In this document: piece after piece, positions 1-64,000 of the stretch
How positions within the stretch are numbered: the first letter of the stretch is position 1
Layout: every line of letters starts with the position of its first letter
Assembly: GCA_024404495.1 (NCBI GenBank)
Contig: JAKSPT010000002.1
Span: 41,410 to 105,409 of the forward strand
Origin: Lachnospiraceae bacterium
GTDB taxonomy: Bacteria > Bacillota > Clostridia > Oscillospirales > CAG-272
Length of the DNA: 64,000 nt
Direction: 5' to 3'
Made by a program: the position numbers and the translations under genes
The notes under the pieces: generated by a model
Seen by the model: only the letters and a program-made list of their open reading frames with translations
Database searches by the model: none
What the model was told of the DNA's origin: nothing

Positions 1-287
1 GCGAGACCGAAGGCGCCGGTGACGTTCGTGACCTGCACGTTTTCGGGGATGACGCCCGGCTTCATGTAGCTGTCCACGCCCGACATACTGAACTGGATCC
101 AGCGGAGGTTCTTCGCCTTCGCGATGCTTTCGGGCGTCGGCTGACCGATGATGATCCCGGCTCTTGCCAGCGCCTCCTCGCCGGGCTCGGCGGGCGTGCC
201 GTAGGAGAAAACGGCGTCGGGATACGCGAGCGCGAGCTTTTCGCGGTCGGCGGGTTCGAGAGAGGCTAAAACGAGAACGTTCGTCAT
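1..287 (-). CDS. N-terminal part of a D-isomer-specific 2-hydroxyacid dehydrogenase-like protein; partial, runs off the window start; in frame with truB with no intervening stop
   Basis: ATG at 287..285 (rc). Translation MTNVLVLASLEPADREKLALAYPDAVFSYGTPAEPGEEALARAGIIIGQPTPESIAKAKNLRWIQFSMSGVDSYMKPG resembles N-terminal domains of D-2-hydroxyacid or phosphoglycerate dehydrogenases. Confidence 0.4.
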   Translation of the reverse strand, partial: MTNVLVLASLEPADREKLALAYPDAVFSYGTPAEPGEEALARAGIIIGQPTPESIAKAKNLRWIQFSMSGVDSYMKPGVIPENVQVTNVTGAFGL

Positions 288-1244
288 GGTTTTGTTCTTC
301 CTTTCATCATCGGCGGAGGGGACGGCTTGGGGCAGCTCGAGCTGGCGGACCGGCTTGATCGCGGGTCCCTCCGGATAGGCGCGGACCTCGCCGAGCGCGA
401 ACAGTCCGGTTTTTCCGGTCAGACGGACGAGGGTGCCTTCTTCAAGCTTCAGCCCGATCTTTTTCAGATAGATCTCGCAGCCCGAACGCGCGAGCCGCTC
501 GAAAAAGGGCGTCAGAGGCGCTTCGGGCAGGGAATCGAAGAGGGAGGAGACCGGGAGAAGGACGGCGTTTCGTTCCTCTCCGGTCATCGCGCCGAGCGCG
601 TCGAGGGTGACGGCTTTTCCGATCGGGAATCCGGCGTTTTCGGTCCGCCGGAGCGAGGACATCACGGCGCCGCAGCCGAGCTTTTTTCCGATATCCGCGC
701 AGAGCGTGCGGATGTAGGTGCCCTTCGAGCACGCGACGTCGAGGCGGTAAACGCGGGGATCGGAAGTGCGTTCGACCGTGAGCGAGGTGATCTCGATCTC
801 ACGGGGCTCCCGTTCCACGGTAACGCCCTGCCTTGCGAGGTCGCAGAGCTTCTTTCCGCCGACCTTCAGCGCGCTGACCATCGGGGGGATCTGCTCCGAT
901 TTGCCGAGGAAGGACGCGGCGCAGGCACGGAAGGCTTCTTCGGTCGGGATCGGGACGCCCGTTTCCTCGGTTTTGCCCCAGATATCCTCGGTGTCCGAGA
1001 CGACGCCGAGCGTGATTTCGGCAAGATACCGCTTGGAGGAGGCGGTGACGAATTCGGAGACCTTCACCGCTCTCCCGACGAGAACGACGAGGACGCCGGT
1101 CGCCATCGGGTCGAGCGTGCCGGTGTGCCCGACCTGCTTCGTCCCGTAGAGGGCGCGGACGCGGTTGACGGCGCCCTGCGAGGTGATGCCCGCCGGTTTG
1201 TCGAGCAGAAGAACGCCCGGGACCGGGGCTTCGTTATGAGGCAT
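288..1244 (-). CDS. truB: tRNA pseudouridine(55) synthase TruB
   Basis: My own rc translation starts MPHNEAPVPGVLLLDKPAGITSQGAVNRVRALYGTKQVGHTGTLDPMATGVLVV (TruB catalytic HTGTLDP motif) and ends with a PUA-like domain (EGTLVRLTGKTGLFALGEVRAYPEG). The 3' boundary is uncertain because no stop codon precedes the downstream ATG at 287. Confidence 0.8.
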
Positions 1245-1274
1245 CGGGGATCGCCGTCCTTTCATTTCGGATCG

Positions 1275-2936
1275 TTATTTTCCGCCGAAGGGGCGGGGAA
1301 CGGTAAAGCGGTTGATAAGGGGCGTCAGGGCGTTCGCGGCGACGACGCCGATCGGCGCGCAGTTGACGATCCCGGTATAGTGGCGGAGCAGCAGGGTGAA
1401 CGTTCCGGCGAGGAAGCCGAAGACGATCTTTCCGGTCCCGGAATAGGGGACGGTCGCGGTATCGGCACCGCAGAAGAGCGCGCAGAGGAGGAAGGTGCCC
1501 GAGCAGGTCTCGAAAAGCACGGTCTGCAGGAGGATCATATCGGTCCGGACCGCCGTGCGGGGCAGCAGCGCCGCAAAGAGGACGCCGGAGAGCAGCATCG
1601 CTGCCGGAACCTGCCACGGCACCGCCTTTCTGACGAGCAGATAAACGAGGGCGATGAGGACGAAAAGCACGGGGAGAAGTCCCGCCGCGTTTCCGAATAT
1701 GAGCGAAACGAGGGAATCGGAGGGGAGAACGCCCTCACGGAGGGAGGCAAGGATCGGATTCCCCACGCCGTAGGCAGCCGGATCGGGCGAGGCGAGCAGA
1801 AGAGGCGCGCGCACGCCGGGGATCGCACCGAAACGGTCAAGCCCGTTCCAAAGGAGAAGGAGCAGGGAGAACGCCGCCATCGCGGGATTCAGGGGATGGG
1901 AGCGGACGGAAGAGGTGCGGAGCCCGAGAACGCCCCGGAACAGGATCACGGCGAGCCCGCAGAGCGCGGCGATCGCCCAGAGGGGCAGATTCGGGGAGGA
2001 AATGAGCGTGACGGTCAGCGCCGTGACGGCAAAATTCCGATCCTTCAGCGCGGACGGCGGGTCTTTCCGCGAGATCAGCGCGAAAGCAAGCTCGGAAAAC
2101 AGACAGGCGAGCAGGGCGGTGAGCAGGACCGTCACCGTGCGCCAGCCGTAATGCCAGATCCGCACGCCGAGGATCGGGAGCGCGGCGATATAAAGATCAA
2201 CGGCGAGGGAGGAGATTTTTTCGGAGGTCCGTAAGAACGGAGCGGAAAGCGGGGACTCCTCCGGCTCTTCGGGTGCGGAAACGGCAGCCGCTTCGGGCAC
2301 GGGCTCCGGTTCGGGAGCGATTACGGGCGCGGGAACGGGTTCCGCTTCTTCAATCGGCTTTGCGGCCGGTTTTTCTTCCGCGATCGGTTCGGGCGCGGGA
2401 GCGGATTCGGCGGCGATTTCCGGTTCGGTTACGGCTTCGGGTGCGGGCACCGATTTCGGAAGCGGCGCGGCTTTTTCTTCGGAAACGGCGCTGACGGGCT
2501 TCTTTCCGGGCACGGCAAGCACGCGTCTTCCTTTTTTCCGTAAGGAGGGGGCCGCCTGCTTTTCCCGCGGAGCCTCTTCCGTTTCCGGAGACGCTGCGGG
2601 AGCCGGTACGGCTTCCCGGAGGGCTTCTCCGGCGGCGCTTTCCGGCGCGTCGGACGGCTTGGAAACGTCCGGGATCAGGACGGCGGACGGCTCGTCTGCC
2701 GTTCCGGGTTCCTCCGGGGGCAGGACGATCGGTTCGGTAACGCCCGGATCGGCGGTTTCCTCCCCGGGAAGCAGGTCAAGCGGCGCGGAAAGCGCGTCTT
2801 CCCCTTCGGGGGAAAGCGTTTCCTTCTCGCTTTCGTCGTTCTGATACAGGATCGAAAGGAAGGTTTTTTCCAGACTGCTGTCGGTTTTGAAGGAGGGCGC
2901 GCCCTTCTCCGGTTTGTTGTCAGGCTTTTCCGCCAC
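1275..2936 (-). CDS. RnfD/NqrB-like polytopic membrane protein with a ~230-aa Pro/Glu/Ala-rich low-complexity N-terminal extension
   Basis: 553-aa ORF with GTG start; the C-terminal 320 aa are multi-TM and end ...NALTPLINRFTVPRPFGGK, typical of the RnfD family; it overlaps the upstream RnfC-like gene by 17 nt. Confidence 0.6.
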   Translation of the reverse strand: MAEKPDNKPEKGAPSFKTDSSLEKTFLSILYQNDESEKETLSPEGEDALSAPLDLLPGEETADPGVTEPIVLPPEEPGTADEPSAVLIPDVSKPSDAPESAAGEALREAVPAPAASPETEEAPREKQAAPSLRKKGRRVLAVPGKKPVSAVSEEKAAPLPKSVPAPEAVTEPEIAAESAPAPEPIAEEKPAAKPIEEAEPVPAPVIAPEPEPVPEAAAVSAPEEPEESPLSAPFLRTSEKISSLAVDLYIAALPILGVRIWHYGWRTVTVLLTALLACLFSELAFALISRKDPPSALKDRNFAVTALTVTLISSPNLPLWAIAALCGLAVILFRGVLGLRTSSVRSHPLNPAMAAFSLLLLLWNGLDRFGAIPGVRAPLLLASPDPAAYGVGNPILASLREGVLPSDSLVSLIFGNAAGLLPVLFVLIALVYLLVRKAVPWQVPAAMLLSGVLFAALLPRTAVRTDMILLQTVLFETCSGTFLLCALFCGADTATVPYSGTGKIVFGFLAGTFTLLLRHYTGIVNCAPIGVVAANALTPLINRFTVPRPFGGK

Positions 2937-4329
2937 GTCCGGTCACCTCGCTTTCGGTCGTTTCGGTTTCTTCGACTTCCTCAAAGAAGAAGTCGGTCAG
3001 GATCTCCTTGAGTCCGCGCGCGGGCGCCTTCGGCGCGTCGGACGGCGGAACGGAACGGTCGGCGACCGCTTTTGCCTTTTTCACGGCGTCGGAGACCGGG
3101 ATCCCGGCGGGGCAGACGTAGGTACAGGTGCCGCAGCCGAGGCAATAGTGCGCGCCGGAGTCGGTCAGCGCTTTTTCTTTCCCGCTTTCCAACGCCTTCA
3201 GAATCAGCGGCGGGACGAGATAGGCGGGGCAGGCGGCGGTGCATCTGCCGCAGTTGTCGCAGGGGAGAAGATCGCCGCCGACGCCGAGCGCACGGGGCGA
3301 GGAGGCGAGAACGACGCGGTCCTCGGGACGCAGATGCCCGTCCGGCTGTTCTTCGCGGCCCGACATCGGACCTTTTCCGCAGACGAGGAGGGACGCCTTG
3401 CGAAGGGATCCGCCGCAGCACTCCACGCAGTCGGAAAGGGAAAGACCGACCGGGAGACGGGCGAGGATCGGCTTGGAAAGCGCGCTTCCGCCGACGAAAA
3501 CGGGGGCGAAAAGATAGGGAACGCCCTCGGAAAAGGCGTAATAGACCTCGGCGCAAAGCTCGGGGGTAAGGGTGAACATCCCGGTTTTTTCAAGAAGAGC
3601 GGCGGGGGAGTCTGCTTCGGGCGGAAGCTCCGCTCCGATCAGCATGGAGATCAGACGCCGGGGATCCGAGGCGGGATAGGCTGCCTTTTTCATCACGCAG
3701 ACGCGGAAAAGACGGCTGCCGGCGATCGCTTTTTCGACCAGATTCAGCAGCTTCACGTCGCTGTCCGGGAGCACGAAGATCGCCCGACGCGCGGAGGCAG
3801 TCTTCATCACGATCTTGAGCCCGCCGATGACGGCGGCGCTTTCCTTTGCGAGGACGGTACAGAGGAGAGCTTCAAACCCCGGTTCCTGCCCGGCGACGTT
3901 CAGAATCAGCGTTCTGCCTTTTTCGCCGACCGGACGGAGGGCGATTTCGGAGAGCTCGTCCGAAAGGAGCCCGCCGCGGGTGCCGGGGATGCCGGAGGCG
4001 GCAAGCACCGCGAGCAGGTCGGCGGGGGAGCTGTCGCGCAGGGAGCGGCGATAGCCGACGAAGGGAAGGGTGTCCTCGCCCTCACAGCAAAGCTTCAGGA
4101 CTTTCCCGTCCGCGAAGGCGACCGTTCCGGAATAGGGCGCGTGATGGATCCGGTCGAGCGGCTGTCCCGCGAGGACCTTGTCCCCGACCGAAACGAGCGG
4201 CTCTCCGGCAATATCAAAGGTCAGCAGAAAAGGGAAGTCCGGAAGCACGACGGAAGAAAATTTGCTTCTTTCCCTTCCGCCCGGAAGAGCGGCGCCCGGA
4301 TCGGCGCCCCGGTTCCAACTGATGTTCAT
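2920..4329 (-). CDS. RnfC-like iron-sulfur protein with two 4Fe-4S ferredoxin motifs
   Basis: Two CxxCxxCxxxCP clusters (CDNCGRCTAACP, CLGCGTCTYVCP). Start trimmed to MNISWNRG at 4329 with a GGAGG RBS 7 nt upstream; the longer ORF to 4533 runs through the AT-rich promoter region. Confidence 0.6.
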   Translation of the reverse strand: MNISWNRGADPGAALPGGRERSKFSSVVLPDFPFLLTFDIAGEPLVSVGDKVLAGQPLDRIHHAPYSGTVAFADGKVLKLCCEGEDTLPFVGYRRSLRDSSPADLLAVLAASGIPGTRGGLLSDELSEIALRPVGEKGRTLILNVAGQEPGFEALLCTVLAKESAAVIGGLKIVMKTASARRAIFVLPDSDVKLLNLVEKAIAGSRLFRVCVMKKAAYPASDPRRLISMLIGAELPPEADSPAALLEKTGMFTLTPELCAEVYYAFSEGVPYLFAPVFVGGSALSKPILARLPVGLSLSDCVECCGGSLRKASLLVCGKGPMSGREEQPDGHLRPEDRVVLASSPRALGVGGDLLPCDNCGRCTAACPAYLVPPLILKALESGKEKALTDSGAHYCLGCGTCTYVCPAGIPVSDAVKKAKAVADRSVPPSDAPKAPARGLKEILTDFFFEEVEETETTESEVTGRGGKA

Positions 4330-4522
4330 GAAAAAGCCTCCAAGAATAAAACATACATATACACAGTATATTATATAATAAAAAGATGAAAAAAACAAGA
4401 CAAAACAGATGCTTTCTTTCGCCTCGGAAGAAAAAAATGCGGCGGAAACGGGCACAAAGCGCCGTCCGGCGGAAGCCCGAAGGACATCCTGCGGGCTGAA
4501 ATAAATTTTTTCAAAAAACACT

Positions 4523-4551
4523 TGACAAGACAAGCTTTATCTGCTATAATA
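4523..4551 (+). promoter_or_regulatory. Sigma70-type promoter of the tRNA operon
   Basis: TTGACA (4523-4528), 17-nt spacer, TATAAT (4546-4551), about 30 nt upstream of the tRNA 5' end. Confidence 0.7.
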
Positions 4552-4579
4552 TTCAAGCGTCGGAAAATCCGGTGCATTT

Positions 4580-4656
4580 GGCGGAATAGCTCAGTTGGCT
4601 AGAGCATTCGGTTCATACCCGACAGGTCGTTGGTTCAAATCCGACTTCCGCTACCA
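4580..4656 (+). tRNA. tRNA-Met (anticodon CAT); elongator, initiator or Ile2-lysidine identity not resolvable by eye
   Basis: Cloverleaf folded by hand: acceptor GGCGGAA/TTCCGCT, D arm GCTC-AGTTGGCTA-GAGC, anticodon loop TTCATAC, T arm GTTGG-TTCAAAT-CCGAC, encoded CCA. Confidence 0.8.
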
Positions 4657-4731
4657 GGCCCGTTGGTCAAGCGGTTAAGACACGGCCCTTTCACGGCTGT
4701 AACATGGGTTCGATTCCCGTACGGGTCACCA
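4657..4731 (+). tRNA. tRNA-Glu (anticodon TTC)
   Basis: Matches the classic Firmicutes tRNA-Glu: GGCCCGTTGGTCAAGCGGTTAAGACA...CCTTTCACGG...GGGTTCGATTCCCGTACGGGTCACCA; anticodon loop CTTTCAC; encoded CCA. Confidence 0.85.
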
Positions 4732-4735
4732 CAAA

Positions 4736-4775
4736 AAAGAAAGCATCGCAAAAGCGATGCTTTCTTTTTTGTGTT
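4736..4775 (+). terminator. Rho-independent terminator of the tRNA operon
   Basis: Hairpin aaagcatcgc-aaaa-gcgatgcttt followed by cttttttgtg. Confidence 0.75.
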
Positions 4776-4965
4776 ACCCCGTACCAAACGTCGCCCCACC
4801 GCAGCCTCCGTTCGCAGGCGAGCGGGGGCTGCGATTGGGTTCGTATCCGCGAGCGGAGGCGTCTGCAAGCTCGCTTGCAAGCGCCGAGCGAGCAGGGATC
4901 CGGAGCGTGCCGCTCCGATTCCCGTATTTGCCATCACATAAACGAAGGGCTTAATACCGCAGCCG

Positions 4966-6258
4966 TTATTCCGCGTCCAGCTGCTTCGCAAACCAGTTTA
5001 CGACGGCAGGCTCGGATTCCGGAGAGGTCTGGGGGATCAGGTACCAATGAGCGGCACCGGCGACCTCGTACCCGCCGACTTCAAATTCTTCGGGCGGCGC
5101 AAGATAGCCGTTTACCGAGTTGGAATAGCCGCATACGAAAACGGTTGCCGGGTCAAAGCCCGCTTTGACGAAAAGGGCTTCGATTTTGTCGCCCGGCAGG
5201 GTCAGAAGCTCGAAAGGAACGAACGCAAAGGCAAATTCCTTTCCGATTTTTATCATCTGCATCGGTACGGTCAGGCTGAAATCTCCGCCGCTTTCGGCAA
5301 TTTCTAGCATTTTTCTCGTCCACTGCAGCTCACGGAGATAATAGTGCTTGTTCCAATCGGAGAAGGGAAGGCTCAGATATCTATCCTCCCATTCCTTTTT
5401 CTGCCTTTTCAGTTCTGCCGTGTCATCCATCCGCATCATCGGAACTTTCAGCAGCTCGTAACGGATATCCGGCACCCCCTCCGCACGGCGCGTTATGCCT
5501 TCTCCGGAGCGGGCAAAGGCTTCGACCGGGATCGAAAGCTGTCTGCCGACGGCGGCGATCTGTTCGTCAAGGGTCTCCCCGATGACAACGGGATTGATAT
5601 CCGCGCCTCTGCCCTGGAAGAAGAAATACGGAACCTCATCGGTGGAGAGACGGTTCAGCTCCGCGAGCCAGTCAGCGGAGACCGTGAAATCGGTGTTCAG
5701 AACCGCGTGGCACGCAGCATTCGACAGAACCGCGCGCAGGTTTCCGTTTCCGTCTGTGAAGGCGGCAGCCTTGATCCTCCGGTCGATGAAGGGTCTGCCG
5801 CGCCGGTTCAGGGAGGCGGTTAGCTCGCTTTCAAGGATCGCAAAGCGGAAGGAACCTTCGGTCAGCCTTCCGATGGCGCGGAGCGCGGCACGCCCCATTT
5901 GCTCTCCGGCATAGGCAAAATAATCTACATTGATCGGCATTTCGGCAAGGATGCCCGCCTGCGGCGCAGCGTGGGTATGGACGAAGACAAGCGAGATCCG
6001 CTCGCGCGGAACGCCGGTCAAGGCAGTGATCTGATCGGTAACGAGCCGGTAAAGCGGGGGATTCAGACCGATCAGGTCCACCGCATAGATCAGAGAAAGC
6101 GTCCCCTCCGATTCCATTGCCATGACCTTGGCGTGAAGGTCGTCGTGTATGCCGGTCGCGGGGGTGAGGCGGTGTCCGTAACCGTCAAGAACGATCGTGG
6201 AAAGATCGGGCGGCGTGATGATTTCATCGGCAAAGCCAAAGCGGATAGTGCTCATCAT
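4966..6258 (-). CDS. Hypothetical protein (430 aa), possibly a hydrolase
   Basis: Clean ORF with an AAGGAG RBS before the ATG at 6258; no confidently recognised motif. Confidence 0.5.
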   Translation of the reverse strand: MMSTIRFGFADEIITPPDLSTIVLDGYGHRLTPATGIHDDLHAKVMAMESEGTLSLIYAVDLIGLNPPLYRLVTDQITALTGVPRERISLVFVHTHAAPQAGILAEMPINVDYFAYAGEQMGRAALRAIGRLTEGSFRFAILESELTASLNRRGRPFIDRRIKAAAFTDGNGNLRAVLSNAACHAVLNTDFTVSADWLAELNRLSTDEVPYFFFQGRGADINPVVIGETLDEQIAAVGRQLSIPVEAFARSGEGITRRAEGVPDIRYELLKVPMMRMDDTAELKRQKKEWEDRYLSLPFSDWNKHYYLRELQWTRKMLEIAESGGDFSLTVPMQMIKIGKEFAFAFVPFELLTLPGDKIEALFVKAGFDPATVFVCGYSNSVNGYLAPPEEFEVGGYEVAGAAHWYLIPQTSPESEPAVVNWFAKQLDAE

Positions 6259-6290
6259 TTTAACTCCTTTTGCCGTTTCGGCAGAAAATG

Positions 6291-7199
6291 TCAGGTTTGT
6301 TTCCTGAGCGTTCCGGGCGGGACGCCGTAGAATTTGCGGAACAGCCTTGTGAAGTAACCGGGGTCCGAGAAGCCGACTGCGGCAGCAATCCCGGAGACGG
6401 TATCGGAGGTTGTGAGAAGAAGAGCCTGTGCCTTGGTCAGCCGGTATTCATTTACGTAGGTGACGGCAGTTCTTCCGGTGACTTCGCGGAACCGTCTGCA
6501 GAAATAGGAACTGTTCATACAGCAGGCGGAAGCAAGTGACGATAGGGGGATGTCCTCCGCGTAATGATCGGCGATATAGCGGAGTGCCGGGAGGACGTTT
6601 TCCTGGCTGCTGCTTTTTCTCTCGGCTTTTTCGGGAGACCGGAAGAACAGCGCGAGCAGCCGCAAAAGATTGCCCTTGACTGCAAGTTCAAAGCCTTCCC
6701 CGCCATCCCGGTAGGCGCCGATCAGCTCGTCAAGGATTTCGCGTGCCTGCGCTTTTCCCCCCTCGTCCTCCATTACGGTCTGAAAGCGGATCCGATGGGA
6801 GATCAGCGGCTCCATATATTTCTGCAGAATGATGTCGTCCCTGCCGCCGCACAGCTTCGTGTCGATCATCAGACAGTGGTACCTTGCGTCGGCGCAGCCG
6901 TCCGGCTCGATCGCGTGCGCCTCGCAGGGGTTGAAAACGGCAACCTCGCCCGCAGGGCAGCGGCGCCGTCGGAAATCGCTGACACAGATCAGGCTTCCTT
7001 CCTGAACATAAATGATCTCAAGCTGTTCGTGCCACGAAAATATCGGCACGGAGGAGGGAGGGGGCAGCGCAGAGGTCGTCATATCGCTGATAATATAAAA
7101 AGGAAAGGTTTCGTCGCTGAAGCGGATCGCTTCGTAGCTGCTTTCCAGCAGTGCTTCCGAATCGGAAAAGGAAGTCGATAATTCACGGAACTCTGCCAT
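6291..7199 (-). CDS. AraC-family transcriptional regulator (cupin sensor plus HTH)
   Basis: The C-terminus carries the AraC HTH signature (LSSLASACCMNSSYFCRRFREVTGRTAVTYVNEYRLTKAQALL...GFSDPGYFTRLFRKFYGVPPGTLR). Start trimmed to MAEFREL at 7199. Confidence 0.75.
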   Translation of the reverse strand: MAEFRELSTSFSDSEALLESSYEAIRFSDETFPFYIISDMTTSALPPPSSVPIFSWHEQLEIIYVQEGSLICVSDFRRRRCPAGEVAVFNPCEAHAIEPDGCADARYHCLMIDTKLCGGRDDIILQKYMEPLISHRIRFQTVMEDEGGKAQAREILDELIGAYRDGGEGFELAVKGNLLRLLALFFRSPEKAERKSSSQENVLPALRYIADHYAEDIPLSSLASACCMNSSYFCRRFREVTGRTAVTYVNEYRLTKAQALLLTTSDTVSGIAAAVGFSDPGYFTRLFRKFYGVPPGTLRKQT

Positions 7200-7496
7200 G
7201 ATGGAAGCCCTCCTTTCACTACCGGGACCGTTTTTGCCTCGCGAAGTCCGCAAAACGGTGCCTTTTCTCATTTGCTTTTGTGGTTTTATTATACTATTGA
7301 TCCCCGTTTCTGTCAATAGATGTGAAAAATGTCTGATTTTTCGTCAACTCTGTCCATATTCCGTCTCCGAAAATGTCAATATTGTCCCATTATCCGCCAA
7401 CTTTCTTATGGACGAAAACGGGCTTTTGCGGTATACTGAAAACGGTAAATGTTTTGGCGGCAATGACTGCAAAATGCAGGGAAGGAAAGACTGCGT

Positions 7497-8423
7497 ATGG
7501 CAGATAAGAAGATTATCATCGGAATCGACGGCGGCGGAACAAAAACCGCGCTTGCCGCGTACCGGGAAGGGACTCCGGTCGCTTCGGCGAAAACCGGGCC
7601 GATGAATTACAATTTTATCGGTGCGGATCGGGCGGCGGAAAACGTCCTTGCCGGTGTGAGGGCGCTCGGAATCCCGGTCGGAACGATCGGGGCGATCGGG
7701 ATAGGCGATCCGTCGATTGACGATACGGTCGGAACGGATCCGGATTCCGTGAGCGCGAAATTCGTCTCCCTGCTGAAAAAGGCGCTCGGCGTTCAGGTTT
7801 TTGTAAGAAGCGACGCCTATATGACGCTGTTCGGATTGACCGAAGGGAGAAAACCGGGCGTTCTGATCCTTTCCGGGACCGGTGCGATGGGGATCGCACA
7901 GAATCCGGAGGGACATCTGTTCTTAGCGGGAGGCTGGGGAAGAATATCTGGAGACGAGGGGAGCGGATATTATATCGCCGTCGAAGCGATCAAGGCCGCG
8001 CTTCGTGCTATCGACGGCATTGCTCCCGCAACGGCGCTGACCGATGCGCTGACCGGATATTTCGGTGTCGGCACGCCGAGGGAACTGATCACCCGCTTCT
8101 ATCCCGAAAACGGAGAGCCGGATATCGCGGGATTTGCCGAGGCGGCAGCATCCTGCGCCGAAAAAGGCGATGCCTGCGCAAAAAAGATCCTTACGGACGC
8201 AGCCGGTTTCCTCGCCTCATACGCATCGGTGCTGATGGAACGCACGGGCAGCCGCACGGTCGGCATTTACGGGAGCGTTCTGACCCGGAACCGCACGGTC
8301 AGAGCGGAATTTGAGCGGCTGATTCTGGAAAAATACCCGGATGCCGGTATTATGACTCCCGCCGTTTCCCCGGAACGAGCGGCGGCGATCTACGCCGGGC
8401 TGCAGGTTCTGAGGGAAAGGTAA
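7497..8423 (+). CDS. BadF/BadG/BcrA/BcrD-type ATPase (N-acetylglucosamine kinase-like sugar kinase)
   Basis: N-terminus KKIIIGIDGGGTKT and the overall ASKHA-kinase pattern. Confidence 0.65.
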   Translation: MADKKIIIGIDGGGTKTALAAYREGTPVASAKTGPMNYNFIGADRAAENVLAGVRALGIPVGTIGAIGIGDPSIDDTVGTDPDSVSAKFVSLLKKALGVQVFVRSDAYMTLFGLTEGRKPGVLILSGTGAMGIAQNPEGHLFLAGGWGRISGDEGSGYYIAVEAIKAALRAIDGIAPATALTDALTGYFGVGTPRELITRFYPENGEPDIAGFAEAAASCAEKGDACAKKILTDAAGFLASYASVLMERTGSRTVGIYGSVLTRNRTVRAEFERLILEKYPDAGIMTPAVSPERAAAIYAGLQVLRER

Positions 8424-8444
8424 AAAAGGAAGGACACAGATAAT

Positions 8445-9179
8445 ATGAACGCAATGGAAACCTATCTCGGAATCATCCGGGATCTGATGGACGCGGTCGC
8501 CGAAAAGCGGTCGGACGCGATGGAAAAAGCGGCACGGCTGACGGCGGACGCGCTGATGAATGACGGATTCGTCTTTACCTTCGGGACGGGGCATTCCCAT
8601 ATCCTTGCCGAAGAGATCTTTTACCGTGCGGGAGGGCTGGCGCGCGTCTGTCCCATTCTGGAAGACGCGCTGATGCTTCATACTCACGCGGCGCGGAGCA
8701 GTATGTTAGAGCGCGCGCCCGGACTTGCCGCCCTGCTTCTCGACGATATCGACTGTGTGAAATACGGCGGCGTCCTCTTCCTCTTTTCCAACAGCGGCGG
8801 AAACACCGTCGCGGTCGATATGGCGGAGGAAGCAAAAAAACGCGGGCTGATACCGATCTGCATTACGAACGTCACGCACAGTCAGAAAATCACTTCCCGT
8901 CATCCCGAAGGGAAGAAGCTGATGGATGTCTGCGACGTGGTGATCGACAACATGGGCTGCTATGGAGACGCGGCGGTGGAGATCGGGGAAGTGACGACCG
9001 GCGCGACTTCGACCGTGATCGGTGCGATGATCATGCAGGCGATCGTCTGCCGCGCTATCGAGCTCTGCCGGGATGCCGGAAAAACGCCCGAGGTCTTCCA
9101 TTCCGCCAACACGAAGGGCGGAGACGAGGCGAACGAAGAATATATCCGGAAATACAAACCGCTCGTCAAGGCGCTCTGA
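8445..9179 (+). CDS. SIS-domain (sugar isomerase/phosphosugar-binding) protein
   Basis: FVFTFGTGHSHILAEE and FLFSNSGGN motifs typical of the SIS_2/UPF0309 family. Confidence 0.6.
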   Translation: MNAMETYLGIIRDLMDAVAEKRSDAMEKAARLTADALMNDGFVFTFGTGHSHILAEEIFYRAGGLARVCPILEDALMLHTHAARSSMLERAPGLAALLLDDIDCVKYGGVLFLFSNSGGNTVAVDMAEEAKKRGLIPICITNVTHSQKITSRHPEGKKLMDVCDVVIDNMGCYGDAAVEIGEVTTGATSTVIGAMIMQAIVCRAIELCRDAGKTPEVFHSANTKGGDEANEEYIRKYKPLVKAL

Positions 9180-9214
9180 TTACAACAAAAAATAATAATG
9201 GAGGAGATAGAAGT

Positions 9215-10405
9215 ATGCTGGCAATTCACGGCGGGGAACCGCTGAAAAAGGATGGATTTCCCGGTTGGCCCCGGACAGGAGAAATCGACCGGGAGATGCT
9301 TTCCCGTGCCGTTTCGGCGATGGGAAAAAGCAATTACCGCGCACAGTTTGAGGAGAGGTTTGCCCGGGACTGTGGCGTGAAGCATTGCTTTGCCGTGGCG
9401 AACGGGACCGTTTCGCTTGAAATGATTCTGCGGGCGATGGAAATCGGTTACGGAGACGAGGTCATTCTGCCCCCATACACTTTCGTTGCCACGCTCTCTT
9501 CGATCATCTTCGCGGGAGCCACTCCGGTTTTCGCGGATATTGATGAAGGAACTTATAATCTTTCTCACGAAACGCTCGAGGAAAAGATCACGCCGAAAAC
9601 GCGAGCCATTATCGCGGTCGCCGTCGCGGGCTGCCCGCCGAAGCTTGACGAGCTGAGCGCGATTGCGAAAAAGCACGGCGTAAAGCTGATCATCGACGCG
9701 GCGCAGGCGGTAGGCGCGGTGTGGAACGGAAAGAATATCTGCGCGTGGGGGGATGCCGCCTCGGTATCCTGCCAGAATTCCAAAAACCTGACCTGCGGCG
9801 AGGGCGGGATTATCACAACCGATGATGACGGTCTTGCCGAAAAGCTCACCCTGATTCTGCACGGAGGCAAAAAGGACGGCTGCTATATTTCAGCGGCACA
9901 GGATCACAATCTCAGCGAGTTGCAGGCGGCGGTTCTGCTTTCCCAGTATGAAAAACTGGAAGAGGAAATGTATCTGCGCGAGAAAAACGCGGCGTATCTT
10001 GCCGGGCGTCTGAAGGACCTTCCGTTTGCATCTCCCGCTGATTACGATCCGCGGATCGGCAGACACGCTTACCATCTGTTCCTCATCCGCCTCCGTTCGG
10101 AGGTCCTCGCCTCGCGCGGACTTGACAGGAACACCTTCCTGAACGCGCTCAACGCGGAGGGGATCCCGCTCTGCGCGGGTTACAGTCCGCTTTATGCGTT
10201 TCCGTGCGTGACTGCGCCGGAAACCGAGCGGATCATCGGCACGAAAATCGACGTGACGCCGCTTCCGAACGCGGAAAAAGCGGGGTATGAGGAGGGAACC
10301 TGGCTGTATCAGGCTTGCCTGCTCGGAACCCGGAAGGATATGGATGATATCGCAGACGCGATGCTGAAGGTCTGGGAGCACGCGGACGAGCTGAACGGCA
10401 AGTGA
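9215..10405 (+). CDS. DegT/DnrJ/EryC1/StrS-family PLP-dependent aminotransferase (amino-sugar)
   Basis: Fold-type I aminotransferase pattern with the conserved Lys region SCQNSKNLTCGEGG. Confidence 0.7.
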   Translation: MLAIHGGEPLKKDGFPGWPRTGEIDREMLSRAVSAMGKSNYRAQFEERFARDCGVKHCFAVANGTVSLEMILRAMEIGYGDEVILPPYTFVATLSSIIFAGATPVFADIDEGTYNLSHETLEEKITPKTRAIIAVAVAGCPPKLDELSAIAKKHGVKLIIDAAQAVGAVWNGKNICAWGDAASVSCQNSKNLTCGEGGIITTDDDGLAEKLTLILHGGKKDGCYISAAQDHNLSELQAAVLLSQYEKLEEEMYLREKNAAYLAGRLKDLPFASPADYDPRIGRHAYHLFLIRLRSEVLASRGLDRNTFLNALNAEGIPLCAGYSPLYAFPCVTAPETERIIGTKIDVTPLPNAEKAGYEEGTWLYQACLLGTRKDMDDIADAMLKVWEHADELNGK

Positions 10406-10418
10406 GGAGGAACGGAAC

Positions 10419-11234
10419 ATGACGGAAAAACTGATAAACAGAGAGCTTGAGATTCTTGCCTCGGGCGGCTGGGGCACCATCAATCCCCATTCGGTCTCGG
10501 CGGCCGCCGCGCTCGCCGGATACGTCGGTGCGGAATACGGTCTCCTTTGCCATAGTGCCGATTCCGCATACGAGGCACTCCTGCGACAGTTCGGCGCCGC
10601 GCACGGCGATGCGATCGTTGCGGGGGAGATCAGTCTGCCCTCCGATTCCCTGGTCGCGCTGATCACCGGCGCAAAAACAATCTTTGCCCCGGTCTGCGAA
10701 CGGTGCGGTATGATCCGTCCGAAGGGGCTTGCGGAGATCCTGACGGAGAACAAAAACGTGAAATGCGTCGTTCTCGATATCGTTCCGGAAACGCTGGAGG
10801 AATATAAGCTCGACAAGATTTTTGCGATTACCCGTGAGTACGGCGTCGGGCTGATTCTGAACGCCGGAGGTGCCTTTTCGGCAAAGTGGAACGGAACGCC
10901 GCTCGTGAAACTGTGCGATGCGGTGCTGTACTCCTGCGAAGAAGGAAGCGAGATTTTCTGCGTCAAGGGCGGCTTCATTGCGACCGACGCGGAACCGGTA
11001 TATTCGGGTGCTTTCGCCTATCACAACTGCGGGCGCAGCTTTGGAGAGGGCTGCTCGTTGGATATCGACGGCATCGTTGGCGGCGATTTCCGTGTGACGG
11101 AGTTTACCGCAGTGATCGCGGAGGAAATCCTGGAAAGCGGACACTTTTCCGCGTTTGTCCCCGGTAAACGGGAAAAGATGGCGGATCAACCGGTCTTTTC
11201 ATCCGACTACGCGATAAAAATGACCGGAAACTGA
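10419..11234 (+). CDS. Truncated DegT-like paralogue (271 aa, lacks the N-terminal ~100 aa)
   Basis: Similar to the C-terminal two thirds of the upstream DegT gene (SCEEGSEIFCVKGG). Confidence 0.45.
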   Translation: MTEKLINRELEILASGGWGTINPHSVSAAAALAGYVGAEYGLLCHSADSAYEALLRQFGAAHGDAIVAGEISLPSDSLVALITGAKTIFAPVCERCGMIRPKGLAEILTENKNVKCVVLDIVPETLEEYKLDKIFAITREYGVGLILNAGGAFSAKWNGTPLVKLCDAVLYSCEEGSEIFCVKGGFIATDAEPVYSGAFAYHNCGRSFGEGCSLDIDGIVGGDFRVTEFTAVIAEEILESGHFSAFVPGKREKMADQPVFSSDYAIKMTGN

Positions 11235-11322
11235 CCGTTTCGGTCACAAAAACCAACGGAACGCTTTCCGGTCGGAAAGCGTTCCGTTTTTGATTGATTA
11301 CTTTGAAATACCGCACCCGTCT

Positions 11323-12066
11323 TTATACCCGCAGTCCTTTTTCTTCGAGATACGCGATCAGCGGTCTCGGGTCGTTCGCGGTGATGAGGGACGCGCCGTG
11401 GGTGACGCAGAAATCCACGTCCTCGGTCGTGTCGGCGCAGTAGAAGTGCATCGGAAGCCCCTTTTTCCGGTAAATCTCCAGAATCTCCGACCGGACGTAT
11501 TTCATTTCGAGCCCGATCTCGTCGTAATCGTCGTAGGAGGTGAACTCGCGCATCAGAAAATCGGGATAGCCCATCGTGCGCGCGCCGTACTTCCTTTTAA
11601 GATAGCTGATGATCCGCCCGTTGAAGGCGTAGAACCAGCAGCGGTCGAAAATCCCGTACTTTTTGAGGAGCGCGACCGAAAGATCGACCGTTTCCTCGGT
11701 GTATTCCTTGATCTCGACGCCGAGGGACATCCCGGGATTCTTCTCCCTGACCAATTCAAGCAGCTCTTCGAGCGTCGGGACCCTGACCTGCCCCGCGAAC
11801 CGGTCGCCGAATTTCGCGCGGAAGCAGGGATCGAGCATCTTGATCTCCTCCAGCGTCATATCCCGCAGGTGCCGCGGCTCCCCGCCGCAGGTGCGGCTGA
11901 CGTTCCCGTCGTGCATCAGCACGGGAACCTTGTCCTTCGAGAGCCAGATATCGAACTCGAAGGCGTCCGCGCCGAGCTCGATCGCCTTTTCGTAGGAAAG
12001 AAGCGTGTTTTCGGGATACAGTGCGCAGAAGCCTCTGTGTCCTTCGACGTAAATTCCGTTTTTCAT
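11323..12066 (-). CDS. Glycerophosphodiester phosphodiesterase (GDPD family)
   Basis: VEGHRGFCALYPENTLLSYEKAIELGADAFEFDIWLSKDKVPVLMHD is the GDPD catalytic signature (HRG...E.D). Confidence 0.8.
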   Translation of the reverse strand: MKNGIYVEGHRGFCALYPENTLLSYEKAIELGADAFEFDIWLSKDKVPVLMHDGNVSRTCGGEPRHLRDMTLEEIKMLDPCFRAKFGDRFAGQVRVPTLEELLELVREKNPGMSLGVEIKEYTEETVDLSVALLKKYGIFDRCWFYAFNGRIISYLKRKYGARTMGYPDFLMREFTSYDDYDEIGLEMKYVRSEILEIYRKKGLPMHFYCADTTEDVDFCVTHGASLITANDPRPLIAYLEEKGLRV

Positions 12067-12198
12067 GCCAAAGCCTCTCTTTCGGATCCTTTTTTTCCAT
12101 TATAATCCCGAAATGTGAACGATTCTGCCTTCCGTTCCGACCGACGAAGCGTAATCGGCCGCGTTTTTTCTTTTCGGGAACGGCTTTTGAAAACCGAC

Positions 12199-12227
12199 TT
12201 GTCAAAAGCCGTCGGATATGATACAAT
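12199..12227 (+). promoter_or_regulatory. Sigma70-type promoter for the hydrolase gene
   Basis: TTGTCA (12199-12204), 17-nt spacer, TACAAT (12222-12227). Confidence 0.55.
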
Positions 12228-12300
12228 AATGGAAGAAAAAGGGGCATCCGTGCGTTTTCCGCCGCTTTTTTACGGATTTCACAAAAAGGAGAAACCGAAA

Positions 12301-14535
12301 ATGACCGGGAAAAGAGTGCTTTTCATCGTATTGACCGCGGTGATCCTGATCGCTTCGCTGTCGTGGTACGCGCAGCCCGCCGCCGCTGCCGGGGCGTATC
12401 CGACCGACTTTGACAGTATGCTTGCGCGCGCGGAGGCGATTATCAATTATAAGTGGACCCCGCCCGTCGATATCGCGACGTGGAACAACAGCACCTACAA
12501 CGGCGCCAAGGTCTTCCGCAAGGGCTCAACGGTGACCGGAATGCCCTATTCTCTGTTCGTGTACGAGCTGGGGTTTGATTCCCTGCTGTCTCTGGCACAG
12601 TATAAGAAGATCGTGAACTCCAACTACTCGACCACGAAATACTGCGTCAGCGTCAGCGCCGACAGGACCGGTCCCGCCTACGGCTCCTGCTGCGCCACCT
12701 TCGTCAGCGAGGTGTTCGGCGGCGACTTCATGAACGGGGACAATCCGAGATACGACAGCGTCCTCAAAATCAAGGAGAGCCCGTATTCCTATACCTTTAC
12801 CGGAACGGTCGACAAGATCAAGCCGGGCGACGCGCTCAGCACGTCGAACAACGGGCACATCATCTGGGTGGGCGGCGTTTCTTCGACCTCTCTGACGATC
12901 TACGAGCAGACCCCTCCCGTCGCGAGAAAACGGACGGTGAGCAAAACCTCCGTTGACGGGAGCGGATATCTGATCTACAACGGTTCGACTTATAAAACCG
13001 TCTCGCGCCCTGCCGGAAACGGCGGGAATACCGACTGCGAATGCTCGACCGCCTATGCCGGGACCTACGTCTGCACGACGAACAGCGGCGATCTGAATAT
13101 CCGCGCCGGGCACGGCTCCTCCTACGGGATCGTGGGCGTCATTCCTCACGGCGCGGAGGTCACCGTGACGAAGGCGAGCGGATCGGGCACCGGCGATTGG
13201 GCGCACGTCTCCTATAACGGCATCACGGGCTGCGCCTCGATGAAATATCTGACGAAGAAAAACGACGCGCCGGCAGACTGCGGCTGCTCGGATTCCTACG
13301 CCGGGACCTACGTCTGCACGACGAGCAGCGAGGATCTGAACATCCGCGCAGGGCACGGCTCCTCCTATCCAATCGTCGGCACCATCCCGCGCGGCGCGGT
13401 CGTCACCGTGACGAAGGCGAGCGGGGAAGGGAGCGGGAACTGGGCGCACGTCACCTATAACGGCGTTTCCGGGTTCGCGTCGATGGGCTATCTGAAGAAG
13501 CAGAGCGGCGCGGTCTGCGAGCATCGGTTTACCGCGGCGGCAGAAAAGCCGGAGGCGCTGAAATCGGCGGGGAACTGCCGCGACGGGGCGGTATATTACT
13601 ATTCCTGCTCTGTCTGCGGCGCCGTGGAAAAGAACGATTCCAACACCTTTACCGGAGGCAAAAACCCCTCCGTCCACGTCGGCGGCACGAAAGTCGTCAA
13701 CGCGAAGGAAGCCGACCACAAGAATCAAACCGACGGATATACCGGGGACACGGAATGCCTCGGATGCGGCGCGATCCTCTCCCGGGGCACCGTGATCCCG
13801 TCCGGAGCGCACGTTTCCTCGGGGGAGAACGCGGCGACCTGCTGCAAAAAAGCGGTCTGCGATCTCTGCGGCGAAGAGTACGGAGACCTTCTGCCGCACG
13901 AATACGGAACCGGGTATTCGTCCGACGCCTCCGGGCACTGGCACGCCTGTACGACCGGGGGCTGCACGGAAAAGAGCGGCTTTGAAGCCCATACGCCCGA
14001 CCGCGCCGGGGACGACGGAAGCGCGGTCCGGTGCGGCGTTTGCGGCTTCGTCATCAGGGAAGGGCACGAACACGATCTGAAGAAAACCGACGCCGTTCCG
14101 CCCTCCTGCGAAAAAAGCGGGACCGAAGCCTGTTGGACCTGCGCCGGATGCGGAAAGCTGTTTGCCGACGAAGCGGGAACCGAAGAGATCGGCGCGCCCG
14201 TTACGGTCCCCGCCCTCGGACACGATTTCGGCGAATGGAAAGTGACGAAGGAAGCGACCGCAGACGAAACGGGGCTTTCGGAGCGCGTCTGCTCCCGCTG
14301 CTCCGAAAAGGAGACCGGGATCCTTCCGAAAAAGGAAGCGCCCGTCACGGAGGAAACGACCCTCCCGGGCGACACCTCCGCGCCGGAGGGCACCGGGGAG
14401 AGCGGCGCGAAGAAAGAGGACGAAAGCCGTCTTCCCGGCTGGGTCCTGCCCTCGGCGATCGGCGCTGCCGTTCTCGCCGCGATCGCGATCACGGCCGCCG
14501 TGCTGACCGGAAAGAAAAAGGCAAAGAAGCGATAA
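12301..14535 (+). CDS. Secreted, membrane-anchored cell-wall hydrolase-like protein: CHAP/NlpC-like amidase domain, two SH3b domains, a Cys-rich CxxC repeat region and a C-terminal TM anchor
   Basis: Signal peptide MTGKRVLFIVLTAVILIASLSWYAQPAAAAGA; CHAP-like YGSCCATFVSEVFG...GHIIWVGG; two SH3b repeats (LNIRAGHGSSY..VGVIPHGAEVTVT...WAHVSYNG); repeated CxxC motifs; hydrophobic C-terminus followed by KKKAKKR. Start trimmed to 12301 (AAGGAGA RBS). Confidence 0.6.
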   Translation: MTGKRVLFIVLTAVILIASLSWYAQPAAAAGAYPTDFDSMLARAEAIINYKWTPPVDIATWNNSTYNGAKVFRKGSTVTGMPYSLFVYELGFDSLLSLAQYKKIVNSNYSTTKYCVSVSADRTGPAYGSCCATFVSEVFGGDFMNGDNPRYDSVLKIKESPYSYTFTGTVDKIKPGDALSTSNNGHIIWVGGVSSTSLTIYEQTPPVARKRTVSKTSVDGSGYLIYNGSTYKTVSRPAGNGGNTDCECSTAYAGTYVCTTNSGDLNIRAGHGSSYGIVGVIPHGAEVTVTKASGSGTGDWAHVSYNGITGCASMKYLTKKNDAPADCGCSDSYAGTYVCTTSSEDLNIRAGHGSSYPIVGTIPRGAVVTVTKASGEGSGNWAHVTYNGVSGFASMGYLKKQSGAVCEHRFTAAAEKPEALKSAGNCRDGAVYYYSCSVCGAVEKNDSNTFTGGKNPSVHVGGTKVVNAKEADHKNQTDGYTGDTECLGCGAILSRGTVIPSGAHVSSGENAATCCKKAVCDLCGEEYGDLLPHEYGTGYSSDASGHWHACTTGGCTEKSGFEAHTPDRAGDDGSAVRCGVCGFVIREGHEHDLKKTDAVPPSCEKSGTEACWTCAGCGKLFADEAGTEEIGAPVTVPALGHDFGEWKVTKEATADETGLSERVCSRCSEKETGILPKKEAPVTEETTLPGDTSAPEGTGESGAKKEDESRLPGWVLPSAIGAAVLAAIAITAAVLTGKKKAKKR

Positions 14536-14575
14536 GGACGCGGAACGACCGTTCTTCCGTCCGAAAAAGATGATC

Positions 14576-14612
14576 CAAAAACCGACGCGGAGCGTTTTCG
14601 CGTCGGTTTTTT
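14576..14612 (+). terminator. Rho-independent terminator
   Basis: aaaccgacgcg-gagcgttttc-gcgtcggttt followed by tttt. Confidence 0.7.
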
Positions 14613-14634
14613 ACTTGAAAAGTCGGCAAAAGCA

Positions 14635-14663
14635 TTGCTTTTCGTACGGAATTCTGCTACAAT
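14635..14663 (+). promoter_or_regulatory. Sigma70-type promoter for the M20 peptidase/YfcC operon
   Basis: TTGCTT (14635-14640), 17-nt spacer, TACAAT (14658-14663). Confidence 0.5.
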
Positions 14664-14725
14664 GGTAACGTGATACTTTAATAAAGGAAAGTTTCGCCGT
14701 TCCAAGGCGGAAAAGAGCAAAAAGT

Positions 14726-16039
14726 ATGGACGAACGTTTGGAAAAGTATATAAACGATCTGTCTCTTTTGATCAATATCCCCACGGTTTCGGACGCTCCG
14801 GTCCCGGACGCGGAGGCGTTTGCCGCGTTCCGGCGGCAGCTCCGGGAGCTGTTCCCGAACGTGTTCCGCGCATTTTCGTATGAGGAATTCCACGGCGCGA
14901 TCCTGCTCTCCCTCGACGGGAAGGGCGGCGATCCGGTCCTTTTTATGTCTCATCACGACGTGGTCTCCGAAAACGGGACGTGGGTCCACGAGCCCTTCCG
15001 GGCGACCGTGGAGGACGGAAAGCTGTACGGCAGAGGGACGCTTGACACCAAGGGGAACCTTTGGGCGATCCTGACCGCGATCGAGGAGCTGCTCGGAGAG
15101 GGATACGTCTTCGGCAGACCGGTCTTTATCGAATCCTCCTGCAACGAGGAAACGACGGGGCAGGGCGCTTACGAGATCTCGCGGGAACTGAAAAAACGCG
15201 GCGTCCGGTTTTCCTTCACGATGGACGAGGGCGGTATGATCGTCTACGATCCGATCGGCGGCGCCGACGGGTACTTCGCGATGGTCGCGACCGGGGAAAA
15301 GGACTGCATCGACCTCGTTTTCACGGCGAGATCGAACGGCGGTCACGCTTCCACCCCGGACAAAAACAATCCGCTTTCCCGCCTCTCCCGCTTTATCGTT
15401 GACGTGGAAAAGCGAGGGCTTTTCAAGCCGAAGCTTGACGACGTGACGGTCGAAACGCTCTCACGGCTGTCCCATAAGATGAAAAACCCGCTTCGCTTCG
15501 TCTTCCGGCACGCGGGAGGGCTCCGTCACCTCCTCGCGCGGGTCATGACGAAATTCTCCCCGACCGCGAATTCGATGGTCAGGACCACCCTCTGTTTCAC
15601 GAGGGCGAAGGGCTCGGATGCCTATAACGTCATCCCGACCGAGGCGTTCGTCACCGGGAATATGCGCCTTTCCCCGCACGACGACAAGGCGGAGGTGCTG
15701 AAAAAGCTCGGTAAGATCGCGGAAAAATACGGTATTGAGATCACCGAGCACGATCCCGGTTATCCGACGGCGGTCTGCGATCACGGCAGTCCCGAATTCC
15801 GGATGCTGGAGGAAACGGTCTCCGAATGCTTCCCCGGCGTCATCACCGCGCCCTATCTCTCGACCGGGGCTTCGGATTCCAAGTATTTCGGCGATCTGAC
15901 CGAAAACGCCTTCCGCTTCGCGCCCTTCACGGTGACCGACGAACAGCTCGACGCGATGCACGCAAGGGAAGAGAATATTGATATTTCCACGCTGATCCCC
16001 GCCGTTGATTTCTATAAAAAACTGATGAGGAAGCTGTAA
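14726..16039 (+). CDS. M20/M25/M40-family metallopeptidase
   Basis: Metal-ligand motifs MSHHDVV and GRGTLDTKGN, plus a dimerisation domain. Confidence 0.75.
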   Translation: MDERLEKYINDLSLLINIPTVSDAPVPDAEAFAAFRRQLRELFPNVFRAFSYEEFHGAILLSLDGKGGDPVLFMSHHDVVSENGTWVHEPFRATVEDGKLYGRGTLDTKGNLWAILTAIEELLGEGYVFGRPVFIESSCNEETTGQGAYEISRELKKRGVRFSFTMDEGGMIVYDPIGGADGYFAMVATGEKDCIDLVFTARSNGGHASTPDKNNPLSRLSRFIVDVEKRGLFKPKLDDVTVETLSRLSHKMKNPLRFVFRHAGGLRHLLARVMTKFSPTANSMVRTTLCFTRAKGSDAYNVIPTEAFVTGNMRLSPHDDKAEVLKKLGKIAEKYGIEITEHDPGYPTAVCDHGSPEFRMLEETVSECFPGVITAPYLSTGASDSKYFGDLTENAFRFAPFTVTDEQLDAMHAREENIDISTLIPAVDFYKKLMRKL

Positions 16040-16041
16040 TT

Positions 16042-17418
16042 ATGGAAGAAAAGAAAAACAAACTCGAGTCGATCAGTCTGAAATCCTATCTTTCCAGTAT
16101 CATCATCATCCTTTGTCTGATGATCGCGACCTACGCCCTGACCTTCGTGATGCCCGCGGGGCAGTACGTAAACGAGCAGTATCACGTGCTCGAGGACGTC
16201 AGCTTTCCGTTTTACAGGTTCCTTTTGTCCCCGATCCTCGTCCTCGGCAGCGACGGCAACACGCTGCTGATCGCCATCCTCGTTTTTCTGCTCGTCATCG
16301 GCGGGGTGTTCGAGGCGCTGACAAGATGCAATTTTATGGAATATCTGCTGAAAAAGCTCGTCAAAAAGTTTTATAAGAGAAGATATTCCATCATCTACGT
16401 GATCGTTCTGTTCTTTATGCTGCTCGGATCGTTCGTCGGGTCGTTTGAGGAAGTGATCCCGATGATCCCGTTCGTCTGCGCGCTCTGCGTTTCGCTCGGG
16501 TTCGACAATATGATCGGGCTCGGCATCAGCCTGCTCGCGGTCGGCGGCGGCTTCGCCTCCGGCATCATGAATCCGTTCACGGTCGGCATCGCGCAGCAGA
16601 TCGCCGAGGTGCCGCTCTTCTCGGGCGCATGGATGCGCATCCTGACCTTCGGGGTGATCTATCTCCTGCTGACGACCTTCCTTCTGAACCGCGCAAAGCG
16701 GGTCGAAAAGCAGAACGGCGCGGCGGTGAAGGAATTCGAGGTCGATTTCGTAAAGGGCAAAAACCTCGACCGCGCGGTGCTGCTCTTCGGGCTGATCCTC
16801 GGGACCGGGCTGCTCCTCTGCGTGGCGTCTGCCGTGATCACGGTCTTGCAGGACTACACGCTGATCATCATCGCGCTCTGCTTCCTCGTCGGCGGAATCA
16901 CGGCGTCGCTAACCGCGAAGATGAGCGGTAAAGACCTGCTGAAAGCCTTCGGCAAGGGCGCGTTCATCATGCTGCCGAGCCTCCTGCTGATCCTGCTTGC
17001 CTCGTCGATCAAATTTATCCTCGTCGAGTCCTGCCGCCTCGATTCGCTCGTTTATCAGCTGATGAAGGTCGCGGGCGGGCTTTCCCCGTATCTGCTGATC
17101 CTCTTTATCTATCTGGTCGTGCTTTTGACCGAGCTGTTCATCGCGAGCGGCAGCGCAAAGGCGTTTTTGCTGATCCCGCTGATCCTTCCGATCGCGTCCG
17201 CCTTCGATATCCCCGCCAATCTCGTCGTGCTCGCCTATATCTTCGGCGACGGCTTCGCGAACTACATTTACCCGACCGACGCCGCGCTGCTCATCTCCCT
17301 CAAGCTGTCCGATTATACCTACGTGAAATATATGAAGGACACGTGGATCTACCATCTGCTTTCCTTCCTTCTCACCTGCGGCATCCTGCTCTTCGGTCTC
17401 GCGGTGGGGTATCATTGA
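16042..17418 (+). CDS. YfcC-family membrane transporter (C4-dicarboxylate anaerobic carrier superfamily)
   Basis: 458-aa polytopic membrane protein; YfcC genes typically pair with M20 peptidases; 2-nt gap to the upstream gene. Confidence 0.65.
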   Translation: MEEKKNKLESISLKSYLSSIIIILCLMIATYALTFVMPAGQYVNEQYHVLEDVSFPFYRFLLSPILVLGSDGNTLLIAILVFLLVIGGVFEALTRCNFMEYLLKKLVKKFYKRRYSIIYVIVLFFMLLGSFVGSFEEVIPMIPFVCALCVSLGFDNMIGLGISLLAVGGGFASGIMNPFTVGIAQQIAEVPLFSGAWMRILTFGVIYLLLTTFLLNRAKRVEKQNGAAVKEFEVDFVKGKNLDRAVLLFGLILGTGLLLCVASAVITVLQDYTLIIIALCFLVGGITASLTAKMSGKDLLKAFGKGAFIMLPSLLLILLASSIKFILVESCRLDSLVYQLMKVAGGLSPYLLILFIYLVVLLTELFIASGSAKAFLLIPLILPIASAFDIPANLVVLAYIFGDGFANYIYPTDAALLISLKLSDYTYVKYMKDTWIYHLLSFLLTCGILLFGLAVGYH

Positions 17419-17427
17419 TCGGTTTTT

Positions 17428-17465
17428 CGTTCCGGGGCTGCGTTTTCGCGTCAGCCCCGGAATTT
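17428..17465 (+). terminator. Rho-independent terminator after yfcC
   Basis: ccggggctg-cgttttcgcgtc-agccccgg followed by aattttt. Confidence 0.6.
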
Positions 17466-17467
17466 TT

Positions 17468-17602
17468 GGCTCTTCATATTTTTTGGTGTGTGAAGGTTTA
17501 TTGTTCTCCTTGATGCCGAAGCATAGCCTGCCGCGCAGAAGGTTCCGGAAGTCCCGCCCTACGAGGCGAATCTTCGGTCAACGGACGAGAATGAGGAAAA
17601 AG
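17468..17602 (-). repeat. Copy E of the GC-hairpin terminal-inverted-repeat element family: internally deleted, inverted orientation
   Basis: The rc of 17468-17602 matches the left arm (cctcattctcgtccgttgaccgaag...cgtagggcggga) fused directly to the right arm (cttccggaaccttctgcgcggcaggctatgcttcggcatcaaggagaacaataaaccttcacacaccaaaaaatatgaagagcc) of copy C (53830-54166). Confidence 0.8.
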
Positions 17603-17720
17603 CACCGATATTTATGAAGAACCAATTTTTATGCGGGTGCGTCATATTTCCTCTTCGGTTATCGACTTATAGGGTGAACGGCAAAGCGCGCACGCCGTTC
17701 GGACGAAAGAAAGGATCATC

Positions 17721-18281
17721 ATGGAAGACGAAGCTATCATCGGAATGCTCTTTGACAGGAACGACGCCGCGCTTCCCGAAATCGCAAAAAAGTACGGGAG
17801 GCTGTATGCCGGCGTTCTTCGCGGGATCCTGAACGAAGAGAGCGATATCGAGGAATGTGCGAACGACGTTCTGCTTTCGGCGTGGAACAGCATCCCGCCG
17901 AACCGACCGGAAAGACTCGCGCCATATCTCTGCACGCTGGCAAAGCGGACCGGGATCGACCGGGTGCGGTACAATACCCGGCAGAAACGGAGCCCCGGCT
18001 TTCTCGTTCTGCTGTCGGAGCTGGGGGAATGTTATCCGGGGGAAGAACCCGCCGCGCCGGACGATACTGCCGGAGAAGTGCTCCGGGACGCGATGAACCG
18101 GTTTTTAAGAGGGCTTGACCCCGCGGAACGGATCCTGTTTTTGCGGCGGTACGTTTACGGCGAATCGCCCGCCTCCCTTGCCGGACGGTTCGGAATGAAG
18201 GAAAACACGGTCTGCGCAAGGCTGTCGAGAACGAGAAAAAAGCTGAAACGCTTCCTGACGAACGAGGAGATCACGATATGA
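17721..18281 (+). CDS. ECF-type RNA polymerase sigma factor (sigma-70 family)
   Basis: Region-2-like DVLLSAWNSIP and region-4 HTH (ESPASLAGRFGMKENTVCARLSRTRKKLKR). Confidence 0.75.
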   Translation: MEDEAIIGMLFDRNDAALPEIAKKYGRLYAGVLRGILNEESDIEECANDVLLSAWNSIPPNRPERLAPYLCTLAKRTGIDRVRYNTRQKRSPGFLVLLSELGECYPGEEPAAPDDTAGEVLRDAMNRFLRGLDPAERILFLRRYVYGESPASLAGRFGMKENTVCARLSRTRKKLKRFLTNEEITI

Positions 18282-19258
18282 AAGAGAATAAAGCCGAAAA
18301 ATTATATCTGGCGCTTTCCGAAGCGGACGATGATCTGCTCCGCGAGGCGGAGGAGACCGATTCCCGCGAAAAACTGAACGGCAAAAGCGGGGCAGATTCC
18401 GGAAAGATCCGCCGCAAAAGGATCGTGAGAACGGTTTCCGCGCTCGCGGCCTGCCTCGCCGTGGTGCTGACGGTGACGTTCGTCGCGCCGCTTCTGAAAA
18501 ATGACACGATCCCGGCGTGGATCACGGAGACGGTCGGCGGAAAGCTCGACTGCTTTGACGCCGTGAACTATTACGGCGCGAAAACGCTTCTGATGCGGGA
18601 AGCGGGGATCGACCTTGAAAGCGCGGGAACGGTGAAGCAGACCGCGTTCCTTCCCGCACCTCCTTCCTTCCGCTTCCTTTCGGCTGTCGGAACGGAAGAG
18701 GAAACGGAATTCTTCGGGGACGAGGAAACGAAACCCGACGAGGATATCTATTATTATGAGATCGACCCGAACGAGCGGTTCAGGATCACGAAGGTCATCG
18801 CGTTTCAGATCGGTCTGACCGATCCGGAAGGCTTTCTCGCCAAAAGGCTCGGGACCGGGATCGTTGACGTCGTGATTACCGAAAGCAATCTGGAAATTAT
18901 GATCACCTTCCACGCGCACGGAAAATACTATACCTGCCTTATGAACGGCGGCGGGAAGACAAATTATCAGTTCTCCACGCACAAATATATCGAAGGGTTC
19001 CATATCGTCAAGAATTTTGAACAGGTCAACTACGCTTTTGCGATTGATATTGCCGAAGGGCACGTGACCGGGCTTACCTGCTCCGGAGGTTACGGTTACG
19101 GTTCCGACTGTCCGCCCGACCGCGCATTCGTCGTGGAAGGCTCCGACTATATGAAAAAAGTGAACGGTTCCTTTACCGTGCCGGAGCTTGAAGGCATTAT
19201 CAGCAATCTGCCGCCGGAAAGTGCTTTCGTATCCGGAAAGGAGGAGGAGAGCGTATGA
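18278..19258 (+). CDS. Putative membrane-anchored anti-sigma factor
   Basis: ATGA overlap with the sigma gene; single TM (IVRTVSALAACLAVVLTVTFVAPLL) after a charged N-terminal domain. Confidence 0.5.
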   Translation: MKENKAEKLYLALSEADDDLLREAEETDSREKLNGKSGADSGKIRRKRIVRTVSALAACLAVVLTVTFVAPLLKNDTIPAWITETVGGKLDCFDAVNYYGAKTLLMREAGIDLESAGTVKQTAFLPAPPSFRFLSAVGTEEETEFFGDEETKPDEDIYYYEIDPNERFRITKVIAFQIGLTDPEGFLAKRLGTGIVDVVITESNLEIMITFHAHGKYYTCLMNGGGKTNYQFSTHKYIEGFHIVKNFEQVNYAFAIDIAEGHVTGLTCSGGYGYGSDCPPDRAFVVEGSDYMKKVNGSFTVPELEGIISNLPPESAFVSGKEEESV

Positions 19259-19677
19259 AAAAATCACTTCGTATTCTGTGCCTTGCGCTCCTTTGGCTGA
19301 CGCTGTTTTCCCTCGCTTCGTGCGGATCGGGTGCGGACGACGCAAAGGCGCTTGCCAATTATCTGCAATGGTTTGACGAGCCGGGAAGCGTTCCGATCCA
19401 TGCTTATGAAAAAGCGGAATTCAAGGAAGCCGTTAATTATTATCTCGACAGAGGACCCTGTGAACCGGACGACCCGGAATCCGTGAAACTGATCATCGTT
19501 TACGACAAGAAGCAGAAGACTTATACGAACTGCTTTGTATTGGATATGGAATACGGTCTGCACACCGAATTTCTGACGCGGTGGGAAGGACGGCAGTACA
19601 ACGCAAAATCGATCACCGTTTTCACGGAAGAAGAGATCCGTTCACTCGTCGAAAAAGCCGCAGAATACTGTAAATAA
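19255..19677 (+). CDS. Small lipoprotein of unknown function
   Basis: Lipobox signal peptide MKKSLRILCLALLWLTLFSLASC; start overlaps the upstream stop. Confidence 0.6.
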   Translation: MKKSLRILCLALLWLTLFSLASCGSGADDAKALANYLQWFDEPGSVPIHAYEKAEFKEAVNYYLDRGPCEPDDPESVKLIIVYDKKQKTYTNCFVLDMEYGLHTEFLTRWEGRQYNAKSITVFTEEEIRSLVEKAAEYCK

Positions 19678-19682
19678 CGCAA

Positions 19683-19718
19683 AAGAGGAAATCTCATCCG
19701 GGATTTCCTCTTTTTTCA
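19683..19718 (+). terminator. Rho-independent terminator
   Basis: agaggaaatc-tcatccgg-gatttcctct followed by tttttt. Confidence 0.8.
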
Positions 19719-19752
19719 TAGCCGCGTGCGCTGTTTCCGCCGGGCGGGCTAT

Positions 19753-19780
19753 TGTAAAAGCGGCTTTTTTCTGTTATACT
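19753..19780 (+). promoter_or_regulatory. Sigma70-type promoter for the sigma-fusion gene
   Basis: TTGTAA (19753-19758), 16-nt spacer, TATACT (19775-19780). Confidence 0.5.
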
Positions 19781-19884
19781 AAAAATGCAGCATTTTTTCT
19801 GATCGCCCAACCTTTTTCGGTTCCCGCGTGTCTATAAGACAGGTACCGAAAAAAGGAATATTCCGAAAAGAAAGGAGACCGCGT

Positions 19885-22800
19885 ATGAACTATCTGCAAA
19901 GCGAACCGGACGAAACGCTCGTGCTTCTGACGCTTGCGGGGGAGCAGACCGCCTACGAGGTCCTTGTGACCCGGTATCAGAGCAGGGTGATCTTATCGGC
20001 GGCGTCGGTCACAAAAAGCCGCTTTCTTGCCGAGGACGCGGCGCAGGACGCCTTCGTTTCGGCTTGGATGAAGCTGAATACCCTGACCGAGCCCGGAAAA
20101 TACGGCGCGTGGGTCTGCCGGATCGCAAAAAACTGCGCTTTGAATATGATTACCCGTTACCGCCGTTTTCTGCCGCTTGAAACCGTGGAAAATACGGTGT
20201 TTGACGGGGATATCTCGCAGGATCCGGAGAAGCTTTACGCGGAAACCGAGGAACGGAACGAGGTCGGCGCAAGCGTTGACAAACTGCCCGGGCGGGTCGG
20301 AGAGATCATCCGCCTTCATTATTACGAAGGGCTTTCGGTCGCGGAGATCGCCGACCGGATGCGCATCTCCGCCGGAACGGTCAAATGGCAGCTCCACGAG
20401 GGCAGAAAACAGATCAGAAAGGAATTATGTGCAATGGATGAGAAATACGGTGACACGCTGGTACGGCGTGTGATGAAAAAAGTCGAAGAACTCAAGCTCT
20501 GGCAGCTCCCGAACGACAAAAGCGGGTTTGAAACGATCTACCGGGACGTACTGCGCGAGGTGGAGGAGCTTCCCGAGTGCGCCGAAAAACAGCACGCGCT
20601 CGCCGACGTGCTGATGCGCGGCTGGTGGTGGCTCCCCGGCAAAAAGAACGACGCGATGCTCGCACGGATCGCCGAAGCGGCGGAGGCGGGCAAAAATGAG
20701 GAGGTTATGGGCTTCCTCGTCGAGCGGGAGGACAACAAGGTCTGGGGCGACGCGCGGGGCGAATTTATCCGCGACAAGCAGATCCCGCGCCTGGAAAAGG
20801 CGGGCTTCCCGAAGCTTCTCGGCACCGAATGGTTCCGCCTCGGCAGTCAGCTTCTCCGGGACGGAAAAACGGAGGAAGGGCTTGCCGCACTTGCGAAGGC
20901 GGAAACGCTCCTTTCCCGCGGGGATCTCACGTTCTCTCTGCTGCCGGGCGTACGGAAGGCGGCGGAGCGGAAGACGGCGCGTTTCAAACCGCTTCCGGAA
21001 AAACAGTACGAACTCTCCGTTCTGGCGGAGGAATGCCGCGTGATCGACGGCGGGCTCCGGTACTGGAAGAGGGAATACGGCGGTTCCGACGGGGAACTCG
21101 TTCTGCACCCGGAGGCGACCGGACTGATCGGCAATGCCGCCCGCTGTGACAGCTTCTTCTTTGCCGGTCTTTCGCTCGGTGGGACGCTGACCGGCTCCGA
21201 CGGGACGACGCTTTCCTTCCTCTCGGACAAAGAGACCGTCGAAACGCCGGCGGGGCGCTTTGAGAACTGTGCGCTTTTCGAGGGAAGGCACTGGGATTGG
21301 GCAGGAAAGACGGTCTGCCGGACGTATTATCGGGACGGCATCGGCATCGTGCGGCAGGAGCTCGCCGAAAACGGCGTGAAAACCGTCCATACGCTGAACG
21401 CTTACGAGATCAAAGGCGGAAAAGGGCTTCTTCCCCTCGCGGAGGGGAACCGCTGGGAATACGGCGGGGACTATCTTTCCGATAAAGTCAGCCATTACGC
21501 GGAGATCGCCGTCGCGTACGCGGAGGAGGATCGCGTGATCCTGACCACCTATGAGGAAACGGAACGCAGCGGCTACGACGAGACCTCGTGGACCGACACG
21601 GTAAGGCAGATCGCGAACGAGTATTATACCGAAACGGAAGGCGGAGGCTGTAAGATCCGCGATATTTACGACGTGATCGACCGCGCCGGGGCGCTTGCGG
21701 TGACCCCTTTTCAGAAGGCGTACACCAAAGCCGCCGCCTCGACGGCAAGACGGATCCTCGATACCGATCCGCTTTTCCGTCCCGGCTGTCCCGTGACCGG
21801 ACACTGGAATTTCTTCCACGCAAATACCGTCCGGAAGCAGAACGGGCGCGTGACGCTTTCCGGCTATGACGGTCAGTACGGCTTTGAATGGAAAAACTAC
21901 TCCGACGGCGTCGATGCGCTTCTGTACAATGACGTTTACGGCATCCTTTGCGACGCGGCGAACGCGCTCTGGTCGGAGGAATGGCGAATCGGCGCTTCGC
22001 CCGTCGTGGAATACGACTGGTACGTTTACAACATCCGCACGAAGATCACCTGCGAGGACGGCGGAGAGAAGACCGTGAAGGCGGGGACCTTTGCAAACTG
22101 CCTGAAGCTCACGCTCGATTCCGAGGGTCTGAAGGACGGGCTCGGGTACCGCTCCGGGAAAAAGGTTTACTGGTTTGCCGACGGGGTCGGGATCATCCGC
22201 ATGGAAAACGAGGTCTGCGAAGGGAAAAACGTCGTTTACGAGCTGACTTCGTACAGCGGGACCGGGGAGGGCTATATGCCGCTTGCCGACGGGATGACGC
22301 GCCGGTACGAGGGACTTGACCTGACCGACGGCTATTTCGGCGCGGCGGATTACACATACGCCGCCGATGAGGACGGCGATATCGTGATCTTTGCCGACCG
22401 TACGGGCATCCGCCGCCTTCCGCCGCCGATCACGGAATACGGCTTTATTGAGAAAGAGCTGACCGAGGAACGGCTGTGGAATGAAGGAAAATACGAAGAG
22501 AGCCGCCTCTGCCACGATACGAACAACTTCCGTCTGATGTGCCATTTTCTCGGCAGGCAGAGCAGATACCAGGGTGTCCCCGAAAAGGCGATCGCGTGGA
22601 ATCTCTTCCGTCTGAAAACGATAGAGAGCTTCGGCGGCGGGACCGTGCCCGAAGCGTGGCTCGGGCGCTACGCAGCCGTGAGCTTCCGTACCGCGTGTGC
22701 GATGTTCGGCTGCGGAAGAAAAGAAGAAGGCTACGAATGGCTTGAAAAAGCGTTCGAGGCGTTTCCGAAGTGGGAAGCAATCCCGGACGGCACCGAAACG

Positions 22801-23043
22801 GAAACGGGAGACCCGATAATCTTCGGCGGGATCCGGTTCGTCAAGGGGAAAAATATCCTCCGGATGCCGGACGGAACGGCAGAACCGGTTTCCGATGCCT
22901 GGCGGTTTAACGAGAATATCGGACTGCTCCATTACGGACTGACCGCTCCCTCCGGCTGGGAATGGTTCAACCCGGTCAGAAACGAGGAAAGATACAAGGA
23001 ATACGTCGCCCGCGCCGAAAAAATAGCGGAAGCGATGAACTGA
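19885..23043 (+). CDS. Sigma-70/ECF-family sigma factor domain fused to an ~860-aa cytoplasmic C-terminal extension of unknown function
   Basis: The N-terminal 190 aa carry region 2 (DAAQDAFVSAWMKL) and region 4 (LSVAEIADRMRISAGTVKWQLHEGRKQIR); no TM segment; the C-terminal domain contains internally repeated ~150-aa modules (TFENCALFEG..GIGIVRQE versus TFANCLKLTL..GVGIIRMENE). Start at 19885 with an AAAGGAGA RBS. Confidence 0.65.
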   Translation: MNYLQSEPDETLVLLTLAGEQTAYEVLVTRYQSRVILSAASVTKSRFLAEDAAQDAFVSAWMKLNTLTEPGKYGAWVCRIAKNCALNMITRYRRFLPLETVENTVFDGDISQDPEKLYAETEERNEVGASVDKLPGRVGEIIRLHYYEGLSVAEIADRMRISAGTVKWQLHEGRKQIRKELCAMDEKYGDTLVRRVMKKVEELKLWQLPNDKSGFETIYRDVLREVEELPECAEKQHALADVLMRGWWWLPGKKNDAMLARIAEAAEAGKNEEVMGFLVEREDNKVWGDARGEFIRDKQIPRLEKAGFPKLLGTEWFRLGSQLLRDGKTEEGLAALAKAETLLSRGDLTFSLLPGVRKAAERKTARFKPLPEKQYELSVLAEECRVIDGGLRYWKREYGGSDGELVLHPEATGLIGNAARCDSFFFAGLSLGGTLTGSDGTTLSFLSDKETVETPAGRFENCALFEGRHWDWAGKTVCRTYYRDGIGIVRQELAENGVKTVHTLNAYEIKGGKGLLPLAEGNRWEYGGDYLSDKVSHYAEIAVAYAEEDRVILTTYEETERSGYDETSWTDTVRQIANEYYTETEGGGCKIRDIYDVIDRAGALAVTPFQKAYTKAAASTARRILDTDPLFRPGCPVTGHWNFFHANTVRKQNGRVTLSGYDGQYGFEWKNYSDGVDALLYNDVYGILCDAANALWSEEWRIGASPVVEYDWYVYNIRTKITCEDGGEKTVKAGTFANCLKLTLDSEGLKDGLGYRSGKKVYWFADGVGIIRMENEVCEGKNVVYELTSYSGTGEGYMPLADGMTRRYEGLDLTDGYFGAADYTYAADEDGDIVIFADRTGIRRLPPPITEYGFIEKELTEERLWNEGKYEESRLCHDTNNFRLMCHFLGRQSRYQGVPEKAIAWNLFRLKTIESFGGGTVPEAWLGRYAAVSFRTACAMFGCGRKEEGYEWLEKAFEAFPKWEAIPDGTETETGDPIIFGGIRFVKGKNILRMPDGTAEPVSDAWRFNENIGLLHYGLTAPSGWEWFNPVRNEERYKEYVARAEKIAEAMN

Positions 23044-23061
23044 ACTCTCTTTTATAACAAA

Positions 23062-23098
23062 AAGACACCGTATTTTTTCAGTACGGTGTCTTTTGTCA
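23062..23098 (+). terminator. Rho-independent terminator
   Basis: aagacaccgta-ttttttcag-tacggtgtctt followed by ttgtc. Confidence 0.7.
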
Positions 23099-23265
23099 TA
23101 TTCGGGTTTATGATTCGCCGGAACCTTTCTTCCGCCAATCAAAAAGGCTCCTGTTCTTTTCTCCTTTCGGAAATACCGTGCAGTGCACGGTATTTCCGAA
23201 TCAAAAGCCGGGAAAAGCAGACGTTTGCTTTTCCCGGCTTTCGGTTGTGTTAAGGAATCATCGTT

Positions 23266-24801
23266 TTACGGCTGAATGCCCTCGTCCGGCGCGCTCTTTT
23301 CCACGGTGAGCACCGGCGGTTCTTCGACCGTCTGCGCGGCGGCTTTCAGCTTGTCTATGCCGCTGACGCGCTGCACGAGGTCGGCTTCAAGCACGCCGAG
23401 CAGCTTTTTGCCGTTGTCGTCACCGGCGGCACGGGCGGCGGACATCGCGGCGCGCTGACGGTCAAAGTAGCTGACGCCGTTTTCGTCGGGCTCCATGCAG
23501 TTCTTAAAGGCTTCCGACTGCTTGATCTTCTCGACCGCTTCCTCGTAGACCGTTTCGTCCCTGCAGACGACGCCGTTCTTTTTCATCAGCGCCGAAACGA
23601 GGATCCTTGCCATCGCGTCGCCGAGCGCCTCCCCGGTCAGCGTTTCGTCGTCGAGCGAACGGTAGGCGGCGTCGGACTGTTCCTTCGCGACGTTCCGGTT
23701 CGCACGCTTTTCCGCCCAGCCCTCGGGCCATTTGTCCTTCGGGAATTTGCCCTCGCACTGCGCGAGGAAGGTGAGCTGATTGCCGATCATGTAGTTCAGC
23801 AGGTCTTTTCCGCTCATCCCGTCGATGAAATCCTTCGTCTGCTGCTTCCCGGCACCCTCCCACATTACCTGACGGTTGGTCAGATCGCCGTCCTCGGTCT
23901 CCTCGTCAAGCCAGCGGGAAAGCCCGTCGGCAAGCTCCTTTGCCTCGGCGTCGGTCAGCTCGGAGAGGTTCTTCTTTCCCGTCATATAGCGGAAGGAACG
24001 GTCCATTTCCTCGGGACTCATATCTCTCGGGTCGCCGGTCTTTCCGGAAACGCCGTAGGTGATCCGGTAAAGCTGCGGGTTCTTTTTGATCAGACGGCTG
24101 ATCTCTCCCGCGGCGGGAGACGGCACCGGAGGATTCTTTTTCTCTTCTTCTTTTTTCGCGAGGACCTTTTCGGGGTCGGTGAAGTCCTTCATCGCGGCTT
24201 TCAGCGTCTCGAAGGATGCCTTTCTCGCGTTCTGACGCTCCACGGCAGCCTCGTACGCTCTCTGCTCGGAGGTCTTGATGCCGATGTAGTTCAGCATCCG
24301 GGAGAAGAAGCCGACCTTTTCCGGCTCGGACTGCGAGATCGCGGTTTCGACCGAGGCAAGGAGCTCGTCTCCGGTCATGAGCTCGCCGTCCTTGTCCTTT
24401 GCGAAGGGGACGATGCCGATCGCCGGGTGATACCCGAAGATAACGCCGTTTTTGTCAAGCACGACGTCGACCTCGTTCGGAGTCAGGCTCTCGACCTCGC
24501 GCTCCTGCGCGTTTTCGAGCGAGACGTAGTATTTCAGCTCGCTGCGGACGCCGTTCAGCACGGTATTCATACGGTTCGCCCGGCGCTCCTCGGCGCGGCG
24601 CTTCTTTGCCTCCGCCTCGGGGGAATTGTTCTTTGCCGTTTCCTCGCCGATATTGAGGTTTTCCGCGATATCCTCGTCGTTTAATACGGGCGCTTCCTTT
24701 TCGGGCTCTTCCGCGGGCACTTCATCAAAGTCGATCCCCTCCGCGGCGAGCACCGTCTCCGCGAGGACTTCTCTGTAATCTTTCTTTCCGAAACGGGACA
24801 T
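23266..24801 (-). CDS. Hypothetical acidic protein (511 aa)
   Basis: Clean ORF with RBS and a downstream hairpin-plus-T terminator (rc of 23207-23243); no recognised domain. Confidence 0.5.
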   Translation of the reverse strand: MSRFGKKDYREVLAETVLAAEGIDFDEVPAEEPEKEAPVLNDEDIAENLNIGEETAKNNSPEAEAKKRRAEERRANRMNTVLNGVRSELKYYVSLENAQEREVESLTPNEVDVVLDKNGVIFGYHPAIGIVPFAKDKDGELMTGDELLASVETAISQSEPEKVGFFSRMLNYIGIKTSEQRAYEAAVERQNARKASFETLKAAMKDFTDPEKVLAKKEEEKKNPPVPSPAAGEISRLIKKNPQLYRITYGVSGKTGDPRDMSPEEMDRSFRYMTGKKNLSELTDAEAKELADGLSRWLDEETEDGDLTNRQVMWEGAGKQQTKDFIDGMSGKDLLNYMIGNQLTFLAQCEGKFPKDKWPEGWAEKRANRNVAKEQSDAAYRSLDDETLTGEALGDAMARILVSALMKKNGVVCRDETVYEEAVEKIKQSEAFKNCMEPDENGVSYFDRQRAAMSAARAAGDDNGKKLLGVLEADLVQRVSGIDKLKAAAQTVEEPPVLTVEKSAPDEGIQP

Positions 24802-25044
24802 ATTGTTTCCTTCCTTTTCTCCGGACCTGCCGGAACACGTTCTTTTTCTATGAAAAATATAGCACGGATCGCGCGCGGTGTCAACCGTTTTCGGTCGGTT
24901 CCTCCGCTTTTTTCGCTTTCAACCTTAATACCCCGGGGGAAGGAAAAAAATTACGTCGGGATCCGAATTTCATTCGTTTTTCGCAAAAGACTTGCTCAAA
25001 GGAAAAAACTGTGATAAAATAGAAGAAAACGGGGGGATCCGGGA

Positions 25045-25641
25045 ATGAAAAAGAAACTGATCCTCGTCGCGGCGCCGCCCGCGAGCGGGAAAAACGCCGT
25101 GACGGCGAAGATCGCGGAAGGTCTCGGGCACGCGGCGGTTTTCGACAAGGACGACCTCTGTCCGCTCGTCAGCCGGGTCTTCGACGCGACGGGGAACGAG
25201 CGGGATATGGACGGCGCCTTTTACCGGGAGCATATCCGGGACGCCGAATACGGCACGCTCTTCCGCCTCGCCCTTTCGGCGCTGACGTTCGAGGACTGTG
25301 TGATCGTCAACGCGCCGCTCGGGAAAGAAATCCGGGATACGGCGTTCATGACCGGACTGAAAGCGGACGCCCGGGAAAGAGGCGCCGCGCTGTACGTCGT
25401 GTGGCTGCTTTCCTCCCCGGCGCTCTGCCGGGAGCGGATGGCAAAACGGGGCGCGGAGCGGGACGTGAAAAAGCTTGCCGATTTTGAAAGCTACGCGAAA
25501 ACCGTCCGGTACGACCCTCCCCTCGCGCTCGCGGAGGCAAACGCCGTCGACAGACTGATCCTGTTCGGCACGGCGTCGCCCGAAGCGTTTGAAAAATCTC
25601 TGAAAAACACACTTGAAATTTTGAAAGAAGCCGGTGATTGA
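25045..25641 (+). CDS. P-loop NTPase (AAA/kinase-like ATP-binding protein)
   Basis: Walker A motif ILVAAPPASGKNAV. Confidence 0.55.
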   Translation: MKKKLILVAAPPASGKNAVTAKIAEGLGHAAVFDKDDLCPLVSRVFDATGNERDMDGAFYREHIRDAEYGTLFRLALSALTFEDCVIVNAPLGKEIRDTAFMTGLKADARERGAALYVVWLLSSPALCRERMAKRGAERDVKKLADFESYAKTVRYDPPLALAEANAVDRLILFGTASPEAFEKSLKNTLEILKEAGD

Positions 25642-25642
25642 T

Positions 25643-26320
25643 ATGGCTAACCGTGAAACGGTCATCAGAACGATCGAAGAAAAGAAAATCATCGTCATCA
25701 TCCGCAGTCTCGACCCCGAAACGCTGAAAAAGGCGGTCGGCGCGATGATCGACGGCGGGATCGGGCTTGTGGAGCTTCCGTTCGACCAGAGCGGAAGGAC
25801 GCCCGACGAAGAGACGGCGGAGAACATCCGGATGCTGAAAAAAGCCTTTCCGGATAAGCTTTGCGTCGGCGCGGGGACGGTACTGACCGTCGAAGAGGCG
25901 GAGCTCGCGGCGGAGGCGGGGGCGGAATACATCGTTTCGCCCGATACCTACGAGCCGGTGATAAAGAAAACGCGCGAGCTGGGGCTCGTTTCGATCCCCG
26001 GCGCCTTCACGCCGACCGAGGCGACGAACGCGCACCGCTGGGGCGCCGATTTCGTCAAGCTCTTCCCGAATTCCGAGATTGAGCCGAGCTATCTCCGCGC
26101 GCTCGTCACGCCGCTTTCCCACATCAGGTTCCTCGCGGTCGGCGGAGTGACGCTCGACAGCATCCGTCCGCTCCTCGACGCGGGCGCGCGCGGCTTCGGC
26201 ATCGCCTCCGCGATCGCGGACAAAAAGAAAATCGCGGCGGGGGATTTCGCCGGGATCACCGCCGTATCAAAACGGTTCGTCGAAGCCGTGAACGGAAAGA
26301 AAAAACTGGCCTATTTGTAA
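25643..26320 (+). CDS. eda: 2-dehydro-3-deoxyphosphogluconate/4-hydroxy-2-oxoglutarate aldolase (KDPG aldolase, Eda family)
   Basis: Typical KDPG-aldolase layout (IIVIIRSLD...GLVELPF...GAGTVLTVEEAELAAEAGAEYIVSP...FVKLFP); alternative GTG start at 25634. Confidence 0.7.
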   Translation: MANRETVIRTIEEKKIIVIIRSLDPETLKKAVGAMIDGGIGLVELPFDQSGRTPDEETAENIRMLKKAFPDKLCVGAGTVLTVEEAELAAEAGAEYIVSPDTYEPVIKKTRELGLVSIPGAFTPTEATNAHRWGADFVKLFPNSEIEPSYLRALVTPLSHIRFLAVGGVTLDSIRPLLDAGARGFGIASAIADKKKIAAGDFAGITAVSKRFVEAVNGKKKLAYL

Positions 26321-26335
26321 TACAGGGAGATTATT

Positions 26336-28423
26336 ATGGCTGAAAAACGGGAAAAACTGCCGGTCGATCCGCGCGAAAGGATCACCAAACGAAGAGGGAC
26401 CGTCTTTTTTATCCTTGCCTTTCTGCTTGTTATGGGCGCGGCGGTCCTCGGCATCTTTCTGAACCGTGCGTATTCGTTCATCGCGCCGGACACCGCTGAA
26501 ATTCTTGCCGTCGTGCTCTTCCTGCTTCCGTTCCTTGTGATCGTTTCGTTTGCGGTCGCGGGAACCGTGATCGGAAAGAAGTTCAAGGGGATGAAGGTCG
26601 CCGAAGGGCAGAAATATCTCCTTTCCCACAGAGAAAACGCGGAGAAAACCGCAAAGAAAATCGAAAAGAAGCTGATCCGCAACCGGTTTCTGACCGACCT
26701 CTGGGCGGTCGCGCTCGGTCTGTTTGCCGTTTCTTCCTCGTTTTTCAACGGCTGCGGCGACGAAACGGGCTTTCTGACCTTCCTCGCGCTTCCCGAGCTG
26801 TATTTTATGACCGCCGCGCTCTCGCAGATCCGTCTCCCGCTGCCTGAGGTCAACGAGGAGGAGGAGCAGAAGACCGAGATCCCGAAAGAGACCTGCCCGA
26901 CCCTCTACGCGCTTGCCCGAAAAGCCATAGAGCAGACGGGATGCGGCAAAAAGGACGTGCGGATCTTCCGGAACGAGGACGCCTACTCGCCGGTCGGGAT
27001 CGGGGAGATCGGGGAAAACGCCGCGCTGTATATCGAATCGGTGACGATGAACCTTCTGACCGAGGACGAGATGTACGCGGTCTTCCTGCACGAGTTTTCC
27101 CATATCGGGGGAAAGAACGAAACCGCGAAATCGTTTCAGAAGTATCTGAACCGCTTCGGCTTCCGTCCGGCACCGGTATGGACCGTTCCCGGTCTTGCCT
27201 TCGATCTCCCCGAAAGCCTGTTCGTGATGAACCATTTTCTGTATCAGTACGCCTCCTCGATCGGGAGAGAAGCCGAGGCGGACAAGGCGATGCGGCAGAT
27301 GCCGCTTCCGGCGGCGACCGCGCTGATGAAAATTCATTTCCGCGGCTTTTTCGACAGGGAATTTTCAAGCTTCTTTCTGAACTATCCGCCGGTCTTTGAG
27401 CCGGAGAACGTACCGGAGCACTATTGGTCGGAAACCCTTGCGCGGTTCCGGAAGGAATACGAACGGAGGAAGGACTTCTGGGTTGGTCTGATCCGCAAAG
27501 AGATCCAGTCGCGCTCGGCGACCCATCCCACGATCTTCTCCCGCATCCGGGAGCTCGGCTTCGACGATCTGCCAGAGGCCGGGGAATTCCCTTCCGGGCA
27601 GTATCTTGAGGAATGCAAAGCGGTCCTCGAAGAAGCCGACCGCGGGCTGACCGAGGCGATGAAGAACGACTACGAAAAGCTGCACAAAAACAATTATCTC
27701 GACCCGCTCGAAGAGGTCACCGCGTGGGAAAACGAGGGGAAACCTCTTTCTGCGGAAAAGTACGCAGACCTTCTTTGGGATCTCGGCGCGCTCGGAAGGA
27801 TCGACGAAAAGCTGGCGCTTGCCGACCGCGTGATCGAAGAGATCCCGGGTCAGGCGGCGCACGGCGCGTATTTTGAAAGAGGAAAAACGCTGCTTTCGAG
27901 GTACGATCCCGCCGGAATTGAAGATATCTACCGCGCGATGGCGGAAAACGGCAACTACGTTGAGCAGGGGCTGGATCTGATCGGTCAGTTCTGCTGTTTG
28001 ACGGGGATGCAGGAAGAGCTTGATACCTACCGCGAAAAGGCGATGGAGATCGCGCAGAAGTATAACGACGAGGGCGCGAACCTGCGCGGGCTCTCCAAAA
28101 AGGACGCCCTTTCCGAGGATCATCTGCCGGACGGCTTGCTGGAACGGAACCTTGACTATATGAAGTCGGTTTCGGAGGGAAAGATCGAAAAGATCTATCT
28201 TGTCCGCAAGACCGTTTCCGAGACCTTCTTCGCAAGCACCTTCGTCATCCGTTTCGTACCCGATACCGACGATGACAAAGTCGGGGAGATCATGCATCAG
28301 ATCTTCCGCTATCTCGATTCCACGCCCGAGGACTGGCAGTACGACCTTTACGACTACCGCGACGTGCCTTCCGGACTGCTTGAAAAGATCCCCGGCACGC
28401 TGGTTTATACCAAAGAAGAATAA
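26336..28423 (+). CDS. Membrane-anchored M48-like zinc metallopeptidase (HExxH)
   Basis: N-terminal TM helices; HEFSH zinc motif (FLHEFSHIGGKNE); 695 aa. Confidence 0.55.
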   Translation: MAEKREKLPVDPRERITKRRGTVFFILAFLLVMGAAVLGIFLNRAYSFIAPDTAEILAVVLFLLPFLVIVSFAVAGTVIGKKFKGMKVAEGQKYLLSHRENAEKTAKKIEKKLIRNRFLTDLWAVALGLFAVSSSFFNGCGDETGFLTFLALPELYFMTAALSQIRLPLPEVNEEEEQKTEIPKETCPTLYALARKAIEQTGCGKKDVRIFRNEDAYSPVGIGEIGENAALYIESVTMNLLTEDEMYAVFLHEFSHIGGKNETAKSFQKYLNRFGFRPAPVWTVPGLAFDLPESLFVMNHFLYQYASSIGREAEADKAMRQMPLPAATALMKIHFRGFFDREFSSFFLNYPPVFEPENVPEHYWSETLARFRKEYERRKDFWVGLIRKEIQSRSATHPTIFSRIRELGFDDLPEAGEFPSGQYLEECKAVLEEADRGLTEAMKNDYEKLHKNNYLDPLEEVTAWENEGKPLSAEKYADLLWDLGALGRIDEKLALADRVIEEIPGQAAHGAYFERGKTLLSRYDPAGIEDIYRAMAENGNYVEQGLDLIGQFCCLTGMQEELDTYREKAMEIAQKYNDEGANLRGLSKKDALSEDHLPDGLLERNLDYMKSVSEGKIEKIYLVRKTVSETFFASTFVIRFVPDTDDDKVGEIMHQIFRYLDSTPEDWQYDLYDYRDVPSGLLEKIPGTLVYTKEE

Positions 28424-28437
28424 AACGCAGAGGCAGC

Positions 28438-28720
28438 ACCGGACAATCGTCTTCGGGCGCGTCCGGAGCGTAAACGGAACACGTCGTAGGGCGGGGCCTT
28501 GTGTCCCGCCGCGGAATAATCAGCGAAAGGCGGAGTAGAAACCGACGTGCGTCACCGTGCGAAATACGGAGAAATGACGATTCCGGAAACGGCGGGTTCC
28601 GAATGAAAAATGACACGCAGCGGTTTTTTATGTCCGTTCGATCTTCTTCCCGCGGCGGGACACAAGGCCCCGCCCTACGACATCGCCCGAAGAGAAGCGG
28701 ACGAGCACGAAGAAGGGCGG
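28438..28720 (+). repeat. Copy A of the GC-hairpin terminal-inverted-repeat element family
   Basis: Left repeat cgtagggcggggccttgtgtcccgccgcg at 28485-28513, right repeat (its rc) at 28651-28679; the 137-bp internal segment is ~80% identical to copy C; the outer arms also form inverted repeats (cgtcttcgggcg versus cgcccgaagag). Confidence 0.85.
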
Positions 28721-28778
28721 TCATGGGCGAGTGACGGAACGCTTTTGCAATTCATTTCATTCCGCAGGAGGTGAGAAA

Positions 28779-30032
28779 ATGCCATACAGCGAGCTGATCA
28801 AGAATTTTTCCCGCGTGCGCGACTATATGCGGGAATTCTACGTTTACGGCTTCAAGAGCCGCGACGAATACACGAAAAAGAGCGCCCGTTCCTACGACGA
28901 CGAGAAGCGCCGGATGGAGAGCCTGCTCGGCGACCGGATGCGCTTCCGCAGGACGGCGGAAGGAAAGAACGTCTTCCTTTCGATCGACACCCGCGTTTCC
29001 CGCCGCAATCCGCTGTACAAGGCGTGGAAGGCGAAAAGCTTCACCGACGGCGATATCACGCTCCATTTTCTTCTGCTTGACCTTCTTGCCTCCGAAAAAA
29101 GCGGTCTTTCCGTTCCGGAGATCACCGACCGACTTTCGGGCGTCTTCCCGGATTCGGCGCGCGTTTTCGACGAATCCACCGTCCGAAAAAAGCTGAAGGA
29201 ATACGAAGCCGAGGGGCTGGTCCGCACCGAAAAGAGCGGGAAAAGCCTTTTGTATTCTCTTTCCTGCCCGAACGATCTGGCGCCCTGCGCCGATATGCTC
29301 GGGTTCTTTTCCGAGGTCTCGCCCTGCGGCGTGATCGGTTCCTTCCTGCTTGACAAGACCGACGCGGGGGAGGGAAGCTTCGCGTTCAAGCATCATTACA
29401 TCACCGGCGCGCTCGACAGCGGGATCGCTGCTGAACTGTTCGCCGCGATGCGGGAAAAGCGGAGCGTGATCCTCGAAAACGCGAACCGGAAGAACGACAG
29501 CGTCGCAAAGATCGTCGCCGTGCCGCTGAAGATCATGTGCAGCGCGCAGAGCGGAAGGCAGTATCTGATGGCGTTTGTGCCGCGGTTCCGCAGGATCACC
29601 TCGTTCCGGCTTGACAATATCCTGTCGGTCACGGCGGGGGAGGAATGCGAACGGTTCGATGAATACCGTGCCGCGCTTGCCGGAATGCGGAAAAATATGT
29701 GGGGGATCAGTACGCAGAGCCGGGGCGGCGACAGGCTCGAACACGTGGAATTCACCGTCCGGTATGGAAAAAACGAACCGTACATCCGTCAGCGGCTCGA
29801 ACGGGAAAAACGGTGCGGAACGGTCGAGGATATCGACGGGAACACCGCGAAATTCTCCGCCGACGTGTTCGACGCGAGCGAAATGATCCCGTGGATCCGC
29901 ACCTTCCTCTGCCGGATCACCGAAATTCATTTTTCGGACCCGGACACGGAAAAGCGGTTCCTTGACGATCTTCACGCGATGTACGGTCTGTACGGGCTCG
30001 GAGAGGAGGCGGACGGAAATGCTGTTCAGTGA
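28779..30032 (+). CDS. WYL-domain transcriptional regulator-like protein (HTH-WYL-WCX type, PafB/PafC/YafY-like), first of a tandem pair
   Basis: The N-terminus MPYSELIKNFSRVRDYMREFYVYGFKSRDEY resembles the conserved N-terminus of clostridial WYL regulators; AGGAGG RBS; 14-nt overlap with the next gene. Confidence 0.5.
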   Translation: MPYSELIKNFSRVRDYMREFYVYGFKSRDEYTKKSARSYDDEKRRMESLLGDRMRFRRTAEGKNVFLSIDTRVSRRNPLYKAWKAKSFTDGDITLHFLLLDLLASEKSGLSVPEITDRLSGVFPDSARVFDESTVRKKLKEYEAEGLVRTEKSGKSLLYSLSCPNDLAPCADMLGFFSEVSPCGVIGSFLLDKTDAGEGSFAFKHHYITGALDSGIAAELFAAMREKRSVILENANRKNDSVAKIVAVPLKIMCSAQSGRQYLMAFVPRFRRITSFRLDNILSVTAGEECERFDEYRAALAGMRKNMWGISTQSRGGDRLEHVEFTVRYGKNEPYIRQRLEREKRCGTVEDIDGNTAKFSADVFDASEMIPWIRTFLCRITEIHFSDPDTEKRFLDDLHAMYGLYGLGEEADGNAVQ

Positions 30033-30930
30033 GCTTTACGGCGCATACTACAACGCCGTCGCCGCGATCCTGAAAAAAGCCGCGGAAAAACCGCTGACGA
30101 AAGAAGAAATGCGGCAGACCGTGGAAAAATACGCCTTCGGGGAAAGCTTCGTGACCATTGAAGCGGCGCTCCGGAACGGCGACTGGCCGCTGCTCGGGGA
30201 AGACGGCAGGTCGGTTCTGAAAAACGCGCCCGAAATGCCGCTGACCCTGCTTCAGAAGCGGTGGCTGAAGGCGATCTCGCTCGACCCGAGGGTGAAGCTG
30301 TTCGGCGACTGTATTCCGGACTTTCCGGAGGTCGAACCGCTTTTCACCGGGGAAGATTACGAGGTTTTCGACCGCTATTCCGACGGGGACGATTATTCCG
30401 ACGAGGGGTATATCGGCAGATTCCGTCTGATCCTCCGGGCGATCGGAGAACGGACCCCCCTGCGGTTCGAGGTGAAAAACCGGACGGGAGCGGTCAGCCG
30501 CTTCACGGCGATGCCGGAATACCTCGAGTATTCCGAAAAGGACGATAAATTCCGCCTGATGACCTCGGGCTGCCGGTACGGCTCGGTCGTCAACCTCGGC
30601 AGGATCGTTTCCTGCGAGGAGTGCTTCGGGGAACTCCGGGGCAGCCCGCCGAGGGAACGGCGCCGCGCGGAGGAGACCCTCGTCTTCGAGATCACGGACG
30701 AAAGAAAAGCGCTCGAACGGGTTTTAATGCACTTCGCCCACTTTGAAAAGGAGGCGGAGCGGATCGGGGAAAAGACCTACCGCGTCTCGCTCCGGTACGA
30801 TAAGGACGACGAGACCGAGCTCGTTATCCGCGTTCTGTCCTTCGGACCGTTTCTCCGGGTGGTTTCTCCGCAAAGCTTCGTCAATCTGATCCGGGAGCGC
30901 CTGATGATGCAGAAAAAATACGGACTGTAA
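30019..30930 (+). CDS. WYL-domain protein, paralogue of the upstream gene (PafC-like partner)
   Basis: N-terminus MLFSELYGAYYNAV parallels the first gene; C-terminal WCX-like end RVVSPQSFVNLIRERLMMQKK. Confidence 0.5.
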   Translation: MLFSELYGAYYNAVAAILKKAAEKPLTKEEMRQTVEKYAFGESFVTIEAALRNGDWPLLGEDGRSVLKNAPEMPLTLLQKRWLKAISLDPRVKLFGDCIPDFPEVEPLFTGEDYEVFDRYSDGDDYSDEGYIGRFRLILRAIGERTPLRFEVKNRTGAVSRFTAMPEYLEYSEKDDKFRLMTSGCRYGSVVNLGRIVSCEECFGELRGSPPRERRRAEETLVFEITDERKALERVLMHFAHFEKEAERIGEKTYRVSLRYDKDDETELVIRVLSFGPFLRVVSPQSFVNLIRERLMMQKKYGL

Positions 30931-31083
30931 TCAAAAACGTCGGAAATTTCCGGCGTTTCAGAGGATGTAAAAAAAGGAAACTTTTTTTACATCCTCTGTT
31001 TTCGCAGCTTTTTTTCCGTGATAATCCTTGTTTTCTATGGTATGATGGTATTGCGGAAACGGAAACGGGTGAATGAAATCACC

Positions 31084-31212
31084 GCGCTGCGCGGGGAGAT
31101 TCCGAAGCGTATGGCGGTTTCCGGATTTGCAAAGGGCAATCACGCACAGTGATGGGGTTCAACTCCCCGCTATATCGCAGGTTCGAATCCTGCCGTGCGC
31201 CGCTTTTTGTGC
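31084..31212 (+). ncRNA. Structured ncRNA with a tRNA-like T-arm; candidate Y RNA/YrlA-like tRNA mimic upstream of rtcB
   Basis: Possible -10 (tatgat) at ~31043; an 11-bp closing stem gcgctgcgcgg (31084-31094) pairs with ccgtgcgccgc (31193-31203), followed by a T-run. Internal hairpins include gggg-ttcaact-cccc and a near-canonical T-arm gcagg-TTCGAAT-cctgc. It lacks an anticodon arm and CCA, so it is not a functional tRNA. Confidence 0.45.
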
Positions 31213-31435
31213 GTATCGCCAGTGGATTGGTGTAAAAATTGCTCCGAAAAAACGCTTATCCCGTCCGGCAGAAATGCCGGACAGCGGGGAAACGGCCCTG
31301 CCGGGGAGGGGATACCGCCGTATCCCGACAAAGATCAGACCTTGCGTCCCGTCTTTGAAAGGAGCGGCTCAACGTTCCCGCCGCCGTTTTCCCGCGGATA
31401 AGCGAACGAAAATCATACCGAAAGGATAACATATT

Positions 31436-32566
31436 ATGAAAAAGGTTATTATCAACGAAAAACAGAAGGGCTTTCTTTTTAAGAACGGAAAATACGTCCG
31501 CACCGTCGGCGCGGGAAAATATCTCCTTTGGGGTGGGAAAACGGTCGAGGTCTCGGAGCTCGGAGGCGAGATCGTCTGCGCCGGGTGCCCGCTCGACGTA
31601 CTGCTGGAGGACGAGGCGTTCGCTTCGCAGGTCACGGTCGCCGAGGTCAACGACGAGGAGCTCGTTCTCCATTTCGTGAACGGGAGATTTGCGGGCGTCC
31701 TCCGCACGCGCGGAAAACACGCCTTCTGGAACGGAAAGGATGCTCACGAATTCCGTTCCGTGGACGTCTCCTCCCCCGAAGTCGGGGAAGACGTTCCGAG
31801 ATATCTGTTCGAGTCGCTTCATCCCTCGCTGTACGAGAGGATCGAGGTGGCGGAGTATCAGAGAGGGAGGCTGTTCCTCGATAACCGCTTCGTCCGCGTT
31901 CTCGAACCGGGGACCTATTATTTCTGGAGGACGGGCGTGAAGGTGGAGGTCAATACCGTCGATACCCGTCTGACGAAGATGGAGATCACCGGGCAGGAGA
32001 TCATGACGCAGGATAAGGTGGCGCTCCGCATCAATTTCGTCTGCAATTACCGCGTAACCGATTTCGTCCGGGTCCTGACCGAGATCGACAACTATGAGGA
32101 ACAGATGCACGTCGCGGCACAGCTTGCCCTTCGCGATTACGTCGGCAGATACAGGCTCGACGAGATCCTCGAAAACAAGGACGGTCTTTCCCGCTTCGTA
32201 TGCGAAAAGCTGAAGGAGAAGGAAAACGAGCTCTTCGTGGAGATCAAGGACGCCGGGGTCAAGGATATCATCCTTCCCGGCGAGATCCGCGATATCATGA
32301 ACACGGTCCTGCTCGCGGAAAAGAAGGCGCAGGCAAACGTCATCACCCGCCGCGAAGAGGTCGCCTCTACCCGTTCGCTTCTGAACACGGCGAAGCTGAT
32401 GGAGGAGAACCGTACGCTTTACAAGCTGAAGGAACTGGAATATGTGGAGCACATCTGCGAAAACGTCGGCAATATCACGCTGAACGGGAGCGGAGATATG
32501 CTCTCCCAGCTCCTCGGACTCATGAGGGGCGGAAAACAGACGGAAGAAGGGGATTTTGATGTTTGA
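31436..32566 (+). CDS. SPFH/band-7 (slipin/stomatin-like) domain protein
   Basis: Band-7 core pattern (EITGQEIMTQDKVALRINFVCNYRVTD...) followed by a coiled-coil; overlaps rtcB by 8 nt. Confidence 0.6.
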   Translation: MKKVIINEKQKGFLFKNGKYVRTVGAGKYLLWGGKTVEVSELGGEIVCAGCPLDVLLEDEAFASQVTVAEVNDEELVLHFVNGRFAGVLRTRGKHAFWNGKDAHEFRSVDVSSPEVGEDVPRYLFESLHPSLYERIEVAEYQRGRLFLDNRFVRVLEPGTYYFWRTGVKVEVNTVDTRLTKMEITGQEIMTQDKVALRINFVCNYRVTDFVRVLTEIDNYEEQMHVAAQLALRDYVGRYRLDEILENKDGLSRFVCEKLKEKENELFVEIKDAGVKDIILPGEIRDIMNTVLLAEKKAQANVITRREEVASTRSLLNTAKLMEENRTLYKLKELEYVEHICENVGNITLNGSGDMLSQLLGLMRGGKQTEEGDFDV

Positions 32567-33836
32567 CATACAGGGAAAAGTCACGACCGCCGTCTGCTAT
32601 GCGAAGGTGGTCGAGGACGCGGCGATCGAGCAGATCCGCAGAATGTGCGACTCCCCGCTGACCGAGAATGCCAAGGTCCGCGTCATGCCCGACGTTCACG
32701 CGGGCAAGGGCTGTACGATCGGGACGACGATGACGGTCACCGACCGGGCGTGCCCCAACGTGGTCGGGGTCGATATCGGGTGCGGGATGTACACCGTGAA
32801 ACTTGCCGACAGGGAGCTCGATTTTGAAAAGCTTGACGGGGCGTGCCATTTCATTCCCTCCGGAAAGAAGGTCTGGGAGGGAAGGATGGAGCGCTTCGAT
32901 CTGACCGGACTGCGCTGTTACCGTTCACTCCGCGACGCCAAACGGCTGGAGCGGTCGCTCGGTACGCTCGGCGGCGGGAACCACTTCATCGAGGTGGACA
33001 AAGCGGCGGACGGCACCTTTTATCTCGTCATCCATTCCGGAAGCCGGAACCTCGGCAAACAGGTCGCCGAGATCTATCAGCAGCTCGCGGTCGATCTGCA
33101 TTCCGGAAAAGAAGAGTACTTCAATAAGTGTGAGGAGATCATCCGTACCTACAAGGAGCAGGGAAGGCGCGCAGAGATTCAGGATACGCTGAAGGCGCTC
33201 AAAAAGGAATTCAAGTCAAAGGATCCCGACGTCCCCGAGGACCTCTGTTGGCTTTACGGCACTTATCTTGACGACTACCTTCACGACGTGGAGATCTGTC
33301 AGGCATTTGCCCGCAGAAGCCGCGAGCGGATGGCGGAAATCATTCTCGAAAGGACCGGAATGACCGCCGTCGAGTCCTTCCATACCGTTCACAACTACAT
33401 AGACACCGGGGAAAGGATCCTCCGCAAGGGCGCGATCGCAGCGCACGCGGGCGAGAAGGTCCTCATCCCGATCAATATGCGCGACGGTTCGGTCATCGCG
33501 ACCGGACGCGGCAATCCCGAGTGGAACTTTTCCGCTCCCCACGGCGCGGGGCGCGTGATGTCGAGAGCCACGGCGAAGGAAACGCTCGATATGGAGACCT
33601 ACCGCGCGGCGATGGAGGGAATCTATACGACTTCCGTTAATCCCGATACGATCGACGAGGCGCCGATGGCGTATAAATCGCTTGAGGACATCATCGACGT
33701 GATCCGCGATACCGTGGACGTGATCGAGGTCATGAAGCCGGTCTACAACTTCAAGGCATCCGGAAACGGCACCCCGTGGGAGAACGGGAAAGAAGACCCG
33801 AGCGGGGATGACGGCGCGCAGAACGAGGCGGAATAA
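32559..33836 (+). CDS. rtcB: RtcB-family RNA ligase (3'-phosphate/5'-OH RNA-splicing ligase), short 425-aa form
   Basis: RtcB metal- and GTP-binding motifs (VMPDVHAGKGCTIG, GGGNHFIE, APHGAGR); ATG at 32559 (the ORF track's 32556 is a TTG). Confidence 0.8.
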   Translation: MFDIQGKVTTAVCYAKVVEDAAIEQIRRMCDSPLTENAKVRVMPDVHAGKGCTIGTTMTVTDRACPNVVGVDIGCGMYTVKLADRELDFEKLDGACHFIPSGKKVWEGRMERFDLTGLRCYRSLRDAKRLERSLGTLGGGNHFIEVDKAADGTFYLVIHSGSRNLGKQVAEIYQQLAVDLHSGKEEYFNKCEEIIRTYKEQGRRAEIQDTLKALKKEFKSKDPDVPEDLCWLYGTYLDDYLHDVEICQAFARRSRERMAEIILERTGMTAVESFHTVHNYIDTGERILRKGAIAAHAGEKVLIPINMRDGSVIATGRGNPEWNFSAPHGAGRVMSRATAKETLDMETYRAAMEGIYTTSVNPDTIDEAPMAYKSLEDIIDVIRDTVDVIEVMKPVYNFKASGNGTPWENGKEDPSGDDGAQNEAE

Positions 33837-33916
33837 AAACGAAGGGGTACTGCAGAAACGGGCGGTATCCCTTTTTTGCGGAAAAATGCCGGAGAGGAAA
33901 AGCGCGTGAAAGCCTC

Positions 33917-33945
33917 TTGCGTTTTTGAGGGAACTGTGATACAAT
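33917..33945 (+). promoter_or_regulatory. Sigma70-type promoter
   Basis: TTGCGT (33917-33922), 17-nt spacer, TGnTACAAT (33940-33945). Confidence 0.5.
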
Positions 33946-34041
33946 TTTATGTGAAAAAGGACCGGACGGACGTTCGGCACACTGACGAGCCTTGCCGCCG
34001 TGACGGTCTGATTTCCGACTGCCTGAAAAGAGGGAACGACG

Positions 34042-34713
34042 ATGAAACGAAAACTGCTGATCGGAGCGCTTTCCAAGTTTCTTGCCGGACTTTTTCTGCT
34101 CGGTTTGCTTCTTTTCGTCCCTGCCGGAACGGTCCGGTTCCCCGGCGCGTGGAGGCTGATCGCGATCCTGTTCCTGCCGATGCTGATCCTCGGTGCCGTG
34201 CTGTTCTTCAGGGCGCCGGATCTTTTGGAAAAGCGGCTGAACAGCAGGGAAAAGTCGGGCGTGCAGAAGACCGTTGTCGCTCTTTCCGCGCTTGAATTCA
34301 TCGCGTGCTTCGTGCTTGCCGGGTTGGATTTCCGGTTCGGATGGTCGCACCTTCCGGCATGGCTGATCGCGGCGGCGTGCGTTCTGTTCGTCGGCTGCTA
34401 CGGGCTCTACGCCGAGGTGATGCGGGAAAACGCTTATCTTTCCCGGACCGTGGAGGTGCAGGAGGGGCAGAAGGTGATCTCGTCGGGGCTGTACGGGCTT
34501 GTGCGGCATCCGATGTATTTTTCCGTGGTGCTGCTTTTCTGGGCAATGCCGCTCGTGCTCGGTTCCGTGCCGGCGTTTCTCGTGATGCTCCCGTTCCCCG
34601 CGCTTCTGGTCAGAAGGATCAAAGACGAGGAAGCGATATTGGAAGAAGGTCTGCCGGGATACCGTGAATACGAAAAAAAGGTCAGATTCCGTCTGATCCC
34701 GTTTGTCTGGTGA
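34042..34713 (+). CDS. Isoprenylcysteine carboxyl methyltransferase (ICMT)/phospholipid methyltransferase-family membrane protein
   Basis: Multi-TM protein with the C-terminal motif RHPMYFSVVLLF...EE..L...G..Y..Y typical of ICMT/PEMT. Confidence 0.65.
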   Translation: MKRKLLIGALSKFLAGLFLLGLLLFVPAGTVRFPGAWRLIAILFLPMLILGAVLFFRAPDLLEKRLNSREKSGVQKTVVALSALEFIACFVLAGLDFRFGWSHLPAWLIAAACVLFVGCYGLYAEVMRENAYLSRTVEVQEGQKVISSGLYGLVRHPMYFSVVLLFWAMPLVLGSVPAFLVMLPFPALLVRRIKDEEAILEEGLPGYREYEKKVRFRLIPFVW

Positions 34714-34734
34714 CGGCAGAAGAAAGGAAATCCC

Positions 34735-35262
34735 ATGAAAAGAAAAAGTGCCGGCGGATTCCTCGCGGCTGTCGTTTTATGCCTGCTGCTTGCCGGATGC
34801 GCGGTTCCCGGCGGGGAGCCGGAAACCACGGAAAGGCAGGATACCGATCCGCCGGTGACGCAAACCGAAGCGGTCACGGAAGCGCCCGGAACGGAAACAA
34901 TACCGGAACCCGCGCCCGGAACGGCGCCGGAAACGCAGCCGGAACCCGCTGACCCGTACCGTCAGGTCTCCCCGGAGGAAGCCAAGCGGATCATGGATAC
35001 GGAAAACGGATATCTGATCCTTGACGTGCGCACCGAAGAGGAATACGCGGAGGGGCATATCCCCGGCGCGGTCGTGATCCCGGTCGAGGAGCTCGGAGAG
35101 CGGGCGGAAAAGGAGCTGCCCGACAAAGACCGGCTGATCCTCGTTTACTGCCGCGGCGGCGTCAGAAGCAAGGCGGCGGCGCAGACCCTTGCCGGACTCG
35201 GCTATACGAATATCGTTGAATTCGGCGGGATCCTTTCATGGCCCTACGAAACAGAACAATGA
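34735..35262 (+). CDS. Rhodanese-domain lipoprotein (sulfurtransferase-like)
   Basis: Lipobox LLLAGC; rhodanese active-site loop VYCRGGVRS. Confidence 0.75.
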   Translation: MKRKSAGGFLAAVVLCLLLAGCAVPGGEPETTERQDTDPPVTQTEAVTEAPGTETIPEPAPGTAPETQPEPADPYRQVSPEEAKRIMDTENGYLILDVRTEEEYAEGHIPGAVVIPVEELGERAEKELPDKDRLILVYCRGGVRSKAAAQTLAGLGYTNIVEFGGILSWPYETEQ

Positions 35263-35267
35263 AAAAT

Positions 35268-35310
35268 GACCGGAAAGAGAAATACGGATTCTCTTTCCGG
35301 TCTGTTTTTG
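35268..35310. terminator. Bidirectional rho-independent terminator between convergent genes
   Basis: accggaaagagaa-tacggat-tctctttccggt flanked by T/A runs on both strands. Confidence 0.65.
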
Positions 35311-35319
35311 CGAAAAAGA

Positions 35320-36237
35320 TCAGAACAGATCGAGCATACTGTCGAGATAGAGCTCTTCTCTGACCTTCAGCCGGTATTCCGGCTTCGTCAGATAATACAG
35401 TAAAAATTCCAGAAGCACGGCGCTGCCGAGCCCGCGCCCCTCGATCTTGAAGTCGGAAAAGCCCATCGGCAGATAAACGTCCCGGATGGCGTCGGTCCCG
35501 ATGAAGGCGGGGCTTTCCATCGCCCGCGAGAACCGATAACCCTCGCTGCCGCCCGGCGCGCGGCAGATATGGTCGGGACAGGGCTCGCCGAGGCATTTTC
35601 GGCTGACGTTTTCGTAGCAGGCTTTTCTTTCGGTACAGCCGATATCGCAGCATTCGTTGCAGAGGAATTCCACTTTCGCTTTTTCGGCGTCGGAGAGGGA
35701 AGCGAGCCGGTCGAACCGTTTGTTCAGCCGGAAATCGGGAACGACGAAACGGAATTCGTCCCGGTCAAGCTCGGCTTTGAAATCGTCAAAATCGGTCAGT
35801 ACCTTCGTCGTCGAGGAGACGAGATACAGCCCGGGGTATTCTTTTTTCAGACGGTCGGTCAGAAGCTCCGAATGGACGATGACGCCGTTCGGAACGCCGC
35901 TTTCCAAGCCCTTCTTTTCAAAAAGCGAACAGAGACGATTGCATTTCCGGTCGGAAAGATGCTCGGGCCGCAGCAGGGAATTGCTGAAGGTGAGCCGGGC
36001 GGAGATGCCGTACTCCCCGAGCAGGGCGAGAACGTCCTCCGCGTTGTTTTCGCCGTCTCCCACTCTGCCGCCGCCCCAGATACAGCCGGCGGGTGCGCCG
36101 TAGACCGAGGCGATCGCGGCGTCCGGGTAAAAATATTCCGGGCGGCTGAAGAAAAGCGGGAAAAACGCCTGATAGAATTCGTAAAATGCAAAGAGCCCGG
36201 GCAGATGGAAGCGGGCGGTTCCGAGCGGACGGTTCAT
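35320..36237 (-). CDS. Hypothetical protein with a C-terminal Cys-rich region (possibly peptidase U32-like)
   Basis: Start trimmed to MNRPLGT at 36237 (GGAGG RBS); Cys cluster FLCNECCDIGCTERKACYENVSRKCLGEPCPDHIC. Confidence 0.45.
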   Translation of the reverse strand: MNRPLGTARFHLPGLFAFYEFYQAFFPLFFSRPEYFYPDAAIASVYGAPAGCIWGGGRVGDGENNAEDVLALLGEYGISARLTFSNSLLRPEHLSDRKCNRLCSLFEKKGLESGVPNGVIVHSELLTDRLKKEYPGLYLVSSTTKVLTDFDDFKAELDRDEFRFVVPDFRLNKRFDRLASLSDAEKAKVEFLCNECCDIGCTERKACYENVSRKCLGEPCPDHICRAPGGSEGYRFSRAMESPAFIGTDAIRDVYLPMGFSDFKIEGRGLGSAVLLEFLLYYLTKPEYRLKVREELYLDSMLDLF

Positions 36238-36355
36238 TCTGTTCCTCCGGTTATATATTGTATGTATTGTAATACCGTTTCCGGATTCTGTCAAGGCGGG
36301 CGGAAAAGATCGCACGGCGTTTCCGAAAGAAAGAGTGAGGGATCCGTATTTTGTA

Positions 36356-36384
36356 TTGCATTTTTGAAAAGCCTATGGTACAAT
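36356..36384 (+). promoter_or_regulatory. Sigma70-type promoter
   Basis: TTGCAT (36356-36361), 17-nt spacer, TACAAT (36379-36384). Confidence 0.5.
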
Positions 36385-36467
36385 AAGAAAAAACGGAGAA
36401 TCACCGCTCCGTCTCCCACGGGCATCATATCATCGGGATCATTACGACAATTACGGAGGAAAAAGTC

Positions 36468-37289
36468 TTGAAATCGTTCAAAATCGGACAAAGTATTGAA
36501 AAAAGCCTGTACCCGATCGAAAGCAGACTGGAAGAAATGAACCGGGAAAGAAAAGAAGGAGAGAGAAAGCTCGCGGAGATCTGCGTCCCTGCTCTCGTTT
36601 CCGCGCTTCTGACCGCCGCCGTTTCCGACCGGCTGCTGTACGTCGATCCCATCAAGCCGTCGCTTGCGTTTAATTGGTACGAGAAGATCGTTTCCAACGG
36701 CTTCGGTATGATCGCCGTTTATCTTCTGACCTTTGCGGTGATCGCGCTTGCCGTTTTCGGCGTCATCCGGCTGATCCGCTTCTTCCTCGAAAAAAAGAGC
36801 GGAACGAAAGCCGCGCCCGCGAAAGACGAATACGCGGACAGATTCTATAAGATCATCATCCCGGAGATCATCACCGGAAGCGGAATGTTCGAGAAGGCGT
36901 ACGAGATCGAATGCGGAAACGTTGACGCCGAGGAGCTGACAGAAGGCGCGTCTGCTGCCGCGATGAACGCGGAGAATATCCGTCTGGAGGAGATCCCGAC
37001 GAAGGATATCAACCGCAAGGCGATGCTGTATTATTACGAGGCGCTTTATCATTTCCGCTCGATCATCCCCGAGCTTGAAACGATCATCTATTCCGAAGAC
37101 GCCCTGAACGCCGATCCCGTCGAGCGTTACCGCCGTATCGGGCAGGACGCCGTGACGGATGCGCTCCTCATCTGCCGCCACTGCGTGAACGAGATCTGCA
37201 AGCGCACCGAGGACGCGCACGAGGAGGAGATCATCGAGGCTTACGGCGACTACCTCCGCAAGGTCAGCGAGGTACAGTTCGACCGCTGA
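36468..37289 (+). CDS. Hypothetical membrane protein (273 aa), TTG start
   Basis: GGAGGA RBS 8 nt before the TTG; two TM helices; the C-terminal ~105 aa are duplicated immediately downstream. Confidence 0.5.
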   Translation: MKSFKIGQSIEKSLYPIESRLEEMNRERKEGERKLAEICVPALVSALLTAAVSDRLLYVDPIKPSLAFNWYEKIVSNGFGMIAVYLLTFAVIALAVFGVIRLIRFFLEKKSGTKAAPAKDEYADRFYKIIIPEIITGSGMFEKAYEIECGNVDAEELTEGASAAAMNAENIRLEEIPTKDINRKAMLYYYEALYHFRSIIPELETIIYSEDALNADPVERYRRIGQDAVTDALLICRHCVNEICKRTEDAHEEEIIEAYGDYLRKVSEVQFDR

Positions 37290-37630
37290 CAGACGGCGCG
37301 TCTGCTGCCGCGATGAACGCGGAGGACATCCGGCTGGAGGAGATCCCGACGAAGGATATCAACCGCAAGGCGATGTTGTATTATTACGAGGCGCTTTATC
37401 ACTTCCGCTCGATCATCCCCGATTTTGAAACGATCATCTTTTCGGAGGATGCCGACGACGCCGATCCGGTCGAGCGTTACCGCCGTATCGGGCAGGACGC
37501 CGTGATGACCGCGCTTCTCGCCTGCCGCCACTGCGTGAACGAGATCTGCAAGCGCACCGAGGACGCGCACGAGGAGGACGTGATCGCCGCCTACGGCGAG
37601 TTCCTGCGCACGGTCAGCGAGAAAAAATAA
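36946..37630 (+). repeat. Tandem direct duplication (~340 bp x2, ~90% identity)
   Basis: 36946-37289 versus 37290-37630 (gcgtctgctgccgcgatgaacgcggag...cgcaccgaggacgcgcacgaggagga repeated). Confidence 0.85.
37313..37630 (+). CDS. Duplicated C-terminal module (105 aa) of the upstream gene; independent small gene or gene fragment
   Basis: ~88% amino-acid identity to residues 169-273 of the 36468-37289 product (MNAEDIRLEEIPTKDINRKAMLYYYEALYHFRSIIP...). Confidence 0.4.
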   Translation: MNAEDIRLEEIPTKDINRKAMLYYYEALYHFRSIIPDFETIIFSEDADDADPVERYRRIGQDAVMTALLACRHCVNEICKRTEDAHEEDVIAAYGEFLRTVSEKK

Positions 37631-37791
37631 AAAGCATAAATATTAGCGCGGGAAAAAGATAAAGCGGTGTACAACCCAGTGAAGTGCTATGCGGCGAATG
37701 ATGTTTGATAAGTCAGAACCGGAAAAGCAATGGCATTATACTGATTTGTATACCGCCTTTTCGTTTTGTAAAAAAGAAAGCGCTCGAAATT

Positions 37792-40700
37792 ATGGAAAAA
37801 CAAACAATACAAAAAGAGATTACACGTTTGAAAGAAAAACAGATTTCGCCTTTGGATATTTCTGAAGAAGATAAGTATAATCCGATTCTCGCAAAATATG
37901 AAAGAGAAAGCGGACTTCTTTTGACCGATCGTAGAGGTTTTGATATTATTTCTAACCGGTTCTTTGTTGAAGAACGAATATCGAAAGTGATGCCTCCCTC
38001 CGCTGATTGCTTTCAAGTGGATAATAAATATTTTGATTCGTTTGATGAGTATTATGAGTACCTGAACGGATCGGTATATGACGAATCCTGTTATTCCTTT
38101 TGCCCGGAGGATAAGCTGATTTCAAAATATGAAATCGACAAAGAAAGACTTTTTTCCAAAAAGGCATTTACCACTGAAACGATAGACGAGTATCTTTCAT
38201 TGATTACAGATGCCGAGATGAGCGAATATCGGGAAAGAGAAAAAACTCATAAATTGTGTTGTAATTGGAGAAAAAAGTATCTGAATTGTCACAGCGGAAA
38301 AGACTTGATTGGTCTGATTGATAAGTACAGTCATTCTGTAATCGCAGACACAATGGATTATCAGTTCTTTTTGTCTTGCTATCTGACAGAGTTTTCTCGG
38401 GAAAAATTCTGTTTTGATTCGATAATAGAACTGATGGCTTCTGATATCTATTTGGATAATAGTTTTCTGTCAAGCTTATGCGTTATTTTTGATCCTGAGA
38501 TTATTCTTGATGCCTTAAAGCGATTTCCGCATTCCTATGGGATTAAAAAAATCAGAAAAATTTATCGAGATATTAAGCACAAGATTGGGGACGAAAAGCC
38601 TGTTTTCTATGTGCGTGGGAAATTTGATCCGGCTACACATTTCTTCTGCGAGGAGATATCAGAGTATTCAGGCAATAAATGGGTCGCAACATTTAACAGA
38701 TATTTTGAATCGTTTGAGGATTTTGCAACATACCGTAAAGGCAATCTCAGACATTGTGATTTTTCAAAGTGTCTGGAAAATATGGATAATATCGATTATT
38801 CCGGATATATGATTGATGAAACCACCGTATTGCCACTGCTTTCATATCATAAATGTCGCTATGAAATAAGCAAAAGATACCGGAAGAATGAATTTCTGGT
38901 ATCCATTCGTTGGTATGATACCAATGAGAATGAAGTTAAAACCGTCAAAAAAAGCTTTCAATATTTTTTTGATTTCGTTTCGTTTTTGAAAAACGATTTA
39001 TCTGATGCCTATTTGATTTCCTGCGACGGCTTACAGAATCTCGAGAGCGGTTCGGACATTGATTTTACGGGTGTAAGATTAACAAGCAATCTTTGCAAAA
39101 AGATGCATATCAAATATGAGCCCTGCTCGCTTTTGCTTGGTAGCGCATGGAGTTTTGCGGAAACAGAACGAAATGAAAAAGAAACAGAACTGATTTTATC
39201 TGAAAGCAGAGAAATCGTAAGTTCTCACGAAGATAAAAGTTTGTTGGGCTTCACGGATTACGACAGTCATTGTCAAAGAGTTCATTATATTTCCGATCTT
39301 CATTTGATGCATAAAATAATGAATGCCGGATGCGTCACCGAAAACGACGTGTTTTATGTGATTGATAAAATTGCCAGAACAATCGCCGAAGAAGCAGAGT
39401 CTCTTTTGTTGATTGCCGGAGATGTGTCCTCTGATTTCAACATTTTTCGCTTGTTTGTGAAATGTCTATCAGCGGCGAAAAGTTCGCAGTGTGTCGTTGT
39501 TTTTACTCTCGGAAATCATGATTTGTGGGGTATTGGAGGAAAAACCTTTTCGGAAATAACAGGAATATATCGTGAGCTAATAGAAAAGCACGGTATGTAT
39601 CTGCTTCAAAACGGTATTCTGTATCGGAATGACTATAGGATATGGGAGAATCCGTCAGCAAGCGTAAGAACGATACCATACGAAGATCTTTGCAGAAAAA
39701 CAGATAAACAGTTAACAGATGATTTGAGAAAGGCGCGATATGTGATTTTTGGCGGTCTGGGTTTTTCCGGACAGAATGAAATCTTCAATGCAAATCAAGG
39801 AATATATCTGGATGTGGTGACAAGAGAGGAAGAAATCAAAGAATCGGAAAAATTTGCTCATTTATATGACCGGTTGCTTCCCATCCTGACTACGAAAAAC
39901 GCCATAATAATGACGCATACCCCGAAAAGCGATTGGAGCGAAAACGGCGACTGCGATGATAATCTGGTATTTGTAAACGGACACACTCATAAAAATCAGT
40001 TTTATGATGACGGGTGCTATCGCCTTTATGCGGACAATCAGATTGGTTACAGCAATAAAAATCCTCATTTGAAATCATTATTGCTGGATGGCGATTATGA
40101 TTGTTTTTCGGACTATGATGACGGAATTTATTCGATTACCAGGGAACAGTATTGTGATTTCTATCGCGGAAAAAACATAATGATGACGTTTACGCGAGAT
40201 TACCCGATTACGATGTTGAAAAAAAGAGGGTATTACTGCTTTTTGGTTCAAACGAAGAAGGGCGTCTTGTCGATATTGAACGGCGGAAGTATGAAACCTC
40301 TTCCCGGAAATAGCGTTCAGTATTTCTATGATAATATGGGTTCTGTAATTGCCAATATAAATACCCCGCTTATGAAATACACAGAATATCAAAAAGTAGT
40401 CGCGGATGAAATAAAAAAGATCGGCGGCGACGGGACGATCCACGGGTGCATTGTGGATATTGACAAGTGTAATCATATTTATGTAAACCCTATAGATAAA
40501 AAGCTGACGGCATATTATGCTCCAAAAGATATAATCGACAAAACAGTATACCCATCCATTGTTTCTTTATTGGAAGAACAATGCCCTAAACTGTATCAAA
40601 TATATGAACGTTTAATGCTGGCAGAAGGACAACCAAATGCACTAATACAACAGCAAAATGGTTCGACCAAACCAACAAAATATTTGAGTACGGATATCTA

Positions 40701-40842
40701 TGAAGCGTCACGTGTCATAAAAAAGATGCAGAAAATTCATTCCAATATTTTGAGCATTTGGGCTGAAACTTCTGATGAAATTATCGACCTTACGAAAACA
40801 AATGCGATTCCAAGCGAGTATGAATGGTTGTTGCAAAACTAA
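37792..40842 (+). CDS. Large (1016 aa) protein with a C-terminal calcineurin-like metallophosphoesterase domain, on an AT-rich island
   Basis: MPP motifs in order: HYISDLHL, IAGDVSSD, LGNHD, GGLGFSG, MTHTP, NGHTH. N-terminal ~500 aa without recognisable motifs. Start trimmed to MEKQTIQ at 37792. Codon usage and GC differ clearly from neighbours. Confidence 0.6.
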   Translation: MEKQTIQKEITRLKEKQISPLDISEEDKYNPILAKYERESGLLLTDRRGFDIISNRFFVEERISKVMPPSADCFQVDNKYFDSFDEYYEYLNGSVYDESCYSFCPEDKLISKYEIDKERLFSKKAFTTETIDEYLSLITDAEMSEYREREKTHKLCCNWRKKYLNCHSGKDLIGLIDKYSHSVIADTMDYQFFLSCYLTEFSREKFCFDSIIELMASDIYLDNSFLSSLCVIFDPEIILDALKRFPHSYGIKKIRKIYRDIKHKIGDEKPVFYVRGKFDPATHFFCEEISEYSGNKWVATFNRYFESFEDFATYRKGNLRHCDFSKCLENMDNIDYSGYMIDETTVLPLLSYHKCRYEISKRYRKNEFLVSIRWYDTNENEVKTVKKSFQYFFDFVSFLKNDLSDAYLISCDGLQNLESGSDIDFTGVRLTSNLCKKMHIKYEPCSLLLGSAWSFAETERNEKETELILSESREIVSSHEDKSLLGFTDYDSHCQRVHYISDLHLMHKIMNAGCVTENDVFYVIDKIARTIAEEAESLLLIAGDVSSDFNIFRLFVKCLSAAKSSQCVVVFTLGNHDLWGIGGKTFSEITGIYRELIEKHGMYLLQNGILYRNDYRIWENPSASVRTIPYEDLCRKTDKQLTDDLRKARYVIFGGLGFSGQNEIFNANQGIYLDVVTREEEIKESEKFAHLYDRLLPILTTKNAIIMTHTPKSDWSENGDCDDNLVFVNGHTHKNQFYDDGCYRLYADNQIGYSNKNPHLKSLLLDGDYDCFSDYDDGIYSITREQYCDFYRGKNIMMTFTRDYPITMLKKRGYYCFLVQTKKGVLSILNGGSMKPLPGNSVQYFYDNMGSVIANINTPLMKYTEYQKVVADEIKKIGGDGTIHGCIVDIDKCNHIYVNPIDKKLTAYYAPKDIIDKTVYPSIVSLLEEQCPKLYQIYERLMLAEGQPNALIQQQNGSTKPTKYLSTDIYEASRVIKKMQKIHSNILSIWAETSDEIIDLTKTNAIPSEYEWLLQN

Positions 40843-40887
40843 AACAGAATGTTTTTACGGGTTTTCAAACAATCCTCGTCTATCGAA

Positions 40888-40925
40888 TAAAAGAAAAGCG
40901 CGGATACCGTGAGGTGTCCGCGCTT
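40888..40925. terminator. Bidirectional terminator between the island gene and aroA
   Basis: aaagcgcggatacc-gtgag-gtgtccgcgcttt flanked by A/T runs. Confidence 0.65.
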
Positions 40926-40929
40926 TGAT

Positions 40930-42156
40930 TTACAGGAGAGAAGCGGAAAGTCCGAGCGTTTTCAGCGTGTCATAATAGGCGGGAAAGCTCTTGTTCACCG
41001 CCTCCGCGCCGTCAAGAACGCCGCCGAAGCGGGAAAGGATGACCGAAAGCGCCATGACGATCCGGTGATCGTTATGGGAGGATAGGGGAACGGAGGGGGC
41101 GCGGAGCTGACCGCCGGGGACGGTGACGCTGTCCTTTCCGACCGAAAGCGTCACGCCGCACTTTTTCAGCTCTTCCTCCATCGCCGCGACGCGGTCGCAT
41201 TCTTTCAGCCGGAGTCTTTCGGTGTGAACGAACCGCGCGCCGTGTTCCGAAGCCGCGGCGGCAAACAGAACGGGACCGAGGTCGGGGCAGTCGGCAAGGT
41301 CGATTTCCGGCGTGCCACTCCGGAGCGCCTCAAGGTGTCTGACGGCGATCTTATCTCCCTGCAGGCTGTCCGGATCAAGTCCGATGACGGTAACGTCCGG
41401 TCCGAGAGCGAGCAGAGCGGCGGCGTTCGACCAGTCGCCCTCGACGGTAAACGACGACGGACGGCAGGTCTGATCGCCGGGAACGGAATACGAATATTGC
41501 CCGTTCCGTTCGATCCGGATGCCGAAAGCCCGCAGAACGGAGAGGGTCATTTCAATATAGGGGGCGCTCGTGACGGGGGGCAGAACGGTCAGTGTGCTGT
41601 CTCCGTGCAGAAGCGGCAGAGCAAGGAGCAGCCCCGACGCGAACTGGCTGCTTTCTGCGCCGGAAATGACGAAATTCCCCGGGCGGAGTCCCCCGCATAC
41701 GGTCAGGGAACGTGCCGAGCGGGAAAAGGTCAGTCCCTGCTCCGCGGCGATCTTTTCATATACGCCGAGCGGGCGGGAAAGGAGCCGCTCCGTGCCGGTA
41801 AACACGGTTTTTCCCTTCAGCGACATGGCGAGCGGGATCAGAAAACGCAGGGTGCTGCCCGACTCGTAACAGTCGAGGGGAAGAGACGGAAGATCGAATT
41901 TCCGTCCGGACCCGCGGACAACGCTCCGGTCAAAGCCCCGTACCGTAGCCGTCCCGTCTTCGGAGACGTTGATCCCCGTGCCGAGCGTGCGCAGACAGGT
42001 CAGCTCTGCGGCGATATCGTCGGACTCCGAAATTCCTCCGATCCTGCTTTCCCCGTCGGCAAGCGCCGCGCAGATCAGACAGCGGTGCGCATAGCTTTTG
42101 GAGGGCGGCGCGGAAACGGTTCCGGACGCGCGGGAGGGTTGGAAAACGACGTTCAT
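40930..42156 (-). CDS. aroA: 3-phosphoshikimate 1-carboxyvinyltransferase (EPSP synthase)
   Basis: N-terminus ...SGTVSAPPSKSYAHRCLICAALADGESRI and the overall EPSP synthase pattern. Confidence 0.85.
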   Translation of the reverse strand: MNVVFQPSRASGTVSAPPSKSYAHRCLICAALADGESRIGGISESDDIAAELTCLRTLGTGINVSEDGTATVRGFDRSVVRGSGRKFDLPSLPLDCYESGSTLRFLIPLAMSLKGKTVFTGTERLLSRPLGVYEKIAAEQGLTFSRSARSLTVCGGLRPGNFVISGAESSQFASGLLLALPLLHGDSTLTVLPPVTSAPYIEMTLSVLRAFGIRIERNGQYSYSVPGDQTCRPSSFTVEGDWSNAAALLALGPDVTVIGLDPDSLQGDKIAVRHLEALRSGTPEIDLADCPDLGPVLFAAAASEHGARFVHTERLRLKECDRVAAMEEELKKCGVTLSVGKDSVTVPGGQLRAPSVPLSSHNDHRIVMALSVILSRFGGVLDGAEAVNKSFPAYYDTLKTLGLSASLL

Positions 42157-42160
42157 TGTT

Positions 42161-42604
42161 TTAAGACCTCTCCCGATCGGTGCCTTTCAGAAGGCGGATC
42201 GCGTCGAGGTAACCGTCAAAACCCCGACCGGAAACGGTTCCGACGCAGACGCCGCGAAGGAAACTGACCTGACGGAAATCCTCTCTTGCCGAAACGTCGG
42301 AAATATGCACTTCGACCGTCGGGATCCCGACCGACGCGATCGCGTCGCGGAGGGCGACCGAGGTATGGGTGAAGGCGCCGGGATTGATGACGATGCCTTC
42401 GGTCCCGTCGAAATACGCCTGCGCGATCCGGTCGGCGAGCTCCCCCTCGTGATTCGACTGAAAGAAGGAGACGGTATCCCCGTTTTCCGCAGCGTCTGCG
42501 CGGAGCAGGGAAACGAGATCGGCGTAGGAGGAGGTCCCGTAGATCTCCGGTTCCCGGATGCCGAGCAGGTGCAGGTTCGCGCCGTTGACGACGAGTATCT
42601 TCAT
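42161..42604 (-). CDS. aroQ: Type II 3-dehydroquinate dehydratase
   Basis: 147 aa; MKILVVNGANL...FQSNHEGEL...VHISDVSAREDFRQ motifs. Confidence 0.85.
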   Translation of the reverse strand: MKILVVNGANLHLLGIREPEIYGTSSYADLVSLLRADAAENGDTVSFFQSNHEGELADRIAQAYFDGTEGIVINPGAFTHTSVALRDAIASVGIPTVEVHISDVSAREDFRQVSFLRGVCVGTVSGRGFDGYLDAIRLLKGTDRERS

Positions 42605-42616
42605 GGGGGGCTCCTT

Positions 42617-43852
42617 TCAGATCAGATTCTTGCCGAGCAGATCGGCGATGACTTCCGAGACCGTTCCGGAGGCGTCGATGCGCAGATCGGCTGCCGCCTC
42701 GTAGATCGGACGGCGTTCGCGATAAAGCGCCGCAAGCTTTTCCGCGTCGCTTGAAAGCGGGCGCCTTGCGCTCGGGCGGAGCAGGGAAAGCGGGCGGTCG
42801 AGCCAGACGAGGACGCCGTTTTTCTTCAGCGCGGCGACGTTCTCCTCCCGCAGTACCGTTCCGCCGCCGACCGCGATCACCGAGGAATTTTCCCCGGCGA
42901 TCCCGGCGACGGTCTCCGCCTCCGCGTCGCGGAAGGCTTTTTCGCCGTGAATGCCGATATACGCCGCCGGGGAAAGCGCGTATTTTTCCCGGAAAAGCGC
43001 GTCGGTATCGAAAAAACGCTTTTCGGAAAGGAAGGCTGCCTTTTTTCCGACCGTGGATTTCCCGCAGGTCGGCATCCCGATGAGAACGAGATTCCGCTTT
43101 TTCCGGAGCAGAGCACGGTAAACGGCTTCCGTATCGGCGGGGGCACGGTCGGGAAAGAAAAGCGACGCGGCGGCGACCGCCTGCGAAACGAGCATATAGA
43201 GCCCGCCCGCGGTTTTCAGCCCGCGCTTTTCCGCTTCGAGGAGAAGCGTGGTGCGGAGCGGATTGTAAACGACGTCGACCACGCCTTCCAGCTTCGGGAA
43301 AAGGTCCGGGTCGGTCGGCGCGGGCGCGAGCTCCGGGTACATTCCGCAGGGAGTGGCGTTGAGAAGGATCTCCGCGTCGGCGTGACGCGAAGCGGCGTCG
43401 GCGTAGGTGACCGCGCCGTCCCTTCCCGTCCGGCTGACCCGCACGATCTCGCGGGCGCCGAGATCCTCCGCGACGGCAGAGGCGGTTTTCGCCGTGCCTC
43501 CGGTGCCGAGGATCAGGACCTTTTTCGCTTTCAGGTCGATTTTTTCGCGGGAAAGCAGCGCGGAAAGCCCGATATAATCGGTGTTGTCGCCGTAAAGTCT
43601 GCCGTCCCGGCGGACGACCGTATTGACGGCGCCGATCCGTCCGGCACGGTCTGAGATCCCGTCGAGATACGGGATGACCGCCTGCTTATACGGGATCGTG
43701 ACGTTGACTCCCTTGAAATCCGCGTCGGCGAAGAAGCCCGGCAGCTCGTCTTCGCGGAGCTGCTTCAGTTCATACCGGTAACCGCCGATCAGACGGTGGA
43801 TCTCCTCGGAGTAACTGTGTCCGAGCGGATTGCCGATACAGCCGTATTCCAT
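42617..43852 (-). CDS. aroE/aroK: Fused shikimate dehydrogenase (AroE) and shikimate kinase (AroK)
   Basis: N-terminal AroE pattern (MEYGCIGNPLGHSYS...NVTIPYKQ...GAVNTV), C-terminal kinase P-loop NLVLIGMPTCGKSTVGK. Start trimmed to 43852 (GGAGG RBS); the 595-aa ORF to 44404 is an Arg-rich artefact. Confidence 0.8.
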   Translation of the reverse strand: MEYGCIGNPLGHSYSEEIHRLIGGYRYELKQLREDELPGFFADADFKGVNVTIPYKQAVIPYLDGISDRAGRIGAVNTVVRRDGRLYGDNTDYIGLSALLSREKIDLKAKKVLILGTGGTAKTASAVAEDLGAREIVRVSRTGRDGAVTYADAASRHADAEILLNATPCGMYPELAPAPTDPDLFPKLEGVVDVVYNPLRTTLLLEAEKRGLKTAGGLYMLVSQAVAAASLFFPDRAPADTEAVYRALLRKKRNLVLIGMPTCGKSTVGKKAAFLSEKRFFDTDALFREKYALSPAAYIGIHGEKAFRDAEAETVAGIAGENSSVIAVGGGTVLREENVAALKKNGVLVWLDRPLSLLRPSARRPLSSDAEKLAALYRERRPIYEAAADLRIDASGTVSEVIADLLGKNLI

Positions 43853-43872
43853 CAGAGAACCTCCTGCGTTTT

Positions 43873-44967
43873 TTATTTCTGCGCGATCCAGTCGGTGCCG
43901 TAGCGGGTCGCGAGCAGATCGGCGAGGACGATGGCGGTCACGCCGTCCACGACCGCGCGCGCCCGGTGGACGATGGCGGGATCGTGTCTGCCGCAGAGCT
44001 TGAGCGGCATCGGCTCCCCGGTGACGAGGTCGACCGATTCCTGCTCCCGGAAAATGGAGGGGGTCGGCTTGATCGCCGTGCGGAACACGATCGGCATTCC
44101 GGTCGTGATGCCGCCGAGAATGCCGCCGCAGCGGTTCGTTTTCGTGACGATCTTCCCGTTTTCCACCGTGAAGGGATCGTTTGCCTGACTGCCGCGCAGC
44201 TCGGCGAGCCCAAAGCCGCCGCCGAATTCCACGCCCTTGACGGCAGGGATCGAATAGAGCGCGTGCGCGAAAACGCCCTCCACCGAGTCGAACCACGGCT
44301 CTCCCACGCCGGCAGGCATTCCGATGACGGCGGTTTCGAGGATCCCGCCGACGCTGTCGCCGTCGGCGGCGGCTTCGAGGATCGCCGCCTTCATCTTTTT
44401 GCACGCCTCGTCGTCAAGGATCGGAAAGACCTTGGAATTGAGGGCGGGAACGTCCTTATCGAGGTCGCCGAAGGGGATATCGTCGATCCCGGCGACCCGT
44501 GCGGCGTGCGTACCGATCTGAATGCCCTTCTTTTCGAGCGCGCTCATCAGGATCGCGCCGCCCGCGACGAGGGCTGCCGTCACTCTGCCGCTGAAATGCC
44601 CGCCGCCGTAGGGATTTTCAAAGCCGTGGTACTTGACGTGCCCGGTATAGTCGGCGTGGCCCGGGCGGGGGAGGCGTATCGTTTTTTCATAATCCCCGGA
44701 GCGGGCACACTCGTTCGGGATCATGATGCAGAGCGGCGTTCCGGTCGTTTTGCCGTTCCAGACGCCCGAAATGATCTGAAAGCGGTCGGGTTCTCTGCGC
44801 GAGGTCGAAACCGCTCCGGTCGGGCGGCGGAGAGAGAGGCGGGAACGGATATAATTCTCGTCAACTTCAAGCCCGGGGGCGATGCCGTCGAGAATGATGC
44901 CGAGTCCGGGGCCGTGGCTTTCGCCGAATATCGTCGCGGTAACGGAGCTGCCGAAGGTATTTTTCAT
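43873..44967 (-). CDS. aroC: Chorismate synthase
   Basis: FGESHGPGLGIILDG...GRSSARET-like core (RLPRPGHADYTG). Confidence 0.85.
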   Translation of the reverse strand: MKNTFGSSVTATIFGESHGPGLGIILDGIAPGLEVDENYIRSRLSLRRPTGAVSTSRREPDRFQIISGVWNGKTTGTPLCIMIPNECARSGDYEKTIRLPRPGHADYTGHVKYHGFENPYGGGHFSGRVTAALVAGGAILMSALEKKGIQIGTHAARVAGIDDIPFGDLDKDVPALNSKVFPILDDEACKKMKAAILEAAADGDSVGGILETAVIGMPAGVGEPWFDSVEGVFAHALYSIPAVKGVEFGGGFGLAELRGSQANDPFTVENGKIVTKTNRCGGILGGITTGMPIVFRTAIKPTPSIFREQESVDLVTGEPMPLKLCGRHDPAIVHRARAVVDGVTAIVLADLLATRYGTDWIAQK

Positions 44968-45053
44968 TTGTTGATCGTCCTTTCGGGAGGTCTCTGCCGG
45001 AGATTGCCCGGCAAAGTGGAAAAACGTTTAACCAAAGATTACCGTACGTCTTT

Positions 45054-45082
45054 ATTATACAGCACGGAAATCCCGTTGTCAA
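45054..45082 (-). promoter_or_regulatory. Consensus sigma70 promoter of the aroC operon (minus strand)
   Basis: The rc reads TTGACA (45082-45077), 17-nt spacer, TATAAT (45059-45054), ~85 nt upstream of aroC. Confidence 0.7.
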
Positions 45083-45224
45083 GAATAAGGTTCTTCATTC
45101 ATATCGGGGTTTTGGAACGGCGGGGGTAAGAACAACCGGACCGAAAAGAAAAGCGGACGCGCCCGGAGAGGCTTTGTTCTCTTCCGTTTCCTTTCTCTCA
45201 ACGGGACACCTCATACAGATCAGC

Positions 45225-45705
45225 TTCGGGTTCTGCTTTCCTCGTTCTCGCCCGCGTGACTTCGGGCGATGTCGTAGGGCGGGGCCTTGTGTCCCGCCGC
45301 GACAGGAGAGCGAGCGGCAGGGCAGAGAGCGTAATACGTCACGAGCCGGGATACGAAGAGCGGTTCTTTTCCGGAATAATGATTGGTTCTATGGGTTGAT
45401 TATGATTCCTTTGATTTATGCCGCCGCAGCGGCTGAATTCGGGATCTGAAAGGGAAGAGCGATTTCTCCGTATCAAGCACGGTGACGTACCCTGCTCACC
45501 ACTTCGCCTTTTGCCTGATTTATCGCGGCGGGACACAAGGCCCCGCCCTACGACGCATTCCGTTTGCGCTTCGGACGCGCTCGAAGACGGGCGTCAGCGC
45601 GCTACGACGCGTTCCGTTTGCGCTCCGGACGCGCTCGAAGGGCGTCGTCTGAAGAGAAGCAGACGCGGAAGAAGGCAATCAATCTTCACGCACCAAAAAA
45701 GCAGA
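45225..45705 (+). repeat. Copy B of the GC-hairpin terminal-inverted-repeat element family; internal segment inverted relative to copy D
   Basis: Left repeat 45273-45301, right repeat 45524-45552. The internal 222 bp equal the rc of copy D's internal segment plus a ~95-bp insertion bounded by gaagagcg direct repeats. The right arm carries a tandem ~55-bp duplication (ctacgacgcattccgtttgcgcttcggacgcgctcgaag... twice). Confidence 0.85.
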
Positions 45706-45716
45706 AAGAACCAATA

Positions 45717-45750
45717 AAAAAGAACCGTTTCCGGTCGGAAACGGTTCGGA
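45717..45750 (-). terminator. Rho-independent terminator of the DUF3737-like gene
   Basis: The rc reads aaccgtttccg-accg-gaaacggtt followed by cttttttatt. Confidence 0.7.
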
Positions 45751-45752
45751 CG

Positions 45753-46613
45753 TTATGCGTTTTTCGTAATGACCTTCGCCTTGCATTCGCAAACGGCGTC
45801 GTCGGTGAAGAGGATCTCACCGAAGGAATCGGCGACGATCTCGCCGGATTTCGGGTTCTTGACCGAAACGATATTGCCGTTCACGGTCGCCTTCACGTCG
45901 GAATACTCGAACGAAAGGTCGGTTTCCTCCATCGTGCAGTCAACGAGCGTGAGGTTTTTGCAGTAGCAGAGCGGCTGCGTGCCGACGATCGTGCAGCCGA
46001 TCAGCGTCAGACCGTCGGAATACCAGCCGAGGTATTCGCCCCGGATGACCGAATTCTTTACGGTGACGTTTTTCGTGTGCCAGAAGGCGTCCTTCGTGTC
46101 GAACTCGGAGTCGGCGATCGAAACATTCCGGCAGTACTGGAAGGAATATTTGCCCTTCATTTTCAGCCCGGTGATGCGGATCTTGTCCGAGCCCATCAGG
46201 AAATATTCGGATTCGATCTCGGAGTCGGTGATCTTCAGCCCGCGGCATTTCCAGCCGAACTCGGGAGAGACTGCTTTGACGCCGGTCAGGGTGATATTGC
46301 GGCATTCTCTGAGGCACTTGACGCCCGTGATCTCGGTGTTTTCGATCCGGCCCTTTTCGGAGTACCAGATCGGCGCGCGGGTTTTTTCGTCCATCGTCGA
46401 ATCGGCGAGAACGAATCCGATATCGTGCCACAGCGGATAGCGGAGCGAGAACGAGCAGTTTCTCACCGCGATATCACGGCATTCCTTCAGCGCGGATTCG
46501 CCGTCGGCGGGACCCGCAAAAACGCAGTCGCGGACCTCGGTTCTTTTCAGACCGTACAGGGCGCGCTCCTTGTCGAGCGTCTGCCCTTCGATTTTTTGTT
46601 TCTTTAGCGTCAT
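45753..46613 (-). CDS. DUF3737-like right-handed beta-helix repeat protein
   Basis: 286 aa with repeated beta-helix rungs (NCSFS, NITLTGVKA, NVSIADSEF, NVTVKNSVI). Confidence 0.5.
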   Translation of the reverse strand: MTLKKQKIEGQTLDKERALYGLKRTEVRDCVFAGPADGESALKECRDIAVRNCSFSLRYPLWHDIGFVLADSTMDEKTRAPIWYSEKGRIENTEITGVKCLRECRNITLTGVKAVSPEFGWKCRGLKITDSEIESEYFLMGSDKIRITGLKMKGKYSFQYCRNVSIADSEFDTKDAFWHTKNVTVKNSVIRGEYLGWYSDGLTLIGCTIVGTQPLCYCKNLTLVDCTMEETDLSFEYSDVKATVNGNIVSVKNPKSGEIVADSFGEILFTDDAVCECKAKVITKNA

Positions 46614-46663
46614 ATCTCAAACCCCTCCTTTTTCTGTTTTTGCGGAAGAAGCGGCGAGACTGA

Positions 46664-48166
46664 TTACCACTGCTTGCCGGAGTTTTTCAGAAGAACGTCG
46701 TGCGCGCCGCCCTCGACGATCGAGACGGCGGAAACGAGCGTGAGCTTTGCCTTTTTCTGCAGCTCGGGGATCGTGAGCGCGCCGCAGTTGCACATCGTGG
46801 AGCGGACCTTCGCGAGGGAGAGCTGCACGTTGTCGGAAAGCTTGCCGGCGTAGGGGACGTAGGAATCGACGCCTTCCTCAAAGGAGAGCTTCGCGGCGCC
46901 GCCGAGGTCGTAACGCTGCCAGTTGCGGGCACGGTTGGAGCCTTCGCCCCAGTACTCCTTGCGGAGCGTGCCGTCGATGTTGATCTTCGCGGTGGGGGAT
47001 TCGTCAAAGCGGGCGAAATATCTGCCGAGCATCATGAAGTCGGCGCCCATCGCGAGCGCGAGGGTCATGTGGTAGTCGTGGACGATACCGCCGTCGGAGC
47101 AGACCGGAACGTAGACGCCGGTCTCTTCAAAATACTTGTCGCGCTCTCTGCAGACGTCGATCAGCGCGGAGGCCTGTCCGCGTCCGATGCCCTTGGTCTC
47201 ACGGGTGATGCAGATCGAACCGCCGCCGATGCCGACCTTGACGAAGTCCGCGCCGCACTCGGCGAGGAAGCGGAAGCCTTCGCCGTCAACGACGTTGCCC
47301 GCGCCGACCTTTACGGTGTCGCCGTAATTTGCGCGGATCCACGCGAGGGTGCGCTTCTGCCATTCGGAGAAGCCCTCGGAGGAGTCGATGCAGAGGATAT
47401 CGGCACCTGCCTCGACGAGAGCGGGAACGCGCTCGGCGTAGTCTCTGGTGTTGATGCCCGCGCCGACGATGTAGCGCTTCTTGCTGTCAAGCAGCTCGTT
47501 CGGATTTTCCTTGTGCTCGGTGTAGTCCTTGCGGAAGACGAAGCAGATCAGTCTGCCGTCGTCGCTGACGATCGGGAGGGAATTGAGCTTATGCTCCCAG
47601 ATGATATCGTTCGCGACCTTCAGGGAGGTGTCCGCGGGAGCGGTGATCAGCTTTTCGAGGGGGGTCATAAAGGAAGAAACGGGAGCGTCGAGGGACATAC
47701 GGCTGACGCGGTAGTCTCTGCCGGTGACGATGCCGAGCAGCTTGCCGTTCGCGGTGCCGTCCTCGGTGACGGCGACGGTGGAGTGACCGTTCTTTTCCTT
47801 GAGGGCAAGGATATCGGCAAGGGTATTGTCGGGACGGATGTTGGAATCGCTGGTGACGAAGCCCGCCTTGTAATCCTTGACGCGCTTGACCATCGCCGCC
47901 TCGTCGGCGATCGACTGGGATCCGTAAATAAAGGAGACGCCGCCTTCTTTCGCGAGGGCAATGGCAAGACGGTCACCCGAGACTGCCTGCATGATCGCGG
48001 AGGTCAGCGGGATGTTCATCGAGATCGCGGGCTCTTCTCCCTTTTTGAACTTGGTAAGAGGAGTTTTCAGACTGACGTTTGCGGGAATGCAGTCCGCGGA
48101 GGAATAGCCGGGAACCAGCAGATACTCGCTGAAGGTATGCGATACGTCCTGATAATAAGTTGCCAT
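46664..48166 (-). CDS. guaB: Inosine-5'-monophosphate dehydrogenase
   Basis: Catalytic loop [23 protein letters not shown] plus a CBS pair; start trimmed to MATYYQD. Promoter on the minus strand: -35 TTGACA (rc of 48235-48240), -10 TAAAAT (rc of 48211-48216). Confidence 0.8.
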
Positions 48167-48369
48167 AATGACGCTCTCCTTTGAAGATTCTGTTTTTTTG
48201 ATTATCAATCATTTTACCATATTTGCGGGCATTTTGTCAAGTGATAAGAATGCACGATTTTCGCAAATGTAATTTTGGTCCTTTGGTGAAAAGGCAGACG
48301 GCAGCGGGGGGGAAGAGAAGCAAAGGTCCCGCGCCCTTTCCCCGGAGGGAAGGGCGCGGGACGGATCGG

Positions 48370-50946
48370 TTACTGGAGAAGCGATTTTTCGTTCTTGTCG
48401 CCGATGGTCAGACGGTTGTAGATCGCAAGACCGCTCGCCTTGTCGGCGCTGTAGGAATTGCCGTTGTAGCGCATCAGGTTGCAACCCGAAACGAAGCTGT
48501 TGCTGAAGGTCATATAGGTGCCGCCGATGTTGTCGGCGCCGAGGTTGAACAAGAAGACGTCCTTCGATCCGGAGACGCGGAGGAGGGCGTTGCAGCCGTA
48601 GCAGAAGGTGTTGTAAACGACCTCGCCCTCTGCCTTCTCGATGATCATATAGGTGCAGCGCTGACGGGTGATCGGGTCGAAGAGGAGCGTGAAGAGGTCG
48701 CCCTCGGAGATCCAGCCCTGCGCGTTCGGGACGGCGCTTCTCGAAATGGCGGTGCCGTTCTGGAGGTTGCCCTCAACGTAACCGTTCTTGCCGCCGACCT
48801 TGACCATGTTGGAGTAGCAGCAGCCGACCAGCTTCTTGATGAAGTGGTTGTCGCAGCTGCTGAAGTCGACGCCGTAGGCAGCCGCGGAAATGCCGCAGTT
48901 GACCATATAGACGCCGGAAGCCTTGCCGCGGACGACGTAGGGGGTCGTCTTGCAGATCGTGGGGCCGTTCTTGTAGTAGGTGAAGCGGATGCCGTTGACG
49001 CCGCTGTTTTCACCGGCGAGGGTGACGAGCGCGGTATCGGATGCCTTGCCGCCCATACCGTAGGCGGAAATGATCAGCGTGCCGGCGTCAAGACCGCCCT
49101 GACCGCGGTTTGCGACCGAGCTCGCGCCGCGCAGTTCCACGCCCGCAGGGACGGAGACCGGAGCGTCAAGCAGATAGACGCCTGCCGGGATGTAGAGGAC
49201 GCCGCCGCCGCGCTTGCCGACCTCGGTCAGCGCGAGCTGAAGATCCGCGGAGATATCCACGTCGCCGCCCGCCGTGAAATCGACGGTGTAGAGCTTGGCG
49301 ACCGGTTTCGTATAGCTTCTGTTGTAATCGACCTTGTATTCCTTGAGGGAGGTGGAGTCGTTCGTGATCTCACCGGGACCCTGAACCTTGCCGGTGGTCT
49401 TGACGTCGACCATCTTGACTCTGCCGCCCGTCTTGTTCAGAATGGCGTATTCGGAGCCCTCGAAGGAGGAGCGGCCGACGACCATGCCCCAACGGTCGTC
49501 CATATCCTCAACGTAAAGACCGATGCCGCAATCGGAGACGGTGAAGTCGAACAGCGAGCCCGCGAACTGGATACGGCTGCAGTGGACGATATCCACGCCG
49601 ACCTTGCAGGAGGCGACCTGCGTGTTCGAGAATTCTGTCCATTCCAGACCCGCGAGGATCAGACCGGTGGTGTTCTTCTTGGTGTACGCCTTGATGTCGG
49701 CGAGGGAGGGAGCGTTGTATTCGCTGCCCGCGTTCGCCCAGTACTGCGGACCGATCGAAAGGTTCTTCCAGGTACCGACGTCCGCCTGATTGTAGGCTTC
49801 GGCGCCGCAGAAGAGGAAGGTGCCCTTCACGTTGTCGATCGTGAACTGTTCGTGCGCGTTGGTATCGGGCTTGCAGGCGCCGATGCCCATATAACCGTTG
49901 ATGACGGTGACGTCCTGCACGTTCGCGAGCATATAGGAGGTGCCCGCGCCGGTGGTGTAGAAGGTGTAGGGGTACTGCTTGACGTTCGTCAGGCTCTGCT
50001 CGGGATAGAAGACGGTCAGACCTCTGACGCCGGCGCTTCCGCCGATGATGAAGAGAGACTGATCGAAATCGGTCGTTCCCGACTTCTGATAGTCGAGGAT
50101 GACGGTGCCGTAATCGTTGCCCTTCTCGGGATCCTGCCAGTCACCGCGGAGCGTGCAGAAGGGCGGAACGCTGATCGATCCGGTGACCTTGTATTTGCCC
50201 GCGGGGAGGAAGACGGTGCCGCCGCCCGCCTTGGAGACGTCGTTCAGCGCCTTCTGGATGGCGGACTTGCTGTCCTTTTCGCCGGTGGGGTCGGCGCCGT
50301 ACTTATCGTCGGTGGCGACGATATCGGCGATGACGACGTCGGACTGCGGATATTTCAGCTCGGGGATGCAGGGACGGTCGGAGGAAGAAAGCTCGATCAG
50401 CTCGATCGTGAACTCGCCTCTGCTTTCCATTCCTTCGGGAACGGTGATCGTCTTGCCGTCGCCGAGCCACTGCTCAATGAAGAGGTTCGCGGCGGTTTTG
50501 ATGCCCTTCAGGGATTTGGAGTTGATGACGATCTTGTTGTCGATGACCTTGACGATATAGTCGTTGTCGCCGAGTCCTTCGAGCGCCTTGTCCGATTCCT
50601 GACGGTTGGTGTTGCCGACGAGGATCTCGTAGTAGGTGGAAAGGACCTCGGGGTCCTTGTTCTTTTCAAAATCGGTGACGAATTCGTAGGTCATGCCCGA
50701 GGCGCCCGTCAGCGCGCGGTTGACGGCGGCTGCCGCGGCGACCTCGTAGTCGTTCGCGACGTCGGGACGGACCAGACGGTACTTCGCCGTGCCGTCTTCG
50801 TTCAGAAGAGAGAGCTTTCCGTCAACGACGGAAGGCGTCGTGTCGCCCGTCGTCTCGGTCGTTTCTCCGGGCGTCTTGTCGCACGAGAAGCAGCAGACAA
50901 GCGTCAGAGCGGCGAGAAGCAGGCAGAGAATGGTTCTTGCTTTCAT
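48370..50946 (-). CDS. Lipoprotein with tandem pectate-lyase-fold beta-helix domains (glycoside hydrolase family 55-like)
   Basis: Lipobox LTLVCCFSC; two repeats of the motif ADPTGEKDSKSAIQKALN... / ...DISADLQLALTEVGKRGGGVLYIPAGVY typical of Pectate_lyase_3/GH55. Promoter on the minus strand (rc): TTGACA 51026-51021, TAAAAT 51003-50998. Confidence 0.5.
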   Translation of the reverse strand: MKARTILCLLLAALTLVCCFSCDKTPGETTETTGDTTPSVVDGKLSLLNEDGTAKYRLVRPDVANDYEVAAAAAVNRALTGASGMTYEFVTDFEKNKDPEVLSTYYEILVGNTNRQESDKALEGLGDNDYIVKVIDNKIVINSKSLKGIKTAANLFIEQWLGDGKTITVPEGMESRGEFTIELIELSSSDRPCIPELKYPQSDVVIADIVATDDKYGADPTGEKDSKSAIQKALNDVSKAGGGTVFLPAGKYKVTGSISVPPFCTLRGDWQDPEKGNDYGTVILDYQKSGTTDFDQSLFIIGGSAGVRGLTVFYPEQSLTNVKQYPYTFYTTGAGTSYMLANVQDVTVINGYMGIGACKPDTNAHEQFTIDNVKGTFLFCGAEAYNQADVGTWKNLSIGPQYWANAGSEYNAPSLADIKAYTKKNTTGLILAGLEWTEFSNTQVASCKVGVDIVHCSRIQFAGSLFDFTVSDCGIGLYVEDMDDRWGMVVGRSSFEGSEYAILNKTGGRVKMVDVKTTGKVQGPGEITNDSTSLKEYKVDYNRSYTKPVAKLYTVDFTAGGDVDISADLQLALTEVGKRGGGVLYIPAGVYLLDAPVSVPAGVELRGASSVANRGQGGLDAGTLIISAYGMGGKASDTALVTLAGENSGVNGIRFTYYKNGPTICKTTPYVVRGKASGVYMVNCGISAAAYGVDFSSCDNHFIKKLVGCCYSNMVKVGGKNGYVEGNLQNGTAISRSAVPNAQGWISEGDLFTLLFDPITRQRCTYMIIEKAEGEVVYNTFCYGCNALLRVSGSKDVFLFNLGADNIGGTYMTFSNSFVSGCNLMRYNGNSYSADKASGLAIYNRLTIGDKNEKSLLQ

Positions 50947-51091
50947 CGGTTACTCCTTTTCATTATATAGCGGTGTGGAAAAAAGGATACTATAGGAATT
51001 TTATCACGGATGGAGGGAAATGTCAAGGGAGAAAAAAACGAGAACCGCTTGCGGTTGGCGGTTCTCGAGCTGCCGTACGGCAGCGCTTGTT

Positions 51092-51328
51092 TCATTTCTT
51101 TTCGGGGATTTCTTTTTCGTTCTTGCAATAGGGGCATTCGATCATATGATAGCCGCAGATACGGTACGCTTTTTCCTGCGCCTCTGCGGCAGGAAGAGGG
51201 TGTCCGCCGTCCATTTCGCGGTCAATGATGCTATCAAACTTTTCTTGATCATTGGGAACCTTGATTTGTTTGGTGTCTTGACAATAGGAACAGTTGTAAT
51301 TCATAAGAGAGATTCCTTTCAGCGTCAT
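51092..51328 (-). CDS. Small zinc-ribbon protein (two CxxC pairs)
   Basis: 78-aa ORF (MNYNCSYCQD...ECPYCKNE) with a downstream hairpin-plus-T terminator (rc of 51036-51068). Confidence 0.4.
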   Translation of the reverse strand: MTLKGISLMNYNCSYCQDTKQIKVPNDQEKFDSIIDREMDGGHPLPAAEAQEKAYRICGYHMIECPYCKNEKEIPEKK

Positions 51329-51599
51329 TTTGTGATAATCGGTTGTTAACCGCTTATCAGTATTATACTGCTTTTTCGTTTCGGCGTCAAGAAGCCGGAA
51401 CCGAATACCGGGAGACGGGAATCCCGAAAACGATCATGGATCCCTTGCTTCCCGACCGCATCGTGACCGTCAGTCACGACCGGTTTTCACAGCATTTCGA
51501 AATGAACAGACCGCTTCAGAAGCGGTGAACCGGGAAATAACGGTTGACATTTTTTGGCGGAAGTGCTATGATAAAAACAAAGAATGAGAGGATCTCTGC

Positions 51600-52625
51600 A
51601 TGAAGGAAATCACCGAATATTTATTGAAGAATGCGTCAATCAAGACGAATATCATTTCCGGGGATCGGCTGAAAGACGATAGTAAGCTTTGTATGAAATA
51701 TATTATCGAAGACGCTTTCAAACTCGGAAAGAATGGTATTGATTGCAAATATTATGACGCCGTGGTGCAGGGAGAGGGAAAAGAAAAGGATAAGATCAAC
51801 TCCCTTTACTCCAGCTCGCTTCAGTCTCTGCTTGTGTTTTGCGGGGTAAGCGCGGACAATCCGATCACCGTTGATGGAATCGAATACACGAAAGTCATGT
51901 TTGAATACAAAAACAAGGTGATCGGGTATCCGTCTTCCGTTGACGTTGTTTTGATGTCAAAGGACGAAAAGAAAGTGCTGTTTATCGAGTCCAAGCTATA
52001 CGAGATTGTTCGGGATTCTGATAAAGAAGGCAAATGTGAAGTCGGTCCGTCATATCTGTCAACTGACGAAAACGGGTATAAAAAGCTGGGTTTGTGTCAG
52101 GACGATCTGACAGAAATCGGAATAGACTTAAAGGACACCGGAATTTTCGGAACGAAAAACCCTTCCGATATGAAGAAGCATATATTAGGTTCATCAAATC
52201 AACCGACAAGAGACGGGAACGGATGGGTCAGAATAAAACCGATAAAGGGAAACGAGTATGTTTATTCGTACGGGATCAAGCAGTATTTAAGTCATATCAT
52301 CGGGATCATGAATTATAAAACCCCGGATACTAATTGCTCGACGGGATTAAAGGATCGGCTTTTTTCCAAAATCGGTTTCCTGATTCTGTATAATGACCTG
52401 CCCGGTTATACGAAGGAGGACGCAAAAGAAAAAATCAAATCTTTCAAGAAACATTGCGAGACGGTTAAAGGCGTTCTGGAGAAAAAGGCGATTCATGTGG
52501 ACGGAATCCCGATTGACATATCGATGGAATCCTATCAGAAATTGGCAGAGGAAGCAAAGCCATATTTTGATAAAATGCCTGCAACGGTCAAAGAGTATTA
52601 CCATCTTAACGAAAGAGAAACCTGA
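51600..52625 (+). CDS. Hypothetical protein with a PD-(D/E)xK nuclease-like motif, in an AT-rich islet
   Basis: Beta-strand pair ...SSVDVVLMSKDEKKVLFIESKLYE fits the (P)D...(D/E)xK core; low-GC, Lys-rich composition unlike its neighbours. Confidence 0.45.
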   Translation: MKEITEYLLKNASIKTNIISGDRLKDDSKLCMKYIIEDAFKLGKNGIDCKYYDAVVQGEGKEKDKINSLYSSSLQSLLVFCGVSADNPITVDGIEYTKVMFEYKNKVIGYPSSVDVVLMSKDEKKVLFIESKLYEIVRDSDKEGKCEVGPSYLSTDENGYKKLGLCQDDLTEIGIDLKDTGIFGTKNPSDMKKHILGSSNQPTRDGNGWVRIKPIKGNEYVYSYGIKQYLSHIIGIMNYKTPDTNCSTGLKDRLFSKIGFLILYNDLPGYTKEDAKEKIKSFKKHCETVKGVLEKKAIHVDGIPIDISMESYQKLAEEAKPYFDKMPATVKEYYHLNERET

Positions 52626-52668
52626 ACGAAAATACAATTCAAAACAATCTTTGAAGGGAGCAAACACT

Positions 52669-53778
52669 ATGAAGAAACTGTTATCGCTCGTTCTCAGCAT
52701 TCTTCTTCTTTCCGCATCCTTGATCCCGCTCGCGTCGTGCGATCAAAGCGGAAAACCGGGAGAAACGACCGCGCCGGAGGGCACCGGAGCCGAAGCGACC
52801 GGGGCGGACGCGACCGAGCCCGAAACGGAAAAGCCGGAGGAAAAAGGAATGGAACTGATCCCCGATCTGAAATTTGAAAAAGGGCTCGAGCTGCTCAGTC
52901 AGAAGGACCACGCAAACGGCGACGCGATCAAAACGCTCGGTACGCACAGCTTTTACGCCGATAAAACGGCGGAGAACCCGGTCTGGCGTCTGGCACAGTG
53001 GGATTCCGGTCCCTGCCTGATCGAAAACCGGGTGGATCGGGGCGTTTCCGAGATCACCGACGGCGCGTACCGCAGTTTTTCCTATCTGCCCGCAAAAAAC
53101 GAGATGACCTTCTTCCTCGACACCTCGCTTTATTATCAGGGCAAGCCCGCGAAGCAGGGCGACTACTGGCCGCATCTGCTGATCGAGGAAGGCGACTTCG
53201 GCTATCAGTCCCTGCCTGCAGAAACGAAGGCGTATTATTCCTGCGGAGCCGAAAAGCTGGTCTTTTCGATGGATGTGAGAATGGACGAATACGACCTGAC
53301 CAAGATCACGGGCGACTGGGTGCGCGCGGCGCAGTTCCTTGTCTATTTCTACGTCAAGGGGATCGAAAGCAATGATTTCTGCTGGTTCGGCGTGCAGATC
53401 TTCGACAACCGTTCCGAGCTGAGCGACAACTACATCGGTTATGACGGCGGCAAGCCGGATGCCTCCTCCGCGATGATCTACTCGATCGGCAGGAAGAACG
53501 TCTATCCGTCGGCAGACGAGGGCGGCTGCCCCTTCTGGTACGAGGGCAAGCCCCTCGCAAGCGATGACTGGATGCACGTCGAGATTGATCTGAAACCGTA
53601 TCTCGAAGATATGCTGAACGTCGGAAAGAAAAACGGCTATTTCAAGGTCGATTCGCTCGATGATCTCTGCATCAATGGGATGAACATCGGTTGGGAAACG
53701 ATCGGCACCTTCTGCCACTCCATGTCGGTGAAGGATATGTCGCTCCGCTCCTATCTCGAAAGCGACCTTGCCGAATAA
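52669..53778 (+). CDS. Lipoprotein of unknown function
   Basis: Lipobox LLLSASLIPLASC; GAAGGGAG RBS; start trimmed from the ORF-track 52393. Confidence 0.55.
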   Translation: MKKLLSLVLSILLLSASLIPLASCDQSGKPGETTAPEGTGAEATGADATEPETEKPEEKGMELIPDLKFEKGLELLSQKDHANGDAIKTLGTHSFYADKTAENPVWRLAQWDSGPCLIENRVDRGVSEITDGAYRSFSYLPAKNEMTFFLDTSLYYQGKPAKQGDYWPHLLIEEGDFGYQSLPAETKAYYSCGAEKLVFSMDVRMDEYDLTKITGDWVRAAQFLVYFYVKGIESNDFCWFGVQIFDNRSELSDNYIGYDGGKPDASSAMIYSIGRKNVYPSADEGGCPFWYEGKPLASDDWMHVEIDLKPYLEDMLNVGKKNGYFKVDSLDDLCINGMNIGWETIGTFCHSMSVKDMSLRSYLESDLAE

Positions 53779-53829
53779 ACAAATAAGTCGGGATGCCGCA
53801 TTGTGCGGCATCCCGTTTTTTTAGGTTCT

Positions 53830-54166
53830 TCATATATATTGGTGTTTTATCCTCGTTCTCGTCCGTTGACCGAAGGTCCGCCTCGTAGGGCGGGGCCTTG
53901 TGTCCCGCCGCGGGAAGATAAGCAATAGGCGAAGCGGAAGCCGATGCGCGTCACTGTGCGAAATACGGAGAAAAGACGGTTCTTGAAACGTCGGATTCCG
54001 AATGCAAAGTGACGCGCAATGCTTTGTTTACGTCCGTTCGGACTTCTTCCCGCGGCGGGACACAAGGCCCCGCCCTACGAGGCTTCCGGAACCTTCTGCG
54101 CGGCAGGCTATGCTTCGGCATCAAGGAGAACAATAAACCTTCACACACCAAATAATATGAAGAGCC
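53830..54166 (+). repeat. Copy C of the GC-hairpin terminal-inverted-repeat element family (most canonical copy)
   Basis: Left repeat 53884-53912, right repeat 54051-54079; the outer arms are also inverted (ttcttcatatatattggtg versus caccaaataatatgaagag); lies between convergent gene ends. Confidence 0.85.
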
Positions 54167-54170
54167 TTTT

Positions 54171-55883
54171 TTAATGGTTGACGATCGGGTAAACGCTGAA
54201 GGGTTCGTCGTGAATATCGAGGTACGCCATATACTCGTGCGCGCCGTCGTGACGCATCGCGAAGCGGCGTCTGCTTCCGGGGATCGGAACGAACTCGTCC
54301 TCCGGATGGTCGGGATCCCACGCGACCCCGACCGTGGCGGGACCGAGCGCGGCGTAAAGCAGAGGTCCGTATTCGAGGGCGAAGCGATCCTTTCCGGGGA
54401 TTTCCTCGCCGCCCGTGTATTTCGTGACGCGGAAGCCCATCGGCAGGGTGAACGCAATTTCGTCCCCCGCTTTGATACCGGTCAGCTCCGCGTAGCCGGG
54501 ACCCGCGGTGAGCGCTTTTTTCCCGTTTTTCATCAGCGTCACCGGGGCTGTGACCCAGCGCGGGATCCGGAACCGGAACGAAAAGGGCTTTTCCGCGTGT
54601 GTGACGGTGAAGGTCACCCCGCCGTCGTCCGGCATGGCGGTGCGGCATTCGACCGAAACGGCGTTTCCGTTCAGGTCGAGATCCGCCTCACTTTCGGCGT
54701 ACAGGTCGGCGTAAAGGACGTCCTTTGCCGTCGTATAGAGAAACTGCGGGAGCATTCCGGCAAGCCTCGTTCCGAGCGAGGCACAGCAGGTGCAGCGGTC
54801 GAGATAGCGGGAATCCTTGCCGCCCTCAAGGAAATTCAGGTAGTGATAGCCCTCGCTGCCGACCTGCGAGGCGAGGAGGACGTTATAGACCGAGTTTTCG
54901 ATCTCGTCGGCGTAGTGGGAGTTGTCCGGTTCAAGCAGGCGCATCCTCTGATTCAGGAAGATCCAGAAATTCGTGGAGCAGAGCTCGTTGTAGTTGTGCT
55001 TCATGCTCAGCCAGTTGCAGCCGGGGTAATAGGTGTCCATCTCGCACATATTGATCCCGCCGCCGACGTGCTGCCACTTGTCCTCATACATTTTCAGCGC
55101 TCCTTTGACGGCACGCAGATAGGTTTCGTCCCCCGTGACGCGGTAGAGATCGAGATATCCCTCGAGCGTGGTCAGCAGGGTGGAATGAGGATGGTTCCCG
55201 GGGTGCGCGTAAATCGCCTTATGATCGCCCGCGATGCATTGGCCGAGCCACCATCTTTCCTCGTAGGCGCGGACCGTCACGTCGATGTCCTCCTTTTTCC
55301 CGACCGGGGAATCGTAGACGCGCGTTCCGATCAGCAGCCCCTGAAAGCCGAGGTTCATATCCTTGACCGTGTCGAGCAGATCGCAGGAATTGAAGAAATC
55401 GGTCATCCCGCGCGCGAGGCCGAACGCGCCGCCGATCCCGGCGTAACCCGCGTCGAGCAGACCGTAGGTCACCCACGCGCGGGTATAGTTCGGGTATTCC
55501 TTGGTGCGCCATTCGTTCCGGTCGATCGGCAGGAAGAAGCCGTCCTCATCCCGGCAGGCGGCGATCTCTTTTACGATCTCCTCCGCCATACCGCGTAAGG
55601 TTTCGTCCTCCTCCCAAAGCAGGGAGGTGCAGGCGCCCATCAGAAATTCGCCCGCCGTCTGTCCCTTGAGATTCCGCTCGAAATGCCCCGACTGCCAGCA
55701 GTAGGGCACGCCGGGCGCGGGCTTTCCCTTATGGACGCGGTAATAGTAGAGGATGCGGTCGGTGTCGAAGCCATGAAGAAAGGCGATATTGTTCCGGAAC
55801 GCTTTTTCAAGTCTTCCTCCGGTCAGCCTTACCCCCTTCGTCGGGGCGGAGGCTGCGTAGGGAACGACGTATTTCTTGTCCAT
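54171..55883 (-). CDS. Glycoside hydrolase family 127-like (DUF1680; beta-L-arabinofuranosidase-like)
   Basis: 571 aa after trimming to MDKKYVV; Cys-rich zinc motif YLDRCTCCASLG and the (alpha/alpha)6 pattern of DUF1680. Confidence 0.5.
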   Translation of the reverse strand: MDKKYVVPYAASAPTKGVRLTGGRLEKAFRNNIAFLHGFDTDRILYYYRVHKGKPAPGVPYCWQSGHFERNLKGQTAGEFLMGACTSLLWEEDETLRGMAEEIVKEIAACRDEDGFFLPIDRNEWRTKEYPNYTRAWVTYGLLDAGYAGIGGAFGLARGMTDFFNSCDLLDTVKDMNLGFQGLLIGTRVYDSPVGKKEDIDVTVRAYEERWWLGQCIAGDHKAIYAHPGNHPHSTLLTTLEGYLDLYRVTGDETYLRAVKGALKMYEDKWQHVGGGINMCEMDTYYPGCNWLSMKHNYNELCSTNFWIFLNQRMRLLEPDNSHYADEIENSVYNVLLASQVGSEGYHYLNFLEGGKDSRYLDRCTCCASLGTRLAGMLPQFLYTTAKDVLYADLYAESEADLDLNGNAVSVECRTAMPDDGGVTFTVTHAEKPFSFRFRIPRWVTAPVTLMKNGKKALTAGPGYAELTGIKAGDEIAFTLPMGFRVTKYTGGEEIPGKDRFALEYGPLLYAALGPATVGVAWDPDHPEDEFVPIPGSRRRFAMRHDGAHEYMAYLDIHDEPFSVYPIVNH

Positions 55884-55953
55884 TTTCCTGTCCTTTTTGC
55901 AAAGATCCGGCTGAAACGCGACGGGATCGTTTTTCAGCCGGATCGTTTGATTT

Positions 55954-56901
55954 TTAATCGGGGTAGACCGAGGAGAAACCGTAATATTCCTCCATCGTTC
56001 CCGCCTCCGTGATGGCGCGGCAAAGCTCGGGCGAGCCGATATAGCGGACGTGCCACGGCTCGTACATATAGCCGGTGACGCTCTCCTTGCCCTTCGGATA
56101 GCGGATGATGAAGCCGTAATCGCAGCAGTGCGCGGCGAGCCAGATGCCTTCCTTCGTCGTTTCAAAGACGGTGTGGCAGTCGATGACGTCGATCGCAAGT
56201 CCGGTCTCATGCTCCGAGTGACCGGGGCGCGCGGAGAAGCGGTCAGCCTGTGCCTTGCCGTGGCTCTGGATATAGGAATTGTAGAGCCATTCCTGCGTCG
56301 GGTAATCGCGGAAGCTCGAAACGCTGTAAAAGCGGATCCCTTCCTTCGCGGCGTCGGCGCACATCCGGTTGAACGCCGCTCTCGTTTCGGGCGTGACCGG
56401 ATAAGGATCGCCGTCGCGTTCGTAATCGAGCGCCGGGTAGTAGTCGGCGGGGAGGGAATAGGTCTTGTTCGCGATGACCTGCCCGTCGATATAGGTGACG
56501 CCGTTCTTGACCTCGATCGGGTAGCCTTTGGAGGTATATCCGGTGATCACGGCGCCCGGAACCTTCGCGGGCTTTTCAAAGGGCTCGGTTTCGGGTTCCG
56601 TTTCGGGCACCGTCTCGGGCTCCGTTTCCGGCACCGTCTCGGGCTCCGTTTCCGGGACCGTTTCGGGTTCGGTTTCGGGAATTGTCTCGGGTTCCGTTTC
56701 GGGAATTGTCTCGGGTTCCGTTTCGGGAACGGTCTCCGGAGCCGTTTCGGGCTCGGTTTCCGGGTCGGTGACGGGGGCGGTTTCCGGTTTCGTTTCCCGC
56801 AGGGATTCATACGGAGGATCGGGGCGCTTTGAGACCCACGCGCAGGAGGAAAGAAGCGCGGTCAGGAGAAGAACGAGGGTGATTTTCAGACTTGATTTCA
56901 T
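55954..56901 (-). CDS. M15-family D-alanyl-D-alanine carboxypeptidase (VanY-like) lipoprotein with a (PETE)n linker
   Basis: SEHETGLAIDV and EPWHVRY motifs; lipobox LLSSCAW; ~20 tandem ETEP/ETVP repeats. Confidence 0.75.
   Translation of the reverse strand: MKSSLKITLVLLLTALLSSCAWVSKRPDPPYESLRETKPETAPVTDPETEPETAPETVPETEPETIPETEPETIPETEPETVPETEPETVPETEPETVPETEPETEPFEKPAKVPGAVITGYTSKGYPIEVKNGVTYIDGQVIANKTYSLPADYYPALDYERDGDPYPVTPETRAAFNRMCADAAKEGIRFYSVSSFRDYPTQEWLYNSYIQSHGKAQADRFSARPGHSEHETGLAIDVIDCHTVFETTKEGIWLAAHCCDYGFIIRYPKGKESVTGYMYEPWHVRYIGSPELCRAITEAGTMEEYYGFSSVYPD
56560..56810. repeat. Tandem 12-nt coding repeats (ETEP/ETVP linker)
   Basis: ccgtttcgggaa/ttgtctcgggtt-type units repeated ~20 times. 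Confidence 0.8.
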
Positions 56902-56905
56902 TTTT

Positions 56906-58273
56906 TCAGAGCTCGGTGACGTTGTTTTCAAGAAGGACGGAGACGTTTTCTTTGCCGGTGATCGCGCGGGTGCTGCCGACCGTGACGATATCCTTTGCGT
57001 CAAGGAGATCGACAGAGCCTGTCGGATGGACGGCAAGCAGCGTGCCGGAGCGCTTTACGCCCTTGTCCTTCGCGGAAAAGACGTTTTTGAGGATCAGATT
57101 GCCGATCTCGCCGTAGACCGAGAAGACCTCCATGTTTTCGGAGTCTCCGTTTTCGAGAACGGTCACGCCGTCGATGATGAGATTCCGGATCTTATGGGTC
57201 TTTCCGCCCGCCGCGACGTAGGCGTCGATCGTGCGCGGCGTCGTGGAATGGAACGGGAAGCCGAATTCGCCGACCGCGCGGGCGTCGATCGGGTATTCGT
57301 GGCGGATGTTCTTCAGCGTGAGGCAGCGGATATCGCCGCCGACCGAGAAGAGCATCGGCGGACGGTAGTCGTAGTTCGGCGCGGTGTGGGTGAGGCTGAC
57401 GTTTTCGATGAAGATATCACCGAAATTTCCCGCCGTTTCGTCCGGGAACCACGAGTTGATGTAGAACCCGAAGGAACGGTAGGAGCCCGAGACGTTGCGG
57501 ATCGTGACGCGGTCGCAGAGACCGGTGCCGCGCGAAAGGATGCGGATCGCCTGATCGGCGTCGTCGAGGAAGACGCCGTCAACGAGCACGTCGGTGATCG
57601 AAGAAACGCCGTCGCCCTCGTCGGGACCGATGTTCATGAAGTCGTCGCCGACCTTGCCGCCGACGTTGCGGATGGTCAGAAATTCGCCGGGACCCCAGAA
57701 GTGGAAGCCGTCCTGATTCTGCGCCTGCATCCGGTGGGGCAGATCGACCCACGAATCCTCGATGGTGCAGTTGCGGAAATTGGTGAGCATAAAGGCGTAG
57801 GTGCGGAAATCGACGATGCGGATGCCGCGGACGAGGAGATCCTCAACGCCGCAGAATTCGATCGGAACGGTGCCGTGACGGCCGTTGAAGGTGTTCGCGC
57901 CGTTCATCCACGGGTCCTCGGGATAGTCGTGGATCTGATCCGGGCAGTTGCCGTTATAGGTGCCGCCGATCAGAGAGATGTTTCTCGCGGTGCGTACCTT
58001 GCGGTCCCAGATCTCGTTGCGGATCAGCGGATGGTTGGACTGCCCCTTCTGGAAGAAGCCGCAGTCGGAGGTGAGACATTCAATGGTCGTATTGGAATGG
58101 ACGACGAGCTCGGAAACGAGCGCCGCACCGTCCATCACGAGGCGGACGCCGCCCGAACGCTTCGCTTCGTCGAGCGCGTTCTGAATTTCTTTCGTTACGT
58201 CGGTGCCGCCGCCCGTGCGGACGTCGGAGTCGAGGACGGCGATATCACTTGCGAGAATGGTTTTGATCGTCAT
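56906..58273 (-). CDS. Right-handed parallel beta-helix (pectate-lyase-fold) glycoside-hydrolase-like protein
   Basis: 455 aa with repeated NxxI beta-helix rungs (NISLIGGTY, NCTIEDSW, NVSGSY, NVSLTH); 5 nt from the downstream M15 gene. Confidence 0.5.
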   Translation of the reverse strand: MTIKTILASDIAVLDSDVRTGGGTDVTKEIQNALDEAKRSGGVRLVMDGAALVSELVVHSNTTIECLTSDCGFFQKGQSNHPLIRNEIWDRKVRTARNISLIGGTYNGNCPDQIHDYPEDPWMNGANTFNGRHGTVPIEFCGVEDLLVRGIRIVDFRTYAFMLTNFRNCTIEDSWVDLPHRMQAQNQDGFHFWGPGEFLTIRNVGGKVGDDFMNIGPDEGDGVSSITDVLVDGVFLDDADQAIRILSRGTGLCDRVTIRNVSGSYRSFGFYINSWFPDETAGNFGDIFIENVSLTHTAPNYDYRPPMLFSVGGDIRCLTLKNIRHEYPIDARAVGEFGFPFHSTTPRTIDAYVAAGGKTHKIRNLIIDGVTVLENGDSENMEVFSVYGEIGNLILKNVFSAKDKGVKRSGTLLAVHPTGSVDLLDAKDIVTVGSTRAITGKENVSVLLENNVTEL

Positions 58274-58285
58274 AATGTTTTCTCC

Positions 58286-60349
58286 TTAATGATTCTTGGA
58301 CTTTCCGGTGATGCGGGCGATTTCATAAAGCATCCAGCTTGCCTGCTCCTGATTCGCGGAGTCTGCCATTTTGCCGGTATTGAGCCAGGTCTCGGGATAG
58401 GTGTCGCGGGAACGGCCGTCGATGAAGGTGAGCATTTCGTTCAGACGTTCGGTATTGCCGGTCACCCACAGATAGTGGATCTCCCACGCAAGACCCTTGC
58501 CGATGACGTGATTGCCCTTGCCCGTGATCTCGTCGTTCTCGTTCAGAACGACGGTGACGGGGAGCATATCGTGCCCGTCGTATTTTTCGCACGCGGTCAG
58601 ATACGCTTCGTAGGTGTTCGCCATGATCTCCTCGTCCATCGCGTACCAGTCGCAGGCGATCGGCGCGAGGTTGACGAAGGAGAAGCCCTTGTATTCCTTG
58701 CCCTTTTCGTCAAGCGCGATCATCTCGGTGTAGATCGTCTTTCCGTTGAAGTCGGAAACGAGCGTTTCGTGCACGGCGGCGGCGATCGCGTCGGCTTCGG
58801 AGGCAAAAGCGTTCCTGTCGGATTCATACCCGAGGAGGGCGGCGACCGCGCTCATCTTGTGCAGCGCCTCGGAGGCGAAGCAGTTGGTGATCGGGTCGTA
58901 GCAGTCCCAGTATCTGCCGTCGCGGGAATGCTCGTAGTTCGGGTTGCGGAGCAGACCGTTTTCGTGGTGATAGTTCTCGTCCTCAAGGAAGTACCACGCG
59001 AAATCCGAGAACAGATCGTAGCTTTCCTTTACCATATCGCGGTATTCGGGCAGATCGAGGAGGGCGAACATCGCGAAGGCGTTGACGAACATATAGTTGC
59101 CGTCCACCTGAACCTTTTCGGAGATCGCGTTGAGCTTCGAGAAGGTGACGAGCGCCGCGGGGGTGCCGTTCGTGCCGTACAGCTCGGCGCCCTCGACCGT
59201 GATCGACCACGGTCCCTTTTCATCCTTCGTGAAGGTGGGGAGCGGGAAATCGACGGTGACGGTTTCGGGCTTGCCGGTCAGCTCTTTTTCGACCGTGCCG
59301 ACGACCCTGTCGCCGTATTTCAGCGTGATCTTCGCCTTTGCGCCCGAGAGGACGAGATCGGCGGAGGTGAGGAAGGCGGCGTTTTTGTCGGCCGGGAAGA
59401 CGATCTCGTTCTCGTCGGTCTTCACCGTGCCGTCGGGGGAGAGGGTATCCTTGGAGGGCGCCTTTCCGATGCGGAAGGCGAGGGTGTTTCCGGTTTTTGC
59501 CCAGCCGCCGTAGGCGGGCTTGTCGTAGTTATAGGAAATCACCTTGCCGCCGCCCGTGATGCCGGAGAGGACGACGTTGCCGTCGGCGTCCTGCGCGGCG
59601 ATCGTCATGACGTAGGTCTCGCCCGGTTCGACGCTGACGGGGGTCTCAAAGGGGACCGTCACGAAGCCGCTCTTCATCCCGTTCAGATCGGCCTCGGCCG
59701 AAGCGATCGAATCGTCGTCGGGCGCTGTGCCGATCTTCACGAAAAGCGTTCCCTCGGAGGCGCTGTTCTGCAGATAGAAGCTGACCTCACTGAAGGAGGA
59801 GAACGGAACGGAGAAGGTCTGTGCGGCGGCGTTCGTGGGCAGGGTGATCTTATAGAGCGCGATCGCGCTGCTTTCCTGAAAATAGGTCGATTCGTCGGGC
59901 TCTTCGATGACGGAGAGGGTGGAGTACAGCTCCTTTTTCTTCGGCTCGTCCATGATATGCACGGCGAAATCCTTTTTCATTCCGCGGTGGAAGCCGATCA
60001 TATAGGAGAGCAGGGAGGCGGCGTAATCGTAGTCGCCGTTCGCGACGTGCGCCATGACCTGGATCGAGGCGTCGCGGACGAACATTCCGGAGTAGGCGCC
60101 GGTCAGCGAGGTCTGCGCGTAGCCGTTACCGTGCGTGCGGTCGAGCATCGTCTGATAGGTGGCGTCGTAAAGGGACTGCCCTTTTTCTGTGAGTCTGACG
60201 TAGTTGATCATTTCGGGTTCCTCTTTGGTTTCGGTTGGGTCGGTATCTGCGGGAGGAGGAGACGGGGGCGTTTCCCTCGTGCAGGCGGGCAGGAGTAAAA
60301 GCAGAGAAAGCAGGAGTGCGGGGAGCCGGATCAGGTGTTTCCGTTTCAT
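58286..60349 (-). CDS. Lipoprotein, putative (alpha/alpha)6-type glycoside hydrolase
   Basis: Lipobox LLLLLPACT; 687 aa; family not resolved. Confidence 0.4.
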   Translation of the reverse strand: MKRKHLIRLPALLLSLLLLLPACTRETPPSPPPADTDPTETKEEPEMINYVRLTEKGQSLYDATYQTMLDRTHGNGYAQTSLTGAYSGMFVRDASIQVMAHVANGDYDYAASLLSYMIGFHRGMKKDFAVHIMDEPKKKELYSTLSVIEEPDESTYFQESSAIALYKITLPTNAAAQTFSVPFSSFSEVSFYLQNSASEGTLFVKIGTAPDDDSIASAEADLNGMKSGFVTVPFETPVSVEPGETYVMTIAAQDADGNVVLSGITGGGKVISYNYDKPAYGGWAKTGNTLAFRIGKAPSKDTLSPDGTVKTDENEIVFPADKNAAFLTSADLVLSGAKAKITLKYGDRVVGTVEKELTGKPETVTVDFPLPTFTKDEKGPWSITVEGAELYGTNGTPAALVTFSKLNAISEKVQVDGNYMFVNAFAMFALLDLPEYRDMVKESYDLFSDFAWYFLEDENYHHENGLLRNPNYEHSRDGRYWDCYDPITNCFASEALHKMSAVAALLGYESDRNAFASEADAIAAAVHETLVSDFNGKTIYTEMIALDEKGKEYKGFSFVNLAPIACDWYAMDEEIMANTYEAYLTACEKYDGHDMLPVTVVLNENDEITGKGNHVIGKGLAWEIHYLWVTGNTERLNEMLTFIDGRSRDTYPETWLNTGKMADSANQEQASWMLYEIARITGKSKNH

Positions 60350-60361
60350 AAAGAAGCCTCC

Positions 60362-61408
60362 TTATTCTTTTTCGCCGCGGAACGCCCTCCAAGGCAGCTC
60401 CGCGTCTTTGCGGTTCGTTAAAATATCGTCGATGTGGAAGAGCAGAGGAAAATCCCGGGCGTCGAGCTTTCCGTTTGCCGCCGCGATCCGTACCGCGCGG
60501 GCGACGCGCCCGGCAACGACGAGCGATTCGAGGGTGACGCCGTTCAGCTTCGCCTTTGCCTCCTCGATCGGAAGCCCCTCGCCGAGCAGGATGCCGATCA
60601 GACGGGTGCGCCCGCCGTAGACCGTGACGTAGAGGTCGCCGAGCCCGACCGCGAGGTTGTTCAGATCGGAAGCACCCTGATATGCGAGCAGCTTCGCCAT
60701 TTCGCGCACGCTCTGCCCGAAGACCGCCGCCTGCGAGTTGTAATGCAGCGTTTCGTCGCCGAAACGGCGGTGATTCAGCCCGATCGTCAACGCGATGCCG
60801 AGGGCGTAGCCGTTTTTGAGTGCGACCGCCGACTCGATGCCGACGACGTCGGTCGTGATGCCGACGTTATAGTAATCGGTCTCCATGATCGAGCGGAGCT
60901 TTTCGAGGATCTTCAGGTCGCGTCCGCAGAAGAAGACCTCGGTCCGGTCGTGCGCGACAAGCTCGTAGCTCGTGCAGGGACCGCCGACCGCGTTCATCGG
61001 GACCGACTTGCCGAGGGAGGCGAGCTTCTTTTCAAAAAACGCGGGATAGGTGGAAAGCGTGCCGTCCGGCTCGTCGAAAAGTCCCTTCGTGACCGTGAGC
61101 ACCGGGGTCCCGTCGGGGATCAGCGGCAGGACCGTGTCGGCGAACCATTCGACGCCGAAGGAACTGACGCCGCCGATGACGAGGTCGGCGCCGTCTATCG
61201 CGTCCTTTACCTCTTCGATCTGATGATAAGTGACCCCGGCGGGAAAATCCCGGTCGAATTTCGGGTGTCTGCCGGTATTTTTGCAGGTATCTATGATTTC
61301 CCGGTCGAGGTGGGTGCCGACGAGGCGGACCTCGTGTCCGTTTTCGCGTGCCGGGAAGGCAAGCGCCGAGCCCATCATACCGGAGCCGACGATCGTGACG
61401 ATGGCCAT
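60362..61408 (-). CDS. NAD(P)H-dependent glycerol-3-phosphate dehydrogenase-like (GpsA family)
   Basis: N-terminal Rossmann motif IVGSGMMGSALAFPARENGHEV plus C-terminal GpsA-like region. Confidence 0.5.
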   Translation of the reverse strand: MAIVTIVGSGMMGSALAFPARENGHEVRLVGTHLDREIIDTCKNTGRHPKFDRDFPAGVTYHQIEEVKDAIDGADLVIGGVSSFGVEWFADTVLPLIPDGTPVLTVTKGLFDEPDGTLSTYPAFFEKKLASLGKSVPMNAVGGPCTSYELVAHDRTEVFFCGRDLKILEKLRSIMETDYYNVGITTDVVGIESAVALKNGYALGIALTIGLNHRRFGDETLHYNSQAAVFGQSVREMAKLLAYQGASDLNNLAVGLGDLYVTVYGGRTRLIGILLGEGLPIEEAKAKLNGVTLESLVVAGRVARAVRIAAANGKLDARDFPLLFHIDDILTNRKDAELPWRAFRGEKE

Positions 61409-61515
61409 AAGGAGCATCTCCTTTTTCGTTCTTTTTTCTTCATTATATCCGATACGGAGCGGTTTTTCAAGGCGTTTTCAAAGATTTTACGGTTTTTTTC
61501 GGCGCGGGAATGCTC

Positions 61516-61544
61516 TTGACTTTCTTTCCTCCTTATGTTATACT
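61516..61544 (+). promoter_or_regulatory. Sigma70-type promoter for the solute-binding protein gene
   Basis: TTGACT (61516-61521), 17-nt spacer, TATACT (61539-61544). Confidence 0.55.
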
Positions 61545-61592
61545 GACCTTGTACGAACCGTACGAACGAAAATAGCATAAGGAGAAAACGAC

Positions 61593-63086
61593 ATGAAAAA
61601 ACGTATAGCCGCTCTGGTTCTCGCTCTGCTGACGATTCTCTCCGTTCTTGCCGCCTGCGCGGAAACGAAGGAGCCCGGCAAGGAGACCGTTCCCCCCGGA
61701 AGCGAGACCGAAGGCGAAACCGCCGCAAAGCTCGGCGTTCCCGAGGAGCTGGATTACGACGGGCGCACCTTCACCGTCCTGACCTGCCCCGGTGAAAATC
61801 AGACGACCGAGATCTACTGGACGCATTTCGGCGTCGAGGAAGAGACCGCCGACGACCTGAACGACGGCGTTTACCGTGCCAACGCGAGAACCGAGGCGTA
61901 TCTCAATATCGAATTCGAGAACGACACCTCCGGCAGCCTCGTCGATACCTCGGTTTACCGTCAGCACATCGCCGCGGACGACGGCGCCTTTGACGAAGCG
62001 ATCTGGATCGACCGTTTCGCGCTTGCGCTCGCCGAGGACGGTATGGTCTATTCGATGAACGACCTCGCCGATTATCACGTTGATCTCGATCAGCCGTGGT
62101 GGTACGCCACGCTGAACGAATATCTGTCGATCGACAATAAGCTGTATCTTGCCGCCGGTTATTCCGATATCTCTCTCTTCGGCGGTATGGCGATCATGCT
62201 CTTCAACAAGACGATCGCCACCGACCTGCAGCTCGGCAACATTTATCAGATGGTCTACGACGGCACCTGGGATTTCGACACGATGTACACGATGATGACC
62301 TCTGCCGCGAAGGAGCTTGACGGCGACCAGAAGATGACCGACGCCGACCAGTGGGGCGCCGTGTGGGTCGATACCTACTGGAACAACCCCTTCCACGCGG
62401 TCAACGGCGTCTTTATCATCGACAAGGACGAATACGATATGCCGTATCTCTCCGCGACCGAGGACGAAGACCTGTACAATATCTGGGAGTTCATGCTTGA
62501 AAACTTCCACGACCCGGCGTGCTCCTACGATATCAAGAACACCTCGAAATACAGCGCGGGTCATCCCTACGAGAACGTCGTGAATATGTTCGCCGACAAC
62601 AAGGCGCTCTTCACCGGCACCGTTCCGTTCTACCTCTACCTCCTCCGTGAAAAGGCGGACTACGGCATCATCCCGTTCCCGAAGACCGAAGCGGTCGAGC
62701 CCGGTACGCCCTACTATACCTACAGCACCGGTATCGTCGCGCACTTCGCTCCCTCCACGACGAAGGATCCCGAATTCACCTCCGCCGTGCTCGAAACGAC
62801 CAACTATTACTACTATAAGGACGCGATCCCGAACTATCTCGACGTCGTCCTCGCGTACAAGCAGACCCGTGACGACGACTCCGCGAATATGCTCGATATG
62901 GCGATCAAGTACCGCCGCCTCGAGCTCGGTCAGACCTTCTGGTTCGATTCCGCGATGGGCGCCGCGAGCACGGTTTACGGCTCGAAGAACGGCGTCGGCG
63001 TCTTCGCCTCCACCTTCGATTCCTACGCGGCGAAGATCGAGAGCGCGATCGAACGCACCGTCGATATGTTTGAAAAGCTCGGCTGA
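61593..63086 (+). CDS. ABC-transporter-type extracellular solute-binding lipoprotein (carbohydrate)
   Basis: Lipobox LSVLAACA; 497-aa family-1-like substrate-binding protein pattern; terminator ccccgcgctccggcgcggggg-tttttt at 63096-63125. Confidence 0.5.
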   Translation: MKKRIAALVLALLTILSVLAACAETKEPGKETVPPGSETEGETAAKLGVPEELDYDGRTFTVLTCPGENQTTEIYWTHFGVEEETADDLNDGVYRANARTEAYLNIEFENDTSGSLVDTSVYRQHIAADDGAFDEAIWIDRFALALAEDGMVYSMNDLADYHVDLDQPWWYATLNEYLSIDNKLYLAAGYSDISLFGGMAIMLFNKTIATDLQLGNIYQMVYDGTWDFDTMYTMMTSAAKELDGDQKMTDADQWGAVWVDTYWNNPFHAVNGVFIIDKDEYDMPYLSATEDEDLYNIWEFMLENFHDPACSYDIKNTSKYSAGHPYENVVNMFADNKALFTGTVPFYLYLLREKADYGIIPFPKTEAVEPGTPYYTYSTGIVAHFAPSTTKDPEFTSAVLETTNYYYYKDAIPNYLDVVLAYKQTRDDDSANMLDMAIKYRRLELGQTFWFDSAMGAASTVYGSKNGVGVFASTFDSYAAKIESAIERTVDMFEKLG

Positions 63087-63189
63087 TCTCAGCCGGTCAA
63101 TAGTCCCCCGCGCTCCGGCGCGGGGGATTTTTTACGCAAGAAAACGGCAGATCCCGGTTTTCGGGACTCTGCCGTTTTCCAAAGAGATT

Positions 63190-63500
63190 TTTCCTCGTTC
63201 TCGTCCGCGTTTCTTCGGGCGGTGCCGTAGGGCGGGGCCTTGTGTCCCGCCGCGATAAAAAAGGCAAAAGGCGAAGCGGGAAGCGAGGCGCGTCACCGTA
63301 CTTGATACGGAGAAATCGCTCTTCGTATCCCGGTTCGTGACGTATTACGCTCTCTGCCCCGCCTCCCGCTCTCCTGCCGCGGCGGGACACGAGGCCCCGC
63401 CCTACGATGTATTCCCAAAGTGAAGCGGACGCGCTCGAAGGGCGTCACCTGAAGAGAACCGGACAATAAAGACGATAAATCTTCACACGCCCAAAGAGGG
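63190..63500 (+). repeat. Copy D of the GC-hairpin terminal-inverted-repeat element family
   Basis: Left repeat 63226-63254, right repeat 63378-63406; the internal segment is itself a nested palindrome (gcgtcac...gatacgg...ccgtatc-like symmetry) and is the rc of copy B's internal segment. Confidence 0.85.
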
Positions 63501-63518
63501 GAATACCATTTTCATGTT

Positions 63519-64000
63519 TTATCGGTTCAGGGCGTTCCGGTCGAGCGTGAAGGATTTCCCCTTGAAGGTGACCGAAAGGATGCCGTCGGCATCCTCCGAG
63601 ATCACGGGAAGCGCTTCGCCCTTGCGGACCGGAAAGAGCAGGGTGGTGAAGTGGCGGCTCTCGGTCGGCGCGGCGTCCCAGAGCAGGGTGGTCGCCGGGT
63701 GATTGCGCTCCGCGTTTCTGCCGATGAACCACCCGAGGTATTCGGGCTCGGTCTGACCGGAGGCGGTGCGTGAGGTCGGGACGCTTTCGCCCCTGTCGGT
63801 GACCGGAACGAGGAGCAGGTCCCATTCCTTTCCGAAATCGGCGTAATACGCGCCGGGGGAGGCGGGGCAGGGCGCGACGTTCAGCGTGTCCATGTGGAAA
63901 CGCACCGAATAGACGTGAGGATTTCCGTCGTTCGCGGTGACCGTGTCGCGGACGATAAAGAATTCCGGCTTGCAGAAGCGCACCTCGCGGCGGTGGACGG
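63519..64000 (-). CDS. C-terminal part of a hypothetical protein (runs off the window end)
   Basis: Open minus-strand frame from the window end to a TAA at 63519-63521. Confidence 0.4.
   Translation of the reverse strand, partial: VHRREVRFCKPEFFIVRDTVTANDGNPHVYSVRFHMDTLNVAPCPASPGAYYADFGKEWDLLLVPVTDRGESVPTSRTASGQTEPEYLGWFIGRNAERNHPATTLLWDAAPTESRHFTTLLFPVRKGEALPVISEDADGILSVTFKGKSFTLDRNALNR

Follow-up and report, generated by a model that had tools for sequence, protein, structure and literature searches.

Intergenic palindromes in a Clostridia genome join ISL3-type ends to an inner GTAG-REP-like dimer and are probably non-autonomous MITEs

What kind of element is a non-coding intergenic sequence, 156-624 bp in length, that occurs five times in one 64-kb stretch of an uncultured gut Clostridia genome (the window, i.e. 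the whole 64,000 nucleotides analysed)? A sequence-only reading took the copies to be bounded by a 29-bp inverted repeat, saw in them a mixture of REP, MITE and inverton traits, and recognised no known family. We report that the five loci are probably copies of a non-autonomous palindromic MITE with ISL3-type ends and an inner GTAG-REP-like dimer.

An exact-sequence search recovered the 29-mer CGTAGGGCGGGGCCTTGTGTCCCGCCGCG in four inverted pairs, as first read (Table 1); these eight matches compare with none expected from shuffled sequences. Across the eight 29-mers 231/232 bases are identical, the single mismatch being located in the loop of the copy E right repeat. Each repeat is indeed a hairpin, with an unpaired CGTAG, an 8-bp GC stem in which one pair is G.T, and a loop of 5 nt; as RNA, only the GTAG strand can accommodate this G.T pair. 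The GTAG ends of both 29-mers in a pair point outward, and four copies carry this inner module, a head-to-head 29-nt GTAG-tagged REP-like dimer around a spacer of 123-222 bp. The 29-mers are nearly invariant, in contrast to the diverged arms and spacers: identity is 54-86% for the proximal arms and 65-84% for the spacer 5' halves, and the spacer 3' halves are of two unrelated types. No further GTAG hairpins were detected in the intergenic DNA of the window.

Table 1. Coordinates of the five copies and of their repeats, numbered from the first letter of the window
Feature	Position	Strand	Remark
Copy A	17468..17623	-	156 bp; both outer inverted repeats present
Copy A target duplication AATTTTT, left	17461..17467		right at 17624-17630
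Copy B	28447..28732	-	about 286 bp; whole element reversed
29-mer, copy B left	28485..28513	+	sequence search
29-mer, copy B right	28651..28679	-	sequence search
Copy C	45089..45712	+	624 bp
29-mer, copy C left	45273..45301	+	sequence search
Extra 92-bp segment nested in copy C spacer	45362..45453		starts GGTTCTTTTCC
29-mer, copy C right	45524..45552	-	sequence search
Copy D	53824..54166	+	343 bp, complete; both outer inverted repeats
Copy D target duplication TTTTTTA, left	53817..53823		right at 54167-54173
29-mer, copy D left	53884..53912	+	sequence search
29-mer, copy D right	54051..54079	-	sequence search
Copy E	63190..63507	+	about 318 bp; boundaries uncertain
29-mer, copy E left	63226..63254	+	sequence search
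29-mer, copy E right	63378..63406	-	sequence search; 1 loop mismatch

The 29-mers are not, as had been supposed, the limits of the element: they have no direct repeats beside them, the palindrome extends outside them, and clean empty sites in close relatives at loci A, B and C place the insertion boundaries 40-190 bp further out, at 17468/17623, about 28447/28732 and 45089/45712, respectively. Specifically, locus A is empty in L008, which has a single AATTTTT; locus B is empty in L010 and L013, holds the full element in L012 and an internally deleted one in L011; and locus C is empty in L004, L006 and L007, in which the terminator directly adjoins a TTGACA-17-TATAAT promoter. These three empty loci show that the insertions are recent. 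The true ends are the outer ISL3-type inverted repeats, and the 29-mers form an inner pair.

The outer repeats read GGYTCTTCAT..TTGGTG..TGAAG, with exact GGYTCTTCAT ends at 17468, 17623, 45089, 53824 and 54166. Copy A has GGCTCTTCAT at 17468 and GGTTCTTCAT at 17623 on the minus strand; the left end of copy C is also GGTTCTTCAT and its right end has diverged (GGTTCTTTCTGCTTTTTTGGTGCGTGAAG, minus strand). Copy E has a degenerate right repeat (GGTATTCCCCTCTTTGGGCGTGTGAAG, minus strand) and no left one, and CCAAAGAG is present on both sides of it. Insertion duplicates 7 bp of the target. Apart from the duplications at copies A and D (the right TTTTTTA of copy D overlaps the GH127 stop codon according to the ORF coordinates), copy B has GACGGAA on its right (28733-28739) and a degenerate GACAA on its left, the duplication at this locus being seen as GACGGAG/GACGGAA in L011, and that of copy C is imperfect, with just TTATT common to both sides. 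GGYTCTTCAT ends are absent from copy B. Yet this copy inserted recently and duplicated 7 bp, which leaves two options, ends that tolerate more variation than had been supposed or a second insertion route.

The left and right arms quoted in the sequence-only reading hold for copies C and E; copies D and A have another (A/D) arm type, and B is reversed as a whole. In copy B, arms of the C/E type enclose a spacer of the D type. With the arms as reference, the spacers of D and E are oriented one way and those of B and C the other, so that the copy C spacer is inverted compared with that of copy E though their arms are in direct orientation. Spacer types have thus been reassorted among arm types, in either orientation. 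The nested segment in the copy C spacer is bracketed by the 7-bp direct repeat GAAGAGC (45355-45361, 45454-45460), and copy E has the uninterrupted version of this site. Moreover, the spacers are partly self-complementary and a single hairpin is predicted for the whole element (z = -7 to -15), e.g. copy D, where the perfect inner inverted repeat reaches 39 nt (z = -15). This long palindrome is unstable and collapses by deletion between short direct repeats, as seen in two "solo" forms, copy A and the L011 allele of locus B, which retain 10-11 nt of the 29-mer (CGTAGGGCGGG in copy A, 17553-17562, minus strand). In the L011 allele 34 nt of arm are gone too, as expected from deletion and not from an unfilled target. 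Copy A had been correctly described as a reversed fifth copy without the inner module, although it extends over 17468-17623 and not 17468-17602.

Each of the five copies immediately follows a gene 3' end or a terminator. This agrees with the earlier description and is explained by the analysable insertions having landed in or beside intrinsic terminators. Copies A, B and C are additionally upstream of the next gene (encoding an ECF sigma factor and a WYL regulator, and aroC, respectively). Copy B sits in the terminator loop of an M48-like gene, upstream of the WYL-domain gene, and copy C between the DUF3737 terminator and a perfect aroC promoter (45082-45054, minus strand). Because the loci are empty in close relatives, the element is not required by the neighbouring genes. 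When about 50 ORFs were scanned against Pfam, no transposase, Y1/RAYT or recombinase gene was found in the window, serine and tyrosine invertases included, as had been read from the sequence.

That the element belongs to no known family did not hold, since both of its parts have published counterparts. ISL3-family inverted repeats start GGCTCTTCG, with GGCTCTTCGCGGTTGGTGGTGAAT in ISArsp7 (PMC6305408), and the terminal repeats here start GGCTCTTC followed by TTGGTG..TGAA. ISL3-derived MITEs are known, e.g. in Microcystis (PMC11448079), and are likewise small and non-coding with short target duplications and strain-polymorphic insertions. The published ISL3 elements compared duplicate 8 bp (PMC6305408, PMC11448079), whereas the duplication here is 7 bp; inside, a long palindrome and its REP dimer take the place of transposase-gene remnants, and the 64-kb window holds no cognate full-length IS.

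The 29-mer, on the other hand, agrees with the definition that Di Nocera et al. 2013 (PMC3733652) give of GTAG-tagged REPs and of their dimers in head-to-head arrangement: a GTAG tag that stays unpaired ahead of a GC-rich stem-loop (REP stems are 6-13 bp), stem G.T pairs, extragenic location, occurrence as singletons and as head-to-head and tail-to-tail dimers, and dimers able to form one large hairpin. Some published dimers are embedded in longer palindromes, as for A. variabilis GTAG-15 (PMC3733652). The differences are that the host is an uncultured Clostridia bacterium, while the 2013 survey had no Firmicutes among its hosts (PMC3733652), that the spacer exceeds the usual 20-100 bp (PMC3733652), that the 29-mer in the window always lies inside a larger element with its own terminal repeats and target duplications, and that no RAYT gene was seen in the window; RAYT-type enzymes are reported to be sparse outside Proteobacteria, Cyanobacteria and Bacteroidetes (PMC6006769). 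The 29-mer was also retrieved from three other Clostridia contigs (L001-L003), but the arms and spacers are absent there. In these contigs it stands as a singleton, in a heterodimer whose units are head-to-head around 22 bp of spacer, and beside a tail-to-tail dimer of a variant hairpin. Linkage to a RAYT or recombinase gene was not found, either in the window or, for Y1, beside the REPs in L001 and L003.

These contigs bear on the alternative that the loci are REPINs or BIMEs, terms with which Nunvar 2010 and Bertels & Rainey 2011 are reportedly associated. The 29-mers would then be REPs, moved as a doublet with its flanks as single-stranded DNA by a RAYT (Y1 HUH) encoded elsewhere, and the outer GGYTCTTCAT would be incidental. 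The GTAG tag and GC stem, the head-to-head pairing, the REP-like singletons and dimers in other Clostridia, the conservation of the 29-mers relative to their surroundings, and the recent insertion of copy B without outer repeats all speak for it. We nevertheless consider it unlikely: four 7-bp target duplications and outer terminal inverted repeats were found, and to our knowledge IS200/IS605-RAYT-type single-strand transposition yields neither. Furthermore, copy A transposed without the 29-mer pair, or has at any rate kept intact ends and a duplication in its absence, solo REPs occur nowhere else in the 64 kb, the spacers exceed the usual length, and the Y1 gene is missing from the places named above. 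Taking the 29-mers instead as the terminal inverted repeats of a MITE inserted into a conserved target (the arms) would account for their perfect inversion and for spacers in either orientation, as expected from insertion both ways. It is the least probable alternative, given that the sequence adjoining the 29-mers shows no direct repeats and is itself inverted-complementary, that the arms are missing from the empty sites as well (contradicted in three comparisons), and that the solo forms keep part of the 29-mer and L011 lacks part of an arm.

In Bacteroides fragilis, capsule loci have promoter invertons with shared inverted repeats under Mpi. A comparable family, in which one site-specific invertase acts at the 29-bp sites and flips the spacers to switch neighbouring genes, is suggested by the same perfect 29-39 bp inverted repeat at several loci, by a spacer size typical of invertons (150-250 bp segments in B. 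fragilis), by spacers whose orientation with respect to the arms differs between copies (one way in D and E, the other in B and C) and by three copies being upstream of genes. We regard it as improbable, however, and of the mixed character proposed earlier only the REP-like and MITE-like traits stood: the window has no invertase, no spacer has a sigma70-like promoter, the genes on either side of D and of E converge, aroC has retained a perfect promoter of its own outside copy C, the insertions are absent from relatives, and the two orientations are seen between paralogous copies only, never at one locus. Structured ncRNA genes or regulatory RNA elements (3'-end stabilisers or terminators, the repeats being RNA helices) would agree with the strong predicted folding, the strand-specific G.T pair and the position at gene 3' ends. 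Yet this is very improbable, as there was no Rfam match to the elements even at E <= 1, the plain palindrome folds as well on one strand as on the other, the hairpins are not followed by a T-tract, the spacer 3' halves are of two unrelated types in either orientation, and relatives dispense with the elements.

The Correia/NEMIS (Neisseria) and ERIC/IRU (enterobacteria) repeats are 100-350 bp intergenic imperfect palindromes, multi-copy, often co-transcribed at gene ends, with length variants arising through internal insertion or deletion; Correia duplicates TA. The element studied here is likewise a multi-copy intergenic palindrome with internal length variants, but its end sequences and duplication length are unrelated to theirs, and we know of none among them with an invariant GTAG-REP dimer.

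Returning to the MITE with ISL3-type ends, the element is two known kinds of repeat combined and not a new class. Its movement would depend on a DDE transposase acting in trans from a gene elsewhere in the genome, and the 29-mer would be a separately recognised sequence, probably one at which, as with REPs, a protein binds or processing takes place. Finally, the identical 29-39 bp inverted repeats may provide the homology through which inversion occurs and copies undergo gene conversion with one another, in which case a dedicated invertase would not be needed.

The sequence-only reading had described a 29-nt repeat arranged in inverted pairs, and this observation is sound: eight copies of the 29-mer CGTAGGGCGGGGCCTTGTGTCCCGCCGCG make up four inverted pairs, with one mismatch overall (231/232 positions identical) and no occurrence expected by chance. 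On the strand that carries GTAG it folds with CGTAG unpaired, followed by an 8-bp stem (including one G.T pair) and a 5-nt loop, while the opposite strand folds more poorly. All eight units, i.e. eight per 64 kb in a window of approximately 58% G+C, are intergenic and located behind gene 3' ends. The 35 nt directly outside the 29-mers are 35-86% identical among copies and the 5' halves of the spacers (the segments between paired 29-mers) 65-84%. No further element copies were found in the window using BLASTN with each copy, and a hairpin scan of its intergenic DNA detected no other GTAG-tagged GC hairpins.

Relatives were collected via the proteins neighbouring each of the five loci, named A to E after the element copies. 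Locus C is empty in three contigs (aroC 96% or 87% identical), where the DUF3737 terminator is directly followed by the aroC promoter; in the window 624 extra bp are present between the two. At locus A, a relative in which DcuC is 94% identical (L008) lacks the element and reads CCCGGAATTTTTTTGAGGG, and the window reads CCCGG-AATTTTT-[156 bp]-AATTTTT-ATGCGGG. Locus B was found in three states among strains with a WYL protein 89-100% identical: the terminator is intact and without element in L010 and L013, the full element is present in the window (its right-hand end also in L012, a contig starting inside the right 29-mer), and L011 carries the element minus 226 bp. The junctions in L011 are GACGGAG and GACGGAA, and the empty site has one GACGGAA. 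Copy D has TTTTTTA on both sides, and a segment nested in copy C is flanked by GAAGAGC. Duplications are 7 bp long in every readable case; the one at the outer ends of C is imperfect. With empty sites at A, B and C and 7-bp duplications at A, B, D and the nested segment, it is the large palindrome that moves, rather than the pair of 29-mers. The earlier proposal that the 29-mers bound the element is therefore unsupported, since the empty sites at loci A, B and C place the ends farther out; as transposon termini the 29-mers were rejected because direct repeats are lacking beside them and because the empty sites do not contain the arms (the segments outside the 29-mers). Copies A, C and D are inserted in or just after the T-tract of a terminator and B in a terminator loop, and the position of the elements at gene 3' ends thus follows from insertions that landed in or by terminators.

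Alignment of the copies reveals a nested palindrome composed of outer repeat, left arm, 29-mer, spacer, inverted 29-mer, right arm and outer repeat. The copies, 156-624 bp long and without coding capacity, fold as a whole into one long hairpin (z = -7 to -15). The outer repeats have the sequences GGTTCTTCATATATATTGGTG and GGCTCTTCATATTATTTGGTGTGTGAAGG; beyond the exact matches listed in the table, the GGYTCTTCAT...GGTG repeat is diverged at the right end of C and degenerate at the right end of E, and in the copy alignment it was not recognisable at either end of B or at the left end of E. Together, these data show a palindromic, non-coding insertion that has moved recently, ends in inverted repeats and duplicates 7 bp of its target.

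Coordinates of the element copies and other features in the window and in related contigs
Feature	Sequence	Position	Details
Copy A	window	17468-17623	
Copy B	window	~28447-28732	
Copy C	window	45089-45712	
Copy D	window	53824-54166	
Copy E	window	~63190-63507	
Exact GGYTCTTCAT	window	17468, 17623(-), 45089, 53824, 54166(-)	both ends of A and D, left of C
Ninth GTAGGGCGGG	window	17553-17562	minus strand, within copy A
AGGGCGG direct repeats	window	28488-28494, 28714-28720	copy B
Nested 92-bp segment	window	45362-45453	spacer of copy C
54-nt tandem duplication	window	45553-45643	right arm of copy C
29-mer and variant, paired	L002	2649-2724	
29-mer beside variant pair	L003	6431-6665	
Contig opening in right 29-mer of locus B	L012	1-20	one loop base different
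243-nt tandem duplication	window	13017-13502	78% identical; within gene of 806-aa SH3_3-domain protein
Long hairpin	window	23170-23269	between convergent ORFs
300-nt direct repeat	window	36935-37584	91% identical; just upstream of the 1045-aa ORF, partly duplicating the preceding ORF
1045-aa ORF, Metallophos domain	window	37705-40842	
Low-G+C segment, ~3.2 kb	window	50970-54170	ORFs without Pfam match; copy D at its edge
Tandem 12-nt units	window	56540-56830	at least 17 copies, GTTTCGGG.. type

Within this framework the inner REP-like dimer is held invariant, and spacer orientation as well as the pairing of spacers with arms vary. By their arms the copies fall into two groups, A/D and B/C/E; the spacers, distinguished by their 3' half, group as B/D and C/E. 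In copy B, arms of the C/E type consequently enclose a spacer of the D type. With the arms as reference, D and E have the spacer in forward orientation, B and C in reverse. The flip is clearest between C and E, where the arms are direct repeats (83-92% identical) and the spacers reverse complements (90-93%). The spacer of C also contains the extra 92-bp segment with the 7-bp direct repeat on each side, which starts with GGTTCTTTTCC, similar to the outer repeat, and the corresponding site in copy E is uninterrupted. This segment has the appearance of a small nested insertion produced by the machinery that also transposes the element. In the right arm of C, CTACG precedes each unit of the 54-nt tandem duplication, as though the arm contained a degenerate second REP tail.

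The shorter alleles show how the palindrome is lost. In L011 the junction lies between the two AGGGCGG direct repeats, i.e. the palindrome was lost when the stretch from one short direct repeat to the other was deleted. The best explanation for copy A is a loss of the same kind, given that its arms share 90-97% identity with the arms of D and that CGTAGGGCGGG is retained. We also considered whether copy A and the L011 allele might instead represent unfilled targets; this was rejected since 10-11 nt of the 29-mer persist in both, and 34 nt of arm are additionally missing from L011. The sister-strain metagenome contig L012 opens in the right 29-mer of locus B, which suggests that the element palindromes break short-read assemblies.

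The sequence-only reading regarded the element as resembling no recognised family. This is not upheld, as both the ISL3-like ends and the GTAG-REP format match known kinds of repeats. The ends GGCTCTTCAT and GGTTCTTCAT match the ISL3 family, with inverted repeats beginning GGCTCTT. ISArsp7 of this family has the left inverted repeat GGCTCTTCGCGGTTGGTGGTGAAT and an 8-bp direct repeat (PMC6305408), and TTGGTG..TGAA further in from the ends is common to ISArsp7 and the element; in Microcystis, a MITE as well as its ISL3 partners carry GGCTCTTCG at their ends and are flanked by duplications of 8 nt (PMC11448079). The target duplication is 8 bp in these published cases compared to 7 bp in the element. 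With MITEs the element shares its small size, the lack of coding sequence, a target duplication of fixed length and presence/absence polymorphism with clean empty sites at A, B and C, and terminal inverted repeats at the insertion ends in A, D and on the left of C, although not in B or on the left of E.

By definition, a GTAG-tagged REP is a unit of 20-40 bp in which a stem-loop of 6-13 bp carries an unpaired GTAG (or GTRG) tag at one of its ends; G.T pairs are frequent, some REP dimers sit in longer palindromes, and the host phyla listed include no Firmicutes (PMC3733652). The 29-mer likewise has an unpaired GTAG tag, a stem within the 6-13 bp range and a G.T pair, and is extragenic and downstream of coding regions. 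The pairs in the window are head-to-head (HH) dimers with the GTAG ends outside. Singletons (L001, L003) and HH dimers (four homodimers in the window, one heterodimer in L002) occur as in the family, as does a tail-to-tail (TT) dimer made of a variant hairpin (L003). Members of the superfamily typically number tens to hundreds per genome and are associated with a RAYT (Y1 HUH transposase) gene that the same REP flanks. We conclude that the element combines two known kinds of repeats, an ISL3-like MITE shell and a GTAG-REP HH dimer core, in a host group for which no REPs are described in the literature searched.

Outside the window the exact 28-mer was found in only two contigs among GTDB species representatives and only one in JGI metagenomes. 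Checking other genomes thus recovered the 29-mer in three other Clostridia contigs (L001-L003), exact over 29-30 nt, but without the arms and spacers. In L001 it is a singleton behind a sugar-kinase gene; in L002 an HH heterodimer is formed with the variant GTAGGGCGGGGGCTTGCTCCCGCC (22-bp spacer); and in L003 a singleton lies beside a TT homodimer of the variant GTAGGGCGGGTCGCTTGCGCCCGCC (98-bp spacer). These hairpins are located behind tyrS, FGGY kinase and similar genes, with housekeeping genes as neighbours. Clusters of GTAGGGCGGG-type hairpins with differing loops and stems are present in L002 and L003, both from uncultured Clostridia, and point to a wider GTAG-REP-like family in Clostridia, of which we found no description in the literature searched. 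Viral contigs gave no matches to the 29-mer or the outer repeat, the plasmid collection no relevant match, and approximately 68 kb of syntenic or related DNA of relatives (L004-L010) no element copy. The motif was not found as a bacterial repeat in the literature searched, where GTAGGGCGGG matches were to G-quadruplex DNAzymes.

With respect to how the element moves, an ISL3-kind DDE transposase encoded elsewhere probably acts on it in trans. Pfam scans of ~50 window ORFs revealed no transposase, Y1/RAYT or serine/tyrosine recombinase, and no cognate autonomous IS with the same ends was found in the window, the loci of the relatives or the viral contigs. Copy B, a recent insertion with a 7-bp duplication and no recognisable outer repeats, is not explained by the ISL3-like transposition model. 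As to the spacers, each left 29-mer is the reverse complement of the right one, so that an intra-element recombination, or a gene conversion involving two elements, could if anchored on the 29-mers install a spacer either way round; spacer flips and reassortment would then need no invertase. The 29-mer itself is probably under its own sequence-specific constraint, e.g. as a REP-type binding or processing site. Unlike in an inverton, no spacer has a sigma70-like promoter according to the promoter scan and the window has no recombinase; the two spacer orientations are known only between paralogous copies, and the aroC gene still has a perfect promoter of its own, located immediately beyond copy C.

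A more far-reaching reading is that the 29-mer is the site of a dedicated putative enzyme in these Clostridia, a RAYT-like HUH nuclease or a recombinase, that maintains hairpin identity and inverts spacers or exchanges them between copies; a REP-type system in Firmicutes would have been captured by, and be spreading on, a DDE-derived MITE. We consider this improbable. If true, two unrelated mobilisation systems would cooperate on one element. No Y1_Tnp was detected among 10 ORFs beside the REPs of L001 and L003, and our literature searches gave nothing usable on the target preference of ISL3 or on RAYT in Firmicutes or Clostridia. The elements had no Rfam family at the gathering threshold or at E <= 1. 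On inspection, a CRISPR remnant was rejected because there is no repeat-spacer array, an attC site because the architecture does not match, and a retron because there is no reverse transcriptase.

Several other features of the window were recorded. By exact protein identity, its source appears to be NCBI GCA_024500545.1 (MCQ2424659.1, 'MAG: Lachnospiraceae bacterium'), and the 461-aa protein next to copy D matched no record. The segment at whose edge copy D lies has a lower G+C content (~51%) and is missing in the syntenic contig L005, where the distance from GH127 to the pectate-lyase-like gene is 178 bp; the right target duplication of D overlaps the GH127 stop codon. The 12-nt tandem array sits in the 695 bp that separate GH127 from the next ORF on the minus strand. 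Judging from its G+C content, 37% in a genome of 58%, the 1045-aa Metallophos ORF was probably acquired horizontally. The long hairpin between convergent ORFs, for which there are only weak miRNA-like Rfam matches, is probably a bidirectional terminator.

Our findings reveal non-coding mobile DNA with recent activity in an uncultured lineage of gut Clostridia, where it inserts in or beside transcription terminators. Its presence varies among strains whose proteins are about 90-96% identical, and the element is a possible strain marker and, with L012 ending inside it, a likely source of contig breaks in metagenome assemblies. The elements illustrate inversion, spacer reassortment and collapse through short-repeat deletion in a natural population, and an invariant 29-nt hairpin in a fast-diverging palindrome provides a test case for sequence conservation. 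The known range of GTAG-tagged REP-like hairpins is extended to Clostridia, and if a partner protein exists it would represent a REP-handling system outside the phyla in which such systems have been studied.

Follow-up and report, generated by a model that had tools for sequence, protein, structure and literature searches.

We identified a cassette of four genes and one structured RNA that, judging from its sequence, is on balance probably a self-contained RNA-repair unit controlled by a pair of WYL-domain regulators. The cassette lies in a 64,000-nucleotide stretch of DNA from Lachnospiraceae bacterium (contig JAKSPT010000002.1, referred to as the window), where ORF A, ORF B, an intergenic RNA, an SPFH/Band-7 gene, and the RtcB gene follow one another on the plus strand. 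All four genes and the intergenic RNA were found where an initial annotation, made from the letters alone, had placed them. The window carries one copy of a type that is common in gut Clostridia. Each protein has thousands of homologs, the cassette is found very frequently in Clostridia from human and animal guts, and cultured carriers include Ruthenibacterium lactatiformans 585-1, Oscillibacter valericigenes Sjm18-20, and Robinsoniella peoriensis. The arrangement is not due to chance, because it recurs in dozens of species.

The WYL regulator pair and its neighborhood

ORF A (WYLA; 28776..30032) encodes a 418-aa protein of the HTH-WYL-WCX type, with a very conserved N-terminal extension of ~100 aa followed by a winged HTH, a WYL domain, and a C-terminal WCX-like domain. 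It matched the Pfam WYL model at 24.8 bits (cutoff, 21.8) and the PADLOC WYL model with an E value of 1.9e-10, and it is 100% identical to an NCBI entry named [quoted passage not shown] ORF B (WYLB; 30019..30930; 303 aa) overlaps ORF A by 14 nt and is a divergent HTH-WYL-WCX protein. It failed the Pfam WYL model and gave only a sub-threshold Pfam match to WCX (19.8 bits; cutoff, 23.9), and its residues 135-295 matched the PADLOC WYL model (E = 4.5e-5).

The AlphaFold models of the two regulators are of modest confidence (mean pLDDT of 61 and 72). Both are predicted to have the three-domain fold of winged HTH, WYL, and C-terminal WCX, and both gave full-length Foldseek matches to DriD, PafB/PafC, CapW, and BrxR (E values of about 1e-8 to 1e-11), with alignments of ~300-350 columns to DriD (8tp8), PafBC (9fnd/6sj9), CapW, and BrxR. 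The ORF A model matched PafBC 9fnd and DriD 8tp8 with E values of 1e-11 to 1e-9, and the ORF B model matched DriD, PafBC, CapW, and BrxR at 7e-9 and weaker. The best fold matches of the pair are activators, namely PafBC, the mycobacterial DNA-damage activator, and DriD from Caulobacter. BLASTP found no match between ORF A and ORF B, and hhalign detected a weak match of their WYL regions (E = 0.017). Thus, the initial description of tandem overlapping WYL paralogs stands for the WYL assignment and the overlap, whereas the paralogy is visible only at the level of the modeled fold.

Across 72 metagenome loci, WYLB directly follows WYLA in every case (72/72), an invariable pairing of adjacent HTH-WYL-WCX genes of the PafBC type. 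The pair lies directly 5′ of the SPFH gene in 45 of the 64 genome loci in which this could be tested, and RtcB lies downstream in 48 of 53 metagenome loci. The initial annotation is not overturned, because its WYL assignments hold and the neighborhood is conserved. SPFH-RtcB adjacency was seen again in many loci, but among the genome loci RtcB follows SPFH in only about half of those with SPFH. RtcB is not the tightest partner of SPFH, and the RNA-SPFH unit may therefore act without it. About a quarter of the loci with SPFH and the RNA have no adjacent WYL pair and keep the upstream sequence box described below, so either the regulator works in trans or another factor reads the box.

In other genomes, the pair and its box precede three different cargoes: RNA-SPFH-(RtcB)-(RlaP), DUF2828/DUF7788-RtcB-(RlaP), and RtcB-(RlaP) directly. 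RlaP, an RNA-repair nucleotidyltransferase, is carried by relatives, and the DUF2828/DUF7788 sister cassettes, in which DUF2828 is Ro60-like, also contain a tRNA-like match. Because the same pair and box stand before all three cargoes, the box travels with the regulators rather than with the RNA, and the pair looks like a clostridial counterpart of RtcR. Neither RtcR nor RtcA, nor a sigma-54 activator with a CARF domain, was found in the cassette genes or in the eight larger flanking ORFs that we scanned (25045-28423 and 34042-40842), in agreement with the initial claim that RtcR is missing here.

The box and its promoter

The box, TTCGCAnCTTTTTTTCCGTG (31001..31020), is a non-palindromic, 20-nt candidate operator of the WYL pair. 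The window contains a single copy, compared with 0.02 copies expected by chance. An exact match was present in 47 of 88 loci, as a single copy in each, and the information content across 99 unique promoters is nearly 2 bits per position. The box is common to the three cargo types. In the window, it is preceded by a terminator-like hairpin with a T run (30960..30997) after ORF B. This hairpin sits in an insertion of ~70 nt that only the window has among the loci aligned; in the others, the box comes straight after the WYLB stop codon.

A promoter scan placed a sigma-70-type promoter at 31018..31046, with a -35-like hexamer (GTGATA, 4 of 6) that overlaps the end of the box, a 17-nt spacer, and an extended -10 element (TGgTATGAT). 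The spacing is strict: in 88 of 99 promoters, a TAnnnT hexamer starts at the 21st base past the box, which leaves a gap of 20 nt, and the box spans about -34 to -54 relative to the predicted start. DriD sites show a comparable geometry, overlapping the -35 position and keeping a constant distance from the -10 element, in promoters with poor -35 elements (PMC13004042), and PafBC substitutes for -35 recognition (PMC8635444). The window promoter does not have the PafBC combination of a -26 element and a missing -35, as the box sequence differs and the 4-of-6 hexamer overlaps its end. From the invariant box beside the genes, we infer that the pair binds DNA in a sequence-specific manner and has a nucleic-acid ligand; it probably acts as a sensor of damaged nucleic acid and an activator of the PafBC/DriD type.

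A structured leader RNA upstream of SPFH and RtcB

Downstream of the predicted transcript start near 31053, the intergenic RNA is a conserved multi-domain leader of ~385 nt, with T-arm hairpins and a 123-nt 3′ domain. RNAalifold and pair counts delimited a 5′ domain with a three-way junction (31051..31132), which is formed by the H0 helix (31051-31062 with 31121-31132), the P1 hairpin (31066-31084), and P2 (31086-31115), with a 3-bp tip at its end. Three pairs of P2 covary (AU 18/GC 14; CG 26/UA 6; GC 27/UA 4/CG 1). Next come a T-arm-like hairpin (GGGG-UUCAACU-CCCC; 31154..31168) that is optional among relatives and the most tRNA-like element of the leader, the T-arm hairpin GCAGG-UUCGAAU-CCUGC (31177..31193), whose stem also covaries (GCAGG, GCGGG, GUAGG, GCCGG, GUGAG). 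Of 86 unique regions upstream of SPFH, 71 contain a T-arm-like hairpin; the background frequency is 0.022 per 520 nt. The 5′ strand of the following P5 hairpin (31195..31216) has an alternative partner in 31107-31113, which could pair with 31194-31200 as a 7-bp "acceptor." In 14 of 31 loci, 6 or all 7 of these pairs can form; the remaining loci lack the pairing.

The 3′ domain (31278..31400) consists of four nested helices with conserved internal loops (GCCYUG/GCCGC, GGAUACCG/CUYAA, and GCCAGA/UUCCGC). Our covariance model of this domain, R1, scored 100.5 bits in the window (E = 3.8e-25) and gave a single match per locus just 5′ of SPFH in 78 of 83 SPFH loci. Paired cells amounted to 88.6%, compared with 59.6% in shuffles, and compensatory changes occurred at 36 of 38 pairs. 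The covariation score was 0.777 versus 0.224 in shuffles, and none of 500 shuffles scored as high. No Rfam family matched the domain.

The initial annotation had called this RNA a tRNA mimic. T-arm hairpins and a possible acceptor are present, but that term is too simple and understates a multi-domain leader of this size. A reading of the RNA as a regular tRNA gene, or as a decayed pseudogene of one, with an unconstrained spacer would account for a weak Rfam tRNA (RF00005) match at 31107-31201 and for ARAGORN calls at the corresponding position in 2 of 60 loci. However, that match stems from the T-arm hairpin and reaches 16.1 bits against a gathering score of 29, ARAGORN called no tRNA at the RNA region in the window, and the leader has no anticodon loop, the equivalent hairpin often carrying a GAAA tetraloop. 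Conservation extends over the whole 385 nt with compensatory changes, and the covariation in the flanking domains refutes this reading, which we regard as extremely improbable.

The SPFH/Band-7 ("slipin") gene (31436..32566) encodes a 376-aa protein that combines an unassigned 135-aa N-terminal domain with a Pfam Band_7 match at residues 138-308 (96.9 bits); more than 7,400 homologs were found. The protein has no predicted transmembrane helix, because its highest 19-residue Kyte-Doolittle hydropathy is only 1.32, and the initial expectation of a membrane SPFH partner was not borne out. RtcB, the RNA 3′-phosphate ligase (32559..33836; 425 aa), matched Pfam at 190.7 bits and the NCBIfam RtcB family. 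Its ATG at 32559 gives the 8-nt overlap with SPFH that had been noted initially. The catalytic motifs DIGCGM, GGGNHF, HSGSR, HNY, and PHGAGR are all present, and the active site is intact.

Proposed mechanism and relation to known systems

We propose that the overlapping genes of ORF A and ORF B are coexpressed and that their products work as a PafBC-like heterodimer of HTH-WYL-WCX proteins. The pair would bind the asymmetric box, which abuts the -35 position at a fixed distance from the extended -10, and would activate the promoter once a signal of nucleic-acid damage is bound by its WYL domains. This signal may be single-stranded or broken RNA or DNA, as PafBC, DriD, and the CARF domain of RtcR suggest by analogy. 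The transcript would carry the leader, with its three-way junction, one or two T-arm hairpins, and rod-like 3′ domain, followed by SPFH and RtcB. The RNA and an oligomeric SPFH protein may then assemble into a ribonucleoprotein scaffold that corresponds, with a Band-7 protein, to Ro60 and its Y RNA. Broken tRNA or rRNA would be recruited or presented by this scaffold to RtcB, which would seal 3′-phosphate or 2′,3′-cyclic-phosphate ends to 5′-OH ends. The always-paired, overlapping regulators with their PafBC/DriD-like predicted folds and the near-invariant, single box with its DriD-like spacing are consistent with this scheme, and the RtcB motifs together with RlaP in relatives suggest a repair role. 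Against it count the loci that lack an adjacent pair or RtcB and the modest confidence of the regulator models; in addition, the WYL activators known to us sense ssDNA, not RNA.

The pair could instead be a BrxR/CapW-like repressor that occupies the box, blocking the UP/-35 region as long as no ligand dislodges it. The models of both regulators gave strong matches to BrxR and CapW as well, and the Aravind group calls many WYL regulators of conflict systems negative regulators (PMC9503650). Repression is further favored because the promoter, with its extended -10 and 4-of-6 -35, may fire unaided. However, homodimeric repressors use inverted repeats and the box is non-palindromic; it lies upstream of the -35 rather than over the -10 or the start site, its strict distance from the -10 is the geometry of the DriD activator, and the activators PafBC and DriD are the best fold matches. 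We consider repression rather unlikely. For the cassette as a whole, a role mainly as an anti-phage or conflict system (counter-defense or abortive infection), not in housekeeping RNA repair, seems more improbable still. WYL regulators commonly control defense islands, RtcB systems are framed as ribotoxin responses, and the cassette occupies different genomic places in different species. However, no PADLOC defense model matched SPFH or RtcB, no SPFH homolog was found in the viral contig collection, and in the window the GC content of the cassette equals that of its flanks and the neighbors are housekeeping genes.

A possible but doubtful reading of the RNA is that it acts mainly in cis, as a riboswitch- or attenuator-like leader controlling SPFH and RtcB, for example by binding uncharged or damaged tRNA via its T-loop hairpins, and is not a scaffold partner of SPFH. 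T-loop motifs recognize the tRNA elbow in T-boxes and RNase P, the RNA invariably precedes SPFH directly on the same strand, with its 3′ end ~35 nt from the start codon and no terminator in between, and the partner swap of P2 and P5 in a subset of loci hints at alternative folds. However, no expression platform or terminator/antiterminator pair is visible in the leader, the ribosome-binding site is left free by the 3′ helix, and more than half of the lineages lack the alternative pairing. The tRNA-like RNA beside a Ro60-like (DUF2828) protein in the sister cassette points to a protein-RNA partnership, as the scaffold model proposes. We tentatively suggest, as a possibility of about the same modest weight, that the leader belongs to an undescribed class of large structured RNAs absent from Rfam; that its rod-like 3′ domain docks a soluble SPFH cage, while the T-loop hairpins and the partner-swapping P2/P5 capture tRNA elbows or drive RNA-RNA assembly; and that the pair is the first WYL activator to sense damaged RNA instead of ssDNA, acting in a DriD-/PafBC-like manner at a Firmicutes sigma-70 promoter.

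RtcB repair systems are widespread, but little is known of the substrates, cofactors, and signals that they have in bacteria beyond the enterobacterial RtcR system. The cassette offers testable pieces: a 20-nt putative operator, a two-protein candidate sensor akin to PafBC and DriD, an RNA with strong covariation and no Rfam family, and an SPFH protein that seems to work with RNA in the cytoplasm rather than at the membrane. Three interchangeable cargoes under one regulator provide a natural experiment on what RtcB gains from the SPFH-RNA and Ro60-like-RNA modules.

Like the proteobacterial RtcR-RtcB-RtcA system, the cassette would place an RtcB ligase operon under a dedicated nucleic-acid-sensing regulator, and in Pseudomonas aeruginosa an SPFH gene (PaFlo8) lies inside the rtcR-rtcB-rtcA locus (PMC13086221). 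Unlike that system, the window cassette is without a sigma-54 activator, CARF domain, or RtcA and has a WYL pair at a sigma-70-type promoter. It shares with PafBC and DriD the predicted HTH-WYL-WCX fold, the tandem arrangement of two genes (as in pafB and pafC), and a specific DNA element at the -35 place and a fixed distance from the -10. In contrast, its box motif is unrelated and lies further upstream than the PafBC -26 element, ORF A has its additional N-terminal domain, and the regulon is apparently one RNA-repair cassette rather than a DNA-damage regulon.

As with YrlA and the Y RNAs of Ro60 (Rsr), an RNA with a T-arm module lies beside its presumed protein partner in an RtcB operon, and a long stem is the likely protein-binding site. 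According to bioRxiv 10.1101/312249, Rsr and Y RNAs can be embedded in the Rtc operon, as in Salmonella. The partner in the window is instead an SPFH protein; the window cassette has no Ro60/TROVE-like gene, and its RNA did not match the Rfam Y RNA or YrlA families. The core of SPFH/Band-7, tRNA-like RNA, and RtcB is a known prediction. As quoted in bioRxiv 10.1101/312249, Burroughs and Aravind (Nucleic Acids Res 2016;44:8525) predicted a Band-7/"b7a-tRNA"/RtcB system by comparative genomics and put forward the idea of a scaffold with a cognate RNA, and later papers from the Aravind group cite that work in connection with WYL regulators of RNA repair that sense RNA ends. The initial view that the configuration was undescribed is therefore not supported for this core. 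The window RNA greatly exceeds a tRNA in size and is not recognized by tRNA detectors, and its best-supported part is a 3′ domain without tRNA likeness. As in that system, the SPFH gene adjoins RtcB, here with an RNA beside it that has T-arm hairpins and a possible acceptor, and the interchange with a Ro60/TROVE-like protein and tRNA-like Y RNA described there is the same swap that we found among the present loci.

Genes of the cassette and their surroundings

The locus is a real and widespread putative RNA-repair cassette of the kind outlined in 2016 (Burroughs & Aravind 2016) and consists of four genes in the same orientation plus one 505-nt spacer. The first two genes encode the regulators of the WYL pair: ORF A (28776-30032, 418 aa), whose start is backed by homologues (MAYSELIKNF versus MPYSELIKNF), and ORF B (30019-30930, 303 aa), which overlaps it by 14 nt. 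Beyond the spacer lie SPFH (31436-32566; Pfam Band_7, 96.9 bits) and RtcB (Pfam RtcB, 190.7 bits), which ends at 33836 and whose ATG at 32559 bears out the 8-nt overlap with SPFH described in the initial annotation. RtcB has a complete set of motifs for the metal ligands and the guanylylated histidine, and we take these motifs to correspond to the catalytic residues. The SPFH protein had been labeled a membrane partner, a description that did not hold up: no transmembrane helix is predicted, the 19-residue Kyte-Doolittle maximum is 1.32, and SPFH probably does not reside in the membrane. The 135 residues N-terminal of its Band_7 domain yielded a sub-threshold Tudor-like match and nothing else.

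GC content is uniform throughout the cassette. Its flanks encode a KDPG aldolase, an M48-like peptidase, a methyltransferase, and a rhodanese, and no RtcR, RtcA, or archease was found among the flanking ORFs scanned. A phage origin was considered and rejected, as viral contigs contained no SPFH relative and the PADLOC matches were to the generic WYL model only. Elsewhere in the window, GC is 0.35-0.40 at ~38000-41000 versus 0.56-0.60 around it; this low-GC island is possibly foreign DNA and includes an ORF of 1045 aa (37705-40842) whose product has a calcineurin-like phosphoesterase domain. Two adjacent plus-strand ORFs (36468-37289 and 37313-37630) carry near-identical C-terminal segments of ~100 aa, suggestive of partial tandem duplication; no Pfam match was found for the longer ORF. 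An ordinary tRNA-Met and tRNA-Glu pair (4580-4731, plus strand) bears no relation to the cassette.

A structured leader RNA upstream of SPFH

The spacer between ORF B and SPFH contains a leader RNA of ~385 nt that begins at the predicted start (~31053) and reaches the start codon of SPFH; in the spacer alignment, its entire length shows block-wise conservation. We delineated its elements using RNAalifold and pair counts. The 5′ part is a three-way junction in which helix P2 covaries clearly (e.g., AU 18/GC 14 and CG 26/UA 6). Variable hairpins, with frequent GAAA tetraloops, occupy the place of an anticodon arm. T-arm hairpins, one or two in number and with a UUCRANY loop, were detected in 71 of the 86 unique upstream regions; in the remainder of these loci, their frequency is 0.022 per 520 nt.

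The best-supported part of the RNA is the 3′ domain (31278-31400), which comprises four nested helices and shows compensatory changes at 33 of 38 pairs in the seed alignment. R1, a covariance model of this domain, matched once in the window and gave a single match in each of 78 loci out of 83, in every case immediately 5′ of SPFH; we therefore regard the RNA and SPFH as an invariant unit. The match in a Bacteroidota locus (L087) scored 40.7 bits. Among the 79 R1-matched sequences, ~40% of which came from the seed and whose alignment was fitted to the model, 88.6% of cells are paired, versus 59.6% in column shuffles and 33-45% in a partner slide. Compensatory changes occur in 36 of the 38 pairs of this set, and the observed covariation score was reached by 0 of 500 shuffles. 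The result of the slide control, together with how many pair types occur, leaves little doubt about the predicted fold.

This RNA had been called a tRNA mimic, a label that needs correcting to a large covarying RNA. ARAGORN found no tRNA in the spacer of the window and, when applied to 60 related loci, called one at the equivalent site in just 2. The Rfam tRNA model reached 16.1 bits on the spacer, short of its gathering score (29). This region does not represent a tRNA gene. A true cloverleaf was rejected as well, as the 7-bp acceptor seen by eye (31107-31113 with 31194-31200) is present in only 14 of 31 loci. In the window and the 13 others, seven bases past the T-arm can pair with GYGUAUG in the manner of a tRNA acceptor; this pairing competes with the covarying helix P2 and with hairpin P5, is missing in the remaining loci, and is possible as an alternative fold. 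A 118-aa ORF occupies 31073-31429, and a gene was called at this position in L001; a protein-coding role was dismissed on the basis of the compensatory base-pair changes and non-triplet indels. Rfam contains no family for the window leader, even at E values up to 10. A large, very strongly covarying RNA that lacks an Rfam family appears to be new here.

Neighborhood conservation and alternative cargoes

ORF A, ORF B, and SPFH each have ~7,000 or more homologues in a metagenome protein collection, mostly from Clostridia. Our SPFH-seeded genome scan comprised 80 loci from distinct species. The WYL pair lies directly upstream of SPFH in 45 of the 64 genome loci with a long enough flank, and RtcB was detected downstream by script in 32 of 68, with one additional locus (L055) in which RtcB abuts SPFH, an adjacency that the script did not detect. 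In the reverse scan of metagenomes, with ORF A as the seed, ORF B follows ORF A in all loci (72 of 72), RtcB lies downstream in 48 of 53, and SPFH in 9 of 56. The WYL pair and RtcB are thus frequent yet separable neighbors of the RNA and SPFH.

Loci L005-L008 keep the RNA and the box (the 20-nt element 3′ of ORF B) upstream of SPFH and have neither the WYL pair nor RtcB; their upstream genes encode a 23S_rRNA_IVP protein and an AAA_18 kinase, preceded in L005 by a cluster of five tRNA genes. Two Bacteroidota loci (L081 and L087) contain SPFH homologues with 43-46% identity and a distant RtcB (27-28%), with no WYL pair.

Inspection of ORF A-seeded loci without SPFH revealed the same WYL pair ahead of different cargoes, and we tabulated the cargo types over all 168 loci. 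In one, a DUF2828/DUF7788 protein precedes RtcB and an RlaP nucleotidyltransferase; we take the first protein, for which Pfam supplies DUF names only, to be of the TROVE/vWA, Ro60-like type. In another, RtcB-RlaP comes directly behind a leader that is only ~90 nt long. In L092, an Rfam tRNA match (7565-7627, plus strand; 38.7 bits, above threshold) lies between the box and the DUF2828/DUF7788 gene and spans model positions 4-67, with the acceptor ends absent. This pattern is as expected of a YrlA-type Y RNA, and the tRNA-like RNA is probably that of the sister cassette. The sister-cassette leader in L097 had no Rfam match. The modular cargo behind one regulator appears to be new here.

The initial annotation had presented the configuration as undescribed, a claim that needs correcting because the core of the cassette, Band-7 (SPFH) with the tRNA-like b7a-tRNA and RtcB, is already known as a prediction (Burroughs & Aravind 2016, as represented in papers citing it). 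According to those papers, b7a-tRNA and YrlA occasionally exchange protein partners, b7a-tRNA being without experimental validation at that time (bioRxiv 10.1101/312249), and WYL-domain regulators sense cyclic-ended RNA and control RNA-repair pathways (PMC9503650, PMC7824862). Among the papers found, in which the 2016 study is represented through citation, none reports the two-gene WYL pair, the box, or the long RNA.

The WYL pair and its putative operator

ORF A matches Pfam WYL at 24.8 bits (cutoff, 21.8), and the only Pfam match of ORF B is a sub-threshold one to WCX. The PADLOC WYL profile, which covers WYL and WCX, matched both proteins (E = 1.9e-10 for ORF A and 4.5e-5 for ORF B), so the WYL assignment, on which the initial annotation had staked its proposal, survives at the HMM level. 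AlphaFold models built from homologue alignments gave full-length Foldseek matches to DriD, PafB/PafC, CapW, and BrxR for both proteins, with E values of 1e-8 to 1e-11. Paralogy of the two could not be established by sequence: BLASTP returned nothing, and hhalign gave a suggestive match over the WYL cores only (E = 0.017). The two have diverged too far for sequence to reveal paralogy. Residues 1-100 of ORF A (28776-29075) form an N-terminal extension that ranks with the best-conserved stretches of the protein. It matched no family and was modeled poorly, with low confidence. Solved WYL regulators lack this ~100-residue extension.

The box, TTCGCAnCTTTTTTTCCGTG, lies directly 3′ of ORF B in nearly every locus. 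It occurs a single time in the window (31001-31020), versus 0.02 occurrences expected by chance, and exact matches, one per locus, were found for 47 of the 88 loci examined first. Over 99 unique promoters the box is near-invariant, with conservation well above that of the -10 element, and in 88 of them a 20-nt gap separates it from a TAnnnT hexamer, whose first base is the 21st past the box. The promoter scan of the window returned GTGATA, a 17-nt spacer, and TGgTATGAT. The box, which is non-palindromic, is positioned at ~-54 to -34 relative to the predicted start. Because the box and the regulator pair precede three unrelated cargoes, we read the box as the putative operator of the WYL pair and not as a part of the RNA. 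An operator-like box with fixed promoter geometry likewise appears to be new here.

Autoregulation via a box upstream of ORF A was considered and rejected, since such a box is absent in the window and was found in few metagenome loci only. Three of these (L109, L113, and L168) carry the box core motif (TTTTTTCCGTG) a second time, 5′ of ORF A, with the order box-RtcB-WYLA-WYLB-box in L168 (WYLA and WYLB being ORF A and ORF B), which suggests divergent cassettes or occasional autoregulation.

In Pseudomonas aeruginosa, an SPFH gene lies within the rtcR-rtcB-rtcA locus (PMC13086221). The central idea of the initial annotation, that the WYL pair would take the place of RtcR, is well supported by the comparative evidence. 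At the box, the pair could act as an activator or as a repressor of the promoter. Known DriD sites overlap the -35 position, lie at a constant distance from the -10 element, and occur in promoters with poor -35 elements (PMC13004042). Because the geometry of the box fits that of DriD, we favor activation of the promoter by the WYL pair and consider repression at the box less likely. The box-promoter geometry is like that of DriD and unlike that of the PafBC -26 element (PMC8635444).

Follow-up and report, generated by a model that had tools for sequence, protein, structure and literature searches.

The window, a stretch of 64,000 nt from a Lachnospiraceae bacterium (CAG-272; contig JAKSPT010000002.1, positions 41,410-105,409 of the forward strand), carries two WYL-type regulator genes followed on the same strand by a gene for an SPFH/Band-7 (slipin) protein and one for the RNA ligase RtcB (Table 1). 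Between the second WYL gene and the SPFH gene lies a structured leader RNA of ~350 nt, which begins at a conserved promoter and stops 30 nt short of the SPFH start codon. A first-pass annotation had flagged 31084-31212 as a structured, tRNA-mimicking RNA of ~125 nt located 5′ of an rtcB operon. The mimicry and the position hold, with a conserved and covarying structure and with SPFH and RtcB downstream; the length does not, as the flagged region is the middle of the ~350-nt RNA with its tRNA-like modules, the core module of which runs to 31231.

Table 1. Coordinates of the genes, promoter elements and RNA modules in the window, with the evidence for each.
Feature	Position	Strand	Evidence or remark
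WYL-type regulator gene 1	28731-30032	+	WYL domain, Pfam E 2.3e-5
WYL-type regulator gene 2	29962-30930	+	Weak WCX match, E 1.2e-3, under Pfam cut-off
DNA box TTCGCAGCTTTTTTTCCGTGA / GTTCGCAGCTTTTTTTCCGTGA over weak -35	31001-31021	+	Near-identical in most of 56 loci
-10 hexamer TATGAT with upstream TG (sigma-70-like, extended)	31041-31046	+	Promoter scan; position kept in relatives
Structured leader RNA, ~350 nt	~31053-31404	+	Conserved blocks across whole intergenic region; inferred ends
P0 hairpin GGUGA-AUGAAA-UCACC	31068-31083	+	GUG...CAC hairpin at matching place in relatives; in MFE fold
P1 hairpin, S1 (31087-92) with S2 (31107-12)	31087-31112	+	Alignment A5: 97.5% paired
Optional second tRNA-like elbow	31127-31168	+	Present in 11/56 loci
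Main T arm GCAGG-UUCGAAU-CCUGC	31177-31193	+	Alignment A4: 100% paired, n=56 sequences
Capped acceptor-like stem-loop (AS), C+GUGCGC with GCGUAU+(C)G	31194-31218	+	5/5 modelled pairs changed on both sides
D-arm-like hairpin GCCA-GUGGAU-UGGU	31218-31231	+	81% paired
3′ rod-like domain, ~150 nt	31253-31404	+	Model R2, covariation, MFE fold
GGAUACC internal loop opposite UCAA (31369-31372)	31310-31316	+	Nearly all loci; flanking helices covary
SPFH/Band-7 (slipin) gene	31436-32566	+	Pfam PF01145, E 1.9e-27
RtcB RNA ligase gene	32556-33836	+	Pfam PF01139, E 6.9e-56

The SPFH gene starts ~260 nt 3′ of the main T arm, and its product has no apparent transmembrane segment when the sequence is read by eye. 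In an AF2 model, three beta repeats are predicted in the N-terminal half, for which a fold search of the PDB gave no significant match; the SPFH part alone was matched, and the C-terminal part resembles the cage-forming structures of stomatin, HflK/C and prohibitin (Foldseek on the AF2 model). None of the 30 large ORFs of the window that were scanned against Pfam matched the TROVE/Rsr family, in agreement with the earlier observation that the window holds no Ro60/Rsr gene. A hairpin resembling an intrinsic terminator (30961-30996, read from the sequence) follows the second WYL gene, and a terminator scan of the plus strand found none between the promoter and the SPFH start. The conserved DNA box lies ~20 nt 5′ of the -10 hexamer, the relatives' version of which reads TGgTAAAAT, and judged from these elements transcription would start at ~31053, near GCAAGG. 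The box is probably the operator of the upstream WYL pair, and by analogy with the RtcR-controlled rtc operons (Hughes 2020) the operon may be activator-dependent.

Occurrence of the leader RNA and its linkage to SPFH

Homologues of the SPFH protein number in the thousands. An alignment of 16 SPFH proteins (A1) served as seed for fetching 80 genomic loci, mostly from Clostridia MAGs (Oscillospiraceae, Ruminococcaceae, Lachnospiraceae), with a small number from Erysipelotrichaceae; the complete Oscillibacter valericigenes genome is also included. The motif GGTTCRANTCC is located 250-450 nt 5′ of SPFH in most of the 80 loci, often in two copies; the leader RNA is common in gut and rumen Clostridia, and its carriers include the cultured Oscillibacter valericigenes Sjm18-20 (L029; AP012044.1, about 469.6-478.7 kb). 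As determined by tblastn, the first and second WYL genes are present in 53 and 56 and RtcB in 52 of these 80 loci, with WYL1-WYL2-RNA-SPFH-RtcB as the usual gene order.

Metagenome contigs were also scanned with the P1 pattern, a search that depends on no protein, and this gave a further set of 80 RNA-seeded loci, 73 of them with enough downstream sequence. A same-strand SPFH gene follows the RNA in 71 of the 73, usually ~400 nt away, and RtcB is found in 50 of the 80. In five RNA-seeded loci, which carry an extra ORF, SPFH lies ~1040 nt downstream; in these five metagenome loci and in seven SPFH-seeded ones the extra ORF parts the RNA from SPFH by ~650 nt, and the RNA itself is unchanged there. 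One of the two exceptions has a disrupted SPFH gene. The other, L105, has its RNA cut directly 3′ of the T arm by an element with a tyrosine integrase, which means that the T arm is handled as tRNA genes are. In loci without RtcB, SPFH still stands 3′ of the RNA and unrelated genes then follow SPFH. Because of this retention, together with its near-constant presence among the RNA-seeded loci, we regard SPFH as the tightest partner of the RNA.

No known RNA family accounts for the region in the searches made. At the gathering score, Rfam 15 gave as sole matches in the window two true tRNAs at 4580-4731, which are also the only tRNAs that ARAGORN called in the 64 kb (tRNA-Met and tRNA-Glu). Under permissive thresholds, the best E value for 30900-31500 was no better than 0.076, and the Rfam tRNA model RF00005 scored 31107-31201 with 16.1 bits versus a gathering score of 29. 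The proposed check against Rfam thus yields no assignment to Y RNA, tRNA or tmRNA. ARAGORN called no tRNA in the region 31084-31212, and among 77 upstream regions from relatives it called a tRNA in only 3. The viral and phage collections searched held no trace of the leader RNA, leaving a phage origin unsupported, and within the window there is neither a second copy of the 3′ part of the RNA nor an integrase adjoining it.

Architecture of the leader RNA

The tRNA-like core is composed of the T arm, the capped acceptor and the D arm, and these were combined into a covariance model termed R1. In the window R1 has a single match (31171-31246, 56.9 bits, E 2.4e-27), and 55 of the 80 related loci, in addition to the window, hold one strong match each 5′ of SPFH (E <= 1e-10). 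The covariation score of the R1 alignment is 0.398 versus 0.159 for shuffled alignments (reached in 0 of 500) and no more than 0.093 when the partners are slid. The near-canonical T arm noticed at first is therefore well founded, and four of its five pairs are changed on both sides in the A4 alignment. In the adjoining stem-loop, comparative data pair 31194-31200 with 31211-31218, and the stem sequences are wholly lineage-specific and always pairing (GUGCGUC/GACGUAU, CCGGGU/ACCUGG, CUGAGG/CCUCAG, CGGCGGA/UCCGCUG). Its loop, CGCUUUUUGU, holds the T-tract of the first-pass annotation: the run of five T is there (31204-31208), but it belongs to no terminator, as the plus-strand scan gave none at 31190-31215, the covariation of R1 supports the stem of which it forms the loop, and relatives have GAAA, CAAAA or GCAA instead. 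The D-arm-like hairpin occurs with CCA/UGG, CCU/AGG, CCG/CGG and GCC/GGC stems, taking the form CCA-GUGGNU-UGG in the group of the window and GCC-AAGUGGUUAA-GGC in deeper branches, and its loop carries the GG that is the partner of the T loop in tRNA. In the deeper-branching loci L071, L080, L061 and L070 there are chains of tRNA-like units, some of them above the Rfam tRNA threshold (30-40 bits), and the form of the RNA in the window is more derived than theirs.

Toward the 5′ end, P1 has an apical hairpin of the type GGN/NCC (31095-97 with 31101-03) and a purine-rich internal loop. Its covariation score is 0.286 versus 0.123 shuffled (0 of 500), with pair types such as 19 GC and 14 AU at one pair and 15 AU, 11 CG and 4 GC at another. 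P1 competes with a normal tRNA acceptor stem, and also with the 11-bp stem (31084-31094 with 31193-31203) that had been proposed to close the flagged region. That stem contains a C-C mismatch and two G-U pairs and is one of several possible pairings; in the comparative data, 31087-92 pairs with 31107-12 within P1, and the 3′ strand goes into the capped acceptor hairpin. The optional second elbow is formed by a D-like hairpin UUGC-AAAGG-GCAA, an anticodon-stem-like UCAC-GCACA-GUGA and a T-like arm GGGG-UUCAACU-CCCC (31154-31168). The last is the second T-arm-like hairpin recognized at the outset, and both it and the middle stem show compensatory changes among the 11 loci that have the elbow.

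The 3′ rod is closed in the window by 31253-61 with 31396-404 and by 31284-95 with 31384-95, with an inserted hairpin at 31264-81 and a core at 31295-31384. The covariance model of the core, R2, matches the window at 31295-31384 (79.5 bits, E 3.6e-18) and 63 of the 80 related loci, once each and always 5′ of SPFH, including loci without a strong R1 match. In the R2 alignment (A8) 87.6% of the positions modelled as pairs are paired and 24 of 27 pairs are changed on both sides, the covariation score being 0.707 versus 0.216 shuffled (0 of 500) with slid controls at or below 0.145. An anchored test of the helices that flank the rod motifs gave 90.9% paired, 12 of 15 pairs double-changed and a score of 0.661 versus 0.193. 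The near-invariant internal loops are GGAUACC/UNAA and GCCYUGYC/GCCG; GGAUACC is invariant except for one C/U position, and GGAUAYCG followed ~58 nt on by CUNAA...GCCG is found in most loci (36 of 56 by a strict pattern). A local hairpin GGAUAC/GUAUCC after GGAUACC was rejected, being absent in L029, L037 and L039, and helix H_e was adopted instead; a 2-bp extension of H_e, paired in only 51.6%, was dropped. The covariation check suggested for the regions 5′ of SPFH-rtcB hence returned a strong signal in the tRNA-like core, in P1 and in the rod alike.

The MFE fold of 31053-31410 (-160.2 kcal/mol, z -4.37) recovers the entire rod; it disrupts the T arm, and a single-sequence fold is unreliable at that spot. 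Four quasi-palindromic strands, S1 CUGCGC, S2 GCGUAUG, S3 CGUGCGC and S4 GCGUAU, allow more than one pairing around the core. Of 37 loci, 19, the window included, have an S2 and S3 that could pair as a 7-bp acceptor stem (at least 6 of 7 pairs, with a chance expectation of ~1), and in 17 the two strands cannot do so (at most 4 of 7 pairs). A tRNA of normal topology (31107-31201) was accordingly rejected as the universal fold, and since the S2/S3 stem cannot form in those 17 loci the two-hairpin fold is the only universal one. As the stem is possible in the others, the in vivo fold of the window's subgroup is uncertain; the cloverleaf-like alternative, a subgroup property, may stem from a tandem duplication or may be a real switch.

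The copy in the window departs from the family consensus in having GCGC instead of GCGG at 31084-87, a G-G mismatch in helix H_b, a degenerate hairpin after the D arm and no U8-A9-like linker. A candidate pseudoknot GCGG:CCGY, between the P0/P1 junction and an internal loop of the rod, is complementary everywhere, yet invariant, and its extension does not exceed chance (19 observed versus 15.2 expected; 173 of 2000 shuffles reach 19). A helix closing the 5′ and 3′ ends, GGUAUGAU (31041-48) with AUCAUACC (31412-19), was discarded: it overlaps the -10 box, which lies 5′ of the inferred start, and relatives lack it. Pairing of the anti-RBS, anti-terminator or attenuator type follows no consistent pattern, the predicted 5′-3′ duplexes differing between loci.

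Comparison with permuted tRNA genes, YrlA and b7a-tRNA

With tRNA, the leader RNA shares a canonical T arm, an adjacent 7-bp acceptor-like helix and a D arm with GG. Permuted tRNA genes have the order T arm, acceptor 3′ strand, acceptor 5′ strand and D arm; the core of the leader RNA follows that order, and its T arm served an integrase as target in L105. It differs from tRNA in that the window's unit is without anticodon arm and CCA, as had been stated from the start, lacks the discriminator context, is negative in ARAGORN and stays at 16.1 of the required 29 bits.

The arm order V (variable region), T arm, capped acceptor stem-loop and D arm, seen at 31171-31246 in the window, is also that of YrlA (Chen et al. 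2014; Wang et al. 2018), as compared by eye with the sequence of an S. Typhimurium YrlA construct, ...GCGGG-UUCGAGA-CCCGU CAGAGC-CCG-GCUCUG UA GCUC-AAUGGUA-GAGC... (10.1101/312249). Further points of likeness are the T-loop UUCGAAU, the GG of the D-loop, the pyrimidine before the T stem and the co-transcription, predicted for the leader RNA, with an rtcB operon. The YrlA gene is found no more than 4 kb from rsr, with both on one strand (Chen et al. 2014), and M. smegmatis YrlA is cut by RNase P, the substrate type being a T arm stacked on an acceptor-like hairpin (Chen 2014). In the present locus, by contrast, the flanking genes are WYL, WYL, SPFH and RtcB, there is no Rsr/TROVE gene, and the partner gene of the RNA is SPFH. 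The leader RNA is also ~3 times longer, owing to P1 and the 150-nt rod, the subgroup of the window has no U-A linker, and the RNA ends do not form an equivalent of the anticodon stem. The 5′ motif GNCGAAN0-1G, a putative Rsr-binding site, is absent: the P1 loop reads UUCCGAAG (UCCGAAG) in the window and UUCCAAAG in the family consensus, and is not conserved. Because there is no Rfam match, no ARAGORN tRNA, no Rsr gene and no Rsr-binding motif, the leader RNA is not a member of the YrlA family; of the YrlA-like element suggested in the first-pass annotation, the arm order stands and the family membership falls.

A closer counterpart is b7a-tRNA, a predicted tRNA-like RNA next to Band-7 and RtcB genes (Burroughs & Aravind 2016, NAR 44:8525), which the account in 10.1101/312249 gives as not validated and describes as one very like a genuine tRNA and at times exchanged with YrlA beside Rsr. 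The leader RNA likewise adjoins a Band-7/SPFH gene, usually with RtcB, and units in L071, L080, L061 and L070 pass the Rfam tRNA threshold; the unit in the window differs in remaining below that threshold and in being a permuted module within a ~350-nt RNA with P1 and a 150-nt rod. Compared with b7a-tRNA by its description in 10.1101/312249 only, the leader RNA is most likely its Clostridial form. The association of a tRNA-like RNA with Band-7 and RtcB is thus already known as a prediction (Burroughs & Aravind 2016), and what we add to the account in 10.1101/312249 is the delimitation to ~350 nt, the YrlA-like permuted module, P1 and the rod domain. The locus bears on what bacterial RtcB repairs and on why it keeps company either with Ro and Y RNA or with SPFH plus a tRNA-like RNA. 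It offers a delimited, covarying RNA, two covariance models and a promoter box by a WYL pair, which make the hypothesis of a Band-7-associated RNA directly testable, and the family would fill a gap in Rfam.

Possible role of the leader RNA and rival explanations

We consider it probable, at roughly 0.6, that the ~350-nt RNA forms the 5′ leader of an SPFH-rtcB operon under WYL control and acts as the cognate tRNA-mimicking ncRNA of SPFH in repair. On induction of the operon, the WYL-controlled promoter would give an RNA co-transcribed with SPFH and rtcB. Its elbow or elbows would present a tRNA surface, and the T arm on a ~7-bp acceptor-like helix would be a candidate for RNase P and tRNA-modifying enzymes, being their substrate type in YrlA. 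Protein binding is likely to fall to the rod, whose internal loops are near-invariant, soluble SPFH being the candidate partner. Such a particle may help RtcB to find or hold cleaved tRNA or rRNA as a scaffold or cofactor, or else decoy tRNA-directed nucleases, in parallel with YrlA and Ro/Rsr in the rsr-yrlBA-rtcBA operon. Vault and Ro particles each pair a small structured RNA with a scaffold protein that forms a ring or cage, an SPFH-like fold is found in the shoulder domain of MVP, and Y as well as vault RNAs are bound by TROVE proteins; the likeness of SPFH and the leader RNA to vault RNA/MVP and Ro/Y RNA is an analogy only.

More tentatively, the RNA may represent an undescribed class of large structured RNA that would be the RNA component dedicated to a soluble SPFH ring, within an RNA-repair particle induced through WYL, a reading we hold as possible but doubtful. 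The class would be marked by GGAUACC/UNAA and CCARAG...YCCG in the rod, by one or two elbows and by P1. About half of the lineages might then switch between an “open” state of two hairpins and a “closed”, cloverleaf-like one by means of the four interchangeable strands, and this switch could couple to RNase P processing or to the action of RtcB.

The main rival to a cognate ncRNA of SPFH is a purely cis-acting leader, where the tRNA-like fold detects damage to RNA or tRNA-processing activity (cues could be ribotoxin cleavage, RNase P or a tRNA-binding factor) and sets how stable the SPFH-rtcB mRNA is or how well it is translated, without itself working as a free RNA. The RNA sits in the 5′ UTR, abuts the ribosome-binding site and ends ~30 nt before the start codon with no terminator, a position with which a purely regulatory role is equally compatible; the T arm on its 7-bp acceptor-like hairpin is the RNase P substrate type of M. 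smegmatis YrlA (Chen 2014), and the four interchangeable strands permit two folds in 19 of 37 loci. However, 17 of the 37 cannot adopt the alternative fold, no anti-terminator or anti-RBS pairing is conserved and duplex predictions are inconsistent across loci, the RNA is unchanged where an extra ORF intervenes before SPFH (seven SPFH-seeded and five metagenome loci), and at 350 nt, with a rod of 150 nt, the RNA is big for a simple switch. On this balance we regard a cis-acting role as rather unlikely.

A true Y RNA of the YrlA type, binding a Ro/Rsr protein whose gene lies elsewhere in the genome, would explain the arm order, the tRNA-like tertiary nucleotides and the rtcB linkage, but it is very improbable: the window ORFs scanned include no TROVE protein, YrlA is encoded at most 4 kb from rsr (Chen 2014), GNCGAAN0-1G is absent, and it is SPFH that the RNA tracks, in 71 of 73 loci. 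The case named at the outset as the one to exclude, a functionless tRNA pseudogene or att-site remnant without conservation, is effectively refuted by the covariation; the weak tRNA match of 16.1 bits and the use of tRNA-like T arms as integration targets, as in L105, would fit a remnant, yet many Clostridial lineages keep position and structure, with compensatory changes in abundance, and neither a repeat of the 3′ part nor an adjacent integrase was seen in the window, nor any copy in the viral collections searched. Finally, the plus strand does hold an ORF of 118 aa at 31073-31429, so that a coding region could be imagined, but its probability is negligible. By tblastn the ORF has no full-length match in any relative and matches only short fragments at the conserved RNA blocks, and the substitutions track base-pairing rather than codons.

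Promoter box and WYL regulators

The DNA box TTCGCAGCTTTTTTTCCGTGA, which covers the -35 region of the promoter shared by the RNA and SPFH, is kept at near letter-for-letter identity even in distant relatives. An inverted repeat often lies 5′ of it and also resembles a terminator for the upstream WYL gene. The two tandem WYL-type regulator genes that precede the RNA resemble a PafB/PafC arrangement, with only a weak WCX match in the second; among the 80 related loci fetched through SPFH homologues, the first is found in 53 and the second in 56, and a few deep-branching loci have the pair in divergent orientation. We consider the box a likely operator of this WYL pair. The coordinates of these and other features are summarized in the table.

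Positions of DNA and protein features associated with the leader RNA
Feature	Location	Remarks
DNA box TTCGCAGCTTTTTTTCCGTGA	window 31001-31021	covers the -35 of the promoter for the RNA and SPFH
Two tandem WYL-type regulator genes	window 28731-30930	upstream of the RNA
SPFH residues 1-175	window 31436-31960	N-terminal half, predicted beta repeats
Extra ORF, ~205 aa	locus L018, 3366-3983	between the RNA and SPFH
Tyrosine integrase gene	locus L105, 159-1750 (stored orientation)	Phage_integrase, E 1e-29

Pairing possibilities within the RNA

Four strands of the RNA, S1 to S4 (31087-31092, 31107-31113, 31194-31200 and 31211-31216), consist of alternating purines and pyrimidines and can be combined into several different pairings. 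The capacity for a normal acceptor stem, S2:S3, is bimodal among the loci, with at least six of the seven pairs possible in 19 and four or fewer in 17, and one locus (L071) holds the same pairing property in an unrelated sequence (ACUUC/GAAGU). This bimodality may be a relic of duplication or may reflect a conformational switch. In addition, the GCGG lying 5′ of the 5′ hairpin P1 (GCGC in the window, 31084-31087) is always complementary to CCGY in an internal loop of the rod, the 3′ domain of the RNA (31381-31384); this complementarity suggests a putative pseudoknot, on which covariation is uninformative as both motifs are invariant.

Variation in gene layout and a possible integration site

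Five loci (L066, L072, L076, L078 and L080, about positions 2300-4000) deviate in layout, running from an RtcB paralogue through tRNA-like units to SPFH, with divergent WYL genes. Their upstream paralogue is distant (26-29% identity), and the chain comprises two to four units, some of which carry 7-nt anticodon-like loops. This layout may be the ancestral form. The extra ORF of L018 recurs in L005, L015, L019, L034, L041 and L052 as well as in five metagenome loci; it gave no Pfam match, and the RNA still heads the operon wherever it occurs.

For the SPFH protein itself, no transmembrane segment was apparent when the sequence was read by eye, and a whole-chain fold search returned no significant PDB match to the N-terminal half, which in the predicted structure, at high confidence (pLDDT about 85-90), is built from a five-stranded beta unit present as three repeats.

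In L105, a locus from the RNA-seeded metagenome scan, the integrase gene adjoins the RNA, which is cut off directly 3′ of its T arm, and no SPFH gene follows it. The tRNA-like arm apparently served a mobile element as its integration site.

Other RNA features, all unrelated to the leader RNA, are genuine tRNA genes for Met-CAT and Glu-TTC side by side in the window (4580-4731), and Rfam matches to a group II intron domain in the flank of L016 (6446-6670) and to a SAM riboswitch in that of L061 (1681-1764).
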